Assembly: GCA_964541525.1 (NCBI GenBank)
Contig: CAZIQF010000007.1
Location: 11,533-75,532, forward strand
Source of the DNA: an uncultured Staphylococcaceae bacterium
Lineage (GTDB): Bacteria > Bacillota_I > Bacilli_A > ML615J-28 > CAG-313
Length of the DNA stretch: 64,000 nt
Reading direction: 5' to 3'
Numbering within the stretch: the stretch's first letter is position 1; every line of letters starts with the position of its first letter. The notes beneath the pieces were generated by a model. The model searched no databases. It was not told the origin of the DNA and saw only the letters and a program-made list of their open reading frames with translations. The translations under genes and the position numbers were made by a program. Positions 1 through 64,000 of the stretch are shown here, one piece after another.

Positions 1-98
1 GTAAAAAAAAGGCAAAATATTGGGATAAAAAAATATTATTAAGTAGTTTCGCTTTTATATAATATAAGGACAAATTTTAGGCAAATTTTGAGTAAATA

Positions 99-107
99 TG
101 ATATAAT
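99..107 (+). promoter_or_regulatory. Extended -10 sigmaA-type promoter of rnf operon
   Basis: TG-a-TATAAT at 99-107, about 80 nt upstream of the rnfC ATG; no clear -35. Confidence 0.55.
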
Positions 108-189
108 GACATAGTAAAATTAAAGTACTATGTTATTTTTTGTATTAAAATTAAAAAAATACTCAAAATAATAATAATGGAGGTTCAAG

Positions 190-1464
190 ATGTTTTTTAA
201 AATTAAAACTAAACACCTAAATGACCATAAAGATAATACCAAAGATTTAAAAATAGAAACTTTTCTTAATCCTAAATTTGTTTATTTTCCAATTGGAATG
301 GGTTATGAACAATTAGCTAAAGTAGGTGATAAAGTCAGGAAAGGTGATGTAATTATCAAAAGAAGTGGTAATTTTTCATATCCAATTTATTCATCAGTTA
401 GTGGAAAAATCATTGAAACTAAAAAAATGTGGCATTCATCAGGTAAAATGGTAGAGATGTTGGTAATCGAAAATGACTTTTTAGAAACTACCAACTATCT
501 GGACTTTGATGAAAATAACTTATCAAAGATTCAAATTGTAGACATTATTAAGGATGCAGGAATTGTTGGATTAGGTGGAGCAGGATTTCCTACTCATGTT
601 AAATATGCTAATTTTGATCAAGTGAATGTTGTTATATTAAATGGTGCTGAATGTGAACCATATTTAACTTGTGATTATCGATTAATGAAGGAACAATTAA
701 GAAAAATTTTAAAAGGACTGCACTATTTAATGATAGCTGCCAATGCTGAAAAAGGCATCATTGTTGTAAAAAAGACAAAGGTTGAATTAATAAACATAAT
801 CAATCAAGAATTAATCAATTTTCCAAATATGAACTTGAAAGTTATTAAAGATGAATATCCTGTCGGATGGGAAAAATATTTAGTTCAAACGATTACTAAA
901 AAAACCTACCGTAGTTTGCCAAAAGAAGCAGGTGCGGTTATCAACAATGTGCAAACAGCATATGCAGTTTGCGAAGCAATCGAATCAAGATTGCCCTTAA
1001 CTGAAAGAGTAGTTACCATCACTGGAGATGGTATTAGCGAACCCAAAAATTTAAGGGTTAAAATTGGAACATCAATAGAAGAAATAATTGATTATTGTGG
1101 AGGCTATACAGAAAATGCTGAACTTATGATTGCTGGTGGTCCGATGACAGGAACTGCTTGTTTAGTCGATGAATTAGTGATAACTGCGAATGTAAGTGCT
1201 GTAATCATCAAAAAAGCGACACCTAAGTTAAGTGAAGTATGTATTGGTTGTGGTAAATGTGCTTTGCATTGTCCAGTTAAGTTAGCACCTACGGTAATTA
1301 AAAAAGCTTATACTGTAAAAGATATTAATCTATTAAGGAAACTTGATGTTGCTAGATGTATTGGCTGTGGACTTTGTTCATATGTTTGTCCATCAATGGT
1401 GGAAATGACAGACTATATGAATAAAGCAAAGAAAATGGTAGTTGAGAATGGAAGGAAGGCTTAA
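190..1464 (+). CDS. rnfC: Rnf electron transport complex subunit C
   Basis: GIVGLGGAGFPTHVK, NGAECEPYLTCD, GGPMTG, two C-terminal CxxCxxCxxxCP clusters; first gene of the CDGEAB order; RBS GGAGG. Confidence 0.95.
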   Translation: MFFKIKTKHLNDHKDNTKDLKIETFLNPKFVYFPIGMGYEQLAKVGDKVRKGDVIIKRSGNFSYPIYSSVSGKIIETKKMWHSSGKMVEMLVIENDFLETTNYLDFDENNLSKIQIVDIIKDAGIVGLGGAGFPTHVKYANFDQVNVVILNGAECEPYLTCDYRLMKEQLRKILKGLHYLMIAANAEKGIIVVKKTKVELINIINQELINFPNMNLKVIKDEYPVGWEKYLVQTITKKTYRSLPKEAGAVINNVQTAYAVCEAIESRLPLTERVVTITGDGISEPKNLRVKIGTSIEEIIDYCGGYTENAELMIAGGPMTGTACLVDELVITANVSAVIIKKATPKLSEVCIGCGKCALHCPVKLAPTVIKKAYTVKDINLLRKLDVARCIGCGLCSYVCPSMVEMTDYMNKAKKMVVENGRKA

Positions 1465-1466
1465 AT

Positions 1467-2633
1467 ATGAAAAAGTTTAGTCTTGAAAAAGCTCCGTATT
1501 TACGTTCTAGGAATGAGGAAGCTAATTCTACAACTAGAATGATGTATGATGTTGTAATAGCCCTTATTCCAATCGCTATTTTTGGCTGGTTTGTCAATGG
1601 ATTATTTCCTTATATTAAAGGTAGTATTACAAGTATTTATTTATTATTTAAACCCTTAATTAATGTTATAAGTGGTTGTCTATTTAGTTGTATATTTGAA
1701 GGAATTTATTTTTGGCTATTTTTTAAAGTTAGAAATTTAAAAGAAATTTTTAATAAGATTATTTATAGTTATGCAATTATTCCAGGTCTATTTCTTTCAT
1801 TAGTTTTACCCGCATATGTACCAGTATATGTTATTATTTTTGGTTGTCTAATGGCTAATATTGTTTTCAAGATGTTATTTGGAGGATTTGGACATAACAT
1901 TTTTAATCCTGCTTTAATTGGCTATATTTTCTGCTTTGCCGCCTTTAGTGATGTTATTAATTCCTCTCTTGCAGATCAAGTTAAAATTTTTTCGGATACT
2001 TTAAGTATCACTGCTGGTGCTACACCACTAACTCACTTAAATTCATTATCACATAGTATTGGTAGTTATAATTTAAGTTATGAACAAGTTGTTCAAACTT
2101 ATGGCAGTTTATATGATTTATTGTTAGGATTCAAACCAGGAGCATTAGGTGAAACAAGTGGGATTTTATGTATTCTAGGCGGATTATATTTATTGCTTAG
2201 AAAAGTTATTGATTGGCGAATTCCCATTTTTTATATTGTAACTGTTTTTATTTTGACTTGGATTATTGGTTTAGTTAATGGGTTAAAAGGAATTTGGTTT
2301 CCAACATATAACATTTTAACGGGTGGTTTGTTGTTTGGTGCAATATTTATGGCAACTGAACCAGTCACAACTCCTAAAACACCTAATGGTAAAATTATTT
2401 ACTCTATAGCTTTAGGAATTTTAACCGTATTATTTAGATTGGTATCAGGACCAGAAGGTGTATCTACAGCAATTTTATTTATGTGTTTATTTACACCGAT
2501 TATTGATAAATTTGCTGCAATTAATCGTAAACCTGTTATTAGTTTTAAAATAATTATTAATTATTGTCTAGTAGGATTATTATTTTTAATGATAGCGGCT
2601 TATGTCGTGTATAAAACATCTAATTTAGGATAG
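1467..2633 (+). CDS. rnfD: Rnf subunit D
   Basis: Multi-TM; KMLFGGFGHNIFNPA, AGATPL flavinylation motif, GALGETS, FMATEPVTTP. Confidence 0.95.
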   Translation: MKKFSLEKAPYLRSRNEEANSTTRMMYDVVIALIPIAIFGWFVNGLFPYIKGSITSIYLLFKPLINVISGCLFSCIFEGIYFWLFFKVRNLKEIFNKIIYSYAIIPGLFLSLVLPAYVPVYVIIFGCLMANIVFKMLFGGFGHNIFNPALIGYIFCFAAFSDVINSSLADQVKIFSDTLSITAGATPLTHLNSLSHSIGSYNLSYEQVVQTYGSLYDLLLGFKPGALGETSGILCILGGLYLLLRKVIDWRIPIFYIVTVFILTWIIGLVNGLKGIWFPTYNILTGGLLFGAIFMATEPVTTPKTPNGKIIYSIALGILTVLFRLVSGPEGVSTAILFMCLFTPIIDKFAAINRKPVISFKIIINYCLVGLLFLMIAAYVVYKTSNLG

Positions 2634-2646
2634 GAGGTGTAAAAAA

Positions 2647-3633
2647 ATGGAACAAAAAATTACTTTTAAAAAGAATCGTAAAAAAATGCCTTATGTTTTA
2701 CACTTAACATTATTTTTATTTGTTTTAGGCGCTATTTGCTCATTACTATTGTCGATTGTTAATTTCTATACTAAAGGGATAATTAATAAAAATGAACAAG
2801 AACAATTAAGACAAACACTAGAAGAAGTTGGACTATATGATTTTAAAACCATGACCAATGATTACCAGCTTATTGATGGAGTAGTAGAAATTTATGAAGG
2901 AAAAAGTAAAGCTGGAAAAGCTTTGATTGCAACATTAGTTGAAAAAGATAATCGGTATGTAACAATTAAGTCCTTAATTGTACTAGCAAAAGAAGAAGGA
3001 ATAGTTGAAAACATTAAGGTTATTGGTAATTCAACATCACATAATATGAATGATCAATTTAATCAAGATTTTGGAATAATAGGTAGCACTAGTAAAGACT
3101 ACGCAGATAAATTTCAAATTGTATCTGGTGCAACTGTATCTTCTAACACGATCAAAGAAAGTATCGATATTGCCTTTAAACAATTAAATATTATTAATGG
3201 AGAACCACTTGATGAATATGCCCAAGTACTAGAATCTTTAGGATTGAATAATTATCAAGTAGTAAGTGATAATTATGACCAAGTTTCAGGCAGTGTAGCA
3301 ATTTACGAAGGAGAAAATCAAGAAGGAGTAGCATTATTGGCTTTGGTTACAGAAAGTGCTAATCCATATATGACAATTAAGTCTGTCGTAGTTATGACAA
3401 AAGCTACAGGTATAATCGAAAATATAAAAGTTATCTCACGTGCAACATCTTATGATGAATCTTTAGGGTATGAAGATAAGTTTAATCAAACATTTGGTGT
3501 GATTGGTAGTAATCAAGATAATTATGGTGAAAATTTTGAAATTGTTGCAGGAGCTACGACATCTAGTAATAATGTCAAAGAATGCATAAAGATTGCTTTT
3601 GACCAATTTGCTTCAATGAGGAGAAATGATTAA
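2647..3633 (+). CDS. rnfG: Rnf subunit G with two tandem FMN-binding domains
   Basis: N-terminal TM anchor then two homologous ~130-aa repeats ending IVSGATVSS and IVAGATTSS; lies between rnfD and rnfE. Confidence 0.85.
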   Translation: MEQKITFKKNRKKMPYVLHLTLFLFVLGAICSLLLSIVNFYTKGIINKNEQEQLRQTLEEVGLYDFKTMTNDYQLIDGVVEIYEGKSKAGKALIATLVEKDNRYVTIKSLIVLAKEEGIVENIKVIGNSTSHNMNDQFNQDFGIIGSTSKDYADKFQIVSGATVSSNTIKESIDIAFKQLNIINGEPLDEYAQVLESLGLNNYQVVSDNYDQVSGSVAIYEGENQEGVALLALVTESANPYMTIKSVVVMTKATGIIENIKVISRATSYDESLGYEDKFNQTFGVIGSNQDNYGENFEIVAGATTSSNNVKECIKIAFDQFASMRRND

Positions 3634-4221
3634 ATGAATAAGAAAAATATTTTTCTAAATGGAATTTTTAAAGAAAATCCGACATTCGTGATGCTGTTAG
3701 GGATGTGTCCGACAATCGCGATTACAACTAATGTAGTTGATGCGTTAGGAATGGGATGTGCAGTAATTTTTGTTTTGCTTTTTTCTAATTTGTTTATTTC
3801 AATAATTAGAAAAATTGTCCCTACTGATATCCGAATTCCGGTGTATATTGTTATTATTGCAACTTTAGTAACAATTGTTCAACTAATTTTGCAAGCATAT
3901 TTTCCAGTTTTAAACGAAGCATTGGGGACTTTTGTTGCTTTAATTGTGGTAAATTGTTTGATTTTGGGAAGAGCTGAAGCCTTTGCTTCTAAAAATAACC
4001 CATTATTTGCAGTAATTGATGCTTTAGGTATGGGGATTGGTTTCACTCTTGCTATTATGATTGTAGCGTTAATTCGTCAACTATTAGGAATGATGATTCC
4101 TATTTTCACAACAAAAGTTGGTGGTTTTCTCGTTTTAGGACTTGTAATAGGGATTATTCAATCAATCAAAATTGTAGTTACTAATAACAAAAAAATTAAA
4201 ATGGAGGTAAATCATGGTTAA
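3634..4221 (+). CDS. rnfE: Rnf subunit E
   Basis: ENPTFVMLLGMCP, LIVVNCLILGRAEAFA. Confidence 0.95.
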   Translation: MNKKNIFLNGIFKENPTFVMLLGMCPTIAITTNVVDALGMGCAVIFVLLFSNLFISIIRKIVPTDIRIPVYIVIIATLVTIVQLILQAYFPVLNEALGTFVALIVVNCLILGRAEAFASKNNPLFAVIDALGMGIGFTLAIMIVALIRQLLGMMIPIFTTKVGGFLVLGLVIGIIQSIKIVVTNNKKIKMEVNHG

Positions 4222-4786
4222 AGATTTAATATTACTAGCATTTACAGTCTTTTTAGTAGAAAATGTTATTTTATATAATGTCTATGGTATTTGTCCATTT
4301 TTAGGTGTTTCCCGTAAAACATCTAGTGCTGTCGGAATGGGATTGGCCGTTACAATTGTCATATTTTTATCAACAATCATTACTTGGCTTTTATATAACT
4401 ATGTTTTGATCCCATTAGATATAATTTACTTACAGATTCTAGTTTTTATCTTAGTCATTGCTTCACTAGTACAAATATTAGAGATGGTTATCAAAAAAAT
4501 ATCTCCAGTTCTTTATAAAGCTTTAGGAATTTATTTACCATTAATTACTACTAATTGTGCTGTTTTAGGTTGTGCTAGTGCTGCTATAAGTTATTCATTT
4601 ATTGAAATGATGGTTTTTGCGTTATTTTCAGGTCTCGGTTTTCTTTTTGTTATATGGATTTTTTCTGGTTTAAGAGAAAAAATTGAGCTATCTCCAGTGC
4701 CTACGGGATTTAAAGGATTTCCGATTGCGTTAATTGCCGCTGCTGCAATGGCACTTATTTTTTCAAGACTTGGAGGAATTATTTAA
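4214..4786 (+). CDS. rnfA: Rnf subunit A
   Basis: GICPFLGVS, LGIYLPLITTNCAVLG, FKGFPIALI; overlaps rnfE stop. Confidence 0.95.
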   Translation: MVKDLILLAFTVFLVENVILYNVYGICPFLGVSRKTSSAVGMGLAVTIVIFLSTIITWLLYNYVLIPLDIIYLQILVFILVIASLVQILEMVIKKISPVLYKALGIYLPLITTNCAVLGCASAAISYSFIEMMVFALFSGLGFLFVIWIFSGLREKIELSPVPTGFKGFPIALIAAAAMALIFSRLGGII

Positions 4787-4787
4787 G

Positions 4788-5120
4788 ATGCCAGAAACAG
4801 TGATTAAAATAATGATTGCTGTTTCAGTACTAGCTGTTTTAGGGGCCATCTTAGGTTTTGCAATTGGTTTATGTAGTAAAATATTTTATGTAAAAGAAGA
4901 TAAACGAATTGAAAAAATTTTGCCACTTTTACCTGGTGCTAATTGTGGTGGTTGTGGTTATTCTGGCTGTGCTGGCTTAGCTAAAGCAATCGTTAATGAT
5001 AATGTGTCAATTAATAGTTGTAGACCACTCAAAAAAGAAAAAGCTGAAGAGATTAGGTTAGTCTTAGCTGAATTCGAGCGTATAATCGAGGAAATTGAAA
5101 AAAATCTTGATAATAAATAA
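4788..5120 (+). CDS. rnfB: Short Rnf subunit B (TM anchor plus one FeS domain only, 110 aa)
   Basis: ATG at 4788 after GGAGGA (4772-4777); LPGANCGGCGYSGC...CRP motif; stops before any ferredoxin-type domains. Confidence 0.85.
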   Translation: MPETVIKIMIAVSVLAVLGAILGFAIGLCSKIFYVKEDKRIEKILPLLPGANCGGCGYSGCAGLAKAIVNDNVSINSCRPLKKEKAEEIRLVLAEFERIIEEIEKNLDNK

Positions 5121-5174
5121 AAAAATGCAATTTTTTCAAAAAAAAGCCACTTTTTTTGTTTTATTATTGTAAGA

Positions 5175-6446
5175 ATGGAGTGTAATAAAATAATGTTTGA
5201 TGAAGAATTATATAAATTACAACTAGAAGAACTAAAACAATATGGTGATAAGCTAGGTTATATTCCGCTTAAAATGATTATCGAAGTTCTAGCTAATGAT
5301 GATGATGAATTACTTGATAATGTAATTAACTATTTGGAAAATAACAATTATGAAGTCACAAGAGATGAAGAAGACGAACCTAAATTAGTTGATGATATTA
5401 TTATTGATGATTTAGAAGATGATCTTGATGATTTAGATGATAAAGAACCTGATGATGAAGATTTGATTATTGAAGAAGCGGAAATCAAAGTATCTGATTT
5501 TGATAATATCGATGCTACTCCATATCAATCTGATGATATTGTTAAAATGTATTTACACGAAATTGGACAAGTTGAATTATTGAATATAACCCAAGAATTA
5601 GAGCTTGCAAGACAAGTCCAAGATGGGTTAATGGCTAAAGAAAAGAAAGAACAATGTGAAAAGTCGGGAAAAGTTTTATCAACTGAAGAATTAAGTGAAC
5701 TAAATGAAAAAATTGAAATTGGTAAGGGTGCTCAAGACATTTTAATTGAATCAAACTTAAGATTAGTTGTTCATATTGCAAAGCGTTATAAGACAAGAGG
5801 TTTACCACTTTCTGATTTAATTCAAGAAGGAAATATGGGATTAATGAAAGCGGTACTAAAATATGATCCAACCAGAGGTTTTAAATTTTCAACATATGCT
5901 ACTTGGTGGATTCGTCAATCAATTACTAGAGCGATTGCCGATAAGGGACGTAATGTTCGAATACCAGTTCATATGCATGAATGTATTAATCGTTTAACCA
6001 AGACTCGAAGAAGATTAGTTCAAGAATTACATCGTGAACCTTCTTTAGAAGAAATTGCTGATGAAATGAAATTACCAGTTGAAAAAATTGTTGAATTACA
6101 ACGTGTAGCTCAAGATTCTATTTCATTTGATAATGCCGTAGGTGATGAAGAAGATTCAACTTTGATTGATTTAGTTGCAGATGAAAATACGCTTAACCCA
6201 CTTGAATATACGGAAAAAACTTTATATCGTGAAGAAATTGATGAGGTATTACAAACACTTACACCACGTGAGGAAATGGTTATTAGATTAAGATATGGTA
6301 TCGCAGTTGATCGCAGCCATACTTTAGAAGAAGTGGGAAAGATTATGGGAGTTACTCGTGAACGCGTCCGTCAAATTGAAGCTAAGGCTCTATCACGTTT
6401 ACGTCATCATCAAAGAATGAATCGTTTAAAACAACATGTCGAATAA
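5175..6446 (+). CDS. RpoD/SigA-like sigma-70 factor, paralog 1 (likely start 5193)
   Basis: Region 1.2 DIVKMYLHEIG, region 2 NLRLVV..DLIQEGNMGL..KFSTYATWWIRQ, region 4 [24 protein letters not shown]; acidic N-terminal region. Confidence 0.9.
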   Translation: MECNKIMFDEELYKLQLEELKQYGDKLGYIPLKMIIEVLANDDDELLDNVINYLENNNYEVTRDEEDEPKLVDDIIIDDLEDDLDDLDDKEPDDEDLIIEEAEIKVSDFDNIDATPYQSDDIVKMYLHEIGQVELLNITQELELARQVQDGLMAKEKKEQCEKSGKVLSTEELSELNEKIEIGKGAQDILIESNLRLVVHIAKRYKTRGLPLSDLIQEGNMGLMKAVLKYDPTRGFKFSTYATWWIRQSITRAIADKGRNVRIPVHMHECINRLTKTRRRLVQELHREPSLEEIADEMKLPVEKIVELQRVAQDSISFDNAVGDEEDSTLIDLVADENTLNPLEYTEKTLYREEIDEVLQTLTPREEMVIRLRYGIAVDRSHTLEEVGKIMGVTRERVRQIEAKALSRLRHHQRMNRLKQHVE

Positions 6447-6467
6447 GCAGCATATTTGCTGCTTTTT
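6445..6467 (+). terminator. Intrinsic terminator after sigma paralog 1
   Basis: AAGCAGCA-tatt-TGCTGCTT followed by T-tract. Confidence 0.8.
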
Positions 6468-6507
6468 ATTATATAAATAATTTGTCGATGTCTTTCTTTT
6501 CTTTTTT

Positions 6508-6537
6508 TTGGTAAAGAATTAATGAATGTGGTATAAT
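6508..6537 (+). promoter_or_regulatory. sigmaA-type promoter of glyQS-dnaG-rpoD
   Basis: TTGGTA-18-TATAAT with extended TG. Confidence 0.55.
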
Positions 6538-6587
6538 AAGAAAGAATTATAAACAAATAGAAAAATATTAGAAGGTGGTGTAAAAAT

Positions 6588-7961
6588 ATGGAAATGTCAA
6601 TGGAAAAATTTGTAGCATATTTAAAACAATTAGGATTTGTTTATCAAGGAAGTGAAATTTATGGGGGTCTTGCAAATGCTTGGGATTATGGTCCACTAGG
6701 AGTGGAACTTAAAAACAATATAAAAAAAGCATGGTGGAAAGATTTTGTCCAATGTCATCCGTTGAATGTGGGGTTAGATGCGGCTATTTTAATGAATCCT
6801 GAAACATGGGTAGCATCAGGACATGTCGGTGGTTTCTCCGATCCACTAATCGATTGTAAAGAATGTCATAGTCGTTATCGTGCAGATAAGTTAATTGAAG
6901 ACTTTACAGGTGGTAAAGAAACAGGCGATGGTTGGGATAATGATCGAATTTATCAATTTTTAGTTGATAATAAGATTTGTTGCCCAAAATGTAATGCTTT
7001 AAACTATACACCGATTAGAAAATTTAATTTAATGTTTGAAACTCATCAAGGTGTAGTTGAAGAAGCTAAATCAGTTGTTTATCTTCGTCCTGAAACTGCT
7101 CAAGGAATTTTTGTTAATTTTAAAAATGTTCAACGTACTACTAGAAAAAAAGTCCCATTTGGAATTGGTCAAATTGGTAAATCATTTAGAAATGAAATTA
7201 CTCCAGGTAACTTTATTTTTAGAACACGCGAATTTGAACAAATGGAATTAGAGTTTTTCTGTAAACCAAATACTGATTTAGAATGGTTTGCTTATTGGAA
7301 ACAATATTGTTTGGATTTTTTAACTAAACTTGGATTAAAGAGTGAACTTATAAGATGGCGTGATCATAAACCAGAAGAATTGAGCTTCTATTCTAAAGCT
7401 ACTACTGATGTCGAATTTAAATTTTTCTTTGGTTGGGGAGAATTGTGGGGAATAGCTGATCGTACTAATTATGATTTAGGTGTTCATCAAAAACATTCAG
7501 GTGCATCGCTAGAATACCTAGATCCAGAAACTAATGAAAAATATTTACCATATGTTGTGGAACCTAGCGTTGGTGTAGAAAGATTATTACTAGCAGTTTT
7601 AACTAATGCATACGAAGAAGAAGTATTGGAAGGTGGAGAAACAAGAGAAATTTTACATCTTCATCCAGCTTTAGCTCCAGTTAAAATTGCAGTATTACCA
7701 TTAGTTAATAAATTAAATGAGCTAGGAATGGAAATTTATCAAAACCTTGCAAAAGATTTTATTTGTGAATATGATACTAGTGGTAAAATTGGTAAACGTT
7801 ATCGTCGCCAGGATTCAATTGGTACTCCATATTGTGTAACAGTTGACTTTGATACTTTGGAAAAAGGGTTAGTTACGGTTAGAGATCGTGATACAATGCA
7901 ACAAGAAGTTGTAAAAGTTGAAGATTTGAAAGCATATTTTACTGGAAAATTTGGTTTTTAA
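6588..7961 (+). CDS. glyQS: Glycine--tRNA ligase, alpha2 homodimer type
   Basis: YGGLANAWDYGPLG, YLRPETAQGIF, FRTREFEQME, EPSVGVER, C-terminal anticodon-binding domain. Confidence 0.95.
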   Translation: MEMSMEKFVAYLKQLGFVYQGSEIYGGLANAWDYGPLGVELKNNIKKAWWKDFVQCHPLNVGLDAAILMNPETWVASGHVGGFSDPLIDCKECHSRYRADKLIEDFTGGKETGDGWDNDRIYQFLVDNKICCPKCNALNYTPIRKFNLMFETHQGVVEEAKSVVYLRPETAQGIFVNFKNVQRTTRKKVPFGIGQIGKSFRNEITPGNFIFRTREFEQMELEFFCKPNTDLEWFAYWKQYCLDFLTKLGLKSELIRWRDHKPEELSFYSKATTDVEFKFFFGWGELWGIADRTNYDLGVHQKHSGASLEYLDPETNEKYLPYVVEPSVGVERLLLAVLTNAYEEEVLEGGETREILHLHPALAPVKIAVLPLVNKLNELGMEIYQNLAKDFICEYDTSGKIGKRYRRQDSIGTPYCVTVDFDTLEKGLVTVRDRDTMQQEVVKVEDLKAYFTGKFGF

Positions 7962-7984
7962 AAATAATAAGATAGGAGGAAGGC

Positions 7985-9790
7985 ATGATTCCATATAGTA
8001 TTAGACGTAGAATTATTGATGAAACTAATATCGTTGAAGTAGTATCTGAATATATCCCATTAACTAAAAAAGGGAATAGTCATTTTGGAATATGCCCATT
8101 CCACGATGATAATCATCCATCAATGAGTGTTAGTAATAAAGTTAAGATGTTTAATTGTTTTAGTTGCACTGCAAAAGGTAATGTCATTGACTTTGTTTCT
8201 CGCTATGAAAATATTTCAATTGATCAAGCAACAGTAAAATTAGCAAATCGCTTAGGAATTGTTATCAAAAAAGATGTTAGTAGACAAGATGAAAAACAAG
8301 AACGTCTACTAAAAGTTATGAAAGAAGCAAGCGACTTCTATGCATTTATTTTAAAAAATAGTGAAGAAGGAAAAGTTGCGTTAAAGTATTTAAAAGATCG
8401 TGGTATTTCTAATGAAATAATTGAGCGTTTTAAAATTGGTCTTTCACCTTCGCTAAAAGATGGATTATACTCATTTTTATCAAAAAAAGGTTACTCTGAA
8501 CTTGATCAAATTGAACTTGGACTTGTTAAATCGGATAATAATCAAGTATATGATGTTTTCAGACAACGAATTATGTTTCCACTTACTGATAAGTATGGTA
8601 ATGTAGTTGGATTTAGTGGTCGAATTTATACAGATAGTAATCAAGCTAAGTATATTAATTCTAGTGAAAATGTTGTATTCCACAAAGGTGAAGTACTTTA
8701 TAATTTACATAATGCGGCTTTATATGCAAGAAAACTTGATAAGGTTTATATTTTTGAAGGATTTATGGATGTAATTGCTGCCGAAAGAGCTAATATCTTG
8801 AATGGAATTGCAACAATGGGAACAGCTCTTACCAAAGAACATATTGCCGATATTTTAGCTTTGACTAAAAAGATTGTTTTGTGTTTTGATGGTGATGTTG
8901 CTGGAATTAATGCGATGAAAAAAGCAGCAATGTTACTTGCTAATTATAATATCATTCCTGATGCGGTTGTATTACCTAATAATTTGGATCCCGATGAATA
9001 TTTAAAAGCATATGGTGCTGCTGCACTTAATACATATTTGACTACGCAAGCTCGCAATGTATATAGTTGGTTGTATGATCTTGCGATTAAAGATTTAATA
9101 ATTAATGATATTACAAGTATTGAAAAGTTTAAGAAGAGTGTATTTGAATTTATTTCATTCTCAAAGCAGGAGACAATTGTTCAATTTTATTTAGCTAAGC
9201 TTGCTAATGATTTAAATATTGAACTTACAACAATTCAAGGTGACTATTCTAAGGTTGTTACTTCTTTTAATAATCATAATTCATTTAACCAAGTTCCAGT
9301 GTCAAACCAAGATAATCGTCATAATCAAGTTGTAATTGAAGATATTAGTGTGCCAAAAAAAATCAAAAAAGCTTACCAAATTGTTATCAAACATTGTTTA
9401 TTTGACAATCGTTGTTTATTAAAGTATTTAGAAGCGACTAATAATTCTTATATTAGTGAAGAGTTAAATATTGAGTTTTCAATAATTGATTTAATCCATG
9501 ATGAACAGGTACTTGCTGCTAATTTAGAATTAAATATTTCACCAGATAAAATTAATTTAAAAGCGTTAGCTCAAGATGAAATCTATAATGCGTACGTTCA
9601 AAAAATTTTAGATGATCAGTTCATTGATATCACTAATCAAGAGGATTTTAATCAAAGTTTAAACGAAATTATTCGTTTTATTAATAAAAACTATACACGT
9701 GAGTATAAAAATCGCGTTTTAAAAGGGGATAAGTCTGCCTTTTCTGATTTTATTAATTCAAAAAAAGCAGAAGAAATGGAAATAAAATAA
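7985..9790 (+). CDS. dnaG: DNA primase
   Basis: CPFHDD...CFSC zinc finger, RIMFP, FSGR, KYINS, EGFMDV, CFDGDVAG TOPRIM motifs. Confidence 0.97.
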   Translation: MIPYSIRRRIIDETNIVEVVSEYIPLTKKGNSHFGICPFHDDNHPSMSVSNKVKMFNCFSCTAKGNVIDFVSRYENISIDQATVKLANRLGIVIKKDVSRQDEKQERLLKVMKEASDFYAFILKNSEEGKVALKYLKDRGISNEIIERFKIGLSPSLKDGLYSFLSKKGYSELDQIELGLVKSDNNQVYDVFRQRIMFPLTDKYGNVVGFSGRIYTDSNQAKYINSSENVVFHKGEVLYNLHNAALYARKLDKVYIFEGFMDVIAAERANILNGIATMGTALTKEHIADILALTKKIVLCFDGDVAGINAMKKAAMLLANYNIIPDAVVLPNNLDPDEYLKAYGAAALNTYLTTQARNVYSWLYDLAIKDLIINDITSIEKFKKSVFEFISFSKQETIVQFYLAKLANDLNIELTTIQGDYSKVVTSFNNHNSFNQVPVSNQDNRHNQVVIEDISVPKKIKKAYQIVIKHCLFDNRCLLKYLEATNNSYISEELNIEFSIIDLIHDEQVLAANLELNISPDKINLKALAQDEIYNAYVQKILDDQFIDITNQEDFNQSLNEIIRFINKNYTREYKNRVLKGDKSAFSDFINSKKAEEMEIK

Positions 9791-9818
9791 ATAATTTATA
9801 AATATCTATAGGAAGGGA

Positions 9819-11009
9819 TTGGGGGAAATGTTAGATATAGATAAATATGAGGGGCAAATTTCGTCAATAAAAAAGTTCGCTGAAGCAAATCAGTATGTTA
9901 CCATAAGCTATATTAATAAAATCTTCAATTCACCAACTGAAGAATTGTTTGATGAAATTGAAGAATACTTAGATGGTGAAGGAATTGAAATTATTCGTGA
10001 TGCTGATGATTTGTTTTTAGATGAACCAACTGATGATCAATTGTTAGCTGAGTACAATCAATCTTTAGATGAAGAAAAAACAGAAAGCGAAATTAAAACT
10101 GATGCAGTTACGTTAGATCCGGTAAAAGCATATTTATTGGATATTGGTCGTGTTGATTTACTAGATGCAAGTGAAGAAGTATATTATGCTGAGCAAATTC
10201 AAAAAGGAAATCGTGCTGAAAATGCTCTCCTTAATAAGAAAAATCTTACAGAAACACAAATTCAAGAGTTAAAAGAACTTTCTAAAAATGGTATTGCTGC
10301 AAGACAAATATTAATCGAATCTAATTTAAGATTAGTTGTATCAATTGCTAAGCATTATTTAAATCGAGGTTTATCTTTTATGGACTTGATTCAAGAAGGA
10401 AATTTAGGCCTAATCAAGGCTGTATATCGCTTTGATCCGACTAAAGGCTTCCGATTTTCAACCTATGGTACTTGGTGGATTAGACAATCAATTACTAGAG
10501 CTATTGCTGATCAAGCGAGAACGGTTAGAATTCCGGTCCATATGGTTGAAGCAATTAATAAATTAAATAAAGAACGAACTAGGCTAACTCAAAAACTAAA
10601 ACGAGAACCAACTAATGGAGAATTAGCAATCGAAATGGGAATAACTGAAAAGAAAGTTGAATACATTATTCAAATAGCTCAGGATACAATTTCTCTAGAT
10701 ACATCGATTGGTGATGATGAGGAATCAGTTTTAAGTGATTTATTAATCGATACTTCATTAATTAGTCCGATGCAGTATGCTGAAAATCAGTTATATAAAG
10801 AACGCATCGATGCTTTACTTGCTACCCTAACACCTAGAGAAGAGCAAATAATTAAACTTAGATACGGGTTAATTGATAATATTCAACATACATTAGAAGA
10901 TATCGGTCGCGAATATGGAATCACGAGAGAGCGAGTAAGACAAATTGAGATTAAGGCCATTAGAAGGCTTAGACATCCGTCACGAATTAAAATACTAAAG
11001 GAGAATTAA
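9819..11009 (+). CDS. rpoD: RNA polymerase sigma factor RpoD/SigA at the canonical dnaG-linked locus
   Basis: [38 protein letters not shown]...RLRHPSR; dnaG-rpoD-trmK synteny. Confidence 0.93.
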
Positions 11010-11010
11010 T

Positions 11011-11682
11011 ATGTTATCATCAATAAGATTAATCACTGCTTTAGACTGGATAAATCAAACTGATACTTTAGCAGATGTAGGTTGTGATCATGGCTATCTT
11101 GCGATTGCTGCTCTTGAAAAAGGAATTAGTTTTGTTCAGTTAATTGATAATAAACAAGGACCACTTGATGTCGCTTATCAAAATTTAGATAAAAACGGAT
11201 TACTTGAGTGTTCGAATGTTTTATTAACATTAGGTGATGGATTAAGCTTACTTGATGAACGGGTTAATACTGTTGCAATTTTGGGTATGGGTGGCGAACT
11301 TATTGCTAAAATTTTAGAAGAAGGTAAGATAAAAAGTACCAATGTAAAGCAGTTTATTTTGGAAGCAAACACTAAAATATCACTTTTAAGAAAATATTTA
11401 TTAACGAATAATTACCTAATCGTTGGGGAAAAAATTGTAAAAGAAAATAATAAGTATTATGAATTATTATTAGTAAAAAAAAGTGATCAAACTATAGTGT
11501 TTGATCAAAAAGATTTAATATTTGGCCCAATTTTACGCAAAGAACAACCGGTTTTGTTTAAGGAAAAGTGGCTAAAAATATATCAAAAATATTTACGCAT
11601 TATTAACACTTCAAAAGTTGAAGTACCTAAAATTAAGATAGAATTAGCTCTGATTAAAGAAGTATTAAATATAGAAGAATAA
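11011..11682 (+). CDS. trmK: tRNA (adenine22-N1)-methyltransferase
   Basis: ADVGCDHGYL, GDGL, GMGGELI; follows rpoD. Confidence 0.9.
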   Translation: MLSSIRLITALDWINQTDTLADVGCDHGYLAIAALEKGISFVQLIDNKQGPLDVAYQNLDKNGLLECSNVLLTLGDGLSLLDERVNTVAILGMGGELIAKILEEGKIKSTNVKQFILEANTKISLLRKYLLTNNYLIVGEKIVKENNKYYELLLVKKSDQTIVFDQKDLIFGPILRKEQPVLFKEKWLKIYQKYLRIINTSKVEVPKIKIELALIKEVLNIEE

Positions 11683-11691
11683 GAGGTTATC

Positions 11692-12474
11692 ATGGCAAAA
11701 GTTATTGATATTGTTAACTATTTAAAAGAAAAATATCCGTTAGAACTTGCATCTAGTTTTGATGAAGGTAAAATTGGATTACAATTTGGTAATCAATCTA
11801 AAACTGTTCAAAAAATTATGCTTGCTTTAGATGGTACATATGAAGTTATTAAAGAAGCAATTGATAATAATGTCGATTTATTAATAACTCATCATCCGTT
11901 TATGTTTTCACCATTACTTCATTTAGATTATCAATCACCACTTGGCAAAAAATTATTATTGGTATTTAAACACGAATTAAATATTTTTGCGATGCATACT
12001 AATTTTGATTGTGCTAATAACGGAATGAATGATCTTTTAGCAAGTAAATTACAATTAGATAATGTTTCATTTGATAGTCATTGCCCTGAAAATGAACGAT
12101 TTTTAAGAATTGGTGATGTCGAACCAATTAAACTTCATGAACTAGCAGTAAAAGTAAAAACGATTTTTAATGAAGATTATGTGAGAATCGTTGGTAATCC
12201 TGATGCGATGATTAAAAAAGTAGCTATTTTAGGTGGAGCTGGTAGTTCTTATATCATTAATGCAAAAAAACTTGGTTGTGATTGCATTATTACTGGGGAA
12301 ATTAGGCATAACCATGCACTTGATGCGATTGATTATCATATGAATGTAATTGAAGTTAGTCATAGTGTTGAAGCAAATTTTAAAGAATATGTGAAAAAAG
12401 ATTTAGAGGAAGTTTTTAAAGATGTTGAAGTATTAATTGCTTCAAATGATAAAAATCCTTTCTTATGGATATAA
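11692..12474 (+). CDS. Nif3-like dinuclear metal center protein
   Basis: LITHHP, AMHTNFD, ITGEIRHNHA; follows trmK. Confidence 0.9.
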   Translation: MAKVIDIVNYLKEKYPLELASSFDEGKIGLQFGNQSKTVQKIMLALDGTYEVIKEAIDNNVDLLITHHPFMFSPLLHLDYQSPLGKKLLLVFKHELNIFAMHTNFDCANNGMNDLLASKLQLDNVSFDSHCPENERFLRIGDVEPIKLHELAVKVKTIFNEDYVRIVGNPDAMIKKVAILGGAGSSYIINAKKLGCDCIITGEIRHNHALDAIDYHMNVIEVSHSVEANFKEYVKKDLEEVFKDVEVLIASNDKNPFLWI

Positions 12475-12477
12475 AAA

Positions 12478-12510
12478 ATAGCCTATTTCTTTCGAAATAG
12501 ACTTTTTTTA
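12478..12510. terminator. Bidirectional terminator between nif3 and ferredoxin
   Basis: AGCCTATTTC-tttc-GAAATAGACT stem flanked by A- and T-tracts. Confidence 0.7.
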
Positions 12511-12513
12511 TTG

Positions 12514-12681
12514 TTATTCTTCAACAATAGCACTCATTGGGCAACCTGCTTCACAAGCACCGCAATCAATACATTGGCTTGCATCGATTACATAGATATC
12601 GCCTTCGCTAATACATCCTACTGGACATTCAGCTGCACAAGCACCACATGCTACGCATGCATCAGTAATTTTTCTTGGCAT
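12514..12681 (-). CDS. 2[4Fe-4S] clostridial-type ferredoxin, 55 aa (not in the ORF track)
   Basis: Hand translation MPRKITDACVACGACAAECPVGCISEGDIYVIDASQCIDCGACEAGCPMSAIVEE*; two CxxCxxCxxxCP motifs; GGAGG RBS upstream. Confidence 0.95.
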   Translation of the reverse strand: MPRKITDACVACGACAAECPVGCISEGDIYVIDASQCIDCGACEAGCPMSAIVEE

Positions 12682-12858
12682 AATATTTAACCTCCATGAT
12701 AAATAATTATAGGGAAATTATACCTTAAAAATTTATCTTTAGCAAGTATTATGATTAAATTTTTAGTTGAAGCATCAAAATAAAAATTTCTATTTAATTG
12801 CTTATTTAGATTTTTTTTGTTATAATTATAGCAAATTTATTATAAAGGAGATATTAAA

Positions 12859-13077
12859 ATGATTGATTGGTGGGTTGGCTTAATTATTGGAATTGTATGT
12901 TTACTTGTTGGATTTGTAGTTGGTTTCTTTGTAATTAAAACTGTGTTTAAGAAACAACTTGAAAAGAATCCTCCAATTAACAGAGATATGATTCGTGCTA
13001 TGTTTATGCAAATGGGGCGTAAACCATCTGAACGTGACATTACAAAAGTAATGGAAGCAATGAATAAATATCAATAA
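12859..13077 (+). CDS. YneF family (UPF0154) small membrane protein
   Basis: N-terminal TM, then [20 protein letters not shown] motif. Confidence 0.9.
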
Positions 13078-13176
13078 AAGCATACAATGATTAAATTGGT
13101 CATTGTGAGGTTGTTGACAAATGTGAATGTCAGCAACCTCAATTTTAATTTGGAAAAACCGATTATAAATATACCA

Positions 13177-13215
13177 AAAAACCTATCTCTACTAGAAAGG
13201 GCAAGATAGGTTTTT
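13177..13215 (-). terminator. Terminator of plsY (probably bidirectional)
   Basis: AAAAACCTATCT...AGATAGGTTTTT inverted repeat. Confidence 0.7.
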
Positions 13216-13238
13216 AATAATATTCTCCAATGATTAAT

Positions 13239-13967
13239 TTAATCCTCTTTTTTATTTTCCTCAGTAATAATAAAAGCAGGTTCTGCGCTATTCTTAATCG
13301 CTTTAAAATTTACTTTTGATTCAGTTTTATTAACGATTCGCTTAAAATTAGGAATATGCTTAACAAAAATAAAGATATTGATAAAAATTAGGATAACGAT
13401 AAAGTAAATATCAGCTCTTAATAAATGATTACTTAAATAAGAAGATGAATCACTAAAGATTAGCGATGCAATTAAACATGAAAGGCAGGTTAAACAAGAA
13501 CCTAAAGATACATATTTAGAAATGCCGACAGTTAATAAAAAAGCTACTAAGCCAATTAAAAAAGTTAATGGCGAATAGAAAAGAACAATTCCTGCAGCAG
13601 TGGACATCCCCTTTCCGCCTTTAAACTTCGTAAAGATGGGAAATAGGTGACCTAAGAAAGCGGCAATTCCGTATATTAGAGGATGAATTATAAAACTAAA
13701 GTTTTCATAGTCAAAATTGAAAATATTTTTATCCATTAGAAATACAATGACTCCACCTTTTAGTGCATCTAAGAAAAAAACTAATAGCCCCCATTTAAAA
13801 CCTAAGACTCTAAATGCATTAGTAGCTCCCATATTTTTGCTACCATGTTCTCTAATATCAATTCCTTTAGTTAATTTGCTGATTACTAAGGCCCAAGGAA
13901 TCGAACCTAAAATGTAAGCTAAAATTAAAAATGCGATTTGGATTAAGATTCCATTCAAATTAATCAA
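13239..13967 (-). CDS. plsY: Glycerol-3-phosphate acyltransferase
   Basis: YILGSIP, GSKNMGATN, GHLFPIF..FKGGKG, KHIPNFKRI; divergent from parE. Confidence 0.95.
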   Translation of the reverse strand: MINLNGILIQIAFLILAYILGSIPWALVISKLTKGIDIREHGSKNMGATNAFRVLGFKWGLLVFFLDALKGGVIVFLMDKNIFNFDYENFSFIIHPLIYGIAAFLGHLFPIFTKFKGGKGMSTAAGIVLFYSPLTFLIGLVAFLLTVGISKYVSLGSCLTCLSCLIASLIFSDSSSYLSNHLLRADIYFIVILIFINIFIFVKHIPNFKRIVNKTESKVNFKAIKNSAEPAFIITEENKKED

Positions 13968-14155
13968 CTCTTTTCTTTATCATATTTTATAGTTATCTAA
14001 TTATACATTATTAAATTATAAAAATGTTAGAAAAAGCCCATTTTTTTATCCAAATATTCGATCAAAATTGATAATAAAAGATGTAATTTTTTTATATTAA
14101 AAGTAAAAAATATACTATTTTATCTTGGTTTTACTTATATATTTTTTCAAATTAC

Positions 14156-14184
14156 TTGCAAAAAAAAATGAATTATGATACAAT
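14156..14184 (+). promoter_or_regulatory. sigmaA promoter of parEC
   Basis: TTGCAA-17-TACAAT with TG extension. Confidence 0.7.
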
Positions 14185-14209
14185 AATAAAAAAGGTATAG
14201 GAGGTTATT

Positions 14210-16177
14210 ATGGCAGTCGATATCAAAGATAAAAAGATTAAACAAGTTTATAATGAAGATTCGATACAGGTATTACAAGGGTTAGAAGCAGTAAGAAAAA
14301 GACCTGGGATGTATATAGGATCAACTGATTCAAGAGGACTACATCATCTAGTTTGGGAAATCGTAGATAACTCAATCGATGAGGCTCTATCAGGATGGGG
14401 AACTTTAATTACGGTAACAATTGAAGCAGATAATAGCATTACTGTTACCGATAATGGTCGAGGTATTCCTACTGGTATTCATAAAGAAGAAAAACGTCCG
14501 ACTCCAGAAGTTATTTTTAACACCTTGCATGCAGGTGGTAAATTTGATTCTAGTGGTGGTTATAAAGTTGCAGGGGGATTACATGGTGTTGGTTCTTCGG
14601 TCGTAAATGCTTTAAGTGAAATTTTTACCGTTACAATTCATCGTGATGGTAAGATTTTTCAACAAACTTATCGTAATGGTGGAAAAATTATTGAAAAGCC
14701 AAAAAATCTAGGTGATACTAGGAAAACTGGTACTACAATTCACTTCAAACCTGATGCAAAAGTTTTTTCATCAACAATTTACGATTATAAGCAAATTGCT
14801 CAAAGAATGAAAGAGTCGGCATTTTTAATCAAAGGTTTGAAGATTATTCTTGAAGATAAGCGGGAAGGAATTGAAAAAGTAGAAGAATTCCATTATGATA
14901 ATGGGATTAAAGAATTTGTTTTATCATTGACAAAGGATAAGGAACCGATTAATGATCCTGCATTCTTTGTTGGTGATTATAATGGAATCCATATTGAAGT
15001 TGCTTTACAATATTGTAATAAATCCTATAATGAAACGGTTTTATCGTTTGTTAATAATATTCGGACAAGAGATGGTGGTACACATGAGGTAGGTTTTAGA
15101 TCTGGACTTACAAGAGCTTTTAATGATCACGCAAGATTAGTAGGAGCTTTAAAAGATAAAGATGTCAATTTAGATGGTTCTGATGTCCGTGAAGGTATAA
15201 CTGCAATTGTTTCCATTCGAATTCCTGAAGAGTTGCTTCAATTTGAAAGCCAAACAAAGAATAAATTAGGTACACCAGAAGCAAAACCAGCTTGTGAAGC
15301 AGTAACATATGAGCAAATGAAAAACTTCATGGCGGAAAATGGTAAAATTTCTGATTTATTGATTCAAAAAGCAATGAATGCGGCTAAGGCAAGAGAAGCT
15401 TCAAGAAAAGCTCGTGATGAAGTTAGAATGGTTAAACAAAAAGCGTCTAAACCTGCTAACTTAATTGGTAAACTTACTCCCGCCCAATATAAAGATCCAT
15501 CTCGTAATGAATTGTTTTTAGTTGAAGGTGATTCAGCAGGTGGTTCTGCAAAACAAGGCCGTGACCGAACATTCCAAGCAATTTTACCATTGAGAGGTAA
15601 GGTATTAAATACTGCCAAAGTTCGTGTTGAAGAAGTACTTAAAAATGAAGAAATTGTTTCGATTATTAATGCTATTGGTGCTGGCTTTGGAGCTGACTTT
15701 GATCCGAGTAAGTCAAATTATGATAAAGTTATTATTATGACCGATGCCGATACCGATGGTGCTCATATTCAAACTTTACTTTTAACATTCTTTTTCAGGT
15801 TTATGCATGGTTTAATTGAAGCTGGTAAAGTCTATATTGCAACACCACCGCTATATAAAATTTCTACTAAAAGTAGTGTAGAATATGCGTGGACGGATGA
15901 AGAACTAAGAGAAAAAATTGGTAACCAACGCAATGTTAACATTCAACGCTATAAAGGTCTTGGTGAAATGAATGCTGAACAGTTATGGGAAACGACAATG
16001 GAACCTGGTAAGAGAACATTGATTCAAGTTACGATTGCTGAAGAAGAAGTTGCCGAAGATCGAATGATGGTTTTAATGGGTGATGATGTTGAACCACGTC
16101 GTGAATGGATTGAAGATAATGTTGTGTTTGATTCAGAAGATAGTTTTGTATTAGAGGAGTTGATGAGTGATGAGTAG
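14210..16177 (+). CDS. parE: DNA topoisomerase IV subunit B
   Basis: [46 protein letters not shown]; plsY-parE-parC synteny favours ParE over GyrB. Confidence 0.9.
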
Positions 16178-18644
16178 TAAAATTTCCAAAAAAATTAATT
16201 CATTAGTTGAAGATCGAATCATCACTGAAAATTTTGAAAATATTATGGGCGATCGTTTTGGGCGATATTCAAAATATATCATTCAAGATCGTGCATTACC
16301 AGATGCAAGAGATGGATTAAAACCAGTTCAAAGAAGAATTCTTTTTGCAATGTATAAATTAGGTCTTTATTCTAATAAACCATTTAAGAAGAGTGCTCGG
16401 ATTGTTGGTGATGTAATTGGTAAATATCATCCTCATGGCGACACCGCTGTTTATGATGCAATGGTCAGAATGAGTCAAGATTTTAAGATTAGATTACCAC
16501 TAATTGATATGCATGGTAATAATGGTAGTATCGATGGTGACCCTGCCGCTGCGATGCGTTATACTGAAGCGAGAATGAGTCGTAATTCAGAAATGTTGTT
16601 AGAAGACATTAATAAACGTACAGTTGGTTTAATCCCTAACTTTGATGATGAAGAATTAGAGCCGATTGTTTTACCGGCAAAATTTCCTAATTTATTAGTT
16701 AATGGTGCTTCTGGTATTTCAGCAGGTTATGCAACAGAAATTCCACCACATAATCCTAATGAATGTATAGATGCAGTAATTTACCGAATGCGTAATCCTA
16801 AATGTACGCTTGATGAATTATTAGAGATAATTAAAGGTCCAGATTTTCCAACTGGTGGAATTGTTCAGGGAATTGAAGGTTTAAAACAAGCTTATGAAAC
16901 AGGCCGTGGTAAAGTCATTATTAAATCAAAGGTAGAAATTGATACATCTAAAGCTGATCCGCGAATCATTATTAGTGAGATTCCTTATGAAGTTAATAAA
17001 GCTGTACTTTTAAGAAAAATGAGTGATCAAATTCAATTAAAGAATGTTGATGGTGTAAAAATGATTCGTGATGAAACCGATCGAAGTGGTCTTAGAATTG
17101 TTATTGATGTAAGAAGAGATGCTAATCCTGAGTTTATTCTTAATTTTTTATATAAGACTACAGAATTACAAATCAATTATAATTTTAATATGGTTGCTAT
17201 TGTTCATGGTAAACCATGTTATATGGGGCTTACTGATTTTCTAGATGCTTATATTGACCACCAAAAAGAAGTAATGCGTAATAAATGTAATTATGATTTG
17301 GAACGTGCTCTAAAGCGACAAGAAATTGTAGCAGGTTTAATTGCAATGGTTTCCATTCTTGATGCAGTTATTACAACAATTAGAAATTCAAAAAATAAAG
17401 CTGATGCGAAAGAGAATATTATTTCTAAGTATGACTTTACAGAAATTCAAGCTGAAGCGATTGTAATGTTACAATTATATCGTTTAACTAATACCGACAT
17501 CTTTGCATTAAAACAAGAATCAAAAGAATTAGATCAAGAAATAAGAAAATTAAAATCAATTTTATCAAGTAATACTGCTTTAAAGAATGCCATTATTGAA
17601 GAATTACTTCGAACTAAGGAAATCTTAGATTCACCAAGAAAAACAATCATTGAAAATGAAATTGATGATGTTGAAGTTAAAACCGAAGATATTATTACAA
17701 AAGAAGATGTAATGTTATTAATCACCCATGATGGCTATTTGAAACGAATTAGTATGCGTGCATTTAGTACCTTAGCTGAAGGTGAAGTTACGAAACTTAA
17801 AGATGGTGATGTCTTAACTGATATTTATTCTGTTTCTACTGTCGACGTATTATTACAATTTACTAATTATGGTAATTATATCTATTTACCAATTCATAAA
17901 ATTCCTGAAACTAAACATAAAGATTTAGGTTATCATGTCAGTACTTTAATTAGCATGGAACCAAATGAAAAAGTCATTTTCTCGTTTCCAGTAAACAACT
18001 TTGATGCTGATAAGTATGTCTTACTTGCAACTAAACAGGGTTTAATTAAGCGAATTAAATTATCTAGCCTTAATGTAAATCGTTATTCGAAAGCTTTAAA
18101 AGCAACTAAATTACGAGATGGTGATGAGGTTGTCAGTGTTGATGTTATTACAGGTGAGACTAGTGAGGTTGTTATTGCAACTCATGATGGTTATATGAAT
18201 CGTTATGATGCAAAAGAAATTAGCATTATTGAACCTTCATCATTTGGTGTAAAATCAATTGAACTTAAATCACGTCCAAATGATTATGTTGTAGGGGCTA
18301 AATATGTTAGTGAAAAAGATATTATTTTACTCTTAACCAATCGTGGTAATATTAAACGAATGCGACCAGAAGAAATTCTTAAAGGTAAGAAGAATCATGT
18401 TGGTAAGATGTATCTAAAAGTTGTAAAATCAAATATGCATAGTGCAATTCATATGGATGTTATTCATGGAATTAATGCAAAATCCACACTTGCAAGTTGG
18501 ATTTATTGTGATAATGGTAAGGTTGATATTGATTATACGATTTTAAGAATTGCGATAGCTGACAATGGTAAACGCCTAGTCACTGATGATAAGTTAAAAC
18601 CGGAACGAATTGTAATTTCTAGAAATGACAATGATTTGATCTAA
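16167..18644 (+). CDS. parC: DNA topoisomerase IV subunit A
   Basis: [30 protein letters not shown]; C-terminal beta-pinwheel. Confidence 0.9.
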
Positions 18645-18647
18645 TTT

Positions 18648-18676
18648 AAAATCCTCTAAAATATAGAGGATTTTTT
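18648..18676 (+). terminator. Terminator after parC
   Basis: AAAATCCTCTA...TAGAGGATTTT followed by TT. Confidence 0.8.
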
Positions 18677-18759
18677 GACATTAAAATTAAAATAATGCAT
18701 AGTTTATATTAAGTTAATAATGTTAAAATATACTATTTTCAAAAAATGGAGGTTAATCA

Positions 18760-21366
18760 ATGTTACAATTAAAAAATATTACAAAAGAGTATATTACAGG
18801 TGGAACTTCCTTAAAAGCACTTAAAGGAATCGATATAGCATTTCGTGATTCTGAATTTGTCGCAATATTAGGTCCATCGGGATGTGGTAAGACAACTTTA
18901 CTTAATATTATTGGTGGTTTAGACCAATATACAAGTGGTGATTTAGTCATCAATGGGATTTCAACTAAAGAATATAAAGATGCAAATTGGGATGCTTATC
19001 GAAATCATTCAGTAGGTTTTGTTTTTCAAAGTTATAACCTAATTCCCCATCAAACCGTACTATCAAATGTCGAATTAGCTCTAACTTTATCCGGTGTTTC
19101 TAAATCAGAAAGAAGAACAAGAGCGATTGAAGCACTGAAAAAAGTAGGGCTTGGTGATCAAATCAATAAAAAACCTAATCAAATGTCTGGTGGCCAAATG
19201 CAAAGAGTTGCGATTGCGAGAGCATTAGTTAATAACCCCGACATCCTACTTGCCGATGAACCTACAGGTGCTCTTGATTCAGAAACTAGTGTTCAAATTA
19301 TGAATCTATTAAAGGAAATTGCAAAAGATAAACTAGTTATTATGGTCACACATAATCCTGATCTTGCAGTTTCTTATGCCAATCGAATTGTAAAATTGTT
19401 AGATGGGTTGATTACTGAAGATTCAAATCCGTATCAAGTAGAGATAAAAAAGGTCTGTTCTGAAAAGAAAATTGAAAAAAATAAGTCAATGTCTTTCTTT
19501 ACTGCTTTAGCACTTTCATTTAATAACTTAATGACTAAAAAGGGCCGGACTATTTTAACTGCTTTTGCTGGATCAATTGGGATAATTGGGATAGCGTTAA
19601 TTTTGTCAGTTTCAAGTGGTGTTACAAATTACATTGATACAGTTGAAAAAAGTACAATGGCTAGTTATCCGTTAACGATTGAACAAAATACTGCAGATAT
19701 GTCTTCAATGCTTTCTTCGGTATTAAAACAAGAGTCAACGCCAGCTGAAGATGGATATATTGAATCAAATGAAATGATGATTACAATTATTGATTCTATG
19801 TCTAATATGTTAAAAACTAATAATTTGACTAAATTCAAAGAATTTTTAGAAAGTGATGATTGTAAAATTGCTGAAGTATCAACGGATATTGTCTATAATT
19901 ATGCAACAAATCTTAATACTTATTATTCAACAACCGATAATAATGGGAATGTTTTATATAAAAAGACTTATACTAGTTTAAACAGTATAATGACTACAAT
20001 TATGAGTAAGGGGAGTGTTGCGAGTACAGGAACTAGTGATGGTACAATCTTTACACAGATGGTTGGAACTAGCGAATTTATTCATAGTCAGTATGATTTA
20101 GTTTATGGCAATTATCCAACAGAGAGTAACCAAATTTTGATTTTAGTTGATGAAAATAATAAAATTTCAGATTATACTTTATATGCATTAGGCATAAGAG
20201 ATATGAACGAAATTATTCAGTATATGATTGATTATGAAGACTACGAAAAAGATCCTAATACTTATCCTAAACCGACTTTACCTAAAGGAACGAAATATAC
20301 TTATGCTGAATTATGCAACTACCGACTTAAAGTATTGTTAGATTCTGATTATTATAAAGTAGATAATGATAAATTAAATAAAAGATCGAGTGAAGAACTT
20401 AATGAACTACTTAAAAATACAACTAATGAATTAGAGGTAGTTGGAATTGTAAAAGCTTCTGAAGAATCACAAAGTACTAATAATGTGGGGGGAATTCTTT
20501 ATCAAAAAGAATTAATGACGGCTTTTATTAATGAAGTTAATGATAGTGATGTAGTTAAGTTGCAACTTGCCAATCCTAATCGCAACCTAATTTATGATCG
20601 TGACTTTACAAATAAATATACTGCAATTGATTATCCTAGCATTTTTGCTATTGTCATGAGTAATCAAGAATTATTAATGAAAGTTATGGAACTAAATTAT
20701 AATATTCAAGATGTTAGTTCAATGGTTAACTTTGCTAACTTATACATGCTTCAAGATTACAATACAATATTAAAAACTTTAGGATATGTTGATTTTTCCA
20801 ATCCTATTAGTATCAATATCTATCCTAAAGATTTTGACGCAAAAGAAGAAATTACAAATGAAATTGATCGATATAATAAGAAAGTAGCTGAAGAAGATGA
20901 AATCATTTATACAGATTTAGTAGGATTGTTATTATCATCTGTTACGATTATTGTTAATGCGATTTCATATGTTCTTATTGCCTTTGTCTCAATTTCTCTA
21001 GTAGTCTCATCAATCATGATTGGTATTATTACCTATATCTCGGTGCTTGAGCGTACTAAGGAAATAGGTATTTTAAGAGCAATTGGTGCATCTAAGAAAG
21101 ATATCTCACGCGTATTTAATGCCGAAACAATGACAGTAGGTTTTGCAGCTGGTTTGTTTGGAATAGGTTTAACCTTAATTTTGATTCTTCCAATCAACTT
21201 AATTTTACATTCAGTAACTGGTATAAGTTATTTAAGTGCATCGCTTCCAGTTTTTGGAGCAATTATTCTAATTGCAATTAGTGTTTTATTAACATTTATA
21301 GCTGGATTAATTCCATCTCGATATGCAGCACGCAAAGATCCCGTTGTTGCTTTACGAAGTGAATAA
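18760..21366 (+). CDS. MacB/FtsX-like fused ABC transporter ATPase-permease
   Basis: GPSGCGKT Walker A, MSGGQ signature, LLADEP, C-terminal SVLERTKEIGILRAIGA and AARKDPVVALR. Confidence 0.9.
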   Translation: MLQLKNITKEYITGGTSLKALKGIDIAFRDSEFVAILGPSGCGKTTLLNIIGGLDQYTSGDLVINGISTKEYKDANWDAYRNHSVGFVFQSYNLIPHQTVLSNVELALTLSGVSKSERRTRAIEALKKVGLGDQINKKPNQMSGGQMQRVAIARALVNNPDILLADEPTGALDSETSVQIMNLLKEIAKDKLVIMVTHNPDLAVSYANRIVKLLDGLITEDSNPYQVEIKKVCSEKKIEKNKSMSFFTALALSFNNLMTKKGRTILTAFAGSIGIIGIALILSVSSGVTNYIDTVEKSTMASYPLTIEQNTADMSSMLSSVLKQESTPAEDGYIESNEMMITIIDSMSNMLKTNNLTKFKEFLESDDCKIAEVSTDIVYNYATNLNTYYSTTDNNGNVLYKKTYTSLNSIMTTIMSKGSVASTGTSDGTIFTQMVGTSEFIHSQYDLVYGNYPTESNQILILVDENNKISDYTLYALGIRDMNEIIQYMIDYEDYEKDPNTYPKPTLPKGTKYTYAELCNYRLKVLLDSDYYKVDNDKLNKRSSEELNELLKNTTNELEVVGIVKASEESQSTNNVGGILYQKELMTAFINEVNDSDVVKLQLANPNRNLIYDRDFTNKYTAIDYPSIFAIVMSNQELLMKVMELNYNIQDVSSMVNFANLYMLQDYNTILKTLGYVDFSNPISINIYPKDFDAKEEITNEIDRYNKKVAEEDEIIYTDLVGLLLSSVTIIVNAISYVLIAFVSISLVVSSIMIGIITYISVLERTKEIGILRAIGASKKDISRVFNAETMTVGFAAGLFGIGLTLILILPINLILHSVTGISYLSASLPVFGAIILIAISVLLTFIAGLIPSRYAARKDPVVALRSE

Positions 21367-21396
21367 ACTGATAAAATAATTTTAAATCTTTCTTTC

Positions 21397-21425
21397 TTGA
21401 AATAATTTAAAAATTATGATATAAT
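21397..21425 (+). promoter_or_regulatory. sigmaA promoter of cmk-rpsA-der-gpsA
   Basis: TTGAAA-17-TATAAT with TG extension. Confidence 0.7.
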
Positions 21426-21447
21426 ATAGCAGTTGAGGTGAACCAAG

Positions 21448-23541
21448 ATGTATAAAATTGCTATTGATGGTCCTGCAGGTGCTGGAAAGTCGACGATTGC
21501 TAGAATTGTTGCGAAAAAATTAAAAATTGAATATATAGATACAGGTGCAATGTATCGAGCAATTACGTTGAAAGCACTGAAACTGAATGTCGATTTAGAA
21601 CTAGAGGAAAGTTATGAATTTTTAAAAAATACAACTTTAGATATTAGTAATGATCGAGTTATTATGGATTCAGTCGATGTTAGTGAAGAAATCCGATCTG
21701 TAGAAGTAACAGAAAATGTTTCTACACCATCAAAAATAGTAGTTGTTAGAGAATTTTTGGTTGACTATCAACGAAAAATAAGTAATTCAAAAAGTGTAGT
21801 TATGGATGGACGTGATATAGGAACAGTCGTTTTACCAAATGCTGACTTAAAGATTTACTTGAGTGCATCCGTTGAATGTCGTGCAAGAAGAAGAAAACTT
21901 GAACGTGAGGCTAGTGGAATTTTTAAAAGTTTAGAAGAGACAATCAAAGAAATTGAAACTAGAGATTATAAAGATTCAACGCGAAAAATCAGTCCTCTAA
22001 AATGTGCTGAGGACGCTATTGTCATTGATTCGTCTAATATGACAATTGATGAAGTAGTTAATGAAATTATTAAATTAGTGAATGAAAGGGGCTTAATTAA
22101 AATGAGCGAAACAAATCAAAAGTACTTTATTGGTCAAACAGTTAAAGGTACAGTAACAGGCGTTAATAGTAATGCTATCTATTTAGAAGTTGAAGAAGGA
22201 GTCAAAGCAGTAATTTACGCAAATGATTTACTAGAAATGCCTAGTAGTGGTAAATTATATCTTGAATATTCTGAAGGTGCTGAATTTTCTGCTCAAGTTA
22301 AGTCGATTGGTAAAGATAAAAAGCATCCAGATGTTATTCTTTTAACTTTATCTACTAAACTTGAAGCTGAACGTGCACTTGCTTTAGCAAAAGAAAAAGC
22401 TTTAGAAGAAAAAATTGCAGCATTTAAAGTATTAAAAGATGAAGATCAAGTTATCAGTGCAAAAGTTGTTAGAGTAACTAAAAATGGTGCTGAATTAAGT
22501 TATAACAATACAAGATTACATTTATCTTATAAATTAACTTCATTAAAAGAAGCTGAATTACAAGCATTAAAAGGTAAAGAAATTGATGTTATTGTTGTAT
22601 TTGTTAATGAAGAAAGACACTTTGTTGCAGTAAGTCATACTGCAGCACTTAGAAAACAAAAACGTCTTGCTAAAGAAAAAGCACTTAGTGAAGTGCATGT
22701 TGGTGATATCTTAGAAGGTGAAGTAGTATCTTTACTTGCATATGGTGCTATCGTTAAACTTGGTGAAGTAAGTGGTTTATTACATATTTCTGAAATTGAT
22801 CATTTCCCAGTTAAAGATATTAAGAAAGTATTATCTGTAGGTGGTAAAGTTACTGTTAAAGTTATTAAAGTTGAAAATGATAAGATTGGCTTATCAATCA
22901 AGGCATTAACAACTCATCCATGGGAATTATTGAAGGAACAATATCATGTTGATGATGTTTTTGAAGGAACTGTTAAAAAGATTATTCCTGCTGGTTTAAT
23001 CATCGACTTAACTCCTGAATACTCTGGATTAATGCCAAAAGTTGAATATTCTTGGTTAATTAACGAAAAATATGATGATGTAGTGGTTGAAGGTTCTAAA
23101 ATTTTAGTTAAAGTAATGAGTATTGATGACAAAAAACGTCGTGTAAGTTTATCTCATCGTGAAACTGTTGAAAATCGTTGGGCTCACATTAAACTTCGTA
23201 AAGGTCAATTAATCGAAGTTGAAATTAGTTCTGAAAATGATAAAGGTGCATTAGTAAGTTATGAAAACGTAAATGGTTTCTTACCAATTAGCGAAGTTTC
23301 AAGTAGTAAACGTGTAAGTAATGTTACAGACCTATATCCTGTTGGTACTAAAGTTAATGCATTAGTAATGGAATGTGATCCACAACGTGCAAAACTTGTC
23401 GTTTCAATTAAAGCAGTTGAATTAGCTAAAGAAAGAGAATCTTTTGATAATTACATGAAAGAACAAGAAAAAGAACAAAATGATTCTGTGAGCACTTTAG
23501 GCGATATTCTATCTGCATTAACTGATGAAGATGATAAATAG
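21448..23541 (+). CDS. cmk-rpsA: Cytidylate kinase fused in frame to ribosomal protein S1-like multi-S1-domain protein
   Basis: aa1-218 IAIDGPAGAGKST, YIDTGAMYR, MDGRDIG; from M219 about five S1 repeats (e.g. GDILEGEV..YGAIVKLG..GLLHISEI). Confidence 0.9.
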   Translation: MYKIAIDGPAGAGKSTIARIVAKKLKIEYIDTGAMYRAITLKALKLNVDLELEESYEFLKNTTLDISNDRVIMDSVDVSEEIRSVEVTENVSTPSKIVVVREFLVDYQRKISNSKSVVMDGRDIGTVVLPNADLKIYLSASVECRARRRKLEREASGIFKSLEETIKEIETRDYKDSTRKISPLKCAEDAIVIDSSNMTIDEVVNEIIKLVNERGLIKMSETNQKYFIGQTVKGTVTGVNSNAIYLEVEEGVKAVIYANDLLEMPSSGKLYLEYSEGAEFSAQVKSIGKDKKHPDVILLTLSTKLEAERALALAKEKALEEKIAAFKVLKDEDQVISAKVVRVTKNGAELSYNNTRLHLSYKLTSLKEAELQALKGKEIDVIVVFVNEERHFVAVSHTAALRKQKRLAKEKALSEVHVGDILEGEVVSLLAYGAIVKLGEVSGLLHISEIDHFPVKDIKKVLSVGGKVTVKVIKVENDKIGLSIKALTTHPWELLKEQYHVDDVFEGTVKKIIPAGLIIDLTPEYSGLMPKVEYSWLINEKYDDVVVEGSKILVKVMSIDDKKRRVSLSHRETVENRWAHIKLRKGQLIEVEISSENDKGALVSYENVNGFLPISEVSSSKRVSNVTDLYPVGTKVNALVMECDPQRAKLVVSIKAVELAKERESFDNYMKEQEKEQNDSVSTLGDILSALTDEDDK

Positions 23542-23556
23542 TCGTAGGTAATCGAA

Positions 23557-24867
23557 ATGAAATATGGAACAGTTGCGATTGTAGGACGTCCAAATGTTGG
23601 AAAAAGTAGTCTTTTTAATCGTCTAGCTGGAGATAAACTTGCGATTACTGATGATGCGAGTGGAGTAACACGTGATCGATTATATGCAAAATGTGAATGG
23701 CTTAATCAAATATTTGCAATTATCGATACAGGGGGAATTGAACTTTCTGATTTACCTTTTATGGAAGAAATTAGAGCTCAAGCCGAACTTGCAATTGATG
23801 AAGCAGATGTAATTGTCTTTGTTTGTGATGGTCGTGTTGGCGTTACAAGAGAAGACAATGACGTTATGAGTATTTTACATAAATCGAAAAAACCGGTTAT
23901 TGTAGCTGCTAATAAAATTGATGATGTAAAATTCATGGATAATATCTATGAATTTTACAATTTTGGAGTGGAACAAGTAATTCCGATTAGTACATTACAT
24001 GGGATTGGAATTGGTGATTTGTTAGACGAGATTGTTGCTTTACTTCCAGAAAAAAAGCAAAAGCAATATGATGATACGGTTGAATTTTGTTTGATTGGTC
24101 AACCTAATGTTGGTAAGAGTTCATTAACTAATGCCATTTTAGGTACTGAAAGAGTAATCGTTAGTGATATTGCTGGTACAACTCGTGATGCGATTGATAC
24201 CCCTTTTACTCGAGATGGTAAAAATTATGTAGTAATTGATACTGCTGGGATTCGAAAAACAGGTAAGGTTTATGAAAATGCTGAAAAGTATAGTTTCTTA
24301 AGAGCAATCAAAGCCATTGAAAGATCTAGTGTTGTACTTTTATTATTAGATGCAACTAAAGAAATTGAAGAACAAGATAAGCGAATTGCTGGGTATGCAA
24401 TGGATGCTAGTAAGGCTGTTATTATCGTTGTTAATAAGTGGGATGCTGTAGATAAAGATGAAAAATCAATGCAACAATGGATTAAAAAAATTAAAGCTCA
24501 ATTTGTATTTTTAGATTATGCTCCAATTGTTTTTGTTTCAGCATTAAAGAATCAACGCGTACATACATTGTTTGACCAAATTAAAGTAGTTTACGAAAAC
24601 TATACAAGGCGTGTTGCTACTAATGTCTTAAATGATGTATTACTTGATGCAACATTAGTTCAACAAGCTCCATTCTTTAATGGTGATCGTTTAAAAATTT
24701 ATTATGCATCACAAGTTGAAAAAAATCCACCATCATTTGTGTTATTTGTCAATGATCCAAACTATTTACACTTTTCTTATCAACGATATTTAGATAACAA
24801 ATTAAGAGAAGCCTTTAATTTTGAGGGTACACCAATTAAATTTATCTTAAGAAAGAAAGAGGAATAA
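23557..24867 (+). CDS. der: Ribosome biogenesis GTPase Der (EngA)
   Basis: Two GTPase domains (GRPNVGKS, GQPNVGKS) plus KH-like C-terminus. Confidence 0.97.
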   Translation: MKYGTVAIVGRPNVGKSSLFNRLAGDKLAITDDASGVTRDRLYAKCEWLNQIFAIIDTGGIELSDLPFMEEIRAQAELAIDEADVIVFVCDGRVGVTREDNDVMSILHKSKKPVIVAANKIDDVKFMDNIYEFYNFGVEQVIPISTLHGIGIGDLLDEIVALLPEKKQKQYDDTVEFCLIGQPNVGKSSLTNAILGTERVIVSDIAGTTRDAIDTPFTRDGKNYVVIDTAGIRKTGKVYENAEKYSFLRAIKAIERSSVVLLLLDATKEIEEQDKRIAGYAMDASKAVIIVVNKWDAVDKDEKSMQQWIKKIKAQFVFLDYAPIVFVSALKNQRVHTLFDQIKVVYENYTRRVATNVLNDVLLDATLVQQAPFFNGDRLKIYYASQVEKNPPSFVLFVNDPNYLHFSYQRYLDNKLREAFNFEGTPIKFILRKKEE

Positions 24868-25866
24868 ATGAAAGTTACAGTTATTGGTGGTGGCAGTTGG
24901 GGGACTGCACTAGCTAGGATCTTGGGAGATAATCACCATGATGTTATCATTTATGATACAGATTTATCAATAGTTGAAGAAATTAATACACTTCATACAA
25001 ATAAAACTAAATTACCAGATGGAATGCTTCCACTAAATGTTAATGCAACAGCATCATTACGAGAAGCTACCGAGTATAGTGAAATAATTGTACTTGCCGT
25101 TCCAACTAAAGTTATTCGTGATGTGCTTAAGCAAATCAATTTAGTAATTAGTCATCAATCACTTTTTGTCAACGCAAGCAAGGGCTTAGAACCTAATACT
25201 TTTTATCGAGTATCAGAAATTGTTTATCAAGAAGTTAAAAATGATATGATTAGTGGTTTCGTTGCATTGACTGGTCCCTCTCATGCAGAAGAAGTAATTA
25301 AACAGATGTTAACTACGATTTGTGCCGTTAGCACTTGTAAAGATAATGCAAAATTAGTACAACAATTATTTAATAATTCGAGTTATTTTCGCGTTTATAC
25401 AAGTTATGATTTAAAAGGAGCTGAGCTTTGTGGTGCATTAAAAAATGTTTACGCAATAGCTTCTGGAATGCTTGAAGGTATCGGCTTAGGTGATAATGCA
25501 AGGGCAGGTCTAATTTCAAGAGCACTAGTTGAATTAAGGAGAATTATTGTTTCTTTTGGAGCACAAGAAGAAACAATTTATGGCTTAACTGGTATTGGTG
25601 ATTTAGTTGTTACAACGACTTCACATCATTCTCGAAATTTCCAAGCTGGATATAAACTTGCAACTGGGAATAACTTAACTGAGACAATCAATTCAATGAC
25701 GATGGTAGTGGAAGGTGTAAGATCGACAATTGCATTTTATCAATATGCTAGAGCTAATAATTTAGAAACACCAATTATTGATGCTGTATATAATGTAATC
25801 TATAACAAAATGAATGTTAAACAAGTTATCTCCGATTTAATGATGAGAACTTTAAAAGATGAATAA
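24868..25866 (+). CDS. gpsA: NAD(P)H-dependent glycerol-3-phosphate dehydrogenase
   Basis: GGGSWGTA, GPSHAEEV, GALKNVYA, GIGDLVVT..SRN. Confidence 0.95.
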   Translation: MKVTVIGGGSWGTALARILGDNHHDVIIYDTDLSIVEEINTLHTNKTKLPDGMLPLNVNATASLREATEYSEIIVLAVPTKVIRDVLKQINLVISHQSLFVNASKGLEPNTFYRVSEIVYQEVKNDMISGFVALTGPSHAEEVIKQMLTTICAVSTCKDNAKLVQQLFNNSSYFRVYTSYDLKGAELCGALKNVYAIASGMLEGIGLGDNARAGLISRALVELRRIIVSFGAQEETIYGLTGIGDLVVTTTSHHSRNFQAGYKLATGNNLTETINSMTMVVEGVRSTIAFYQYARANNLETPIIDAVYNVIYNKMNVKQVISDLMMRTLKDE

Positions 25867-25889
25867 ATACTCCCTTGTGGAGTATTTTT
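25865..25889 (+). terminator. Terminator after gpsA
   Basis: AAATACTCC-cttgt-GGAGTATTT followed by TT. Confidence 0.8.
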
Positions 25890-25890
25890 G

Positions 25891-25919
25891 TCATTTTAAT
25901 GTAGCTTTTTACATATTAT
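25891..25919 (+). promoter_or_regulatory. sigmaE-type promoter candidate for spoVIF-like gene
   Basis: TCATTTT-14 bp-CATATTAT, matching the B. subtilis sigmaE consensus and spacing. Confidence 0.6.
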
Positions 25920-25935
25920 TATTTGAGGTGAGATA

Positions 25936-26172
25936 ATGAATTTTAATAAAGCATTACAATTTATTGCAGATAATAATATTCAACCAGATGCGGTATTTGC
26001 ATTAGTGGAAAAAGTTAGATCAATGGATTTATCAAATGAAACTAATATTAGAAGTGTCATAAGAGATGTCTCTAAACTTGCAAATAAACCTATTGATGCT
26101 GCTCAAGAAGATCGAATAGTCAGAGAAATTCTAAAAAATGGTGTTAACGATAATTTGTTCAATATGATTTAA
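25936..26172 (+). CDS. spoVIF: Stage VI sporulation protein F family protein
   Basis: 78 aa; pattern ..QPDAVFALVEKV...DLSNETNIRSVIRDVSKLANKPI...EDRIV recognised as SpoVIF-like from memory; RBS GAGGTG. Confidence 0.7.
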   Translation: MNFNKALQFIADNNIQPDAVFALVEKVRSMDLSNETNIRSVIRDVSKLANKPIDAAQEDRIVREILKNGVNDNLFNMI

Positions 26173-26192
26173 GAAAAATAAATACATTTAAC

Positions 26193-26221
26193 TTGAGTTT
26201 TATGTAACAATGTGGTATAAT
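26193..26221 (+). promoter_or_regulatory. sigmaA promoter of yceD-rpmF
   Basis: TTGAGT-17-TATAAT with TG extension. Confidence 0.7.
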
Positions 26222-26244
26222 AATCTAGCAGTATAGGTGAAGTT

Positions 26245-26733
26245 ATGAAATGGTCTTTACAACAATTACATAAAGTTCAATCTTTTCCTTATTATTTTGA
26301 GGAAATACTTGATTTATCGAGCGAAATTGATCCAGTCGAAGATATCTATGCGATAGGTCCAGTAAATATAACTGGTAGAATTTATCGGATTGATGATGAT
26401 AGTTATCGTTTCGTGTATAAGATTAAAGTTAAGCTTGTTCTACAATGCGCTCTAACTTTAGATCCGGTTGATTATGAATTTTGTGAAGATTATGATGAAA
26501 TTTACTCTACTATCCCATCTGATGACTCAATTTTAATTGAAAAAAATACGATTGATACAGCAGTTATGGCTTGGTCAAATATTGTCATTGATAAACCCAT
26601 CAATGTGACTAAAACAGATGCTTATGAAATCTTAAAATCAAGAGGTATTTCATTAGAAGATGAATATGAAGAAGACGGTGATGTGGTAATTTCTTATACG
26701 GATGGACGCCATACTGAAGATGAAGATATTTAG
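26245..26733 (+). CDS. YceD/DUF177 family protein
   Basis: [10 protein letters not shown] motif; directly upstream of rpmF. Confidence 0.8.
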
Positions 26734-26747
26734 AAAGAGGTACTATT

Positions 26748-26954
26748 ATGGGTGCAATTGCTCAACAACGTCGTGTTTCTAAAACTCGTAAATTAAAACG
26801 TCGTACACATTACAAATTAGAAGTTCCAGGTATGGTAGTATGTTCTAATTGTGGTGAACTAAAATTAAGTCACCGTGTATGTCCTGAATGCGGTTACTAT
26901 AACGGCAAACAAGTTAAGGAAATCAAAGTAAAAGAACAAAAAAATAACGAATAA
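26748..26954 (+). CDS. rpmF: 50S ribosomal protein L32
   Basis: [26 protein letters not shown] zinc ribbon. Confidence 0.95.
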
Positions 26955-26994
26955 TTAGGGTTTTAATGATTCGTTTAGGAAGTAATTCCTGTAA

Positions 26995-27021
26995 AAGCGC
27001 ATCAATGGATGCGTTTTTTTT
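26995..27021 (+). terminator. Terminator after rpmF
   Basis: AAGCGCATC-aatg-GATGCGTTT plus long T-tract. Confidence 0.8.
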
Positions 27022-27045
27022 ATTATTTTAATTGGTAGGTATAAT

Positions 27046-27987
27046 ATGGATTCACTTAAACATTATTCAGTATTATTAAATGAGAGTATTGAACTGCTAA
27101 ATATTAAACCTGATGGTATTTATGTTGACTGTACCTTAGGTGGTGGTGGTCACTCCGAAAAAATTTTAGAAAAATTAACGACAGGTCACTTATATGCTTT
27201 CGATCAAGATCTTTATGCGATTGAAAAAGCAAGAGTTCGTTTAGAATCATATCTAGATAAATTAACAATTATCAATAGTAATTTTAGTAATTTAAAAACG
27301 GAATTGAGCAATTTAAATGTTGAACGTATCGATGGTGTTATTTATGACTTAGGTGTATCTAGTTTTCAATTTGATTTACCTGATCGAGGTTTTAGTTATC
27401 GATTAGATGGTCCTCTTGATATGCGAATGAACCAAGATGCCGTACTTTCTGCATATGATGTCGTTAACAATTATACTTTTGATGATTTAAAACGGATTTT
27501 GTATGAATACGGAGAAGAAAAGTTTGCTCCTAATATTGCGAAGATGATTGTTAAGAGTCGGATGGAAAAACCAATCACGACAACTTTTGAACTAGTAGAA
27601 GTTATTAAAAAAGCATTACCGGCAGCCATACTTAGAAAACAGGGTCATCCAGCTAAACAAACTTTTCAAGCAATTAGAATTGAAGTAAACAAAGAATTAG
27701 AAGTGTTAAAAAATAGTTTAAACGATGCTGTATCAATGCTAAATGAGTTAGGTCGTGTCGTGGTCATTACCTTTCATTCATTAGAGGATCGAATTGTTAA
27801 ACAAACCTTTAAGCATTTAACAACGCTTGACCTTCCAAAAGGAATTCCATTTATCCCCGAACATATGAAAATTGAATATAGATTAGTTAATAGTAAAGTT
27901 ATTTTACCAAGTGAAACTGAACTAACCGAAAATAAACGTAGTCATTCGGCTAAATTAAGATGTCTTGAAAAAAATCAAAATGCCTAG
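27046..27987 (+). CDS. rsmH: 16S rRNA m4C1402 methyltransferase
   Basis: HYSVLL, DCTLGGGGH, DLGVSS, LDMRM, ITFHSLEDRIVK. Confidence 0.97.
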   Translation: MDSLKHYSVLLNESIELLNIKPDGIYVDCTLGGGGHSEKILEKLTTGHLYAFDQDLYAIEKARVRLESYLDKLTIINSNFSNLKTELSNLNVERIDGVIYDLGVSSFQFDLPDRGFSYRLDGPLDMRMNQDAVLSAYDVVNNYTFDDLKRILYEYGEEKFAPNIAKMIVKSRMEKPITTTFELVEVIKKALPAAILRKQGHPAKQTFQAIRIEVNKELEVLKNSLNDAVSMLNELGRVVVITFHSLEDRIVKQTFKHLTTLDLPKGIPFIPEHMKIEYRLVNSKVILPSETELTENKRSHSAKLRCLEKNQNA

Positions 27988-28013
27988 AATTTGCAGTTCT
28001 AGACATTTTTTTT
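27977..28013. terminator. Bidirectional terminator between rsmH and aldose epimerase
   Basis: AAAATGCCTAGAA...TTCTAGACATTTT inverted repeat at convergent gene ends. Confidence 0.7.
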
Positions 28014-28890
28014 AAAATAATTTAATTTCATAATTAATAATTTTAGATTTGTTAGGTTCTACCCAAATTAAATCACGTTTTTTTGTAAAATCACCATCAG
28101 TATCAGGACGATCACCACATCCAATCCATGGCTCTAGACAAATAAACGGCGCATCTTTATTCGTAGGAGTCCAAATTCCAAGCATTGGAAATTCAGGGAA
28201 TTTAAACTCAACACCATGATTATTTAGCGGATGTTTTAAAGTAATAGTATTTGTATTGATGTTTTCAAAAATTAACGCATCATAATCATAATCGGAATAT
28301 ACAAGTGGAAGAACTTTTAGATTAGTAAAAGTACGATATCGTTTCATAAAATCGATTGTTCCATCTTGTAAATTAACGACAGGCATTTCATAGGTTCCAA
28401 CTTTGCCAAATTCAATCACATAATCAGTAAATTGTTCACCTTCATGTAGAGGAACTTTAAAAGCTGGATGGAGTCCTAAATTAAATGGCATTGCTGTATC
28501 AGAGTGATTAGTAAATTCAAGATTACTTTTAATTGTATCGTTTACTAGTTCATAAGTAATTTCAATTTCAAAATTAAATGGATATAATTTCAGTGTAGTT
28601 TCGTTACTAGAAGTTATAAAGATAATTTTGTTAGCTTCATGATGTTTTACTGTAAATAAAGTATCTCTTAAAAAACCATGTTTTTGCATTGGATAATTTT
28701 TGCCATTAATATTTGCTGAATCATTTTTAATTGTTCCAATATTTGGCCAAAGAATAGGTGCACTACGTCCCCAATATTTGGGATTACTGTCATGTAAATA
28801 GTCAGTTGATTTAAACTCTATTCTTTTAATCTCTGCTCCTTGATCGGAAATTTCTAATGTTATTAATTCATTTTTAATTGTATAATTCAT
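28012..28890 (-). CDS. Aldose 1-epimerase family protein (LacX-like)
   Basis: WGRSAPILWP, KHGFLRD, GLHPAF, FICLEPW; ATG at 28890 with AAAGGTGG RBS. Confidence 0.85.
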   Translation of the reverse strand: MNYTIKNELITLEISDQGAEIKRIEFKSTDYLHDSNPKYWGRSAPILWPNIGTIKNDSANINGKNYPMQKHGFLRDTLFTVKHHEANKIIFITSSNETTLKLYPFNFEIEITYELVNDTIKSNLEFTNHSDTAMPFNLGLHPAFKVPLHEGEQFTDYVIEFGKVGTYEMPVVNLQDGTIDFMKRYRTFTNLKVLPLVYSDYDYDALIFENINTNTITLKHPLNNHGVEFKFPEFPMLGIWTPTNKDAPFICLEPWIGCGDRPDTDGDFTKKRDLIWVEPNKSKIINYEIKLF

Positions 28891-28976
28891 CTTTACCACC
28901 TTTATGTTTACAGTAAAATTATATCATAATCTAAGAGATATTTCAAGTAAGATTAGTATAATTACCAATAAATATT

Positions 28977-30881
28977 TTATCCAGTATAAATTATAACACT
29001 TCCTCCTTCGATTAATCGTTCACCAGGAGATGGAACTTGGGAAATAACGGTATCGCCACTACCTTCAATGATAAAATTATATTTATTGGTAAATGGAAGT
29101 TTTTTAACATTGAAGCCAATATAATCATCAACTATATAAACATTTTTATCGATATAATACCGAACATCTTCCTTAATACCGCCTTCTACAGGGCCCAAAT
29201 TAAGAAATTTAAAACTTTCTTGAAGTGCTTGTTTGACTATCGGAGCAGCTACTACACCACCATATTGAATTGTATTTTTTGGATTGACAATCGCAAAATA
29301 GATGGCAATTTTAGGATCATTCATTGGAGCAATACCTAGAAATGATAGAATATATTTGCCACTAGCGTATGAGCCATTTTCTGCAATCTGAGCGGTACCT
29401 GTTTTACCACCTACTCGATATCCATCGATATAAGCACCTCTTGCGGTTCCTAATGATGCAACCGATTCTAATGCGTATCTAACAATATTTGATGTTTCTT
29501 CACTAATTACTTGTCGAACTTTAGTTGGTGACTTTTCTAAAAGGATTTGATTATCTTTAGTTATCTTTGAAAGAATATAAGGTGTATTAAGAGTTCCACC
29601 ATTTACTGCCGCACAAGAAGCATTGATTAATTGGATGGCAGTAACTGCATTTCCTTGACCAAAACTAGCAGTTGCCAATTCGACATTACCTATATTTTCT
29701 TCATTAAATAATATTCCACTCGCTTCCCCTAATAAGTCAATACCAGTCTTTTTGCCTAAGCCAAAGTTTCTAATATATTTGAATAGGCGATCTTTTCCTA
29801 ATCTCATTCCAATCGTCATAAAACCTGGATTACAGGAATTTTGAATTACTTGGAGAAAAGTCTGATTTCCATGCCCTCCAGCTTTCCAATCTTTTATTTT
29901 GGTTCCATCTATTATCAAGTAACCAGGATCATTATACATTTCGCCAATTTTAAAAACACCTTCTTCAAGACCAGCAGCATAAGTAATAATTTTTTGAACG
30001 CTTCCTGGTTCATATACTTTCCAAATTGGCAGATTACGATTGTAAACTGACTCGGGATATGCTTGATAATTATCGAGTTCAAAAGTTGGTCTACTAGCCA
30101 TTCCATAAATTTCTGAAGTTTTAGGATTCATTGCAATCATAAACGCTTCATCGGCATTATACTTAGCCATTGCGTTGTTTAGTAATCGTTCTAAGGAAAG
30201 TTGAATGTTTAAATCAATCGTTAAATATAAATCAGCTCCGTTAACGGCACTTTCATAATAACTGGTTAAATCGCTAATCGTGTTACCATGAGCATCGGTA
30301 AAGATTTCTAGACCTCCATTTGTTCCTTTTAAATATGAATCATAGATATACTCTAATCCGGTAATTCCTTGATTATCACTACCAACAATACCGATAATTG
30401 GTGCCATAATCGAACCATAAGGATAACTTCTAATACTATCACTTACAACATAAATTCCAGATAGATTTTCTTTAATGATTTGAACCGCTTGATTTGTTGT
30501 AATATTTTTACCACTTGGTTTAATAATTTCTACTGATACTTTTTTATTTAAATGCTTTAAAATTGTTTCGCTTGATACGTTTAAGATTTTACTTATTTTT
30601 AATGCTGTTTCTTCTTTATTTGTAACTTGTTTTGGAATTGTAACAAGCGTTGGAGCTAAAGAAGAACCAACAATTAAATTTCCGTTTCGATCATAGATAT
30701 TGCCCCTTACACCAGCTACTGGTGCATTTCTTGTCCAAAGCGATAAAGCCAGATCATAGTAATTTTGTCCTTTAATTACTTTTACATAAGCAAGTCTGGA
30801 AAATAAACCAACGAAGGCAATAATTGTAATCAAATAGACAAAAGTTAGACGTTTTAGTTTAGATATTTTATAATATTTCAT
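28977..30881 (-). CDS. spoVD: Class B penicillin-binding protein, SpoVD-like (cortex transpeptidase)
   Basis: N-terminal TM, RGNIYDRNG, YEPGSVQK (SxxK), QNSCNPGF (SxN), GKTGTAQ (KTG), single C-terminal PASTA-like domain, ~634 aa; start at 30881 uses GGTGA RBS. Confidence 0.75.
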   Translation of the reverse strand: MKYYKISKLKRLTFVYLITIIAFVGLFSRLAYVKVIKGQNYYDLALSLWTRNAPVAGVRGNIYDRNGNLIVGSSLAPTLVTIPKQVTNKEETALKISKILNVSSETILKHLNKKVSVEIIKPSGKNITTNQAVQIIKENLSGIYVVSDSIRSYPYGSIMAPIIGIVGSDNQGITGLEYIYDSYLKGTNGGLEIFTDAHGNTISDLTSYYESAVNGADLYLTIDLNIQLSLERLLNNAMAKYNADEAFMIAMNPKTSEIYGMASRPTFELDNYQAYPESVYNRNLPIWKVYEPGSVQKIITYAAGLEEGVFKIGEMYNDPGYLIIDGTKIKDWKAGGHGNQTFLQVIQNSCNPGFMTIGMRLGKDRLFKYIRNFGLGKKTGIDLLGEASGILFNEENIGNVELATASFGQGNAVTAIQLINASCAAVNGGTLNTPYILSKITKDNQILLEKSPTKVRQVISEETSNIVRYALESVASLGTARGAYIDGYRVGGKTGTAQIAENGSYASGKYILSFLGIAPMNDPKIAIYFAIVNPKNTIQYGGVVAAPIVKQALQESFKFLNLGPVEGGIKEDVRYYIDKNVYIVDDYIGFNVKKLPFTNKYNFIIEGSGDTVISQVPSPGERLIEGGSVIIYTG

Positions 30882-30896
30882 CTTTTTCACCATTAT

Positions 30897-30925
30897 TATC
30901 TATGAAAAAAAGACCTGATTTATCA
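30897..30925 (-). promoter_or_regulatory. sigmaE-type promoter candidate for spoVD
   Basis: Minus strand TGATAAA-14 bp-CATAGATA (last -10 position deviates from T). Confidence 0.5.
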
Positions 30926-31091
30926 CAAAAAAATATTTATTGATATGCTTATTTTCTTAGCTATTTAGGAGTGAACACATTAATTTTATATATCGTCAGA
31001 TAACAAATTTTTATTGGTGGAAAGTTTTATTAAAAATGCAAAAGGCTAAAATAGTTTAGATATTTTAGTCTTTTTTGTTGGATTAATGGTT

Positions 31092-31120
31092 GTATTTATT
31101 TGCTTTTTAATTCATAAAAT
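31092..31120 (+). promoter_or_regulatory. sigmaE-type promoter candidate for murE-mraY-murD
   Basis: GTATTTA-14 bp-CATAAAAT, 22 nt upstream of the ATG at 31143. Confidence 0.5.
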
Positions 31121-31142
31121 TAATTATAAAGGAGTCCCCCAT

Positions 31143-32552
31143 ATGAAAAATTACGAATTATTGGAAAAATCTAAAATTAAAACAACAATTAATTATCTTC
31201 ATGAAGTATCTAAAGTTACGATTGATTCAAGAAAGGTTAAAGAAGGTGCTGTTTATTTGTGTGAGGATTTACAGTATTTAGAAGAAGCGATTTTAAAAGG
31301 AGCTAAAACGATTATTACATCTTATGAAATTTTTAATTTCAATAATCACAATGTTAATATAATTAAAGTTAATAATCTTAGAAGTACTTATGCTTTATTA
31401 CTTAAAATATTTTATGAAAACTTTAAATTTCCATATTTAATCGGTGTTACAGGTACTTGTGGTAAAACGACAGTTACAACTCTGCTTTATCGCTCACTGA
31501 AACTTGATCATGATGTAGTCCTTATTTCTTCAAATGGTATTTATCAATCCTACCAGGGAAAAGAATTATATGTTTCTACAACTAATACTACTCCTAGCTT
31601 AGAAGTTATCTATGATAGCATGTTTGGGAATAATTATCAATATGCAATAATTGAAGTAAGTAGTCAAGGCATTGATAATGGACGTATTTTAGGACTAGAA
31701 TTTGATACAGCCGTTTTCTTAAATTTAAGTCATGAACATTTAGACCATCATTTAAATCTACAAAATTATTTTAAAAGTAAACTACAATTATTTTCCCAAC
31801 TTAAAGCGGACGGTTTCTGCATTGTAAATCAAAATTTTGAACAATATCAAGAAATATTTAACAATACAAACGGAAAACCAATATTGTTCAATCCTCAGGA
31901 ATTACAATTAATATCAAGAAATCTAAAAACGCAAACTATCATGATTAATGATGAAAAAGTTGAAACCATTTTTAATGGTGACTATAATATAGAAAATATT
32001 ATGGCCGTTGTTACTATCTTAAAAATGCTTAAACAGAATGTAAATAATTTAATTATAACGCTTAAATCAAAAGCAGAAATTGATGGTAGACTCAATATAT
32101 TAGAGGAGCATAACCGAATTTTTGTTGTTGATTATGCTCATACACCAGTTGAAACCTTTAGTTTATTATCTCATCTTGTTAAGTATAAAAAGAAACGCTT
32201 AATTACGGTGATTGGTTGTGGTGGTAATCGTGATCAAAGTAAAAGACAAATCATCAGTAATACCTGTATGAAGTTTTCCGATTTTGTGATTTTTACTGAG
32301 GATAACAATCGTAATGAGCCAAGGATAAAAATTATCAATGATATGTTAAAAGGAGTACATCAAAATCACTACCAAGTAATTTTAAATCGAGTTGCTGCTA
32401 TCAAAAAAGCAATTTCAATCAGTAATGATGATGATATTGTTGTTTTAATCGGTCGAGGAAATGAACAATACTATGATCTATTTCATCAAAAGGTTGTCAC
32501 TGATATGGCCGTTATTAAATTATTTTTAGAAGAGGAACAAGCAAATGAATAG
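31143..32552 (+). CDS. murE: UDP-MurNAc-tripeptide ligase MurE (divergent)
   Basis: GVTGTCGKTT, IEVSSQG, DYAHTP, GCGGNRD, EDNNR; ATG 31143 after AAAGGAG. Confidence 0.85.
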   Translation: MKNYELLEKSKIKTTINYLHEVSKVTIDSRKVKEGAVYLCEDLQYLEEAILKGAKTIITSYEIFNFNNHNVNIIKVNNLRSTYALLLKIFYENFKFPYLIGVTGTCGKTTVTTLLYRSLKLDHDVVLISSNGIYQSYQGKELYVSTTNTTPSLEVIYDSMFGNNYQYAIIEVSSQGIDNGRILGLEFDTAVFLNLSHEHLDHHLNLQNYFKSKLQLFSQLKADGFCIVNQNFEQYQEIFNNTNGKPILFNPQELQLISRNLKTQTIMINDEKVETIFNGDYNIENIMAVVTILKMLKQNVNNLIITLKSKAEIDGRLNILEEHNRIFVVDYAHTPVETFSLLSHLVKYKKKRLITVIGCGGNRDQSKRQIISNTCMKFSDFVIFTEDNNRNEPRIKIINDMLKGVHQNHYQVILNRVAAIKKAISISNDDDIVVLIGRGNEQYYDLFHQKVVTDMAVIKLFLEEEQANE

Positions 32553-33528
32553 TTATTTATTAATTGATGCAATGTTATTTTTAATTTTTGGCATTCTATT
32601 ATTTCTATTAATGTTACCATATTTAAGAAAGCTAAAATTTGGTCAAAATATTCGAAATGAAGGTCCTAGTAAGCACCTTGTAAAGAAAGGTACGCCAACA
32701 ATGGGAGGATTAATTATCCTAATTTGTTGCTTAGTATTTATGAGCTTATTAATGATTGAATTTAAAGATGAACTTAACATTGATCATCGAAAATTTATGT
32801 TATTATTTATTCCAATGTTTGCTTACGGTATTTTAGGATTAATCGATGATATTCTAATTGTCGTAAAGAAAAAAAATGATGGATTAAAACCAAGTGTTAA
32901 GTTTTTAGTTCAATTAATCTTAGCAGCTGGAATTTATTTTGTTTATTTAAGTGTTTTTAACACCAATGAATTAAACTTTTTTGGTGTTTTGGTCGATATA
33001 AAATTTTTCTATGGTTTGTTAATAATTTTTTTACTTGTAGGTGTCACAAACGCAACCAACTTAACCGATGGTATCGATGGTTTACTTGCAGGTTGTGCGA
33101 TTATTTCTTATCTAAGTTTTGGTATCTTGGGCATTTACAAAAATGAATCAAGTGTAATTATCTTTTCTTTTGCAATGTGTATTGCTTTAACAGTATTTTT
33201 ATTTTTTAATTTACCCAAAGCAAGTGTTTTTATGGGAAATGTTGGTTCTCTATTAATCGGAGCTGGCTTAGTTATGGAAAGCATTATTCTTAGAATGGAA
33301 CTATTATTGTTTTTTATCGGTTTTGTTTATCTATTAGAAACGATTTCGGTAATTGTTCAAGTCTGGTTTTTTAAGAAGACCAAAGGTGAAAGACTATTTA
33401 AAATGTCACCTTTTCATCACCATTTAGAATTAAATGGATTCAAAGAAATCGAAATTGATATTATGCTGTATGGCTTACAGGTTGTTATGTGTGCCATCGG
33501 TATTTTAATCGGAATGTTGGTGTTTTAA
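32545..33528 (+). CDS. mraY: Phospho-MurNAc-pentapeptide transferase
   Basis: KKGTPTMGG, DD motif, NATNLTDGIDGL, FMGNVGS, FKMSPFHHHLE. Confidence 0.92.
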   Translation: MNSYLLIDAMLFLIFGILLFLLMLPYLRKLKFGQNIRNEGPSKHLVKKGTPTMGGLIILICCLVFMSLLMIEFKDELNIDHRKFMLLFIPMFAYGILGLIDDILIVVKKKNDGLKPSVKFLVQLILAAGIYFVYLSVFNTNELNFFGVLVDIKFFYGLLIIFLLVGVTNATNLTDGIDGLLAGCAIISYLSFGILGIYKNESSVIIFSFAMCIALTVFLFFNLPKASVFMGNVGSLLIGAGLVMESIILRMELLLFFIGFVYLLETISVIVQVWFFKKTKGERLFKMSPFHHHLELNGFKEIEIDIMLYGLQVVMCAIGILIGMLVF

Positions 33529-34751
33529 TGAAGGAATATTTATTATATGGAATGGGAAAATCAAATCTAGCGGTAAAAAAGTATTTTGATCAGCAAAGAA
33601 TTAAATATACAATTTACTTGGATACCATGGATTTAAACAAAGTTAAAATATCAAAAGATTTAGTGGTAATTAAAAGTCCGGGAATTAAAAGCGATACTAA
33701 ACTAATGCAGTTACTAATCGATCAACAAATTGCAATTTTAACCGACATCGGTCTTTTTTATCAATTGTTCAAAGATGTTTTCTATATTGGTATTACCGGA
33801 ACACTCGGTAAAACGACTACAACTTTACTTTGTCATCATTTATTAAAAGCGGATTTAAAAGACATCGAAATGGCTGGTAATATTGGTATTCCAATTTTTG
33901 AATATGCATTTAAACCACCTAAATATTTAATTGTTGAATTATCCAGCTTTGAACTCGAATATTGTGGTCATTTTAAACCGAATATTATGTTATTTCTTAA
34001 TTGCTATGCCCATCATCTGAACCATCATCAAAATTTTAAAGCTTATTTACAAGCAAAAATGCAACCGATTAAAAATATGGATCAAAACGATCTATTAATC
34101 GTTAATCAAGAATTGGAAACATATTTTAATTCAGCTTTATTACTACCTAAAGTCATATTTTATGCGAAAAGCGATGTATTGAAAGTTAAGATACCACAAA
34201 ATCAATTCTTTAATTATGATTATAATCTTGATAATTTTCATGGGTTAATTCCGATTTTAAATTTTTTCAAAATAAATCAGGATCATATATTCAATCGCTT
34301 GTGTACTTTTAATCCACCTACATATCGGATGGAAACTATTTATCAGACTGATCAATTAATCATCATCAATGACTCTAAATCAACCTGTTTGAAAGCGACT
34401 ATTGAAGCGATCAAATCTTTAAATAAAAACTATTCTTCATTTAATTTAACTTTAATTATGGGAGGAAAAACTGATTTAGATGAGTTGATAATTTTTAAAC
34501 CTGAATTGAAATCTTTAATCAATAATTTACAATGTTATTATTATGGTGAAAATAAGGATTTACTAAATCAAATTAGTCCGGGTATTGTTAGAAAAACATT
34601 AGAAGAAGTAATCGAAATAATTGATGTTGATTCTAAAAAACAAGTAATTTTATTTTCACCTGGAGCTCAAAGTTTAGATCAATTTGGTTCATTTATCATT
34701 AGGGGCAACACCTTTAATACTTTGATGCTGAAAAAAATAAAACATTTATAA
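33528..34751 (+). CDS. murD: UDP-MurNAc-L-Ala--D-Glu ligase MurD (divergent)
   Basis: KSPGI, GITGTLGKTT, GNIGIP, ELSSFEL, NDSKST, LFSPGAQSLDQF; ATG overlaps mraY stop (TAATG). Confidence 0.85.
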   Translation: MKEYLLYGMGKSNLAVKKYFDQQRIKYTIYLDTMDLNKVKISKDLVVIKSPGIKSDTKLMQLLIDQQIAILTDIGLFYQLFKDVFYIGITGTLGKTTTTLLCHHLLKADLKDIEMAGNIGIPIFEYAFKPPKYLIVELSSFELEYCGHFKPNIMLFLNCYAHHLNHHQNFKAYLQAKMQPIKNMDQNDLLIVNQELETYFNSALLLPKVIFYAKSDVLKVKIPQNQFFNYDYNLDNFHGLIPILNFFKINQDHIFNRLCTFNPPTYRMETIYQTDQLIIINDSKSTCLKATIEAIKSLNKNYSSFNLTLIMGGKTDLDELIIFKPELKSLINNLQCYYYGENKDLLNQISPGIVRKTLEEVIEIIDVDSKKQVILFSPGAQSLDQFGSFIIRGNTFNTLMLKKIKHL

Positions 34752-34770
34752 ATCAAACTTTTAAAAAATT

Positions 34771-34779
34771 TGGTATAAT
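34771..34779 (+). promoter_or_regulatory. Extended -10 sigmaA promoter for gltD-nadD
   Basis: TG-g-TATAAT, 30 nt upstream of the ATG; separates gltD from the mur unit. Confidence 0.55.
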
Positions 34780-34809
34780 ACTTGTAGCTAATAATTTAGG
34801 AGTAACTAT

Positions 34810-36009
34810 ATGGAAAATATTAATCAAGATTTAAAACGATGCTTAAATTGTAAAAAACCAAATTGTATTAATGGATGTCCTTTACATACAGATATTCCTT
34901 TATTAATCAATTTATTGAAAGCAAATAAAATTAATGATGCAATAAAAGTTCAATACCAATATAATAGTATTCCTTTTATTTGTGGTAAATTATGTGATCA
35001 TGAACGTCAATGTTTAGGAGGATGCAATCTTAAGTCTGACCCAATCAAGATTAATGAAATGTGTTTTGAACTAGGAATTAAACGCCTAAAATCGGAAGTT
35101 AATTTATCTGTATTAAATGGTAAGATGGTCGCCGTAGTGGGTGGGGGAATTGGGGGTTTAATTGTCAGTGAACGTTTATTAGAAACTGGTTTCAAAGTTG
35201 ATTTGTTTGAAAAAACGGATCGATTAGGTGGTGTTTTAGCTCAAACAATGCCAGATTTTAGGTATGATAAGCGCTATTTAAATTTGTGGATTGAACGATT
35301 ATATAAACTAGGATTAAATGTTAAATTTAATCAAATAATTGGGAATAATCTTTTTATTACTGATTTATGTAAATATGATGCAATTGTGATTGCAGTAGGC
35401 GCATCAAATCCCCGTAAATTATTTAGCAATGATTTTAGTATAGATGCGTTGACGATTCTAAATCAAGCCAAACATAATCTAGTAAAGATTAGTAATCAAA
35501 AGGTAATTGTACTTGGAGGTGGCAATACCGCATTTGACGTCGCACGAACAATGAAACGGCTTGGAAATCAAGTTTCAATCGCTTACAGAAGGGATTTAGC
35601 TAATTCATTAGCTTCTAAAAAGGAAATTAATTTAGCGATTGAAGAAGGAATTGAAATTTTAGAATGTTTAGCACCAAAAGATGTTGTAAGAGTTAAAAAT
35701 AATTTATTGGAAATTACCTTTAATAAAACATTATTGAAAAATGAAAATGAAACTCGAAAAAGCTTTATTACAACTGATGAGATTGTGAAAATGGAAACTA
35801 ATTTAATAATAGAAGCCGTAGGCGCAAGTTGTGATTTGTCATTTTTAGATCAATCAATTTTAGATGAACATGGCTACGCAAAGTCGATTATTAATGATAA
35901 CTTGTATATTATAGGGGATGCTTATTTAGGACCTTCATCATTTGTTAAAACAAATCAAACGGCAATTATTTGTGCGAATGATATTATTAGTAAAGGACAA
36001 AAACTATGA
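34810..36009 (+). CDS. GltD/NfnB-like FeS flavoprotein (FAD- and NAD(P)-dependent oxidoreductase)
   Basis: CLNCKKPNCINGCP, PFICGKLC..ERQC..GC, GGGIGG and GGGNTAFD Rossmann motifs. Confidence 0.8.
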   Translation: MENINQDLKRCLNCKKPNCINGCPLHTDIPLLINLLKANKINDAIKVQYQYNSIPFICGKLCDHERQCLGGCNLKSDPIKINEMCFELGIKRLKSEVNLSVLNGKMVAVVGGGIGGLIVSERLLETGFKVDLFEKTDRLGGVLAQTMPDFRYDKRYLNLWIERLYKLGLNVKFNQIIGNNLFITDLCKYDAIVIAVGASNPRKLFSNDFSIDALTILNQAKHNLVKISNQKVIVLGGGNTAFDVARTMKRLGNQVSIAYRRDLANSLASKKEINLAIEEGIEILECLAPKDVVRVKNNLLEITFNKTLLKNENETRKSFITTDEIVKMETNLIIEAVGASCDLSFLDQSILDEHGYAKSIINDNLYIIGDAYLGPSSFVKTNQTAIICANDIISKGQKL

Positions 36010-36572
36010 AAAAAGTTCTTTTTGGTGGATCATTTAACCCACCAACGATAGCTCATTATGAGATAATTAATTATTTAGCTACATCTCAGCTTTATGATGA
36101 AATATTAATTTTACCAAATGGTGATACCTATGAATTTGGTGGTAAATCCTTGAATAATTTTGACCATCGAGTCAAAATGTTACATTTAATGTGTAATCAT
36201 TTACCTAATGTTAAAATTTTAGAAATTGAAAATCAGGAAGAATTTTTGGGAACTGCCCATACGCTTAAATTACTAAATCATCCAACCTTTGTTATCGGTG
36301 CTGATTGTTTAGACCATTTACATTTATGGAAAAATTTTGAAACTTTAATAAACGAAAATCAATTTCTCGTTTTTGCAAGAAGTAGTCTCCAAGATGTTCA
36401 TCGCATAATTTTAAATAATCCCAATCTTAAGGCCTATGATCAGCATTTTACAATCGTTGATTTAAAAACTAGTGATGTTTCTTCGAGTGAATTTAGATTA
36501 ACTAAAAATGAAAAAATGGTAAAAGATGAAGTTCTAGAATATATTAAAAGTAATCATTTATATGGGTTTTAA
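36006..36572 (+). CDS. nadD: Nicotinate-nucleotide adenylyltransferase
   Basis: FGGSFNPPTIAH, IGAD, VSSSEFR. Confidence 0.85.
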   Translation: MKKVLFGGSFNPPTIAHYEIINYLATSQLYDEILILPNGDTYEFGGKSLNNFDHRVKMLHLMCNHLPNVKILEIENQEEFLGTAHTLKLLNHPTFVIGADCLDHLHLWKNFETLINENQFLVFARSSLQDVHRIILNNPNLKAYDQHFTIVDLKTSDVSSSEFRLTKNEKMVKDEVLEYIKSNHLYGF

Positions 36573-36626
36573 TTTTCTGTATGCAATTTTCTTTTAAAAC
36601 AAAATATTATTTGATATAATGAACGT

Positions 36627-36864
36627 GTAATTAATAAAATCGATGAATAGAAGGAGTAGATTATTAATCGTAATTAGAGAATGTCTGGTTGGTGAAAAGA
36701 TATCAAGTTAATAATCGAAGGTAGTCTAGGAGATGTTATAGGGAACTAATAGTACTTATAATCGTATGCTGGCGTTAACAGTTAATGAGGGAAGATTTTA
36801 TCTTCTAAACTTTAGGTGGTACCACGATTTATTCGTCCTTTAGAATTCTAAGGGGCGTTTTTTT
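36627..36864 (+). ncRNA. T-box riboswitch (valine specifier) upstream of valS
   Basis: AGAGA box 36676-36680, GGTTGGTGAAA box, GAAG-GTA specifier (Val codon GTA 36721-36723), T-box AGGTGGTACCACG 36814-36826, terminator 36834-36864; TG-n-TATAAT at 36612-36620. Confidence 0.93.
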
Positions 36865-36899
36865 AATTCCCCTAAACAATTTATAGAAGAGGTGAAAAA

Positions 36900-39533
36900 A
36901 TGAAAAAAGAAATGATGGCTCCTAAATACGATTTTAAAAGCGTAGAAGCGGGCAAATATGACACTTGGTTAAAAGAAGGATACTTTACAAGTGGCGATAA
37001 ACGTAAAATTCCATATACGATTGTTATCCCACCACCAAATGTAACAGGGAAATTGCATTTAGGACATGCATGGGATACAACCTTACAAGACATTTTGATT
37101 AGAAGAAAAAGGATGCAAGGATATGATGCGTTATGGCTTCCAGGAATGGATCATGCTGGAATTGCTACTCAAGCTAAAATTGACGCGAAACTAAAATCAC
37201 AAGGCATTAGCCGATATGATTTGGGACGTGAAAAATTTTTAGAAGTTGCTTGGGAATGGAAACATGAATATGCTGAATACATTAGAAAACAATGGGCAGC
37301 ATTAGGTTTATCTCTGGATTATAGTAAAGAACGTTTTACTCTAGATGAAGGGTTACAACAAGCGGTTAAAAAAGTTTTTATTTCCCTATATAATGAAGGC
37401 TTACTATATCGTGGTGAGAAGATTATCAACTGGGATGTTGAAGCAAAAACAGCACTTTCCAATGTTGAAGTTGAATACAAAGATATTGAAGGGGCATTCT
37501 ACCACTTTATTTATCCCTTTACCGATGGTACAGGCGGTTTAGAAATCGCAACAACGAGACCTGAAACCATGTTTGGTGATACCGCATTAATGGTTCATCC
37601 TGATGATGAAAGATATCAAGCATACATTGGTAAAGAAGTATTTATTCCTGGAACTGATCGAAAAATTCCGGTTATCAGTGATGAATATGTAGAAATCGGC
37701 TTTGGTACAGGTGTTGTTAAAGTAACTCCAGCTCATGATCCAAATGACTTTGAAGTTGGAACTAGACATGGATTAGAACGTATAATTTGTATGAATGAAG
37801 ATGGAACAATGAATGAACTTGCTGGAAAGTACCAAGGAATGAATCGATTTGATTGTCGTAAGCAAGTAGTGGAAGACTTAACAAAACTAGGACTTTGTCC
37901 AAAAATTGAAAAAATGATTCACTCAGTAGGACATTCAGAGCGTACTGGCGTTGTTGTAGAACCACGCCTTTCTAAACAATGGTTTGTAAAAATGAAGCCT
38001 CTTGCTTTAGATGTAGTAAAAATGCAAGCCTCTGATGAACCGATTGAATTTGTACCAAGCAGGTTTAATAAAACCTTAGTTCAATGGTTTGATGTAGAAG
38101 ACGTTCAAGATTGGTGCGTATCACGTCAATTATGGTGGGGTCACCGAATTCCTGTCTGGTATCGTGGAGAAGAGATTTATGTAGGTGAAAATGCACCTGA
38201 AGGTGAAGGTTGGGTTCAAGATGAAGATGTTCTTGATACGTGGTTCTCAAGTGCGTTATGGCCGTTCTCTACATTAGGTTGGCCAGAAACGACTGCAGAT
38301 TTAGAACGCTATTATCCAACTGACTGTCTAGTTACAGGATATGATATTATCACTTTCTGGGTTTCACGTATGGCCCTTCAAGGTTGTCATTTTACTCATA
38401 AACGTCCATTTAAAAAATGTTTTATTCATGGGTTAATTCGTGATGAACAAGGACGTAAAATGAGTAAATCGTTAGGAAACGGGATTGATCCTTTTGATTT
38501 AATCGAAGAATATGGTTGTGATGCGATGCGTTATTTCTTAACGACTAACGCAACACCAGGTCAAGACCTTACATTTTCTAAAGAAAAGATGGCATCATCT
38601 TGGAATTACATCAATAAAATTTGGAATATTTCGCGTTTTATTGCGATGAATCTAGAAAAAGTTGGTTACGATGAAAGAGAAATTGATTATAATAACTTAA
38701 CAAAAATTGATGAATGGATTTTATCGGCTGAAAATAAATTAATTGAAGCAGTTGATAGCCGCTATGAAGATTATGAATTAGGTGAAGTTGCAAGACTAAT
38801 TTATAATTTTACCTGGAATGATTTTGCTTCTTGGTACCTTGAATTAACTAAAGTTACTTTTGCAAATGGTACTGATGCTGAAAAACAAAATACTTGTGCC
38901 ATTTTGAAACAAATATTAACAACAATCATTAAATTATTACATCCATTTATGCCATTTGTTACCGAAGAAATCTATCAACATTTTTATGATGGATCAATTA
39001 TGGTTAGTGATTGGCCAACAGCTAATGAATTAAAAATTGATTTTGATAATTCACAAGTAGATCGTTTATTTAATATCATTACAACTGTTCGTAATATTCG
39101 TGCTTCCAAAAATGTTAGTATTAATAAAAAAATTAATATCATTCTTGAAGATACTAAAGGTAATGATATCGCTACTTTCACTAAAAACTACTATCCTTAC
39201 TTATGTAAATTCTTAAATTTTGAATCGCTTAGAGTGATTGAAACTTCGACTAATGAAAAAGATGATGCGATTGTTAGTGTATTAGCCGATGTTACTGTTA
39301 TTGTTCCGTTAAAAGAACTAGTTAATATGGAAGAAGAATTGAGTAAATTAAAGGCACAAAGAGATAAATTATTAAATGAAGTTGCTCGTGCTAAAGGTAT
39401 GTTATCAAATCCGAGATTTGTAGAAAAAGCACCAAAAGATAAGGTTGAAGCTGAAACTAAGAAATTAAATGCTTATTTAGAACAATTAAGTGAAGTTGAA
39501 GCGACAATCGCCAAATACGAGGGTAATAAATAA
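36900..39533 (+). CDS. valS: Valine--tRNA ligase
   Basis: PPPNVTGKLHLGH, KMSKS, C-terminal coiled coil. Confidence 0.98.
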   Translation: MKKEMMAPKYDFKSVEAGKYDTWLKEGYFTSGDKRKIPYTIVIPPPNVTGKLHLGHAWDTTLQDILIRRKRMQGYDALWLPGMDHAGIATQAKIDAKLKSQGISRYDLGREKFLEVAWEWKHEYAEYIRKQWAALGLSLDYSKERFTLDEGLQQAVKKVFISLYNEGLLYRGEKIINWDVEAKTALSNVEVEYKDIEGAFYHFIYPFTDGTGGLEIATTRPETMFGDTALMVHPDDERYQAYIGKEVFIPGTDRKIPVISDEYVEIGFGTGVVKVTPAHDPNDFEVGTRHGLERIICMNEDGTMNELAGKYQGMNRFDCRKQVVEDLTKLGLCPKIEKMIHSVGHSERTGVVVEPRLSKQWFVKMKPLALDVVKMQASDEPIEFVPSRFNKTLVQWFDVEDVQDWCVSRQLWWGHRIPVWYRGEEIYVGENAPEGEGWVQDEDVLDTWFSSALWPFSTLGWPETTADLERYYPTDCLVTGYDIITFWVSRMALQGCHFTHKRPFKKCFIHGLIRDEQGRKMSKSLGNGIDPFDLIEEYGCDAMRYFLTTNATPGQDLTFSKEKMASSWNYINKIWNISRFIAMNLEKVGYDEREIDYNNLTKIDEWILSAENKLIEAVDSRYEDYELGEVARLIYNFTWNDFASWYLELTKVTFANGTDAEKQNTCAILKQILTTIIKLLHPFMPFVTEEIYQHFYDGSIMVSDWPTANELKIDFDNSQVDRLFNIITTVRNIRASKNVSINKKINIILEDTKGNDIATFTKNYYPYLCKFLNFESLRVIETSTNEKDDAIVSVLADVTVIVPLKELVNMEEELSKLKAQRDKLLNEVARAKGMLSNPRFVEKAPKDKVEAETKKLNAYLEQLSEVEATIAKYEGNK

Positions 39534-40858
39534 TGAATCAAGAAATTAAGCAAGCATTGGTTTTTACCGATGCTTCTAATTTTGTTAGTTTTATTGAAAA
39601 ACAAAAAAGATTTTCTAAAAAAGTATCTTTAGAAAATATGAAATATTTTTCAAGTTTATTTAATCATCCCGAACAAAAATTAAACTTTATTCATATAACG
39701 GGAACTAATGGTAAGGGAAGTACGGTAGCATATTTAAAAAATATCTATTTAAAACAAGGATTAAACGTTGGAACATTTACTTCCCCCTATATTGAATGTT
39801 TTAATGAACGAATTTCCTATAATGGTAAAAATATCACTGATGATGAACTTCTAAAATATGGTAATTTGATTTTAAGTAAATATCCGAAAATGGAAGAAGA
39901 TGGCATGCCCTACCCAACTTTCTTTGAATTTATTACGTTACTAGCGTTAATTTATTTTGCAAGTATTACTGAGATTGATTTAGTTTTATTTGAAGTAGGA
40001 ATTGGTGGAAGATTAGATGCAACAAATATTATTACGCCAATTGTTAGTGTTATTACTAACGTGTCTTATGATCATACTACACAACTAGGTAATACCTTAG
40101 AACTAATAACAAAAGAAAAATTAGGAATAGTAAAACCGAATATTCCGCTAGTTACTAGCTGTAAAAATCAAAAATTATTAAAAATAATGGAAGAAGATTG
40201 TATGTTGAAACATTCAATGTTCATAAAAGTCGATTTTGAGCGATTGAAAATCAAAAAACTAGATTTAGATTCATCCGTTTTCTCATACGCTGATTATGAA
40301 TTACTATTTCAAGTTAAGATGTTAGGTCTACATCAAATTGAAAATGCCTGTCTTGCAATTGAAGTAGTAAACTTAATTAATAAAATTTATCAAAATAAAA
40401 AAAGCAATTTTTGTGTTTCAAGCGAAATATTATATGAGGGACTTATTTCAACTAGTTGGATAGGGAGATTAGAATGTATCAGTAAAGCACCATTAATCTA
40501 TCTTGATGGTGGACATAATATTGATTGCATTAAAAGAGTTTGTGAATTTGTTAAACAAATCAAATGCAATCATAAACGCGTAGTTGTTTCTATTTCCAGT
40601 GATAAAGATCTTAAGGAAATGATAAATCTGTTAGATCAAACTTTTGATGAATTAATTTTTACTAATTATACTTACAATCGAAGTGCTCATGCTGAAGATT
40701 TATATCATCTTTCTCAATCTCAAACAAAAAAATTAATTGTTAATATTGAAGATTCCATTGATTATTGTTTTAATCGCCCTACGGATTTTACCCTTTTTAC
40801 CGGTAGCTTGTATTTAATCAGTGAAATAAGACCAAAAATTTTAAATCGAAAAAATTAG
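39533..40858 (+). CDS. folC: Folylpolyglutamate synthase/dihydrofolate synthase
   Basis: HITGTNGKGS, EVGIGGRLDATN, DGGHN; follows valS. Confidence 0.95.
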   Translation: MNQEIKQALVFTDASNFVSFIEKQKRFSKKVSLENMKYFSSLFNHPEQKLNFIHITGTNGKGSTVAYLKNIYLKQGLNVGTFTSPYIECFNERISYNGKNITDDELLKYGNLILSKYPKMEEDGMPYPTFFEFITLLALIYFASITEIDLVLFEVGIGGRLDATNIITPIVSVITNVSYDHTTQLGNTLELITKEKLGIVKPNIPLVTSCKNQKLLKIMEEDCMLKHSMFIKVDFERLKIKKLDLDSSVFSYADYELLFQVKMLGLHQIENACLAIEVVNLINKIYQNKKSNFCVSSEILYEGLISTSWIGRLECISKAPLIYLDGGHNIDCIKRVCEFVKQIKCNHKRVVVSISSDKDLKEMINLLDQTFDELIFTNYTYNRSAHAEDLYHLSQSQTKKLIVNIEDSIDYCFNRPTDFTLFTGSLYLISEIRPKILNRKN

Positions 40859-40909
40859 TATCTAGCGAATAAATCGTTAATACTAATTTTTTTTAAGGAA
40901 GGAAATTAG

Positions 40910-41590
40910 ATGATTTTAAAAGAAATGCCGTTAACTGAGCAACCTAGAGAAAAATTATTATCAATTGGTAGTGATAAACTATCTAATATTGAACTGCTGG
41001 CTATCCTACTTCGAACCGGAACAAAGGATGCTAATGTACTTAAAGTCGCAGAAGAAGTTATTTATTTGTTAGAAGATATTTCTGATTTGACAACACTTAC
41101 AATTCAAGAACTGATAGATATTAAAGGAATCGGTTTATCGAAAGCTATTACCATTTTAGCAGCTGTTGAACTAGGAAAAAGAATCGTCGAAAATAAGCAA
41201 AAAAACTTAAGTTTTTCTACGCCTGAAGCGATCTTTGAGTATTTTTACCCACGAATGGTAAATCTAAAACAAGAAACTTTATACGGAATCTACTTAGACG
41301 TTAGAGGTAAGGTAATATCGATTAAGCATCTGACAACAGGTACGATAACATCAACACTAATTGATCCAAAATTAATTTTCAAATGGGCTTATAAACTTTC
41401 TGCATCGAATATTATACTAGTTCACAATCATCCAAGTAAAGACTCCACCCCATCGCTTGCTGACATTAAAATTACAGCAGAATTAATCAAGCAATCAAGG
41501 GTAATTCAAATCGAAATTATTGATCATATTATTATCGGTGATGATTTCTTCAGTATGAAGCGAAGTATCAAAAATTATAAATTGTTCTAA
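40910..41590 (+). CDS. radC: RadC family JAB-domain protein
   Basis: PREKL, ELLAILLRTG, HNHPS...D, IDHIIIG. Confidence 0.93.
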   Translation: MILKEMPLTEQPREKLLSIGSDKLSNIELLAILLRTGTKDANVLKVAEEVIYLLEDISDLTTLTIQELIDIKGIGLSKAITILAAVELGKRIVENKQKNLSFSTPEAIFEYFYPRMVNLKQETLYGIYLDVRGKVISIKHLTTGTITSTLIDPKLIFKWAYKLSASNIILVHNHPSKDSTPSLADIKITAELIKQSRVIQIEIIDHIIIGDDFFSMKRSIKNYKLF

Positions 41591-41613
41591 ACATTAGTTA
41601 AATTTCATAAAAT
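41585..41613 (+). promoter_or_regulatory. sigmaE-type promoter candidate for spoIVFA/B-like genes
   Basis: TTCTAAA-14 bp-CATAAAAT; an overlapping TATAAT (41613-41618) lies too close to the ATG to leave room for the RBS. Confidence 0.55.
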
Positions 41614-41627
41614 ATAATGGTGATAAA

Positions 41628-42209
41628 ATGAATAATGCAAGAACAAGAAGAATGCTAAGAGAACGAAAAAAGCATAAAAAGAAACGATATAAATTAATTG
41701 ATCGACTTTTTTATCAAATTTTTTTTAGTTCACTTTGTTTATTGATTTTATCATATGCAGCAACGATTAATTTATCTCTACACCAAGAGATTACATCAAA
41801 CTTTAACTTTTTAAAATTAACTAAAACAATTGATAATCTTTTTGCCACTAATATTTTCAATCAAGGTGAAGTGTGTGTTTATTCACAAACTTTTTATGAA
41901 AGTGTAGAATTTAGAAATGACATTAATTACATCAGCAACAGCAGTTTTTCGGGAGTTGAAACATTAGTAGATGGTTTAGTTATTAATATCAAGAAAGAAA
42001 ACAATTTATATAATGTAACTATTCAAGCTAGCGATGACACAATTTATTGTTATCAAGGATTAGAACAAATTGATGTTAGAATTTATCAATACGTTAACGC
42101 AAAAGATGTAATCGGCAAAAGTTGTTACATCAGTGATCACTATGAATTTAAGTTATTAATCATTAAAGATGGTAAGTATTTAGATTATTATGAAAATGCC
42201 GAAGATTAG
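41628..42209 (+). CDS. spoIVFA: SpoIVFA-like membrane protein with degenerate M23/LytM domain
   Basis: Basic N-terminus, one TM, M23-like DGLVINI...VTIQ...YQGLEQIDV...DVIG lacking metal ligands; radC...spoIVFB...rplU synteny. Confidence 0.65.
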   Translation: MNNARTRRMLRERKKHKKKRYKLIDRLFYQIFFSSLCLLILSYAATINLSLHQEITSNFNFLKLTKTIDNLFATNIFNQGEVCVYSQTFYESVEFRNDINYISNSSFSGVETLVDGLVINIKKENNLYNVTIQASDDTIYCYQGLEQIDVRIYQYVNAKDVIGKSCYISDHYEFKLLIIKDGKYLDYYENAED

Positions 42210-42792
42210 AGTTCACTATTCAATTTTCTTTTTGGTTTTAATTAGTTTATTTACAGATAATTTATTTAAAATTCTTGTAATTCTTTTATGTATTATTATC
42301 CATGAATTTGCCCATTTCATCGCTTTATCCTATTATAAAAAACAACTGGTTAGTATTGAAATATCGTTAATCGGGGGCATGATGAATGCTGATAAAGAAG
42401 GCTTATCACTAAAAGCCAAATTAATTGTTAATCTATCAGGGGTTTTTGCCAATTTATTAATTATAATTGGTTTACAAATCTTTAATTTTAATCAACCATT
42501 TTTAATTAGTTATAACTTGCTTATGATTATTTTTAACTTAATTCCGATTATTCCCCTAGATGGATATCAAGTTTTAAATGATATTTTATTAAGTGTTTAT
42601 GAAGAAGAATTTACCTTTGTTATTATTAAATCCATTGATATTATCTGTTTAATTATTTTAGGTATTATTTTGCTGTGGCTAAAAATTTATGGTTTATTCT
42701 TTATTTGGTTATTTCTTATATACAAATTGTATATGTATAATTTAGATGACAAAAAATTAAAAAAATACTTTTTACTTTATCGTAATACTTAA
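42190..42792 (+). CDS. spoIVFB: M50 intramembrane metalloprotease, SpoIVFB-like, no CBS domain
   Basis: IHEFAH (HExxH) and FNLIPIIPLDG (NxxPxxxxDG); overlaps spoIVFA-like gene. Confidence 0.75.
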   Translation: MKMPKIRVHYSIFFLVLISLFTDNLFKILVILLCIIIHEFAHFIALSYYKKQLVSIEISLIGGMMNADKEGLSLKAKLIVNLSGVFANLLIIIGLQIFNFNQPFLISYNLLMIIFNLIPIIPLDGYQVLNDILLSVYEEEFTFVIIKSIDIICLIILGIILLWLKIYGLFFIWLFLIYKLYMYNLDDKKLKKYFLLYRNT

Positions 42793-42864
42793 TTTTATTA
42801 TCATATTTCATTATATTATTAAAAAAAATTGTTATAATATCAATATAAAAACAAGAGGTATCCA

Positions 42865-43839
42865 ATGAAAAATAAAAAATATTTTATCTTATTATCCATA
42901 TTTGTCATCGCCTTAATTGGTATTATCATCGGTATTGTTTTAAAAAATAATCAAGAAGAAGAAAATCAACCCGAACATAGTGAAGAATACTTAGCTACAG
43001 AAAAAATTTTTAATTTCTCTTTATCGGAAGATGGATCTTATTATATCATCAATGGTCTAAAATCAGCTTATCAAAATGAACATACACTTACAATTCCAAA
43101 TACGATTGATAATATTCCTGTTAAAAAATTAGTTGATAATATTTATGGTAACTTTGATAGCTTTAAGAAGATTAATGTAATAATAATTCCAGCAAATATT
43201 GAATATATAGGTACTAAAAGCAATGATTTAGGAATTTTAAATCACGGAACCTATGGTGATTCATTCTTAACAGCCCACAATAGCCAAACGATTGCAATAA
43301 ATGTTGATCCTAATAATAAAGTATATGCATCAGTTGATGGAGTATTATTCAGTAAAGATTTATCAGTTTTAATTCGCTATCCTAATAACAAATATCAAGA
43401 AGGTGGAAGATTAAATTATAATGTTCCAGATACGGTTGAAGAAGTTTATGCTAAGGCTTTTTATTGTAACACTAAACTAACTAGTATTACCTTATCTAAT
43501 ATCGTAAAAAAAATTGGATCGGAAGCTTTTTATGAATGTGAAAACTTAAACCAAATTGATTTTAATCAAAATCTAGAAATTATTGAAAGTGATGCTTTTA
43601 GAGGATGTAATTTACAACGAATTATTTTACCAACAAGCATCACAACAATTAAAAGTCGTGCTTTTGCTTACAATGCACAGTTAGTTGAAATTTTTATCGA
43701 TGTTAACGTTAAAGAATTTGGTGGTAATATTTTTACTAGTTGTAATGAAGCACTTACAATTTATACTCCCGAAACTAATGTTAATCAATTAAAAACTCAT
43801 GAGAATTTAATTAATTATAAAATTGAACCAGCTAAATAA
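42865..43839 (+). CDS. Membrane-anchored BspA-type leucine-rich repeat surface protein
   Basis: N-terminal TM; repeats such as LTSITLSNIVKKIGSEAFYEC and LQRIILPTSITTIKSRAF. Confidence 0.85.
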   Translation: MKNKKYFILLSIFVIALIGIIIGIVLKNNQEEENQPEHSEEYLATEKIFNFSLSEDGSYYIINGLKSAYQNEHTLTIPNTIDNIPVKKLVDNIYGNFDSFKKINVIIIPANIEYIGTKSNDLGILNHGTYGDSFLTAHNSQTIAINVDPNNKVYASVDGVLFSKDLSVLIRYPNNKYQEGGRLNYNVPDTVEEVYAKAFYCNTKLTSITLSNIVKKIGSEAFYECENLNQIDFNQNLEIIESDAFRGCNLQRIILPTSITTIKSRAFAYNAQLVEIFIDVNVKEFGGNIFTSCNEALTIYTPETNVNQLKTHENLINYKIEPAK

Positions 43840-43840
43840 C

Positions 43841-43875
43841 AAAAGAATGATTTATGCAAGTAGATCATTCTTTTT
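43841..43875 (+). terminator. Terminator after LRR gene
   Basis: AAAAGAATGAT...ATCATTCTTTT inverted repeat. Confidence 0.75.
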
Positions 43876-43895
43876 AAATCTTCAAAACAATTTAA

Positions 43896-43924
43896 TTGTA
43901 TAAAAGTTAAAAATATGCTATAAT
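43896..43924 (+). promoter_or_regulatory. sigmaA promoter of ppdK
   Basis: TTGTAT-17-TATAAT with TG extension. Confidence 0.7.
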
Positions 43925-43965
43925 ATGTCCGTAAAGTTATACAACAATAAAAAAAGGAGAAAAAT

Positions 43966-46590
43966 ATGAGTAAATTTGTTTATTTATTCGCTGAAGGTAA
44001 CGCTTCAATGCGTAATCTTTTAGGTGGTAAAGGTGCTAATCTTGCTGAAATGACAAGTTTAGGTTTACCTGTTCCTCATGGTTTTACTGTTACAACTGAA
44101 GCTTGTACAAAATACTATGATGATGGTAAAACTTTATCACAAGAAGTTATTGATCAAATCTTTGCTGCTTTAAAAGTTGTAGAAGAACAACAAGGTAAAA
44201 AATTTGGTGATAACGCTAATCCATTATTAGTATCAGTAAGAAGTGGAGCTCGTGCTTCAATGCCAGGGATGATGGATACAATCTTAAATTTAGGTTTAAA
44301 TGATGTATCTGTTGAAGGTTTAGCTAACCTTACTAGTAATCCTCGTTTTGCTTACGATTCATATCGTCGTTTTATTCAAATGTTTGCTGATGTAGTTATG
44401 GAAATTGACAAAGCTAACTTTGAAGCATTAATGGATGCAATGAAAGAAGCAAAAGGAGTAAAATTAGACACTGAATTAGATGCTGATGATTTAAAAAAAT
44501 TAGTTGGCCAATTTAAAGTTCGTTATGCAGAATTAAAAGGTGAACCTTTCCCACAAGAACCTAATGTTCAATTAATTGAAGCAGTTAAAGCTGTTTTTAG
44601 ATCATGGGATAATCCTCGTGCAAACGTTTATCGTCGTTTAAATGGTATTCCTTATTCTTGGGGAACTGCCGTAAATGTACAATCAATGGTATTTGGTAAT
44701 ATGGGTCCTACATCAGGTACTGGTGTTGCATTCTCAAGAAACCCTGCTACTGGTGAAAATGTTTTATATGGTGAATATTTATTTAATGCTCAAGGTGAAG
44801 ATGTTGTTGCAGGTATTCGTACTCCACAACCTATTGCTCACTTAAGAGAAGACAATCCACAAGTCTATGAACAATTTAAAGAAGTTGCATTAAAGCTTGA
44901 AAAGCATTACCGCGATATGCAAGATATGGAATTTACAATTGAAAATGGTAAATTATTTATGCTTCAAACTCGTAATGGTAAGAGAACTGCTCAAGCTGCA
45001 TTAAAGATCGCTATTGATTTACAAAAAGAAGGCTTAATTACTGAACAAGAAGCTGTATTAATGGTAGAACCTAAATCACTAGATACTTTATTACATAAAG
45101 GTTTTGACCCAGCTGCATTAAAAGCTGCTAAACCGATTACAAAAGGCTTAAATGCATCTCCTGGTGCTGCTTCAGGTCAAGTAGTATTTACTGCTGAAGC
45201 TGCTAAAGAATGGAATGAAAATGGTAAAAAAGTTGTTCTAGTAAGAATGGAAACTTCTCCAGAAGATATCGAAGGTATGATTGCTTCTCAAGGTATTTTA
45301 ACTGGCCGTGGTGGTATGACAAGCCATGCAGCAGTTGTTGCTCGTGGTATGGGTACTCCATGTGTTGCTGGTGCTGGTGAAATCAAAGTTAACGAAGAAG
45401 AAAAATACTTTGAAGTTAATGGCACTAGATACTGTGAAGGTGATTGGATCTCATTTGATGGTTCAACTGGTTATGTTTATGGTGAAGCGATTGCTACAGT
45501 TGATGCTGCTATTTCAGGTGATTTCAAAACATTAATGGATTGGGCTGACAAATATCGTGCATTAAAAGTTAGAACTAATGCTGATAATCCTCGTGATGCT
45601 AAAGTTGCAAATGACTTTGGTGCTGAAGGTGTAGGTCTTTGCCGTACTGAACATATGTTCTTTGAAGGTAATCGTATCATGGCTATCCGTGAAATGATTA
45701 TTGCTGACAATGTTGAAGATCGTAAAAAAGCTCTTGCAAAATTATTACCAATGCAAAGAGAAGACTTCATTGGCATTTACAAAGCTATGGAAGGTAAGAA
45801 TGTTACTGTTCGTTACTTAGATCCACCTCTACATGAATTTGTTCCTCATACTGAAGAAGAAATGAAAGAATTAGCTGAACAAATGGGTGTTTCATTTGAA
45901 AAAGTTAAATCAATTGTTGAAGGCTTACATGAATTTAACCCAATGTTAGGACATCGTGGTTGTCGTTTATCAATTACATACCCAGAAATTGCTGAAATGC
46001 AAACAAGAGCTGTTATTGAAGCTGCAATCGCTGTTAACAAAGAAGGTTACAATGTAACACCTGAAATTATGATCCCACTTGTTGGTGATGTAAAAGAATT
46101 AAAATATGTTCATGAAGTAGTTAAAGCTACAGCTGATCAAGTTATCAAAGAAGCTGGTGTAGCACTTGAATATAAATTTGGTACAATGATTGAAGTTCCT
46201 CGTGGTGCTTTAACAGCTGGTGAAATTGCTGAAGTTGCTGAATTCTTTAGTTTTGGTACAAATGACTTAACTCAAATGACATTTGGTTTCAGTCGTGATG
46301 ATGCTGGTAAATTCTTAGAAGATTACTACACTAAAAAAGTATTTGAAAGCGATCCATTCGCTCACTTAGATCAAAATGGTGTTGGAAAATTAGTTGAAAT
46401 GGCAGTTAAAGCTGGTCATGAAACTAGAGCAGATATTCATTGTGGTATTTGTGGTGAACATGGTGGTGACCCTGAATCAATTGAATTCTGTCATCGTGCA
46501 GGTTTAGATTATGTTTCTTGTTCTCCATATCGTGTACCAATTGCTCGCTTAGCAGCTGCTCACGCTAATATCAAATTCCCAAGAAAATAA
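43966..46590 (+). CDS. ppdK: Pyruvate, phosphate dikinase
   Basis: LGGKGANLAEM, GGMTSHAAVVAR (phospho-His), GLCRTEHMF, FSFGTNDLTQ, GICGEHGG. Confidence 0.98.
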   Translation: MSKFVYLFAEGNASMRNLLGGKGANLAEMTSLGLPVPHGFTVTTEACTKYYDDGKTLSQEVIDQIFAALKVVEEQQGKKFGDNANPLLVSVRSGARASMPGMMDTILNLGLNDVSVEGLANLTSNPRFAYDSYRRFIQMFADVVMEIDKANFEALMDAMKEAKGVKLDTELDADDLKKLVGQFKVRYAELKGEPFPQEPNVQLIEAVKAVFRSWDNPRANVYRRLNGIPYSWGTAVNVQSMVFGNMGPTSGTGVAFSRNPATGENVLYGEYLFNAQGEDVVAGIRTPQPIAHLREDNPQVYEQFKEVALKLEKHYRDMQDMEFTIENGKLFMLQTRNGKRTAQAALKIAIDLQKEGLITEQEAVLMVEPKSLDTLLHKGFDPAALKAAKPITKGLNASPGAASGQVVFTAEAAKEWNENGKKVVLVRMETSPEDIEGMIASQGILTGRGGMTSHAAVVARGMGTPCVAGAGEIKVNEEEKYFEVNGTRYCEGDWISFDGSTGYVYGEAIATVDAAISGDFKTLMDWADKYRALKVRTNADNPRDAKVANDFGAEGVGLCRTEHMFFEGNRIMAIREMIIADNVEDRKKALAKLLPMQREDFIGIYKAMEGKNVTVRYLDPPLHEFVPHTEEEMKELAEQMGVSFEKVKSIVEGLHEFNPMLGHRGCRLSITYPEIAEMQTRAVIEAAIAVNKEGYNVTPEIMIPLVGDVKELKYVHEVVKATADQVIKEAGVALEYKFGTMIEVPRGALTAGEIAEVAEFFSFGTNDLTQMTFGFSRDDAGKFLEDYYTKKVFESDPFAHLDQNGVGKLVEMAVKAGHETRADIHCGICGEHGGDPESIEFCHRAGLDYVSCSPYRVPIARLAAAHANIKFPRK

Positions 46591-46600
46591 TTAAATAGTT

Positions 46601-46630
46601 AGGGTTCACATTAATGTGAACTCTTTTTTT
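46601..46630 (+). terminator. Terminator after ppdK
   Basis: AGGGTTCACAT..ATGTGAACTCT plus T-tract. Confidence 0.8.
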
Positions 46631-46692
46631 CATATCAGTAGCAAATTTTATAATCTTGTGTTAAAATAAGATTAAGAAAATAGAGGTTTGAA

Positions 46693-47787
46693 ATGCGAAA
46701 AAAAAGAAAACAAATTAAGTATTCACATTATGGTATTGCTGTTATTTCACTAATTGTATTTCTAGTAATAAGTGTTATTGCAATTTTAAAATACTATCAA
46801 GATTTAGCAGATAATATGCAAGATAATCATTATCAATCAACTGTTGATACTGATGAATTGCAAATCACTTTTTTAGAAACAGGAAACAAATATACTGGTG
46901 ATGCAATTTATATTAAAGCAGGAGATAATGATATTTTAATTGATGCCGGATCTAGAAAATCATCTGCTACTACGATCATTAATTATTTAAATGAAACAAT
47001 GGCTGATAATACTTTAGAGTATGTGATTGCGACTCATGCACATCAGGATCATATTGCAGGATTTGTTGGACTAAAAGATGAAGGCGGAATTTTTGATCAT
47101 TTTGTGTGCCAAACAATTATCGATTTTCCCCTAACAAATTCATCATCACAAATATATCAAGACTATGTAACTAAAAGAAATGAAGAAATTAGTTTAGGTG
47201 CGACTCATTATACAGCTTTAGAATGTTACAATAATCAAAACGGTGCTTCGAGAATTATTGAACTTGGTAATAATATTAAAATGGAAATCCTTTATAACTA
47301 CTACTATGATCATCAAACATCTAATGAAAATAATTATTCAGTATGCTTGCTATTAACACAGAATAATAAAAATTTTTTATTCACTGGTGATTTAGAAGCA
47401 GAAGGTGAAGCATATTTAGTTGAATATAATGAACTTCCGGAAGTAGAAGTTTATAAAGCGGCTCATCATGGATCTTATACAGCTAATAGTACAACTATTT
47501 TAGATGTAATAAAACCTAAAATTATTTGTATTTGCTGTTGCGCAGGTAGTGATGAATATACTAGTAATAATTTAAATATGTTTCCTGCTCAAGCTTTCAT
47601 CAGTCGTATTTGCAAATATACGGATCAAGTTTATGTCACATCATTAAGTACAAATGAAGGTTTTACTTCAATGAATGGTAATATTAATATTACCTCTACA
47701 ATTGATCAAACAATTGTCAATTGTTCCAATAATAATCTAATTTTAAAAGAAACAACATGGTTTAAGGAAAATAGAAAGTGGGAATAA
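46693..47787 (+). CDS. Membrane-anchored MBL-fold metallo-hydrolase (ComEC C-terminal-like)
   Basis: N-terminal TM, GDAI, LIDAG, THAHQDH, LFTGD, KAAHHGS. Confidence 0.85.
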   Translation: MRKKRKQIKYSHYGIAVISLIVFLVISVIAILKYYQDLADNMQDNHYQSTVDTDELQITFLETGNKYTGDAIYIKAGDNDILIDAGSRKSSATTIINYLNETMADNTLEYVIATHAHQDHIAGFVGLKDEGGIFDHFVCQTIIDFPLTNSSSQIYQDYVTKRNEEISLGATHYTALECYNNQNGASRIIELGNNIKMEILYNYYYDHQTSNENNYSVCLLLTQNNKNFLFTGDLEAEGEAYLVEYNELPEVEVYKAAHHGSYTANSTTILDVIKPKIICICCCAGSDEYTSNNLNMFPAQAFISRICKYTDQVYVTSLSTNEGFTSMNGNINITSTIDQTIVNCSNNNLILKETTWFKENRKWE

Positions 47788-47788
47788 A

Positions 47789-48313
47789 ATGCAAATAGAA
47801 ACAGAAGTTAAATATCTAATTGATCAACTACCGAATGATTTACCTCAACCTAACTATATCGAACAACGTTATTTTTCAATGAGCGGAAAAGAAGAAGTAT
47901 TAAAACGAATATTTGATTTAGAATCCCTTTCAGAGATTAAAACAAGTCGTATTAGAATGATAAAAACAGACCAAACAAAATATGTTTTAACACTTAAAAC
48001 TAGTGGACTATATTCGAGAAAAGAATATGAACAAGTCATTGATTATGAATTATATCAAGAATTACTACATCAACCAATTAAAACTTGTATTATTAAAAAT
48101 CGATATGTAATTAATCACAGTGGTTTTACCTTTGAATTTGATGAATATCTAAATCTTAAGCAACCACTTTATACAGTTGAAGTTGAACTTGAAAATTTAG
48201 ATCATATCAAAGAAATTGAACTTATTTTAAAAAATACATTTAAACTCAAATATCTAGATGTCACACTTAATCCAAAATATAAAAATAGTAATTTAAAAAA
48301 ATTTTTTGGTTAA
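47789..48313 (+). CDS. CYTH domain protein
   Basis: IETEVKY (ExExK), TLKT, REYE, EVEL. Confidence 0.8.
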   Translation: MQIETEVKYLIDQLPNDLPQPNYIEQRYFSMSGKEEVLKRIFDLESLSEIKTSRIRMIKTDQTKYVLTLKTSGLYSRKEYEQVIDYELYQELLHQPIKTCIIKNRYVINHSGFTFEFDEYLNLKQPLYTVEVELENLDHIKEIELILKNTFKLKYLDVTLNPKYKNSNLKKFFG

Positions 48314-48591
48314 TAAAAAGTCATTTCTCAGCGAATGAAATTTTAAAAGTTAGATCTTTGATTATTCAAACGCTCAAAATGCTTCTACAAGTGAAGTACT
48401 CAATATTCTGATTACAGAATAACTGAATACTTCACTTTTTTTATGTAGAAATCACGTTCTACTTTTAGTAGAATCTAAATTTTAACCTCGTAGAATAAAT
48501 ATATTAACTAAGAGAATATAATTATAAAGGGTAGGGTGACATTTATTTAATAGTAAGATATAATATTTGTAGCTAGGAGGCGAATTATAAT

Positions 48592-49275
48592 ATGACTTAT
48601 CAAAAACTAATTACCGAACCAATGCCTAAATATTCATTAGGTGAAGAAATTTTTAACTATGTTTCCCATATTATAGGGGGAGCGATCGGAATTTTTATTG
48701 TTATCTTTTGTTCAATTTATGGTGGAATTAATAAAATCGGTGGATTAAATATTTTATCATTAATTATTTTTGGTGTAACAACGATTTTTCTTTATACAAT
48801 GTCAAGTCTGTATCATGGACTAAAGGCAAATAGTATTTCGAAACGAATATTCCGCATCTTTGATCATTGTTCAATTTATTTATTGATAGCTGGAACATAC
48901 ACACCTATTTGTGTGATTGGTTTGAAAGGTTCTATCTATTGTCCGATTGTATTACTGATTGAATGGATTGGAGCAATCATTGGTATTACTTGTAATGCAA
49001 TAGATATGCACAATCGGTTTGTAAAAATACTTTCGATGATTCTCTATATCGTGTTAGGATGGGGAATCATAGCGATGCCTGGTGCCATCAAGTTACTTTC
49101 TAATTATCAATTCTTAATGATTTTATTAGGGGGAATTGGTTATACTATTGGTGTAGTCTTTTTTAGTTTAGGATCAAAAAAGAAGTGGTTTCATTCTATT
49201 TTTCATATTTTTTGTTGTATCGGTACCATTCTACAAATGTTTGGAATCCTAGATATTATGTTTAACATTAAATAG
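48592..49275 (+). CDS. Hemolysin III / PAQR family membrane protein
   Basis: EEIFNYVSH, SSLYH, DHCSIYLLIAGTYTP, HSIFH. Confidence 0.9.
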   Translation: MTYQKLITEPMPKYSLGEEIFNYVSHIIGGAIGIFIVIFCSIYGGINKIGGLNILSLIIFGVTTIFLYTMSSLYHGLKANSISKRIFRIFDHCSIYLLIAGTYTPICVIGLKGSIYCPIVLLIEWIGAIIGITCNAIDMHNRFVKILSMILYIVLGWGIIAMPGAIKLLSNYQFLMILLGGIGYTIGVVFFSLGSKKKWFHSIFHIFCCIGTILQMFGILDIMFNIK

Positions 49276-49288
49276 TAAAACTATTTAT

Positions 49289-49317
49289 TTGCAAAAAAAA
49301 TTAAAATAGTGTATAAT
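49289..49317 (+). promoter_or_regulatory. sigmaA promoter of rplU-prp-rpmA
   Basis: TTGCAA-17-TATAAT. Confidence 0.75.
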
Positions 49318-49321
49318 ATAT

Positions 49322-49405
49322 TCGTTGCATAATCTAAAAAGGTAAGCAACCGCACAGAATGAGTCTACAAGCATAATTTATATTATCACTCTTATGGCGT
49401 GTCTT
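49322..49405 (+). ncRNA. Candidate L21 ribosomal leader
   Basis: ~105-nt leader containing ACCGCAC...TCAC...TGGCGTGTCT, resembling L21_leader elements as recalled; not verified with a covariance model. Confidence 0.4.
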
Positions 49406-49430
49406 AATTTTAATGAGGAGGTGCTTTTAG

Positions 49431-49730
49431 ATGTACGCAATTTTTGTAGTAGGCGGTAAACAATATCGTGCTCAAGAAGGTGATGTACTTTACGTTGAAA
49501 AACTAGAAGGTGAAGCAGGAAGCGAAGTTGTTTTTGACCAAGTTCTATTAGTTGGTGACAAAATCGGTCAACCATATGTAGAAGGAGCAAAAGTAACTGG
49601 CACGATTGAAAAGCAAGGACTAGGAAAAAAGATCGTTGTTTTCAAATACAAATCTAAGAAAAATGAACGTAAAAAACAAGGTCATCGTCAAGCTTATACT
49701 AAAGTTACAGTAAAAAGTATTGTTGCTTAG
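49431..49730 (+). CDS. rplU: 50S ribosomal protein L21
   Basis: [19 protein letters not shown]. Confidence 0.97.
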
Positions 49731-49745
49731 TAATAGAGGTTTCTA

Positions 49746-50078
49746 ATGACGAAAATTATCGTTAAGTACGATAAATCCTTATGTTCTTTTATTGAAATTA
49801 GTGGTCACGCTGGCTATGCTGAAAGTGGTTATGATATAGTTTGTAGTGGGATCACAATTGCGACTTATACTTCAATTAATTTGATTGATAAGATTAATCA
49901 TCACTGTTACAAATTGAATGTAAATGAAAAGTCGGGATTTCTTCATTTAGATTTGGATAATCAATTATTAGATGAACAAGAAATTAAATTCATTGATTTA
50001 ATTATTACTAACTTAATTGATATGTATGAAGAAATTAAAAGAAATTATCCAAAATATTTGAAAATCGAAATTTTATAG
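49746..50078 (+). CDS. prp: Ribosomal-processing cysteine protease Prp
   Basis: SGHAGY...DIVCSG motif; lies between rplU and rpmA. Confidence 0.9.
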   Translation: MTKIIVKYDKSLCSFIEISGHAGYAESGYDIVCSGITIATYTSINLIDKINHHCYKLNVNEKSGFLHLDLDNQLLDEQEIKFIDLIITNLIDMYEEIKRNYPKYLKIEIL

Positions 50079-50087
50079 GAGGTTGCC

Positions 50088-50369
50088 ATGATTAGATTTA
50101 ATTTACAATTATTTGCATCTAAAAAAGGTGTTAGTTCTACTAAAAATGGACGTGATTCAATTGGTAGACGTTTAGGTGCTAAATTATCAGATGGTCAATT
50201 TGCTACTGCTGGTTCTATTATCTACCGTCAAAGAGGAACAAAAGTTCATCCAGGAAACAATGTTGGTATTGGTAAAGATGATACTTTATTCTGTTTAATT
50301 GATGGTATCGTTAAATACGAAGCAAAAGGTGCAGGTAAGAAGCAAGTATCAGTTTATCCAGCTGAATAA
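50088..50369 (+). CDS. rpmA: 50S ribosomal protein L27 with cleavable N-terminal extension
   Basis: [24 protein letters not shown]. Confidence 0.97.
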
Positions 50370-50396
50370 TTGATTACATTTAACATTGTAAAAATA

Positions 50397-50428
50397 AAGG
50401 CACTTAAAGATTAAGTGTCTTTTATTTT
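50397..50428 (+). terminator. Hairpin/terminator between rpmA and obg
   Basis: AAGGCACTTAA-aga-TTAAGTGTCTT then T-rich tail. Confidence 0.6.
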
Positions 50429-50447
50429 GTTAAAAAGGAGGCTAAAA

Positions 50448-51725
50448 ATGTTTGTAGATAGTGTAAAAATCCATGTAAAAGCTGGTAATGGTGGCGATGG
50501 AATTGTCGCTTTTTTACATGAAAAATATATGGATAAAGGTGGTCCTTCCGGTGGACATGGAGGACGCGGTGGAAGCATCATTTTTGTTGGTGAAGAAGGA
50601 TTAACCACTTTATTAGATTTTAGATTTAATCGAAAAATTGTTGCTGAATCTGGTCAAAAAGGTATGGATTCAAATATGGCGGGAAGAAAAGGCAGCAATG
50701 TTTATGTTAAAGTACCAATTGGAACGACAATTATTAATGCTGAAACTAATAAAGTAATCGGTGATATCACCAAACATAATCAGGAAGTTATTGTTGCACA
50801 TGGAGGACGCGGTGGAAAAGGAAATGCTGCCTTCGCTAGTCCAAGGAATACTACTCCCCAATTTGCTGAAAAAGGAATCAAAGGTGAAGAATTTGATGTT
50901 CAATTAGAATTAAAAGTTTTAGCAGATGTTGGTTTAGTCGGCTTTCCAAGTGTCGGTAAATCAACGCTGATTTCTGTTGTTTCAAAGGCTAAGCCTAAAA
51001 TTGCTTCATATCATTTTACAACTCTTGCTCCTAATTTAGGAGTAGTTGGTGTCGGTGATGGCCGTAGTTTTGTTATGGCTGATTTACCAGGTTTAATCGA
51101 AGGTGCTGCAAGTGGTGCTGGTTTAGGGATTAAATTCTTAAAACATATTGAAAGAACAAAAGTCATTGTTCATATTATTGATATGAGTGCCACAGATGGT
51201 CGTGATCCCGTCAATGATTATTTTGTAATTCGAAAAGAATTAGGTGACTTTAGAGCTGATTTACTGAAGCGTGAAGAAATTGTAGTCGCTAATAAAATGG
51301 ATCTACCAGGAGCCATAGAAAACCTAAAACGCTTTAAAGCCGAAACTCATCTTGAAAATGTTATTGCAATAAGCGCTTATACAAAAGATAATTTGCAAGA
51401 ATTATTATATCAAATTGCTGATACATTAGATAAGGTTCGTCAAAACGCACATTTTGAAACAATTACAGATCAAGTTGTTGAATATACTTTTGAAAAAACT
51501 GGTCCTAAATTCACAATTACTAAAGATGATTCTGGCTTATTTAATGTTGATGGTCCTGCCATTGAAAAGTTGTTTGATCGTACTGATTTTACTAATGAAG
51601 TAAGTACTCGTCAATTTGCCAAAGCATTACGCGATTTAGGTGTTGATGATGAATTAAGAAAACAAGGTGCCAAACAAGGAGATACAATTCTGATTCTAGG
51701 TTATGAATTTGAATTTATTGCATAA
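50448..51725 (+). CDS. obg: GTPase Obg
   Basis: MFVD, Gly-rich N-domain, DVGLVGFPSVGKS, ADLPGL, C-terminal OCT domain; AAGGAGG RBS. Confidence 0.97.
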   Translation: MFVDSVKIHVKAGNGGDGIVAFLHEKYMDKGGPSGGHGGRGGSIIFVGEEGLTTLLDFRFNRKIVAESGQKGMDSNMAGRKGSNVYVKVPIGTTIINAETNKVIGDITKHNQEVIVAHGGRGGKGNAAFASPRNTTPQFAEKGIKGEEFDVQLELKVLADVGLVGFPSVGKSTLISVVSKAKPKIASYHFTTLAPNLGVVGVGDGRSFVMADLPGLIEGAASGAGLGIKFLKHIERTKVIVHIIDMSATDGRDPVNDYFVIRKELGDFRADLLKREEIVVANKMDLPGAIENLKRFKAETHLENVIAISAYTKDNLQELLYQIADTLDKVRQNAHFETITDQVVEYTFEKTGPKFTITKDDSGLFNVDGPAIEKLFDRTDFTNEVSTRQFAKALRDLGVDDELRKQGAKQGDTILILGYEFEFIA

Positions 51726-51733
51726 TAAAATCT

Positions 51734-51763
51734 AAATCCTAAAGTAATATTTAGGATTTTTTT
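51734..51763 (+). terminator. Terminator after obg
   Basis: AAATCCTAAA-gtaata-TTTAGGATTT plus T-tract. Confidence 0.7.
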
Positions 51764-51892
51764 AATGAAAAATAGTATAATACTATTGCACGATACTTTT
51801 ATAGATTGTAGCTTATTAAAATCTTAATTGACTTTAATAAAAATCATATTAAATTTATTTAAATGATATTTTAAAGAAAGAGGAAATTAAAA

Positions 51893-52513
51893 ATGAAAAG
51901 AAAAAAACAAATTTATGAAATGACATTACTTGCCATTTTGACAGGACTAATTGTTTTAATGTCCTTTACACCGATTGGTTACATTAAAACTGCTGGTCTA
52001 GAAATTACCTTACTAGTTATTCCTGTAGTTATTGGTGGAATTACTTTAGGAATTAAGGGTGGAACCTTCTTAGGGTTTGTATTTGGGATTACCAGTTATT
52101 TACAATGTATTTTAGGATTTAGTGTTTTTGGAGCTACTTTAAACAGTATTAATCCCTTTTTAACAATTATTGTTTGTATTGTTCCGAGAACTTTAATGGG
52201 ATTTTTAGTTGGTTTAATTTATCAAACCTTATCTAAGCTAATAAAAAAAGAAATTATTTCGAATCTAATTACTAGCATTTCTGGTGCTTTACTAAATACG
52301 GTTTTATTTATGAGCCTTTTATGTCTATGTTTTTATCAAACAGATTATATTCAAGGATTTAAAGCGACTTTAGGAGCTAACAATGTTATTACTTTTATTC
52401 TTTTATTCGTAGGGATAAATGGATTAATTGAATTATTATTAAATGTCATTGTTGGTTCAACTATTAGTAAGACATTATTAATCATCAATAATAAATATGA
52501 AAAACGAGGTTAA
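51893..52513 (+). CDS. ECF transporter S component (pantothenate-type)
   Basis: Six TM; FTPIGYI, IPVVIGGI.LG, VPRTLMG, LNTVLF. Confidence 0.75.
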   Translation: MKRKKQIYEMTLLAILTGLIVLMSFTPIGYIKTAGLEITLLVIPVVIGGITLGIKGGTFLGFVFGITSYLQCILGFSVFGATLNSINPFLTIIVCIVPRTLMGFLVGLIYQTLSKLIKKEIISNLITSISGALLNTVLFMSLLCLCFYQTDYIQGFKATLGANNVITFILLFVGINGLIELLLNVIVGSTISKTLLIINNKYEKRG

Positions 52514-52671
52514 ACTCGTTTTTATTTTTATATACCATTAAACCCTTCTGAGAGCGTTTGAAATTCAAAAAATGAATAAATATCAATCTCATTTGATATA
52601 ATTTCGCAAATTTTTATCATTTTTGGATAAAATATGATATAATTGTAACAAAGAATTAACGAGGTATAAAA

Positions 52672-55248
52672 ATGTACGAAAATATTGATAAAAATAGTTA
52701 TACACCAATGATGCGTCAATACTTAGAGATTAAAGAAGACTATCCCGATACTTTAGTATTTTTTAGATTAGGTGATTTCTACGAAATGTTTTTTAATGAT
52801 GCGATTGTTGCAAGCAGAGAACTAGAAATCGTATTAACCGCTAGAGATGCAGGAACAAACAACGACAAAGTACCGATGTGTGGTGTACCTTATCATGCAG
52901 TAAATGGATATATTGAAAAATTAAGTCAAAAAGGTTATAAAGTAGCTATTGTGGAACAATTAGAAGAACCAGGTGGAAAGAAGATTGTTCACCGTGATGT
53001 TATTCGTATTATTACCCCAGGGACAAATATTGATGAAACTTATTTGTCCGATAAAAGTAATAATTATATTGGAGCTATTGAACAAATTAATAATCAGTAT
53101 GTCTTGAGTTATATTGATTTATCAACTGGTGATGCTTTAATCACAACTTTTCCAAATAATAAAGACTTGATTATCAGTGAGATTAATAAATTAGGAATTA
53201 AAGAAGTTGTTGTCAGTAGTAATTTTAATCAAGACTTTAAAAACCACCTTACTAAAATTTATGGAATTATTGCTTCAATCAATGATGAATTACAACTTGA
53301 AAGTTATTTGGAATCACTAATTTCACAATTAGATGCTAAGATTATTAATTGTGCTAAACGATTATTATCATATATTATTAAAACGCAAAAACGAACATTA
53401 GTTCATTTAAAGCCTTTTAATCTATATGACAGCAAAGAATACTTAAGACTTGATAATAATGCTGTTCGCAATTTAGAATTAGTCGAATCTTTGAGTGGTA
53501 ATCGTTATAAAAATAATTTATTTGCAATTTTAGATAAATGTTCTACAGCAATGGGATCAAGATTTTTAAAGAAAAGTATTCTATACCCTCTTGTAAATGT
53601 TAATAAAATTAATGAACGTTTAGATCTTATTGCTGAATTTCATAAGCATTATTTGATTACTGAAGACATTAAAAAGTTGTTATTAGATGTTTATGATTTA
53701 GAACGAATAGTCGGTAGAATCAGTTTTGGTAATCCCAATCCTAAAGATTTATTACAACTAAAAAAATCATTTAAAGTTTTACCAGAAATTAAGAACAAAC
53801 TTCTAAAACTAAATGGTAAAGTTAGCACTAAACTAAGTAATCAAATTGAAACATTTGATGAATTATGTGCTGAATTAGAATCTGCGATTCGTGAAGACGC
53901 TCCATATATTTTAAAAGATGGTGGAATCATTAAAACTGGCTACAATGAAGAGTTAGATAAAATTAAAAATGTTGAAGCGACAAATAAAGAATTTTTGCTG
54001 AATTTAGAAATTCGTGAACGTGAAAGAACTGGAATTAAAGGGTTAAAAGTCGGTTATAATCGTGTTTTTGGCTATTATATAGAAGTTACAAAATCATATT
54101 TGCCTTTAGTTAAAGATGAATATGGTTATATCCGTAAACAAACTACATCAAATTCAGAACGTTATATCACCGAAGAACTAAAAGAGCGTGAGGCTTTAAT
54201 CTTAAGAAGTGGTGAATTAGCTCTTAATTTGGAAATTGAATTATTTAATCAACTAAAGAATAAATGTAAGGCTCTAACTGCTAATATTCAAGTTTTAGCC
54301 AATATCATTTCGTTAATCGATATGCAAATTGTGCTTGCAACCATTGCAAAAGAACGCAAATATGTGCGTCCTGAATTTAGTCATTATCAGGAATTAGAAA
54401 TTAAGGATGGCCGTCATCCGGTTATCGAAGTTGTCAGTAACAAAGAATTTATACCTAATGATGTAACTTTATATAATGATGAAAAAATTTTATTAATCAC
54501 TGGTCCTAATATGTCCGGTAAGAGTACTTATATGCGTCAAACTGCATTAATCAGTATTATGGCACAAATGGGATCCTACGTTCCATGTAGTAAGGCCTTA
54601 CTTCCTGTTTATGATCAAATTTTCACTCGAATTGGTTCAAGCGATGATATTGCTCAAGGTGAGTCTACTTTTATGACAGAAATGTTGGAAGTTAATCAAG
54701 CTCTACAAAATGCAACAATGTGTTCATTAATTATTTTGGATGAAGTAGGAAGAGGTACTGCTACTTTTGATGGTATGGCCCTTGCTCAGGCGATTATCGA
54801 ATATATTCATGATGTAATCGGTGCTAAAACCTTTTTTTCTACCCATTATCATGAACTTACAAATTTAGATAAAAGTTTAAATAGTTTGCGTAATGTTCAT
54901 GTTGAGGCTAATGCCGATAACTTTAATGAGACTGGTGAATTAATCTTTCTCCACAAAGTTTTGCCTGGTGCAACAGATCAAAGCTATGGAATCAATGTTG
55001 CCTCTCTTGCAAAAATTCCGATTGAAGTAACGATTAGAGCCAAAGATATTCTATCTAAACTAGAAAATAAAAATCAATATGATTCAGAATTATTGTCAAA
55101 AGATAATTATCAAGAACCAATTATTATTAAAGAATTGAATCCTAAAGAACAAGCGATTATTGATGAACTAAAACAGTTAGATACTGATTCATTAAAACCA
55201 CTTGATGCTTTAATAATTTTAAATAAATGGAAGGAAAATATTGACTAA
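52672..55248 (+). CDS. mutS: DNA mismatch repair protein MutS
   Basis: TPMMRQY, FFRLGDFYEMF, ITGPNMSGKST, ILDEVGRG, THYHEL. Confidence 0.98.
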   Translation: MYENIDKNSYTPMMRQYLEIKEDYPDTLVFFRLGDFYEMFFNDAIVASRELEIVLTARDAGTNNDKVPMCGVPYHAVNGYIEKLSQKGYKVAIVEQLEEPGGKKIVHRDVIRIITPGTNIDETYLSDKSNNYIGAIEQINNQYVLSYIDLSTGDALITTFPNNKDLIISEINKLGIKEVVVSSNFNQDFKNHLTKIYGIIASINDELQLESYLESLISQLDAKIINCAKRLLSYIIKTQKRTLVHLKPFNLYDSKEYLRLDNNAVRNLELVESLSGNRYKNNLFAILDKCSTAMGSRFLKKSILYPLVNVNKINERLDLIAEFHKHYLITEDIKKLLLDVYDLERIVGRISFGNPNPKDLLQLKKSFKVLPEIKNKLLKLNGKVSTKLSNQIETFDELCAELESAIREDAPYILKDGGIIKTGYNEELDKIKNVEATNKEFLLNLEIRERERTGIKGLKVGYNRVFGYYIEVTKSYLPLVKDEYGYIRKQTTSNSERYITEELKEREALILRSGELALNLEIELFNQLKNKCKALTANIQVLANIISLIDMQIVLATIAKERKYVRPEFSHYQELEIKDGRHPVIEVVSNKEFIPNDVTLYNDEKILLITGPNMSGKSTYMRQTALISIMAQMGSYVPCSKALLPVYDQIFTRIGSSDDIAQGESTFMTEMLEVNQALQNATMCSLIILDEVGRGTATFDGMALAQAIIEYIHDVIGAKTFFSTHYHELTNLDKSLNSLRNVHVEANADNFNETGELIFLHKVLPGATDQSYGINVASLAKIPIEVTIRAKDILSKLENKNQYDSELLSKDNYQEPIIIKELNPKEQAIIDELKQLDTDSLKPLDALIILNKWKENID

Positions 55249-57110
55249 TGCAAACTTCAAGAATTAAAGAGTTATCGAAAGAAATCACTAATCTAATCTC
55301 TGCTGGTGAAGTAGTTGAACGTCCAGCGAGTGTCGTTAAAGAATTAATTGAAAATAGTTTAGATGCAAAAGCAACTGATATTAAAATTGAACTTACTGAA
55401 AGTGGACTTACAAGAATTTGTGTTTTAGATAATGGCCAAGGGATGACAAAAGCCGAAATTCCAATGTCCGTTAAAAAATACGCAACAAGTAAAATTACCA
55501 ATGCTGATGATTTATTTAACATTATGACTTTGGGATTTAGAGGAGAAGCTCTACCTTCAATTATCAGTGTTTCAAAAACAACAATTACCTCAAGTATTGA
55601 TGGAATCGGTGGTTATAGTTTTAGTTATCATGGTTCAACACTAATTAGTGAAAAACAAGTCAGTATGAATAAGGGAACAAAAGTCGAAGTTGAAAATCTT
55701 TTCTTTAACACTCCCGCTAGATTAAAACATTTAGGCACTGAACAAGCGGAATTATCACACATTACAACGCTTGTAAACCGAATCGCAATCGCTAATCCAA
55801 CTTGTTCATTTACTTTAAATAACAATGGTAAAACCATTTATCAAACTGATGGTAGTGGCGATATTGTCACTCTGATTGCTAAAACCTATGGTAATATCGT
55901 TGCCGAAAATTTAATTTATTTTGAAAATAAAAATGATCTATATACAATTAAAGGATACACGACTAATAATAATGTCTTTAGGTCAAATAAAAACTATATT
56001 AATGTAATTATTAATAACCGTATTATTCGCAACATCAACATGATTTATGCTGTTTGCGATGCTTATCAATCTATTATTCCAATCGGTAAATATCCGATTA
56101 CGATTCTTGAAATTAATTGTGATTATGCTTTAATCGATGTTAATGTACATCCTTCAAAATTAGAAATTAGGTTCACAAACGAACAAGCTTTAAGAGATTT
56201 AATTACTAGAACTATTCTCTTAACCATTAAAAATACTGAATTAATCTATAATGCAAAGGCTTTGGATTTAAAAGATAACCAAGTATTACAAGAAGCAAAT
56301 AATGTCGTTCAAGAAGAACCAGTTATTGTTTATACTGAAGAACAAACTCCAAAAGTTGAAGAAGAAGTTCTTGCTAATCACCAGTCAGAATCAATCGATA
56401 CCCTTTGGGATTTATATGAAGATGATGAACAAAATTCCGATGCAGATACAGAAGAAGATAATGGTGAAGAGGTTGAAGATCAAGTGATTAAGCAAGAAAA
56501 TCAAATATCATTAAACCTAAAAAATGGTCGATTTCATGCTTTTCGCTATATTGGACAGTATAATCAAACCTATCTACTATTTGAAGATGATGATAATTTA
56601 TATTTAATTGATCAACACGCAGCGATGGAAAGAATTATGTATGAGAAAATTAAAAAATCCTTTAGTGATAATGCTGTCAAATTAGTTGAACTTCTAATTC
56701 CGTTAAAAATTGATTTAAGCGTAGCCGAAATTCCTCTATTAATTGCAAAAACGAAAGAATTAGCCGAAATTGGGATTATTTTTGAACAATTTGGTGGTAC
56801 AACAATTTTAGTTAGACAAATTCCAACATGGATACCACAAAAATTATCCTATGAATTTATCCTAGATATCATCAATCATCTAATAAACAATCAAAATGGA
56901 TCTAAAAGTGTAATGTATGAATCGCTTGCTAAGCAACTTGCTTGTAAAAAATCAATTAAAGCTCACACCAATATCTTACCAGAAGAGGTAAATACGTTAC
57001 TTCATGATCTAGATTGTTGTGACATACCTTATACTTGTCCCCATGGTAGACCGACTCTTGTAAAGATTACTACCTACGAAATTGAAAAAATGTTTAAGCG
57101 AGTAATCTAA
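55248..57110 (+). CDS. mutL: DNA mismatch repair endonuclease MutL
   Basis: AGEVVERP..ELIENSLDA, GFRGEAL, DQHAAMER, ACK, CPHGRP. Confidence 0.97.
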   Translation: MQTSRIKELSKEITNLISAGEVVERPASVVKELIENSLDAKATDIKIELTESGLTRICVLDNGQGMTKAEIPMSVKKYATSKITNADDLFNIMTLGFRGEALPSIISVSKTTITSSIDGIGGYSFSYHGSTLISEKQVSMNKGTKVEVENLFFNTPARLKHLGTEQAELSHITTLVNRIAIANPTCSFTLNNNGKTIYQTDGSGDIVTLIAKTYGNIVAENLIYFENKNDLYTIKGYTTNNNVFRSNKNYINVIINNRIIRNINMIYAVCDAYQSIIPIGKYPITILEINCDYALIDVNVHPSKLEIRFTNEQALRDLITRTILLTIKNTELIYNAKALDLKDNQVLQEANNVVQEEPVIVYTEEQTPKVEEEVLANHQSESIDTLWDLYEDDEQNSDADTEEDNGEEVEDQVIKQENQISLNLKNGRFHAFRYIGQYNQTYLLFEDDDNLYLIDQHAAMERIMYEKIKKSFSDNAVKLVELLIPLKIDLSVAEIPLLIAKTKELAEIGIIFEQFGGTTILVRQIPTWIPQKLSYEFILDIINHLINNQNGSKSVMYESLAKQLACKKSIKAHTNILPEEVNTLLHDLDCCDIPYTCPHGRPTLVKITTYEIEKMFKRVI

Positions 57111-58018
57111 TGCAAAAAGTAGTTATAATTACTGGACCAACTGCGGTGGGTAAAACTAAATGTTCTTTAGCAATTGCAAAACATTTTAATACTGAGCTAA
57201 TTAATGGAGATGCTTATCAAGTTTATCAAAAAATGAATATCGGCACTGCTAAACCGAGTTTAGAGGAATTGAGTTTGATAAAACATCATCTAATTGATTT
57301 CATCGCTCCAGATGAGACTTTTAGTGTGGCTGATTATCAAAAAAAGGTTAGACAAATTTTAGATGAGTTTAAAAATAAAGCAATGATACCAATTATTGTC
57401 GGTGGAAGTGGTTTATATTTAGAAAGTGTCATTTGTGATTATACTTTTAGTGGCAACAAGCGTGACGATTCATTTGAACAACAATATAGCGAATATGACA
57501 ATCAATCATTATATTCGTTATTACAAAAAAACAACCCTAATCTTGCAGTAAATATTCATCCAAACAATCGAAAACGCGTATTAAGAGCCTTAGAACTAAC
57601 AAATAGTAATAATACCAAAGGCATAAATAAGAAAACAATGCTGTATGATGCATTAGTAATCTTCCTAAATGATGATCGTGAAAGACTTTATACCCGGATT
57701 AATAATCGCGTTGATAAAATGGTTGAACAAGGATTAATAGAAGAAGTAAAAAGTTTATATCCAGATAAACTAAGTTTGACTGCAAAAGCAGCAATTGGTT
57801 ATAAAGAATTATTTTCCTATTTTGATGGTGAAATAACACTAGATGAAGCTATTGCAAAAATCAAGCAAGCATCGCGAAATTATGCCAAAAGACAACTAAC
57901 TTGGTTTAGAAATAAAGAATATGTTAAAATTGTTGATATTGATGACTCTAACTTTGAAAATACAATTGAAAAAGTCCAAACTTTAATTAATGATTTTCTA
58001 TATAAACAAATAAACTAA
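57110..58018 (+). CDS. miaA: tRNA dimethylallyltransferase
   Basis: GPTAVGKT, IGTAKP, VGGSGLY, AIGYKE, YAKRQLTWF. Confidence 0.97.
   Translation: MQKVVIITGPTAVGKTKCSLAIAKHFNTELINGDAYQVYQKMNIGTAKPSLEELSLIKHHLIDFIAPDETFSVADYQKKVRQILDEFKNKAMIPIIVGGSGLYLESVICDYTFSGNKRDDSFEQQYSEYDNQSLYSLLQKNNPNLAVNIHPNNRKRVLRALELTNSNNTKGINKKTMLYDALVIFLNDDRERLYTRINNRVDKMVEQGLIEEVKSLYPDKLSLTAKAAIGYKELFSYFDGEITLDEAIAKIKQASRNYAKRQLTWFRNKEYVKIVDIDDSNFENTIEKVQTLINDFLYKQIN
57887..57996 (+). repeat. Direct repeat copy 1 (miaA 3' end)
   Basis: 110 bp, 6 mismatches versus 58430-58539. Confidence 0.95.
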
Positions 58019-58429
58019 TGCCCCGATGATCAAATAGTTCGATTTTCGGGGTTTTTTTGACTTTTTAAGCACATTTATAAAAAATAAAGCTTTTTCAATT
58101 TGGACCTCATCACTTTGTACTTAGAAGTGTGTCTGAAATACTAACACAATTCTCAATTATATAAGTGTGTTTGATAAAGGAAGAATAATTAAATTTGTAC
58201 TTATTGTTGCACTTTAGATTGCAGTACCTATTTTAGAAGAATGGGTTAAATCACAAATATAAAAAACGCCTCAATTAAGAGACGTTAATATTAGAAATCT
58301 AAAATATTGTCATTAAAAAAGATTGAAAACGCAATGGGTTTTAAGGGTTTACCCACAAAACACTCATTCTAAAAGTAATTAAATAATAGTCTAATACATA
58401 TTATATTCATTTTAAATACAAAACATGTA
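57997..58429. mobile_element. Putative residual scar of an element integrated into the miaA 3' end
   Basis: 433 bp without an intact ORF, bracketed by the miaA-end direct repeats. Confidence 0.5.
58021..58058 (+). terminator. Terminator after miaA
   Basis: CCCCGA...TCGGGG plus T7. Confidence 0.7.
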
Positions 58430-58539
58430 AAAAGACAACTAATTTGGTTTATAAATAAAGAATATGTTAAAATTGTTGATATTGATGCCTCTAACTTTGA
58501 AAATACAAGTGAAAAAGTCAAAGCTTTAATTAATGATTT
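58430..58539 (+). repeat. Direct repeat copy 2 (orphan miaA 3' fragment)
   Basis: Translates KRQLIWFINKEYVKIVDIDASNFENTSEKVKALINDF, nearly identical to the MiaA C-terminus. Confidence 0.95.
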
Positions 58540-58544
58540 CTTAA

Positions 58545-58570
58545 AAGTCCTAGTTTATAGGGCTTTTTTT
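58545..58570 (+). terminator. Terminator after the duplicated miaA end
   Basis: AAGTCCTA-gttta-TAGGGCTT plus T-tract. Confidence 0.7.
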
Positions 58571-58574
58571 ATAT

Positions 58575-58603
58575 GAATAATCACATTAAATTTTGAATAT
58601 ATT
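58575..58603 (+). promoter_or_regulatory. sigmaE-type promoter candidate for dacB-spmAB
   Basis: GAATAAT-14 bp-AATATATT (first -10 base deviates from C). Confidence 0.5.
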
Positions 58604-58620
58604 ATGATAGGTGAATTATT

Positions 58621-59460
58621 GTGAAACGAACTTTTATTATTTATCTATTAATCATAACCTTCGTTTTTATGGTCGGTTTTTCAACTAGGCCTAAAGATAC
58701 ATTAGCATCATCAATTCCATATCCTGATTATCCTGCAGAGGCGATGATAGCATTATCTTTAAATGATAATGAAGTTTTTTACCAAAAAAATATGCACAAG
58801 GTAATGTTACCTGCCTCATTAACTAAAGTCCTTACGGCAATTCTATCGATTAATCTCTATCAACTTGATGATTATGTAATAATCACAAATGAAATGGTTA
58901 ATGTTGAAGGATCAAGAGTATATTTAGAAGTAGGTGACATAATTAGTGTAAAAGATTTATTATATGGTTTAATGCTATGTAGTGGTAATGATTGTGCAAT
59001 GGCTTTAGGATTACATTATAGTGGTAATTTAAACGATTTTGTAATCTTAATGAATGAATTAACTACCAAAATTGGAATGAAAAATTCTACTTTCAATAAT
59101 CCGCATGGATTAGATACTACAACTGAAAATTATACAACTGCCTATGATTTAGCTATTTTATTTAGTTATGCGATGAAAAATGAAACATTTAGAATGATTA
59201 CAGAAACTAAAAATTATCATAGTGAAATTTATAGCGAAAAAAATATTTATTTCAAAAATAAACATCGACTGATTCATTCTTTAACTAATGTTATTGGTGG
59301 CAAAACTGGTTATACCAAAAAAGCCAAAAGAACCTTAATTACTGGTTTTAAAGAAGAAGATCAAGAAATTGTTATTGTTACTTTGAATGCTAGTTCAGAT
59401 TGGTTTATTCATCAAGATTTAAGTGAAAGAATTTTTTCTAATTTAGAAGTCGGTTTTTAG
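58621..59460 (+). CDS. dacB: D-Ala-D-Ala carboxypeptidase (S11), DacB-like, no C-terminal PBP5 domain
   Basis: Signal/TM segment, PASLTK (SxxK), SGND (SxN), NPHGLD, GKTGYT; upstream of spmAB. Confidence 0.8.
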   Translation: MKRTFIIYLLIITFVFMVGFSTRPKDTLASSIPYPDYPAEAMIALSLNDNEVFYQKNMHKVMLPASLTKVLTAILSINLYQLDDYVIITNEMVNVEGSRVYLEVGDIISVKDLLYGLMLCSGNDCAMALGLHYSGNLNDFVILMNELTTKIGMKNSTFNNPHGLDTTTENYTTAYDLAILFSYAMKNETFRMITETKNYHSEIYSEKNIYFKNKHRLIHSLTNVIGGKTGYTKKAKRTLITGFKEEDQEIVIVTLNASSDWFIHQDLSERIFSNLEVGF

Positions 59461-59526
59461 AGGATGAATGAATAAAAGTTCAAGTTTTTATTTTTCAATC
59501 GCTTAAAAAAGGGGGATGAAAATAAT

Positions 59527-60108
59527 ATGAATAAAATTTGGTGTTTTTTGTTAATTTTTAGCATTTTGATTAGCATAGTAACAGGGAACATTTATAATCT
59601 AGCTGATATTATGATTGATTCATCAATGAAGGCTTGGAATGTATTTTTACAAGTAGGAATTTTAATTTTATTTTGGGGTGGAATTTTCGAAATTGCAAAT
59701 AATTCAGGACTGGTAAAAATTATTTCCAACAAACTTAAAAAACCATTACATTTAATCTTCAAAGAAATTCCCACTGATTCAAAGGCTTATGAATTTATTT
59801 GTTCAAATATCGTAGCTAACCTCTTAGGTCTAGGAAGTGCAGCTACCCCAATGGGATTAAAAGCCTTTAGAGAAATGCAAAAATTATCAGAAGATCAAAC
59901 TATCCCAACTAGATCTATGATAACATTGATTGCAATTAACTGTAGTTCAATCACAATTGTGCCAACAACAATTATCAGTATGCGTAATTTAAATGGCGGA
60001 ACAACTCCACCATTTGTTATTCTATTAATGATGCTATCTACAATAATTTCGACGATTATTGCATTGTTGTTGGATAGATTATTTTATCATCTAAGTAAAT
60101 TAAAATGA
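59527..60108 (+). CDS. spmA: Spore maturation protein A
   Basis: MNKIW, FWGG, ANLLGLGSAATPMGLKA..EMQK, INCSSITIVPTT. Confidence 0.9.
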   Translation: MNKIWCFLLIFSILISIVTGNIYNLADIMIDSSMKAWNVFLQVGILILFWGGIFEIANNSGLVKIISNKLKKPLHLIFKEIPTDSKAYEFICSNIVANLLGLGSAATPMGLKAFREMQKLSEDQTIPTRSMITLIAINCSSITIVPTTIISMRNLNGGTTPPFVILLMMLSTIISTIIALLLDRLFYHLSKLK

Positions 60109-60599
60109 TTATCATCGTTTTTTATATTTTTTTCATTATTATTTTTGGTATGATTAAAAAAGTAAATTGTTATGAATCCTTTAAATCCGGGGTTAAAAGT
60201 AATTTTAGTATACTTCTAGATATTTTTCCTAATTTAATGGCTTTAGTTCTAGTCGTTGAAGTTTTTAAAAATTCTGGTTTTATTGAATTAATTAATAATT
60301 ATTTAAGTTTTAATCAATTGCCTATCACTCTTTTTATTCAAATATTTTTAAAACCACTATCTTCATCTAGCTCTTTAATTTTTATGCTAGACATTTGGAA
60401 TGAATTTGGTGTAGATAGTAAGGTTGGATTTCTCGCATCAATTTTACAAGGTTGTAGTGATACTACGCTTTATATCATTACTATGTATTTTGCTTCGGTA
60501 AAAATATCTAAAACTAAATATGCACTACCAGTAGGTCTACTAACTGATCTTTTGACTTTTATTATCGTAATTATAATTTATCTGATTTTCTTTAATTAA
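60105..60599 (+). CDS. spmB: Spore maturation protein B
   Basis: YESFKSG, KPLSSS, GCSDTTLYIITMYFASV. Confidence 0.88.
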   Translation: MIIIVFYIFFIIIFGMIKKVNCYESFKSGVKSNFSILLDIFPNLMALVLVVEVFKNSGFIELINNYLSFNQLPITLFIQIFLKPLSSSSSLIFMLDIWNEFGVDSKVGFLASILQGCSDTTLYIITMYFASVKISKTKYALPVGLLTDLLTFIIVIIIYLIFFN

Positions 60600-60675
60600 T
60601 TTTTATTTCCTATTATTCTTGAAAAAAAATTAATTTTTTAGTATAATGGAGATAAATAATAATAAGGAAATAACT

Positions 60676-61422
60676 ATGGAAAGATTACAAAAAAGAATTG
60701 CCAATAGTGGAATATGTTCGAGAAGAAAAGCAGAAGAACTAATACTAGATGGAAAAGTATCAGTCAATGGAATAATCACTACTGAATTAGGAACTAAAGT
60801 ATCTGATCAAGATGTTATTACGGTTAATGGTAAAGTATTAGAAAAAGTAAATAAATTATATTTTGTGATTAATAAACCGCGAGGAGTGATTTGTACCGTT
60901 AATGATCCTGCTCGAAGAACTACTATTCTTGATTTGCTACCTGATCAATTAAAAAAAACACGAATATATCCAGTTGGACGTTTAGATTACGACACCAAAG
61001 GGGTGCTACTTCTAACTAATGATGGTGAATTTATGAATCAAGTTGTAGGACCTAAAAGTGGTATCGAAAAAGAATATTTAGCTCGCGTTGATGGAATCGT
61101 AAAGATGAACGCAATTAAGAAACTAACGACTGGTGTAATGATTGATAATAAACTTACCCTTCCAGCAATTGTCAATATCGAATCAATCGATCAACAAAAT
61201 CGGTCTTCACTAATCCGAATTACGATAACTGAAGGTAATTATCATCAAGTTAAAGAAATGTTTAAAGCAGTCGGTCATGAAGTAAAGAAATTAACTAGAG
61301 TCCGTTTTGGTAATATTGTGATCAATCAATTAAAAGAAGGAGAAGTAAGGCCACTTACAATCCATGAGGTGAAAACCTTATATGCTTTATCAAAACAAAA
61401 TAAAAACTTAAAAGAGAGGTAA
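60676..61422 (+). CDS. rluB: 23S rRNA pseudouridine synthase B
   Basis: MERLQK S4 domain, NKPRG, GRLDYDT; dacB-spmAB-rluB synteny. Confidence 0.92.
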   Translation: MERLQKRIANSGICSRRKAEELILDGKVSVNGIITTELGTKVSDQDVITVNGKVLEKVNKLYFVINKPRGVICTVNDPARRTTILDLLPDQLKKTRIYPVGRLDYDTKGVLLLTNDGEFMNQVVGPKSGIEKEYLARVDGIVKMNAIKKLTTGVMIDNKLTLPAIVNIESIDQQNRSSLIRITITEGNYHQVKEMFKAVGHEVKKLTRVRFGNIVINQLKEGEVRPLTIHEVKTLYALSKQNKNLKER

Positions 61423-61427
61423 GAAAT

Positions 61428-62363
61428 ATGCTGCTAACAGATGTATATCGTTTTAGTTTTGAATGGAATATCTTAGAATGGTTCTACAAAATCGGTAATA
61501 CTTTTTTCGATTACTTTTTCTATTTTATCTCCGAATTTGGTTCAAGTATCATCATTTTATTACTTGTAACTATTATTTATTGGTGTATTAATAAAGAAAA
61601 AGGACGTCATATTGCATTTATTTGTTTTTTTACCATTTGCATTAACAACAGCTTAAAAGGGTTATTTAATGCTAAAAGACCATTTCAATATGAAGGTAAA
61701 GAACATTTAAGAAAACTTGCTGATTCATCACTAAGCGATGGCGCTTCAGGGACTTCATTTCCAAGTGGTCATTCGCAAAATTCAGCTTCGATTTATTCTA
61801 GTCTTTTTGTTAATTTCAAACATAAGGGAGTTCGAGTTTTTGCTGTTTGTCTGATAATTTTAGTTCCTATCTCAAGACTTTATCTAGGTGTTCATTTTCC
61901 TGGTGATGTCGTTGTTGGATTAATCTTAGGAATTGCTGCAACTTTACTTTTAACCTTTCTTCTAAACAAGTTTCCTAAAAAAGAATTTTTGATTTGTTTA
62001 ATTTTAATTATCTTCGTCTTTCCTGCTATCTTTATTCCGAATATTGCCAAAGATTTTTTTAAAGGATATGGTTTAATGATTGGCTTACTAGGTGGTAGTT
62101 GGCTAGAGAAGAAGTATGTTAACTTTGAAATTGCAAAATCTTTAAAAACTAATATCCTTCGCTATTTAGTCGGAATCGTCATTATTGGTGGATTATATGG
62201 TATTATTCATGTTATAAACCATCTAGAAGCAATCGAAATGTATAATTGGTCATTATTTATTTCTAATTTCCTTACACACGGCTTGTTAGCTTTTACTGCA
62301 ATCGCAATTGTACCTATTTTATTTAACAAAATCTCCTTTTTAAAGGAGAAGAACAATGAGTAA
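61428..62363 (+). CDS. PAP2 family membrane phosphatase
   Basis: K..FNAKRP, FPSGHS, SRLYLGVHFPGDV. Confidence 0.9.
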   Translation: MLLTDVYRFSFEWNILEWFYKIGNTFFDYFFYFISEFGSSIIILLLVTIIYWCINKEKGRHIAFICFFTICINNSLKGLFNAKRPFQYEGKEHLRKLADSSLSDGASGTSFPSGHSQNSASIYSSLFVNFKHKGVRVFAVCLIILVPISRLYLGVHFPGDVVVGLILGIAATLLLTFLLNKFPKKEFLICLILIIFVFPAIFIPNIAKDFFKGYGLMIGLLGGSWLEKKYVNFEIAKSLKTNILRYLVGIVIIGGLYGIIHVINHLEAIEMYNWSLFISNFLTHGLLAFTAIAIVPILFNKISFLKEKNNE

Positions 62364-63408
62364 TTTTGAATCTTTAAATAATTATTTACTCCCAACTCCT
62401 TTGCTATTGGAACTGTTGGATGTTTATAAATTAATTGGAACTAATACTAATATTGAAAAAACTTTAGATAAAAAAGCAATTCATCTTGAAAGAAAAGCTT
62501 TTGAAACTGATTGTTTTAAATTAGTTGAATTTTTAAAGCTTGATGTCTCAATTAATCGAATTAGGTTAATTATTACCAAAGATTCCTTACCGAAGAATAA
62601 AGAAGAAAAAATGATTTGTGCTTGTAAACAAGTTTTAAAATCAATTAGAGAACTACCTTATCAAGAAAATTTATCTGTTAATAGTAGTGATATTCTTGAT
62701 TATTTAAAACACATCTATGGAAATAACATTAAATTTAATGCTGAAGATTTTAAAATTCATGGTTCTAACAAAAGAAGTATTCGCTTTGAATTCAATAAAG
62801 TCTTTGATGAATATAATGAAGCTTATAATTTGAAAAAATATGAACCAATTATTCTAGGATGCATCTTAATTATGGAAATGTATAACATTAAACCGTATTC
62901 TGAGTATAACAATCTCGCAATACTGCTTACGTATTATTATATATTAAATAGATGTGGAATTAAGTGTTTTAAATACACTAGTTTTCTTGATCTTTACTTA
63001 AAAAATGAAGATAAAATTATAAATACGATTGCTAATGGTTCGATTAATTATGATCAGGGAACCCTATATTTCAGTAATTTTGTTAAGTTAACATTAGATC
63101 TAATTAAAAGTGCCTATCAAGAAATTGATGAAATCATAGTTAATAATCGCTTTTTAGATCGAGCTTTTAAAAGTGATTATCTTGAACAAACGATTATTTA
63201 CGATCTACCTAATATTTTCTCAAAAGAAGATATCATTGCCGTATATCCGGAAATTAGTCCATCAACAATTATGCGTTGTCTTTCTAAACTTCATAAAATG
63301 AACTACATTATGCCACTCGGAACAGGAAGAAGTGCCAAATGGAAAAAACTGATTGATCCAAATAATTTAAACTATGCGATAGGAGTAAAAAATGAAAATC
63401 AAAACTAA
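62356..63408 (+). CDS. Fic-domain protein with degenerate catalytic motif and C-terminal HTH
   Basis: KPYSEYNNL in place of HPFxDGNGR; family-like flanks (FKYTSF, C-terminal ISPSTI..LSKL....I...GTGRSAKW). Confidence 0.6.
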   Translation: MSNFESLNNYLLPTPLLLELLDVYKLIGTNTNIEKTLDKKAIHLERKAFETDCFKLVEFLKLDVSINRIRLIITKDSLPKNKEEKMICACKQVLKSIRELPYQENLSVNSSDILDYLKHIYGNNIKFNAEDFKIHGSNKRSIRFEFNKVFDEYNEAYNLKKYEPIILGCILIMEMYNIKPYSEYNNLAILLTYYYILNRCGIKCFKYTSFLDLYLKNEDKIINTIANGSINYDQGTLYFSNFVKLTLDLIKSAYQEIDEIIVNNRFLDRAFKSDYLEQTIIYDLPNIFSKEDIIAVYPEISPSTIMRCLSKLHKMNYIMPLGTGRSAKWKKLIDPNNLNYAIGVKNENQN

Positions 63409-64000
63409 TTATCATACTCATATTTATTTATGTCGCCACGCTGTTGGTAATGTTGAAGACTATGTCAATAGAGCAATCGAATTAGGTTATAGCGAACTTG
63501 GGATTTCTGATCATTGTCCTTTTCCTGATTCACTGGTCAAAGCGATTTATTCTAGAAGAATGACAATCGATGAGTATCATAAAATCTATCTACCGAGTTT
63601 AGAAGAAAACATTCTAAAGTATAGTGACCAAATCAAAATATATAAAGCTTTAGAAACCGAATATTTAGATGAAATGAAAGAAATGTATCCTGAGTTATTG
63701 CAGAAGCTTGATTATTTAATTTTAGGTCAACATTTTTTCAAATATCATGGAAAATTTATCTCAGTCTATTCCCAACTTTCTGGTGAAATGGTAAGAGCCT
63801 ATGCTGATGCGGTTTGCGAAGCGATGGATTCGGGTTTTTTCAAAATTTTAGCCCATCCTGATATCTTTTGTTGGGGATATCCATTCTGGGATGATGTTTG
63901 TGTTGAAGTATCAAATAGAATTATCGCTTGTGCAATTAAGAATAATGTTATCTTAGAAATCAATGTTAATGGAATCAGGAATTGTGAACATTCTTATCGT
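63392..64000 (+). CDS. PHP-domain histidinol-phosphatase family protein (5' part, runs off the window)
   Basis: Hand translation MKIKTNYHTHIYLCRHAVG...ISDHCP...AHPD...EINVNG; AGGAG RBS; open to the window end. Confidence 0.85.
   Translation, partial: MKIKTNYHTHIYLCRHAVGNVEDYVNRAIELGYSELGISDHCPFPDSLVKAIYSRRMTIDEYHKIYLPSLEENILKYSDQIKIYKALETEYLDEMKEMYPELLQKLDYLILGQHFFKYHGKFISVYSQLSGEMVRAYADAVCEAMDSGFFKILAHPDIFCWGYPFWDDVCVEVSNRIIACAIKNNVILEINVNGIRNCEHSYR

Follow-up and report, generated by a model that had tools for sequence, protein, structure and literature searches.

A sigmaE-type mother-cell promoter class that probably includes the wall-precursor operon murE-mraY-murD in an uncultured ML615J-28 bacterium

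In Bacillus subtilis, spoVD, spoIVA, dacB-spmAB and yqfCD are cortex genes controlled by sigmaE (PMC517825). SigmaE and sigmaK share a common -10 element and differ in the -35 (ATA for sigmaE, AC for sigmaK), and sigmaK/sigmaA promoters precede both murE and glmS in C. difficile (PMC3789822), which provides a precedent for the control of murE by a mother-cell sigma factor. For the order ML615J-28, Field et al. (2024) predicted a thin vegetative wall, with a peptidoglycan wall in CAG-313 and most CAG-698, and reported sporulation genes for no more than about 50% of CAG-698; the figures of that study imply that some members have wall genes and lack sporulation genes. The same work described the order as being without sortase, a teichoic acid pathway or spoIID, and as having few penicillin-binding proteins (PBPs) or lytic enzymes. 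The reduced wall/PBP and sporulation gene sets of the order are thus known from published work (Field et al., 2024), and the loss of mre and min genes in neighbouring lineages has also been published.

The window analysed here, a stretch of 64,000 nucleotides with a GC content of 30%, comes from an uncultured gut or rumen member of ML615J-28 (GTDB, class Bacilli), an order of Mollicutes-adjacent Bacilli neighbouring the Acholeplasmatales and Izemoplasmatales. Its ValS is 85% identical to that of two MAGs and 61-74% identical to those of UMGS75, UBA3946 and others; because Field et al. (2024) list UMGS75 and UBA3946 in o__ML615J-28, the organism can be placed there, in agreement with the Mollicutes-related origin proposed in the preliminary description. 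The organism retains a reduced endospore programme, and sigE, sigK and spo0A were not seen within the ~84 kb of its genome that the analysis covered. As in B. subtilis, the sporulation genes are dispersed among housekeeping genes. The preliminary description, made from the sequence alone, had assigned promoter-like motif pairs with a 14-bp spacer to five such units, spoVIF, spoVD, murE-mraY-murD, spoIVFA/B and dacB-spmAB. All five pairs are present exactly where described, and the gene identities hold on profile or structure matches, with those for SpoVD and M23 below cut-off.

The first of these sites (25892..25920, forward strand; TCATTTT 25892-25898, CATATTAT 25913-25920) lies directly after the gpsA terminator hairpin (25865-25887) and 16 nt upstream of the ATG of spoVIF (25936..26172, forward strand; 78 aa; Pfam PF14069 SpoVIF, 59.8 bits, cut-off 27), and its CATAT(T/A)AT box is kept in 5/5 genomes at -24 to -28 within diverged surrounding sequence. 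The second belongs to a SpoVD-like class B PBP of 634 aa (28977..30881, reverse strand, start ATG 30881), which matches TIGR02214 spoVD_pbp end to end (632 bits, under the cut-off of 688), has intact SVQK, SCN and KTG motifs, and has a SpoVD as its closest solved structure (7rcz, 384 bits; next match 233 bits). The protein is highly conserved, with 86-98% identity in genome pairs whose ValS is 90-94% identical, and its gene is inverted in the window relative to the four nearest relatives. The site itself (30897..30925, reverse strand; TGATAAA 30925-30919, CATAGATA 30904-30897) stands 5 nt before a GGTGA ribosome-binding site. Its box ends in A in the window, reads AATAAATA, without the C, in the three nearest relatives, and is found as a CATA box in CAKONV, DUPC, CAG:324 and UBA3946; it is conserved only in part.

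The murE-mraY-murD operon (31143..34751, forward strand; murE 31143-32552 with start ATG 31143, mraY 32545-33528, murD to 34751) encodes proteins that all exceed the NCBIfam cut-offs (MurE, TIGR01085, 306 bits; MraY, TIGR00445, 234 bits; MurD, TIGR01087, 246 bits). A P-loop is present in MurE, which reads DNNR where DNPR is expected, and MurE and MurD are the fastest-evolving gene products of the region. The promoter-like site (31092..31120, forward strand; GTATTTA 31092-31098, CATAAAAT 31113-31120) ends 22 nt before the ATG, with its box at -30. A CATAnAnT box is kept, between diverged spacers, in 5/5 genomes in which murE has an upstream region of its own (CATAAAAT, CATATACT, CATATAAT, CATAGACT and CATATGAT); murE of Phil14 reads TATAAT without CATA. 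None of the five murE promoters compared has a TTG -35 at 16-18 nt, and no sigmaA-like site scoring >=9/12 occurs upstream of murE, spoVD or spoIVFA in the window. A terminator-like hairpin with a U-run (31040..31076, forward strand; -13.2 kcal/mol, z = -4.0) sits 16 nt 5' of the murE -35, where relatives also have a terminator, and it looks like the relic terminator of a gene that is found between spoVD and murE in relatives. In the distant genomes BRZBF145, UMGS116, CAG:324 and DUPC, murE adjoins spoVD, and the only promoter upstream of murE is that of spoVD. The conserved boxes support the assignment of murE-mraY-murD to the same putative sigmaE-type class as the sporulation units, as had been proposed.

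Further downstream, the spoIVFA site (41585..41613, forward strand; TTCTAAA 41585-41591, CATAAAAT 41606-41613) lies 5 nt before GGTGA, and its -35 overlaps the radC stop codon. The box is kept across the order, in 8/10 genomes within the counting zone and in DUPC, where the site reads TCATAAA-14-CATACAAT; UMGS116 and CAG:324 read TCATAAA-14-CATAAAAT. It precedes a SpoIVFA-like gene (41628-42209, forward strand), with a weak Pfam M23 match of 24 bits, below cut-off, and a SpoIVFB-like M50 site-2 protease (42190-42792, forward strand; Pfam M50, 37 bits), a short protein of 200 aa without a CBS domain that has HEFAH and NLIPIIPLDG motifs and SpoIVFB 8vjl as its top PDB match (residues 10-195). 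The last site (58575..58603, forward strand; GAATAAT 58575-58581, AATATATT 58596-58603) stands 6 nt before GGTGA at the homologous position upstream of a dacB-like D,D-carboxypeptidase gene, spmA and spmB (58621..60599, forward strand; D-Ala-D-Ala carboxypeptidase families, Pfam Peptidase_S11 and Gate), which occur order-wide as miaA-dacB-spmA-spmB-rluB; in the window, however, it lacks the C of CATA. The orthologous site is TCATATT-14-CATACAAT in JAZOLP, the box reads CATATACT, CATATTAT or CATAGAAT elsewhere, and in half of the genomes the box is AATATAAT or TATATAAT, likewise with the C missing. On this comparison, dacB-spmAB would belong to the class more weakly than the other units.

Whether such motifs exceed chance in AT-rich DNA depends on the measure that is used. 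The agreement with the B. subtilis sigmaE consensus, 12-13/15 at the units versus 11/15 for any upstream region, is close to background; the -35 halves are low in information and near the AT-rich background, and CATANNNT-N3-12-GGWG occurs 10 times in the window versus 5.4 +/- 2.3 in shuffles, about 2 sd above. SigmaA-like matches in this DNA are also at shuffle level, and these figures would by themselves fit AT-rich noise without promoter function. That reading is nevertheless strongly disfavoured and very improbable, as the signal rises above chance through position and conservation rather than through consensus match. With CATAnnn[AT] at -20 to -35 from the start codon as the criterion, and 83 kb from this organism as the sample (the window with its Logan flanks), the box precedes 6/8 sporulation units versus 0/33 other lead genes (Fisher p = 6e-6; p = 1e-4 with lepA and orf105 included among the hits). 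Both of these genes have the box in the window organism, as do ECF-S transporter genes in some relatives. Across ~30 genomes, it was found in 28/48 upstream regions of the five units versus 9/320 control regions, and it is kept in diverged intergenic DNA of up to 10 genomes. The class extends to three more sporulation units, spoIVA (TTATATT-14-CATATCAT), a gerM-like gene (GTATATT-14-CATATGAT) and yqfCD (TCATATT-14-CATATGAT before yqfC), which account for half of the six units with the box and are an out-of-sample test because they lie outside the window in which the motif was proposed. The exact B. subtilis sigmaE consensus occurs at dacB of JAZOLP and spoIVFA of DUPC, in the forms given above, and a weak -35 signal is present at -21 to -17, the sigmaE register, with none at the sigmaK (AC) or sigmaG registers. 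The housekeeping genes yceD, parE, cmk, ppdK and rplU have TTGnnn-17-TAnAAT, as had been stated; across genomes, TTGnnn-16..18-TAnnnT is conserved before the epimerase gene (6/6), ppdK (9/11) and rluB (11/12), versus 0/8 before spoVD and 1/14 before dacB. Every CATAnnnT also includes a TAnnnT hexamer, which sigmaA might use without a -35. The geometry is also unusual: with the box this close to the ribosome-binding site, a transcript would have a leader of no more than about 8-18 nt.

The vegetative neighbours named as missing in the preliminary description, mraZ, ftsL, pbpB, spoVE, murG, mreBCD and minCD, are indeed missing, both within the window and at the corresponding positions of all relatives, which supports a local, order-wide loss of shape and division genes. 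Of the genes in the 5' part of the dcw cluster, the window retains only rsmH (mraW; 27046..27987, forward strand; TIGR00006, 377 bits), which follows rpmF and is followed by a divergent aldose-1-epimerase-like gene; mraZ is not present 5' of it in the window, nor ftsL or pbpB 3' of it. Similarly, spoIVFA directly follows radC (40910..41590, forward strand), at a junction where Erysipelotrichales have mreC, mreD, minC and minD (radC-mreC-?-minC-minD-M23-M50-rplU in Faecalibacillus L031) and B. subtilis has mreBCD-minCD; the spoIVFA/B pair occupies its ancestral position, as in Faecalibacillus. UBA1737 (ValS 76%) has lost spoVIF, epimerase-spoVD-murE-mraY-murD-gltD, spoIVFA/B-LRR and dacB-spmAB, with no remnants, and retains yceD-rsmH-nadD-valS-folC-radC-ppdK-rplU...mutSL-miaA. 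Among loci scorable for both, the mur operon and spoIVFA/B are both present in 10 and both missing in 2.

We consider it probable that a sigmaE-type mother-cell promoter class includes murE-mraY-murD along with the mother-cell genes spoIVA, gerM-like, yqfCD, spoVIF, spoVD, spoIVFA/B and, more weakly, dacB-spmAB, and that precursor supply is thereby wired to sporulation. The class promoter would consist of a -35 of the form [G/T][T/C]AT[A/T][A/T][A/T], a 14-bp spacer and a -10 of CATAnAnT, with the box only 14-25 nt 5' of the start codon and no TTG -35. The mur operon would be co-transcribed with spoVD in distant members of the order and have its own terminator-insulated CATA promoter in the subclade of the window. 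After asymmetric division, we infer, a mother-cell holoenzyme of sigmaE/sigmaK type would activate lipid-linked precursor synthesis (MurD, MurE, MraY) simultaneously with SpoVD (cortex transpeptidase), DacB (carboxypeptidase), SpmAB and SpoIVFB (pro-sigmaK protease).

The same promoter class could serve a dual use, to which we assign an even chance and which differs from the preferred reading only on vegetative expression: the cell would have a thin vegetative wall, with basal murE-mraY-murD expression in growth, from sigmaA acting on the embedded TAnnnT hexamer or from other promoters, and a mother-cell boost for the cortex. The C. difficile murE and glmS promoters, the walls predicted for CAG-313 and most CAG-698 with sporulation genes in only about half of the latter, the high conservation of the SpoVD-like PBP, and good -10 hexamers within CATATAAT and CATAAAAT are all in its favour. 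However, the five murE promoters lack the TTG -35 of the lineage's housekeeping promoters, the terminator (and in the window also the divergent gene) insulates the murE promoter, and in four distant genomes transcription would have to come from the spoVD promoter. A more radical possibility, that vegetative cells have little or no wall and that the entire peptidoglycan pathway is on only in the sporangium, appears unlikely. It would fit the exclusively sporulation-type promoters of the mur operon, the disappearance of mreC, mreD, minC, minD, ftsL, pbpB, spoVE and murG from their ancestral positions, the rapid evolution of MurE and MurD, and the joint presence and loss of the mur operon and spoIVFA/B, including the losses in UBA1737. 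SpoIID, SpoIIM and SpoIIP are required for engulfment only where a septal wall is present, and the missing spoIID, sortase and teichoic acid pathway and the scarcity of PBPs and lytic enzymes in the order point the same way. Yet such co-loss is also expected with a vegetative wall, because the cortex needs peptidoglycan; moreover, Field et al. (2024) predict a wall and imply members with wall genes and without sporulation genes, the conservation of SpoVD is high for a sporulation-only gene, and no precedent is known in the Bacillota.

It is more doubtful still that the CATA boxes are read by a factor that is not a sigmaE orthologue, such as a single, merged sigmaE/K-like factor that SpoIVFB activates, or one of the RpoD paralogues. 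SigmaE and sigmaK have the -10 in common, two RpoD-like sigma factors are encoded in the window, and Field et al. (2024) mention spoIIGA only as an additional RF39 gene, which suggests its absence from the Erysipelotrichales/ML615J-28 set. Nonetheless, the -35 signal is in the sigmaE register and is AT rather than AC, regions 2.4 and 4.2 are still canonical in the two RpoD paralogues, and the box-bearing genes are orthologues of sigmaE-regulon members. We therefore retain the sigmaE-type class as the best explanation, in which the reading factor, the timing and the extent of any vegetative expression are what we infer from the promoters, and we lean towards low vegetative expression of murE-mraY-murD. 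As three wall-precursor genes have the promoter type of sporulation genes, wall synthesis in this organism looks tied to spore making.

The window (~30% G+C) was mapped with NCBIfam and Pfam annotation, and the gene calls of the preliminary description proved correct. Its first block contains, in order, rnfCDGEAB, a gene for an RpoD-like sigma factor, glyS, dnaG and a second rpoD; the second contains plsY (minus strand), parE, parC, an ABC transporter, a cmk-rpsA fusion, der and gpsA; and the third contains spoVIF (25936-26172), yceD, rpmF, rsmH and an aldose-1-epimerase-like gene (minus strand). The gene for a SpoVD-like class B PBP (28977-30881, minus strand; true start ATG at 30881, behind a GGTGA ribosome-binding site) is accompanied by murE (true start ATG at 31143, with a CATAnnnT-type -10 box 22 nt upstream), mraY, murD, a gltD-like oxidoreductase gene and nadD. 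After nadD come a T-box leader with valS, folC and radC, then a SpoIVFA-like gene, a short SpoIVFB-like M50 protease, an LRR protein, ppdK, an MBL-fold protein, an uncharacterized ORF and trhA, then an L21 leader, rplU, prp, rpmA, obg, an ECF-S component, mutS, mutL and miaA, and at the right end a dacB-like gene, spmA, spmB, rluB, a PAP2 phosphatase and others. The valS T-box and the L21 leader were the only RNA families found by Rfam in the window, with no match within the long miaA-dacB spacer (58019-58620). This spacer holds a duplicated relic of the last ~40 miaA codons (about 58424-58546, KRQLIWFINKEYVKIVDIDASNFENTSEKVKALINDFLK...), and ~400 bp of unmatched sequence between the true miaA end and the relic form an insertion not present in relatives. 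The cmk fusion joins cmk to a ribosomal protein S1-like region (S1 and S1-domain models) in one 697-aa ORF (21448-23541) and is kept in the relatives having that region.

Scans with SpoVD, ValS and MutL queries recovered ~30 related MAGs. Two of these, UMGS75 (f__CAG-313) and UBA3946 (f__CAG-698), are placed in o__ML615J-28 by the supplement of Field, Bowerman and Hugenholtz (2024; PMC10868615), and both share the synteny of the window at a ValS identity of 61-74%. Judged by synteny and ValS identity, the window is in the GTDB order ML615J-28, which holds its closest genomes, and the earlier attribution to a "Mollicutes-related Bacilli" lineage was right. Across the order we observed the gene order spoVIF-yceD-rsmH-(epimerase)-spoVD-murE-mraY-murD-...-nadD-valS-folC-radC-spoIVFA-spoIVFB-...-ppdK and a second conserved string, miaA-dacB-spmA-spmB-rluB. 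The B. subtilis dcw cluster reads mraZ-rsmH-ftsL-pbpB-spoVD-murE-mraY-murD-spoVE-murG-..., the canonical cluster continuing downstream of murD with spoVE/ftsW-murG-murB-divIB-ftsA-ftsZ, and a second B. subtilis cluster reads radC-mreBCD-minCD-spoIVFAB-rplU. The order and orientation of rsmH...spoVD-murE-mraY-murD and of valS-folC-radC...spoIVFA-spoIVFB...rplU-prp-rpmA-obg are the same in both lineages, whereas mraZ, ftsL, pbpB, spoVE, murG, mre and min are gone throughout the order and spoVD is inverted in the window. Their absence from the ancestral positions, already reported for the window, thus extends to all relatives, which makes the lost neighbours a trait of the clade. Only rsmH, spoVD, murE, mraY and murD of the canonical dcw cluster are present, and the epimerase, the gltD-like gene and nadD fill the adjoining positions in all relatives. 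Loss of the Mre/Min cluster is known from Staphylococcaceae and Erysipelotrichia (Garcia et al., 2021; PMC8136486), with mreB, minC and minD absent in neighbouring lineages as they are here; the present case differs in that mreC and mreD are also gone while the adjacent spoIVFA/B pair is kept. Faecalibacillus (Erysipelotrichales) has radC-mreC-?-minC-minD-spoIVFA-spoIVFB-rplU. In addition, miaA-dacB-spmA-spmB is found in the same synteny in a MAG named Anaeroplasma bactoclasticum and in an Anaeroplasmatales MAG, in line with a comment by Field et al. that sporulation and peptidoglycan genes occur in many Anaeroplasmataceae genomes (PMC10868615).

The class B PBP scored 632.5 bits on TIGR02214, below the cut-off of 688, with residues 2-635 of 636 aligned, and it is therefore called SpoVD-like; its best solved relative is a SpoVD (7rcz, 384 bits; next match 233), and its catalytic motifs are intact (SVQK at 298, SCN at 353 and KTG at 497). 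If it is the only class B PBP of the genome, it may also serve division. The SpoIVFB-like protease (42190-42792), encoded directly after spoIVFA in the radC...rplU region, carries the motifs HEFAH and NLIPIIPLDG (Pfam M50, 37 bits) and has SpoIVFB 8vjl as its best PDB match; it comprises a membrane domain of 200 aa that aligns to residues 10-195 of the 8vjl chain (314 residues deposited), and no C-terminal CBS domain was found in these 200 aa. Field et al. (2024; PMC10868615) scored spoIVFB and yqfD as reduced or absent in ML615J-28, whereas both the short SpoIVFB-like protease and, in the left flank of the window, YqfD (PF06898) are present here. It is probably because the protein is short and CBS-less that spoIVFB counts as absent from the order in surveys of gene content.

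Helmann and Moran reportedly gave, in 2002, the sigmaE consensus as kmATAww-14-CATAcahT. The preliminary description had listed two-block sites of this architecture, a -35-like heptamer separated by 14 bp from a -10 box, at five units (spoVIF, spoVD, murE-mraY-murD, spoIVFA/B and dacB-spmAB); all five lie where they were reported, with these spacers. CATAnAnT was found at spoVIF, murE and spoIVFA and also at spoIVA, a gerM-like gene and yqfC of the left flank. The spoVD box in the window is CATAGATA, that of its three nearest relatives being AATAAATA, and the dacB box is AATATATT, which occupies the homologous position without the C and does not match CATAcahT; half of the dacB orthologues likewise lack the C. 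Among the sites of the window and its left flank, yqfC has a perfect match to kmATAww (TCATATT), the others matching at 5-6 of 7 positions. In a CATA-anchored logo, the -35 is a weak element at -21 to -17, [GT][TC][AC]T[AT], with ~0.5 bit per position that is hard to tell from the AT-rich background; it lies in the sigmaE register and fits neither the sigmaK AC nor the sigmaG register. Upstream of spoVD, spoIVFA and dacB (30882-30905, 41606-41627 and 58596-58620), the -10 box lies 5-6 nt before GGTGA, so that the predicted mRNAs start at or just before the Shine-Dalgarno sequence, and this geometry is conserved across the order.

Plain matching to KMATAWW-N13-15-CATACAHT was rejected as a discriminator: the resemblance of the five sites to the sigmaE consensus holds at 12-13 of 15 positions, but the AT-rich background reaches ~11/15 in any upstream region. 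Nor does a comparison with shuffled sequence set the motif clearly apart, CATANNNT-N3-12-GGWG occurring 10 times in the window against 5.4 +/- 2.3. A sigma-70 consensus scan returned 104 sites in the window and 104.5 in shuffles, and was useful solely to show that no good site precedes murE, spoVD or spoIVFA. The housekeeping controls yceD, parE, cmk, ppdK and rplU do have TTGnnn-17-TA(T/C)AAT, as had been described, often with a TG extension. The real signal comes from position and conservation.

As to position, 10 kb of DNA belonging to this same organism were recovered on each side of the window by exact-protein look-ups in Logan assemblies (Logan/ENA contigs of up to 41 kb). The left flank contains spoIVA, hbs, a gerM-like gene (Germane), rpsU, yqfC and yqfD just upstream of rnfC (flank contig L179, 3671-9853), and thereby adds three sporulation units outside the window, namely spoIVA (TTATATT-14-CATATCAT), the gerM-like gene (GTATATT-14-CATATGAT) and yqfC-yqfD (TCATATT-14-CATATGAT). 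The box was not found at their left-flank neighbours fic, DUF402, hbs, rce1, ham1, rpsU and rnfC. Over the 83 kb of window and flanks, CATAnnn[AT] at -20 to -35 precedes 6/8 sporulation units and 0/33 other lead genes (Fisher p = 6e-6; 1e-4 with lepA and an unannotated ORF counted as hits), and murE is the one clearly non-sporulation unit having the box. The only other CATA-box matches in the 83 kb are at lepA (CATAGTCT at -32) and at that ORF of 101-105 aa, ~8 kb right of the window (right-flank contig L175, 12708-13388, minus strand), where CATATAAT lies 6 nt before GGTGA.

As to conservation, CATAnnnT within ~60 nt of the predicted start was counted in all orthologous upstream regions. Across genomes, the five units have the box in 28/48 upstream regions, as against 9/320 for 38 control gene groups. 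The box was found in all five upstream regions of spoVIF, in 8/10 of spoIVFA (with that of the related MAG DUPC just outside the zone), in 5/5 genomes with a separate murE upstream region, in 4/8 regions of spoVD, besides the variant box of the window, and in 5/14 of dacB. The sequence around the boxes has diverged, the five murE spacers having almost nothing in common. Two orthologous sites are exact matches to the B. subtilis sigmaE consensus, those of dacB in JAZOLP (TCATATT-14-CATACAAT) and spoIVFA in DUPC (TCATAAA-14-CATACAAT). Conversely, TTGnnn-16..18-TAnnnT is conserved upstream of the epimerase gene (6/6), ppdK (9/11), rluB (11/12) and yceD (4/5), as against 0/8 of the orthologous upstream regions of spoVD and 1/14 of those of dacB. 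The exceptions among the controls are prp (4/14, inside the rplU coding sequence) and the ECF-S gene (6/13; window homologue 51893-52513), which has CATATACT at -24 to -28 in three related loci (L096, L099 and L100) and a TTGACT-16-TAAATT site instead in the window; the latter gene may have come under the sporulation promoter class in a lineage-specific manner. A metagenome scan with SpoIVA yielded one close relative, with its promoter cut off, and distant homologues. Read from position and conservation, spoVIF, murE and spoIVFA have a real promoter signal; that of spoVD is real in part, and that of the dacB copy in the window is weak.

The membership of the mur operon is further illuminated by its organization among relatives. 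In BRZBF145, UMGS116, CAG:324 and DUPC, murE abuts spoVD, and in DUPC and CAG:324 the spoVD upstream region carries a CATA box (the gene upstream of spoVD in DUPC being the divergent epimerase), which indicates that in at least these two genomes spoVD-murE-mraY-murD is a single unit preceded by a CATA box. In the subclade of the window, an esterase or LRR gene and a terminator were inserted after spoVD, and murE has its own CATA promoter-like site in 5/5 genomes. No sigmaA-type -35 for murE was found in this five-genome subclade or in DUPC, CAG:324, BRZBF145 and UMGS116. Compared with its four nearest relatives, the window has spoVD in the opposite orientation and is missing the gene that in them lies between spoVD and murE (a SASA esterase or LRR protein), with the terminator hairpin left behind (31040-31076); this relic (-13.2 kcal/mol, z = -4) lies 16 nt before the murE -35.

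Of the proteins encoded in the region, MurE and MurD have evolved fastest in every genome pair, as illustrated by RGIG1779 and RGIG9028, which are identical at 94% for ValS, 86% for SpoVD, 77% for MraY, 61% for MurD and 57% for MurE. In the window, MurE (31143-32552) and MurD (33489-34751) are 35-43% identical to those of every examined relative outside its species, the ValS values being 67-85%. Horizontal replacement was considered for this low identity and rejected: the ranking ValS > SpoVD > MraY > MurD, with MurE close to MurD, recurs in every pair, close or distant, which argues for vertical descent at a high rate. The window MurE also has DNNR where DAP-type enzymes have DNPR, the latter being kept in UBA3946 only.

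With regard to the factor that would read these boxes, sigmaE and sigmaK share the -10 element and differ in the -35, which is ATA for sigmaE and AC for sigmaK (Saujet et al., 2013; PMC3789822). Assignment to sigmaK, sigmaG or sigmaF was rejected, since positions -19/-18 are not AC and the -35 signal begins at -21 instead of -23. The window encodes two full-length, primary-type RpoD-like sigma factors (5175-6446, after the rnf operon, and 9819-11009, in the usual dnaG-rpoD position), which are 45% identical; a paralogue of this kind is unlikely to read the CATA boxes, as regions 2.4 and 4.2 are canonical in both. A tblastn search for small sigma factors over 186 loci found RpoD-like genes only, the 10-kb flanks on either side contain no sigma, SEDS or other mur genes, and a Pfam search with 20 neighbouring genes of relatives that had no annotation returned transporters, esterases and AAA proteins, with no peptidoglycan synthase or sigma factor. 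A regulon of the sigmaE type that includes the mur operon has good in silico support, and we regard it as likely. The gene set (spoIVA, gerM, yqfCD, spoVD, spoIVFAB and dacB-spmAB) is that of the mother-cell sigmaE regulon of B. subtilis (Eichenberger et al., 2003/2004; PMC517825), as are the two blocks, the 14-bp spacer and the CATA -10. The promoter-like class described here differs in its degenerate -35 with T, not A/C, at position 2, in boxes placed almost on the ribosome-binding site, and in the inclusion of murE-mraY-murD with no visible sigmaA promoter.

What wall synthesis is for in these bacteria can be approached from genomes that have lost it. UBA1737 (ValS 76% identical) keeps yceD-rsmH-nadD-valS-folC-radC-ppdK-rplU-prp-rpmA-obg-mutS-mutL-miaA, followed by an unnamed 350-aa ORF (62356-63408 in the window), and has lost spoVIF, epimerase-spoVD-murE-mraY-murD-gltD, spoIVFA/B-LRR and dacB-spmAB-rluB-PAP2 with tight junctions and no remnants. 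The PAP2-family protein lost with the last group is encoded after rluB in the window (61428-62363) and is possibly an undecaprenyl-pyrophosphate phosphatase. RGIG3506 is also without mur genes before nadD, and of the loci that could be scored for both the mur operon and spoIVFA/B, 10 have the two and 2 have neither. This co-loss, a coupling also noted by Field et al. (PMC10868615), fits wall synthesis subordinate to sporulation; it would equally be expected if the wall were lost first, since the cortex needs peptidoglycan. In the strictest form of the subordinate reading, peptidoglycan would serve only the cortex and possibly the wall of the germ cell, so that a lineage giving up sporulation could discard the entire pathway in one step, as in UBA1737. 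Our analysis speaks neither for nor against peptidoglycan made only for the cortex, which we consider improbable, and it is similarly doubtful that ML615J-28 represents a present-day stage between Bacillota with a wall and the wall-less Mollicutes, in which peptidoglycan survives only in the sporulation programme and growing cells are wall-less or nearly so.

The alternative, a thin vegetative wall with a boost of synthesis during sporulation, has about an even chance of being correct and is ranked above cortex-only peptidoglycan. For RFN20, RF39 and ML615J-28, Field et al. (2024; PMC10868615) reported few PBPs, a reduced lytic-enzyme set, no sortase or teichoic acids, ~25 sporulation genes and repeated co-loss, and predicted a thin vegetative wall, not sporulation-linked synthesis. 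Our results concern the same lineage and give the same general picture of reduced wall and sporulation sets; their study considered gene presence (KEGG orthologues) only, and not promoters, operons or synteny. For B. subtilis, Vasudevan et al. reportedly showed in 2007 that the accumulation of cortex precursors depends on sigmaK. Saujet et al. (2013; PMC3789822) assigned sigmaK/sigmaA promoters to murE and glmS of C. difficile, a precedent by which sporulation control of a mur gene is not new. The present case resembles it in that a precursor-synthesis gene would be under a mother-cell sporulation sigma factor, as read here from promoter-like sequence, and differs in that the sporulation promoter there is added to a sigmaA promoter, whereas only a sporulation-type box is detectable here, and in that murE, mraY and murD are all covered, the operon being fused to spoVD in distant relatives. 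What sets the present case apart is its lineage, the apparent lack of a sigmaA promoter and the inclusion of all three genes, murE, mraY and murD.

Wall loss in the Mollicutes has long called for an explanation, and earlier studies of these orders have dealt with gene presence and absence only. If the operon is simply boosted in sporulation, the finding would be of modest interest, extending that on C. difficile murE to a distant lineage. If the mur operon, as the last precursor operon to survive, is instead wired to a mother-cell sigma factor and discarded with the sporulation genes, this would provide a concrete route to wall loss, in which wall synthesis is first turned into a part of sporulation and later lost along with it. 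In that case, growth of these common gut and rumen bacteria would tolerate beta-lactams, whereas spore formation, and hence transmission, would not.

Follow-up and report, generated by a model that had tools for sequence, protein, structure and literature searches.

A reduced dcw cluster with an inverted SpoVD-type penicillin-binding protein gene and sporulation-class promoter motifs in a gut member of the Bacilli

Introduction

How is a dcw cluster controlled, and which peptidoglycan does it serve, when most of its usual genes are missing and its one penicillin-binding protein (PBP) gene points away from murE? The question is raised by a 64-kb stretch of DNA (64,000 nucleotides, hereafter the window) from an uncultured, AT-rich gut bacterium of the Bacilli with a small genome; the closest relatives that bear a name are MAGs labelled Anaeroplasma, Acholeplasmataceae, Mollicutes and Coprobacillus CAG:698. 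In B. subtilis, spoVD and spoVE have sigma-E promoters inside the dcw cluster. To our knowledge, the loss of wall and spore among the Mollicutes and their relatives is known only from surveys of gene presence and absence. One such survey of KEGG orthologues (Field, Bowerman & Hugenholtz 2024, PMC10868615) describes transitional peptidoglycan and sporulation genotypes of RFN20, RF39, ML615J-28 and Anaeroplasmataceae, with spo0A and mur genes kept in many Anaeroplasmataceae genomes; a text search of that paper returns "dcw" zero times and SpoVD once.

Results

Gene calls with Pfam and NCBIfam gave the order rsmH(+), aldose-epimerase(−), class B PBP(−) and murE-mraY-murD(+), the rearranged order that a first-pass annotation of this DNA had reported. 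The gene rsmH, encoding the 16S rRNA m4C1402 methyltransferase (27046–27987, + strand; PF01795, 415 bits; TIGR00006, 377 bits, cutoff 154), is followed by an aldose-1-epimerase family gene of 292 aa (28012–28890, − strand; PF01263, 96.6 bits), which separates rsmH from the PBP gene throughout the clade. The PBP gene (634 aa, 28977–30881, − strand) was given its start at 30881, instead of the 30893 of the ORF list, on the basis of a conserved RBS (GGTGA) and 634-aa relatives. On the plus strand lie murE (31143–32552; RBS AAAGGAG; 469 aa, also by an independent gene call), mraY (32545–33528; TIGR00445, 234 bits, cutoff 192) and murD (407 aa, 33528–34751; TIGR01087, 246 bits, cutoff 212), and beyond murD a gltD-like gene, nadD, a T-box and valS. 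The MurE protein has an intact P-loop and DNNR where the DNPR motif is expected. Five dcw neighbours, rsmH, an ftsI-class PBP gene, murE, mraY and murD, are thus found within 7.7 kb with the epimerase gene as the sole interruption, and the PBP and epimerase genes lie on the opposite strand. The co-oriented Bacillus order taken as the reference, mraZ-rsmH-ftsL-pbpB-spoVD-murE-mraY-murD-spoVE-murG, was recovered in ~40 Bacillales loci.

Neither the window nor the 10 kb on either side of it in the same strain yielded mraZ, ftsL, a second class B PBP, a SEDS gene (spoVE/ftsW) or murG, which agrees with the stripped cluster described earlier, and the content expected of a dcw cluster (mraZ, ftsL, ftsW/spoVE, murG and ftsQAZ) is wanting over the same span. 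Throughout the clade, the canonical-order relative L006 included, the cluster has neither pbpB nor ftsL. The cluster is reduced to a stump of cell-wall and division genes. Horizontal replacement of murE and murD was suspected from their ~40% identity to L002, compared to 85–92% for der and valS, and was rejected because identity falls smoothly with distance (64, 46–50, 40%); by this comparison the two genes are simply fast-evolving.

Logan contigs of four runs, drawn from several independent gut metagenomes, span the junctions at 27990, 28900–28977 and 30900 without strand-switch joints, and thereby supply the support across 27990 and 30900 that had been called for; two of the four runs contain strain variants of 99% identity. 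The gene order recurs in an independent 16.7-kb contig and in three more species-level lineages, which come from different samples. In principle, assemblers may be misled by intergenic DNA rich in AT, and nothing else was found in favour of a mis-joined or chimeric contig at ~27990 or ~30900. Given the spanning contigs, the independent contig and the order in other lineages, we regard misassembly as ruled out, its probability being close to nil.

The PBP had been named spoVD, with a grouping with vegetative PbpB as the outcome that would speak against the name. In an NJ tree it clusters with SpoVD, not PbpB, in 60/60 bootstraps, and its identity is 46% to spoVD-position proteins versus 32% to pbpB-position proteins. 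The best NCBIfam model is TIGR02214 (632.5 bits, under the 688-bit equivalog cutoff; next best 314 bits), and among PDB entries C. difficile SpoVD, 7rcz, scores highest (384 bits over residues 45–565; next 233 bits). The protein has class B architecture, with strong matches to PF03717 and PF00905 and a weak, single C-terminal PASTA domain (19.6 bits), and carries the catalytic motifs SVQK294, SCN349 and KTG493. On these sequence criteria the PBP is a SpoVD orthologue.

Judged by homology, the organism also retains core endospore genes. These comprise SpoIVA of the same strain (TIGR02836, 562 bits, above the 460-bit cutoff), YqfC/YqfD-like and Germane/GerM-like genes in that strain, a SpoVIF homologue, a dacB/spmA/spmB-like trio and an M23+M50 gene pair that occupies the position syntenic to spoIVFA/FB; where L093 and the window overlap, along 7.2 kb, their identity is 100%. 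The genes sigE, spoIIGA and spo0A were not found within the ~84 kb of genome covered.

The sigma-E consensus is roughly kmATATT-14-CATAcAnT, and expression of spoVD, spoIVA, gerM and yqfCD depends on sigma-E in B. subtilis. Within the 261 nt that separate the PBP gene from murE, a sigma-E-type motif, TGATAAA-14-CATAGATA (30897–30925, − strand), places CATA 19 nt before the ATG of the PBP gene and is conserved in L082, L086, L087 and L012. It is a minimal sigma-E match (ATA −35, CATA −10, 14-nt spacer) with mismatches at several other positions, and the final base of its −10 is A, not T. A CATA-class motif, GTATTTA-14-CATAAAAT (31092–31120, + strand), precedes murE and is likewise conserved: the CATA −10 is kept in 9/9 relatives possessing the intergenic region, with the "CA" invariant in all nine orthologues while the rest of the spacer diverged. 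The full ATA...CATA motif is present before murE in L086 and L087, and the −35 in the window is weaker, being without the ATA core. The back-to-back sigma-E promoters proposed earlier therefore stand as sporulation-class motifs on both strands, but with a weaker −35 at murE and several mismatches at the PBP gene. No Rfam RNA element was detected in the 261-nt spacer at the gathering threshold or at E≤1.

In the same strain, comparable motifs precede spoIVA (TTATATT-14-CATATCAT), the gerM-like gene (GTATATT-14-CATATGAT) and the yqfC-like gene (TCATATT-14-CATATGAT). Among 38 upstream regions, ATA-N16/17-CATA (background 3e-4 per nt per strand) is found only before these three genes and the PBP gene. 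The pattern CATANNWT at ≤45 nt from the start occurs in 5/8 sporulation-gene homologues plus murE and in 0/27 other genes (Fisher ~2e-4, computed from those counts). Housekeeping genes use a different class, TGnTATAAT, and TGnTAnnnT precedes ~15 of them, the epimerase and gltD-like genes included. By this comparison the PBP and murE motifs belong to the class of sporulation genes, not of housekeeping genes, and the existence of two classes supports the sigma-E idea at the motif level. On a Bacillales control the ATA/CATA regex matched 3/42 spoVD promoters and is thus specific yet insensitive; what a match means in this lineage is judged from very few genes. Restricted to gene-proximal zones, the loose core was informative. 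A strict sigma-E pattern with ≤1 mismatch showed no enrichment in the window (7 matches vs 9.9 expected), and a generic sigma-70 scan is uninformative in DNA of 30% GC (67 sites vs 66.6 expected).

The block is bounded by terminator-like hairpins and housekeeping-type promoters. A hairpin after rpmF (26993–27018, + strand; 11-bp stem plus T-run) ends 28 nt before rsmH. A second one (27977–28013), where rsmH and the epimerase gene converge, takes in the stop codon of rsmH; its hairpin at 27977–28009 folds at −10.4 kcal/mol on the plus and −13.4 kcal/mol on the minus strand (z-scores −2.5 and −3.9); with a G+C-containing stem, an A-tract and a T-tract, and thus T-runs on both strands, it is a good candidate for the intrinsic bidirectional terminator that had been annotated there. 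At the equivalent site L088 has a hairpin of unrelated sequence. The epimerase gene has a housekeeping-type promoter motif, TTGAAA-17-TGATATAAT (28918–28946, − strand; 11/12 positions plus TG), whose extended −10 is conserved in 12/13 relatives. An extended −10, TGGTATAAT (34771–34779, + strand), precedes the gltD-like gene and fits the housekeeping class, in line with the separate gltD promoter reported before; no terminator was found after murD.

The first-pass annotation further held that the reorganisation uncouples the synthesis of cortex precursors from vegetative rsmH transcription. The comparison with relatives contradicts the flip as the cause. In all epimerase-bearing relatives the reverse epimerase gene and a hairpin separate rsmH from the PBP gene; in the un-flipped, canonical L006 a terminator and a CATATAAT element lie between the two; and in un-flipped sister lineages the PBP gene has its own terminator and murE its own CATA-type element. 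Insulation from rsmH therefore predates the flip, since un-flipped relatives already show the separating signals.

The PBP gene is the only gene inverted. The flipped order is fixed in the subclade of the window (four species-level lineages), which bears out a stable reorganisation; by PBP identity, the flipped-order lineages are L082–L085 (89%, four samples), L086 (81%), L087 (78%) and L005 (61%). The un-flipped order, rsmH> epim< PBP> murE>, with the PBP gene co-oriented with murE as in the sister lineages, was found in L002, L088–L091, L003, L004, L011 and L012. In a concatenated tree 100/100 replicates recover the flipped subclade as monophyletic. An un-flipped clade is its sister, and L005 falls outside it; on this phylogeny the flip arose again in one distant lineage, giving at least two origins in total. 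Insertions at the PBP/murE boundary comprise mntP (L082), orf314 (L002), and TMEM164 together with an ORF of 580 aa (L091); the 261-nt spacer of the window holds no pseudogene remnants of mntP, orf314, TMEM164 or orf580.

Discussion

From the gene identities, arrangement, phylogeny and motif distribution described above we infer a sigma factor, an expression timing and a cortex role, and the resulting explanation as a whole has, in our judgement, slightly better than even chances. The dcw cluster would have been cut down to three separately controlled units: rsmH, closed by the bidirectional terminator; the SpoVD-orthologous PBP gene, then the epimerase gene with its own housekeeping promoter; and murE-mraY-murD, probably continuing into the gltD-like gene and nadD. 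Inversion of the PBP gene alone in the ancestor of the subclade would have created the divergent control region of 261 nt, with a sigma-E-type motif for the PBP gene and a CATA-class −10 for murE. A mother-cell sporulation sigma factor most likely transcribes the PBP gene and those of the lipid-I precursor enzymes, whose products would supply and cross-link cortex peptidoglycan; their part in cortex precursor synthesis is putative. The flip itself is probably close to neutral, because separate control signals for each unit are already there in un-flipped relatives. If murE, mraY and murD are sole copies and a vegetative wall is made, a sigma-A route must also exist.

A possible but less probable account is that a decaying cluster was rearranged neutrally: the SpoVD-type PBP would have become the general or only division transpeptidase, murE-mraY-murD would be vegetative, and the CATA motifs would be sigma-A −10 variants or AT-rich coincidences that owe their conservation to something else. 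Since the cluster is devoid of pbpB and ftsL in the whole clade, a cell with a wall would have to use some PBP for division. The elements CATAAAAT and CATATAAT also hold usable sigma-A −10 hexamers (TAAAAT and TATAAT), the un-flipped sister clade has no CATA upstream of the PBP gene, and the PBP/murE boundary tolerates varied insertions (L082, L002, L091). PBP and murE fragments also occur in a gut metatranscriptome, as part of four tiny contigs on PBP, murE and SpoVIF/yceD that are too thin for transcript ends. These points must be set against the confinement of the CATA class to sporulation-gene homologues and murE where housekeeping genes use TGnTATAAT, the "CA" that persists in all nine murE orthologues despite a diverged spacer, and the geometry of the PBP motif, which equals that of spoIVA, gerM and yqfC. 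It is unlikely, in our view, that peptidoglycan synthesis has been reduced to a sporulation-only function, serving mainly or only the spore cortex, with the vegetative wall machinery gone; the machinery lost may then include PbpB, FtsL and MraZ, plus MreBCD and MinCD at a conserved site, and the set kept under a mother-cell sigma factor may be SpoVD, MurE-MraY-MurD and the DacB/SpmAB-like proteins.

The PBP gene could also be a phase-variable segment, inverted by a site-specific recombinase acting on flanking repeats. A 16-nt inverted repeat (28963–28978 and 30930–30945, 15/16 matching) does flank it, a length reached in 1/300 shuffles, both orientations exist within the clade, and the flip has arisen at least twice. 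Yet the repeat is absent from L082, L086 and L087, whose best repeats of 10–11 nt are at chance level, the region has no recombinase gene, orientation tracks phylogeny, and the four runs contain no strand-change joints, though contigs hide rare variants. We consequently discarded such a switch as highly improbable on the non-conserved repeat and the absent recombinase and mixed joints; the repeat may be an inversion footprint or due to chance.

The locus adds order and regulation to what gene content has told: the retained paralogue is the sporulation SpoVD, not the vegetative PbpB, and murE-mraY-murD carries the promoter class of spoIVA, gerM and yqfC. If this is confirmed, wall loss could start by confining peptidoglycan synthesis to sporulation, and if the sporulation-only function were true, the organism would be a living intermediate toward Mollicute wall-lessness, beside the wall-less Anaeroplasma and Acholeplasma. 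The divergent control region is small and testable, and flipped versus un-flipped sister lineages offer a natural comparison.

Like the lineages of PMC10868615, the organism is among the host-associated Bacilli of reduced genome in which most PBPs are gone and subsets of mur and sporulation genes are kept; dcw gene order, PBP inversion and promoter classes are not described there. C. difficile SpoVD (PDB 7rcz) is the closest solved structure, and the transpeptidase motifs are present in the window PBP, with SVQK versus the usual STFK, a likeness by sequence only. As in the B. subtilis dcw cluster, rsmH, a SpoVD-type PBP gene, murE, mraY and murD lie close together, the PBP is orthologous to the second one there (at the spoVD position), and motifs of sporulation-type promoters occur in the midst of genes for wall synthesis. 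Unlike that cluster, the one in the window is without mraZ, ftsL, pbpB, spoVE and murG, has a foreign epimerase insert and an inverted PBP gene, and allows no vegetative read-through from rsmH upstream, and murE itself bears a sporulation-class −10, which in B. subtilis is a property of spoVD and spoVE.

Gene Content and Integrity of the Locus

Pfam and NCBIfam models assign rsmH (27046–27987, + strand), an aldose-1-epimerase family gene (28012–28890, − strand), a class B PBP gene (28977–30881, − strand), murE (31143–32552, + strand), mraY (32545–33528, + strand), and murD (33528–34751, + strand), in a window with a GC content of ∼30% and coding strongly biased to the + strand. Three start codons were adjusted relative to the mechanical ORF list, guided by conserved ribosome-binding sites and by the genes called independently on an identical contig. 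A gltD-like oxidoreductase gene, nadD, a T-box, and valS lie downstream of murD. No mraZ, ftsL, second class B PBP, SEDS gene, or murG was found in the 64-kb window or in its flanks, covered for 10 kb in each direction by contigs sharing 100% identity with it; the gene order and the missing dcw genes are as the first-pass annotation described them. The gltD-like gene and nadD (34810–36572) are two separate ORFs that overlap in the window, and form a single fused protein of 578–590 aa in the relatives L087–L090. A single 697-aa ORF of the window (21448–23541) covers cmk and rpsA (S1 domains), which are separate genes (218 and 475 aa) in the relative L091.

The same gene order occurs on a 16.7-kb contig of another run, and the rsmH/epimerase, epimerase/PBP, and PBP/murE junctions are all crossed by contigs of four runs; two of these runs contain strain variants (∼99% identical) from other studies. 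The contigs of the four runs showed no strand-switch joints. The identical order and the junction-crossing contigs rule out an assembly artefact, the alternative that the first-pass annotation had raised. The organism is present in pig, sheep, and other gut metagenomes, reaching a DNA depth of up to 360x in run X3.

The PBP Groups with SpoVD

About 40 Bacillales loci carry the canonical pbpB-spoVD tandem. A neighbor-joining tree of 131 PBPs places the window PBP, together with its clade, on the side of the spoVD-position proteins, where it neighbors those of other small-genome MAGs (L023, L043, and L063) in which pbpB still lies upstream. In 60/60 bootstraps the upstream (pbpB) and downstream (spoVD) proteins separated and the window clade joined the latter, and the window PBP shares 46% identity with spoVD-position proteins versus 32% with pbpB-position proteins. 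Its best model is TIGR02214 (spoVD) at 632.5 bits, which is under the 688-bit cutoff, and its best match among solved structures is C. difficile SpoVD (384 bits; next, 233 bits). The catalytic motifs SVQK, SCN, and KTG are found, with SVQK in the window PBP versus STFK in its relatives. These several lines of comparison agree on a SpoVD orthologue, and the grouping with SpoVD rather than PbpB on which the first-pass annotation depended is borne out. The PBP is closest to unnamed proteins from metagenomes, and its nearest named relatives come from MAGs labelled Bacilli bacterium, Anaeroplasma bactoclasticum, Acholeplasmataceae, uncultured Mollicutes, and Coprobacillus sp. CAG:698.

Inversion of the PBP Gene

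Three arrangements are found among the relatives. The canonical one, with mraZ, rsmH, PBP, murE, and mraY all co-oriented, is seen in an Acholeplasmataceae MAG (L006). In arrangement A (loci L002, of MAG JAFQFT01, L088–L091, L003, of MAG JAMPAL01, L004, L011, and L012), a reversed epimerase gene follows rsmH, and the PBP gene is co-oriented with murE, mraY, and murD. In arrangement B, the PBP gene is also reversed and diverges from murE; this is the order in the window, in L082–L085 (PBP 89% identical to that of the window, four samples), L086 (81%), and L087 (78%), and separately in L005 (MAG JAZSNL01; 61%). In a tree of concatenated PBP, MraY, MurE, and RsmH sequences, the window's B group is monophyletic in 100/100 replicates, its sister is an A clade, and L005 lies outside. 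Taken together, the arrangements and the tree indicate that the inversion took in the PBP gene alone. On this phylogeny, the flip is real and stably inherited within the window's subclade, in keeping with the stability claimed for it earlier, and most parsimoniously would have arisen twice.

The PBP gene in the window is flanked by a 16-nt inverted repeat, a length reached in 1/300 shuffles. Conservation of this repeat does not extend to the other B lineages; an invertible switch is rejected, and we read the repeat as at most an inversion footprint. The PBP/murE boundary is a recurrent insertion site, occupied in different relatives by mntP, by a 314-aa ORF, or by TMEM164 and a 580-aa ORF. In the A sister lineages a terminator already lies 3′ of the PBP gene, and in more basal lineages murE abuts it. 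As judged from sequence identity, divergence within the clade is much faster for MurE and MurD than for the PBP and MraY (MurE/MurD 64/62% where the PBP is 89% identical, and ∼40% where it is 78%), and in the window MurE the motif DNNR replaces the DAP-type DNPR. The un-flipped sister loci L088–L090 (1–3834) encode giant surface proteins (800–1500 aa, Flg_new/Big_2/Amidase_2) just upstream of spoVIF; these genes are absent at the corresponding place in the window.

Terminators and Housekeeping Promoters

The hairpin between rsmH and the epimerase gene makes a credible bidirectional terminator, as first proposed, and L088 has a structural counterpart whose sequence is unrelated. TGnTAnnnT precedes ∼15 housekeeping genes among 38 upstream regions of the strain. 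The epimerase gene carries TTGAAA-17-TGATATAAT, with the extended −10 kept in 12/13 relatives, and TGGTATAAT precedes the gltD-like gene, matching the separate promoter assigned to it by the first-pass annotation. At rsmH (27038–27048), TATAAT ends 2 nt before the ATG and the rpmF terminator is only 28 nt upstream; in most relatives no promoter can be recognised for rsmH. A leaderless rsmH mRNA is possible, as is a dependence of the gene on read-through of the terminator.

Sporulation Genes of the Organism

SpoIVA is encoded in the same strain 10 kb upstream of the window (TIGR02836, 562 bits; cutoff 460), in a stretch (contig L093, 3671–9853) that comprises spoIVA-hbs, a Germane/GerM-like gene, rpsU, and yqfC/yqfD-like genes. 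Within the window, a 78-aa SpoVIF-family gene (25936–26172; Pfam, 59.8 bits) lies between gpsA and yceD. An M23-like gene (41628–42209) directly follows radC (stretch 40910–42792) and is followed by an M50 peptidase gene (42190–42792), the place held in B. subtilis, between radC and rplU, by spoIVFA-spoIVFB; mreBCD and minCD, which normally lie in this radC-rplU stretch, are absent from it. The order S11 D-Ala-D-Ala carboxypeptidase, Gate-domain protein, 164-aa ORF, and rluB (58669–61422) matches B. subtilis dacB-spmA-spmB-rluB. This gene content points to sporulation by the organism.

Downstream, on contig L095 of the same strain (10851–13388), an 88-aa ORF, possibly rpsT by size and position, directly adjoins lepA near lepA-hemN. 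In B. subtilis gpr and spoIIP lie between rpsT and lepA; both are missing here, which fits the reduced sporulation gene sets of Field et al. 2024 (PMC10868615). No sigE gene was seen in the ∼84 kb of genome covered. The window encodes two sigma-70 paralogues of full length, both spanning regions 1.2 to 4, at 5193–6446 and 9819–11009; one, after dnaG, is the canonical sigA and the other follows the rnf operon, and both score under the RpoD equivalog cutoffs.

Sporulation-Class Promoter Motifs

The organism's own sporulation genes served as promoter controls. In B. subtilis, spoIVA, gerM, and yqfC are sigma-E dependent, and the motifs found here before spoIVA (TTATATT-14-CATATCAT), the gerM-like gene (GTATATT-14-CATATGAT), and the yqfC-like gene (TCATATT-14-CATATGAT) are close to the B. 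subtilis sigma-E consensus. Among the strain's 38 upstream regions, those of these three genes and of the PBP gene are the only ones with the core ATA-N16/17-CATA (background, 3e-4 per nt per strand); at the PBP gene, TGATAAA-14-CATAGATA (30925–30897) places CATA 19 nt 5′ of the ATG. The PBP motif is kept in all B relatives and in L012, and a CATA −10 precedes the PBP gene in L003–L006 and L011; it is absent in the A sister clade.

Within 45 nt of the start, CATANNWT matches at spoVIF, the spoIVFA-like gene, spoIVA, the gerM-like gene, the yqfC-like gene, and murE, and at 0/27 other genes. At murE, CATA(A/T)A(A/C)T has an invariant "CA" in 9/9 relatives having a spacer, and L086 and L087 carry the motif in full. 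The M23-like (spoIVFA-like) gene has CATAAAAT 22 nt upstream, and each of the six spoVIF orthologues inspected keeps the CATATTAT element 5′ of the gene. The dacB-like gene showed no CATA-type motif in front of it, and a strict sigma-E pattern shows no enrichment across the window; the ATA/CATA regular expression is itself insensitive, finding only 3/42 Bacillales spoVD promoters, and the sole RNA run was too shallow. The back-to-back sigma-E-type promoters of the first-pass annotation are supported as far as motifs of the sporulation class go, before both the PBP gene and murE, and transcripts would be expected to start near 30890 (− strand) and 31128 (+ strand).

Discussion

The locus represents a known cluster in a variant form that is real, stable, and specific to its lineage. 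The causal role that the earlier proposal gave to the flip in uncoupling the block from rsmH does not hold: rsmH was already insulated, and PBP and murE were separate units, before the inversion. The inversion would merely have set two sporulation-class promoters back to back, and the flip as such is ordinary.

Of greater interest is which genes survived and their apparent regulation, a pattern we regard as moderately interesting. Sporulation-class promoter motifs precede the surviving genes, those for the sporulation paralogue SpoVD and for murE-mraY-murD, and the vegetative partners are gone from their conserved sites. The named relatives belong to reduced-genome orders covered by Field et al. 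2024 (PMC10868615), which predicts that walled species are mixed with wall-less ones in them, and sporulating species with non-sporulating ones, and that most PBPs are lost. The pattern at this locus is compatible with ordinary thin-walled spore-formers and also, with lower probability, with peptidoglycan kept mainly for the cortex.
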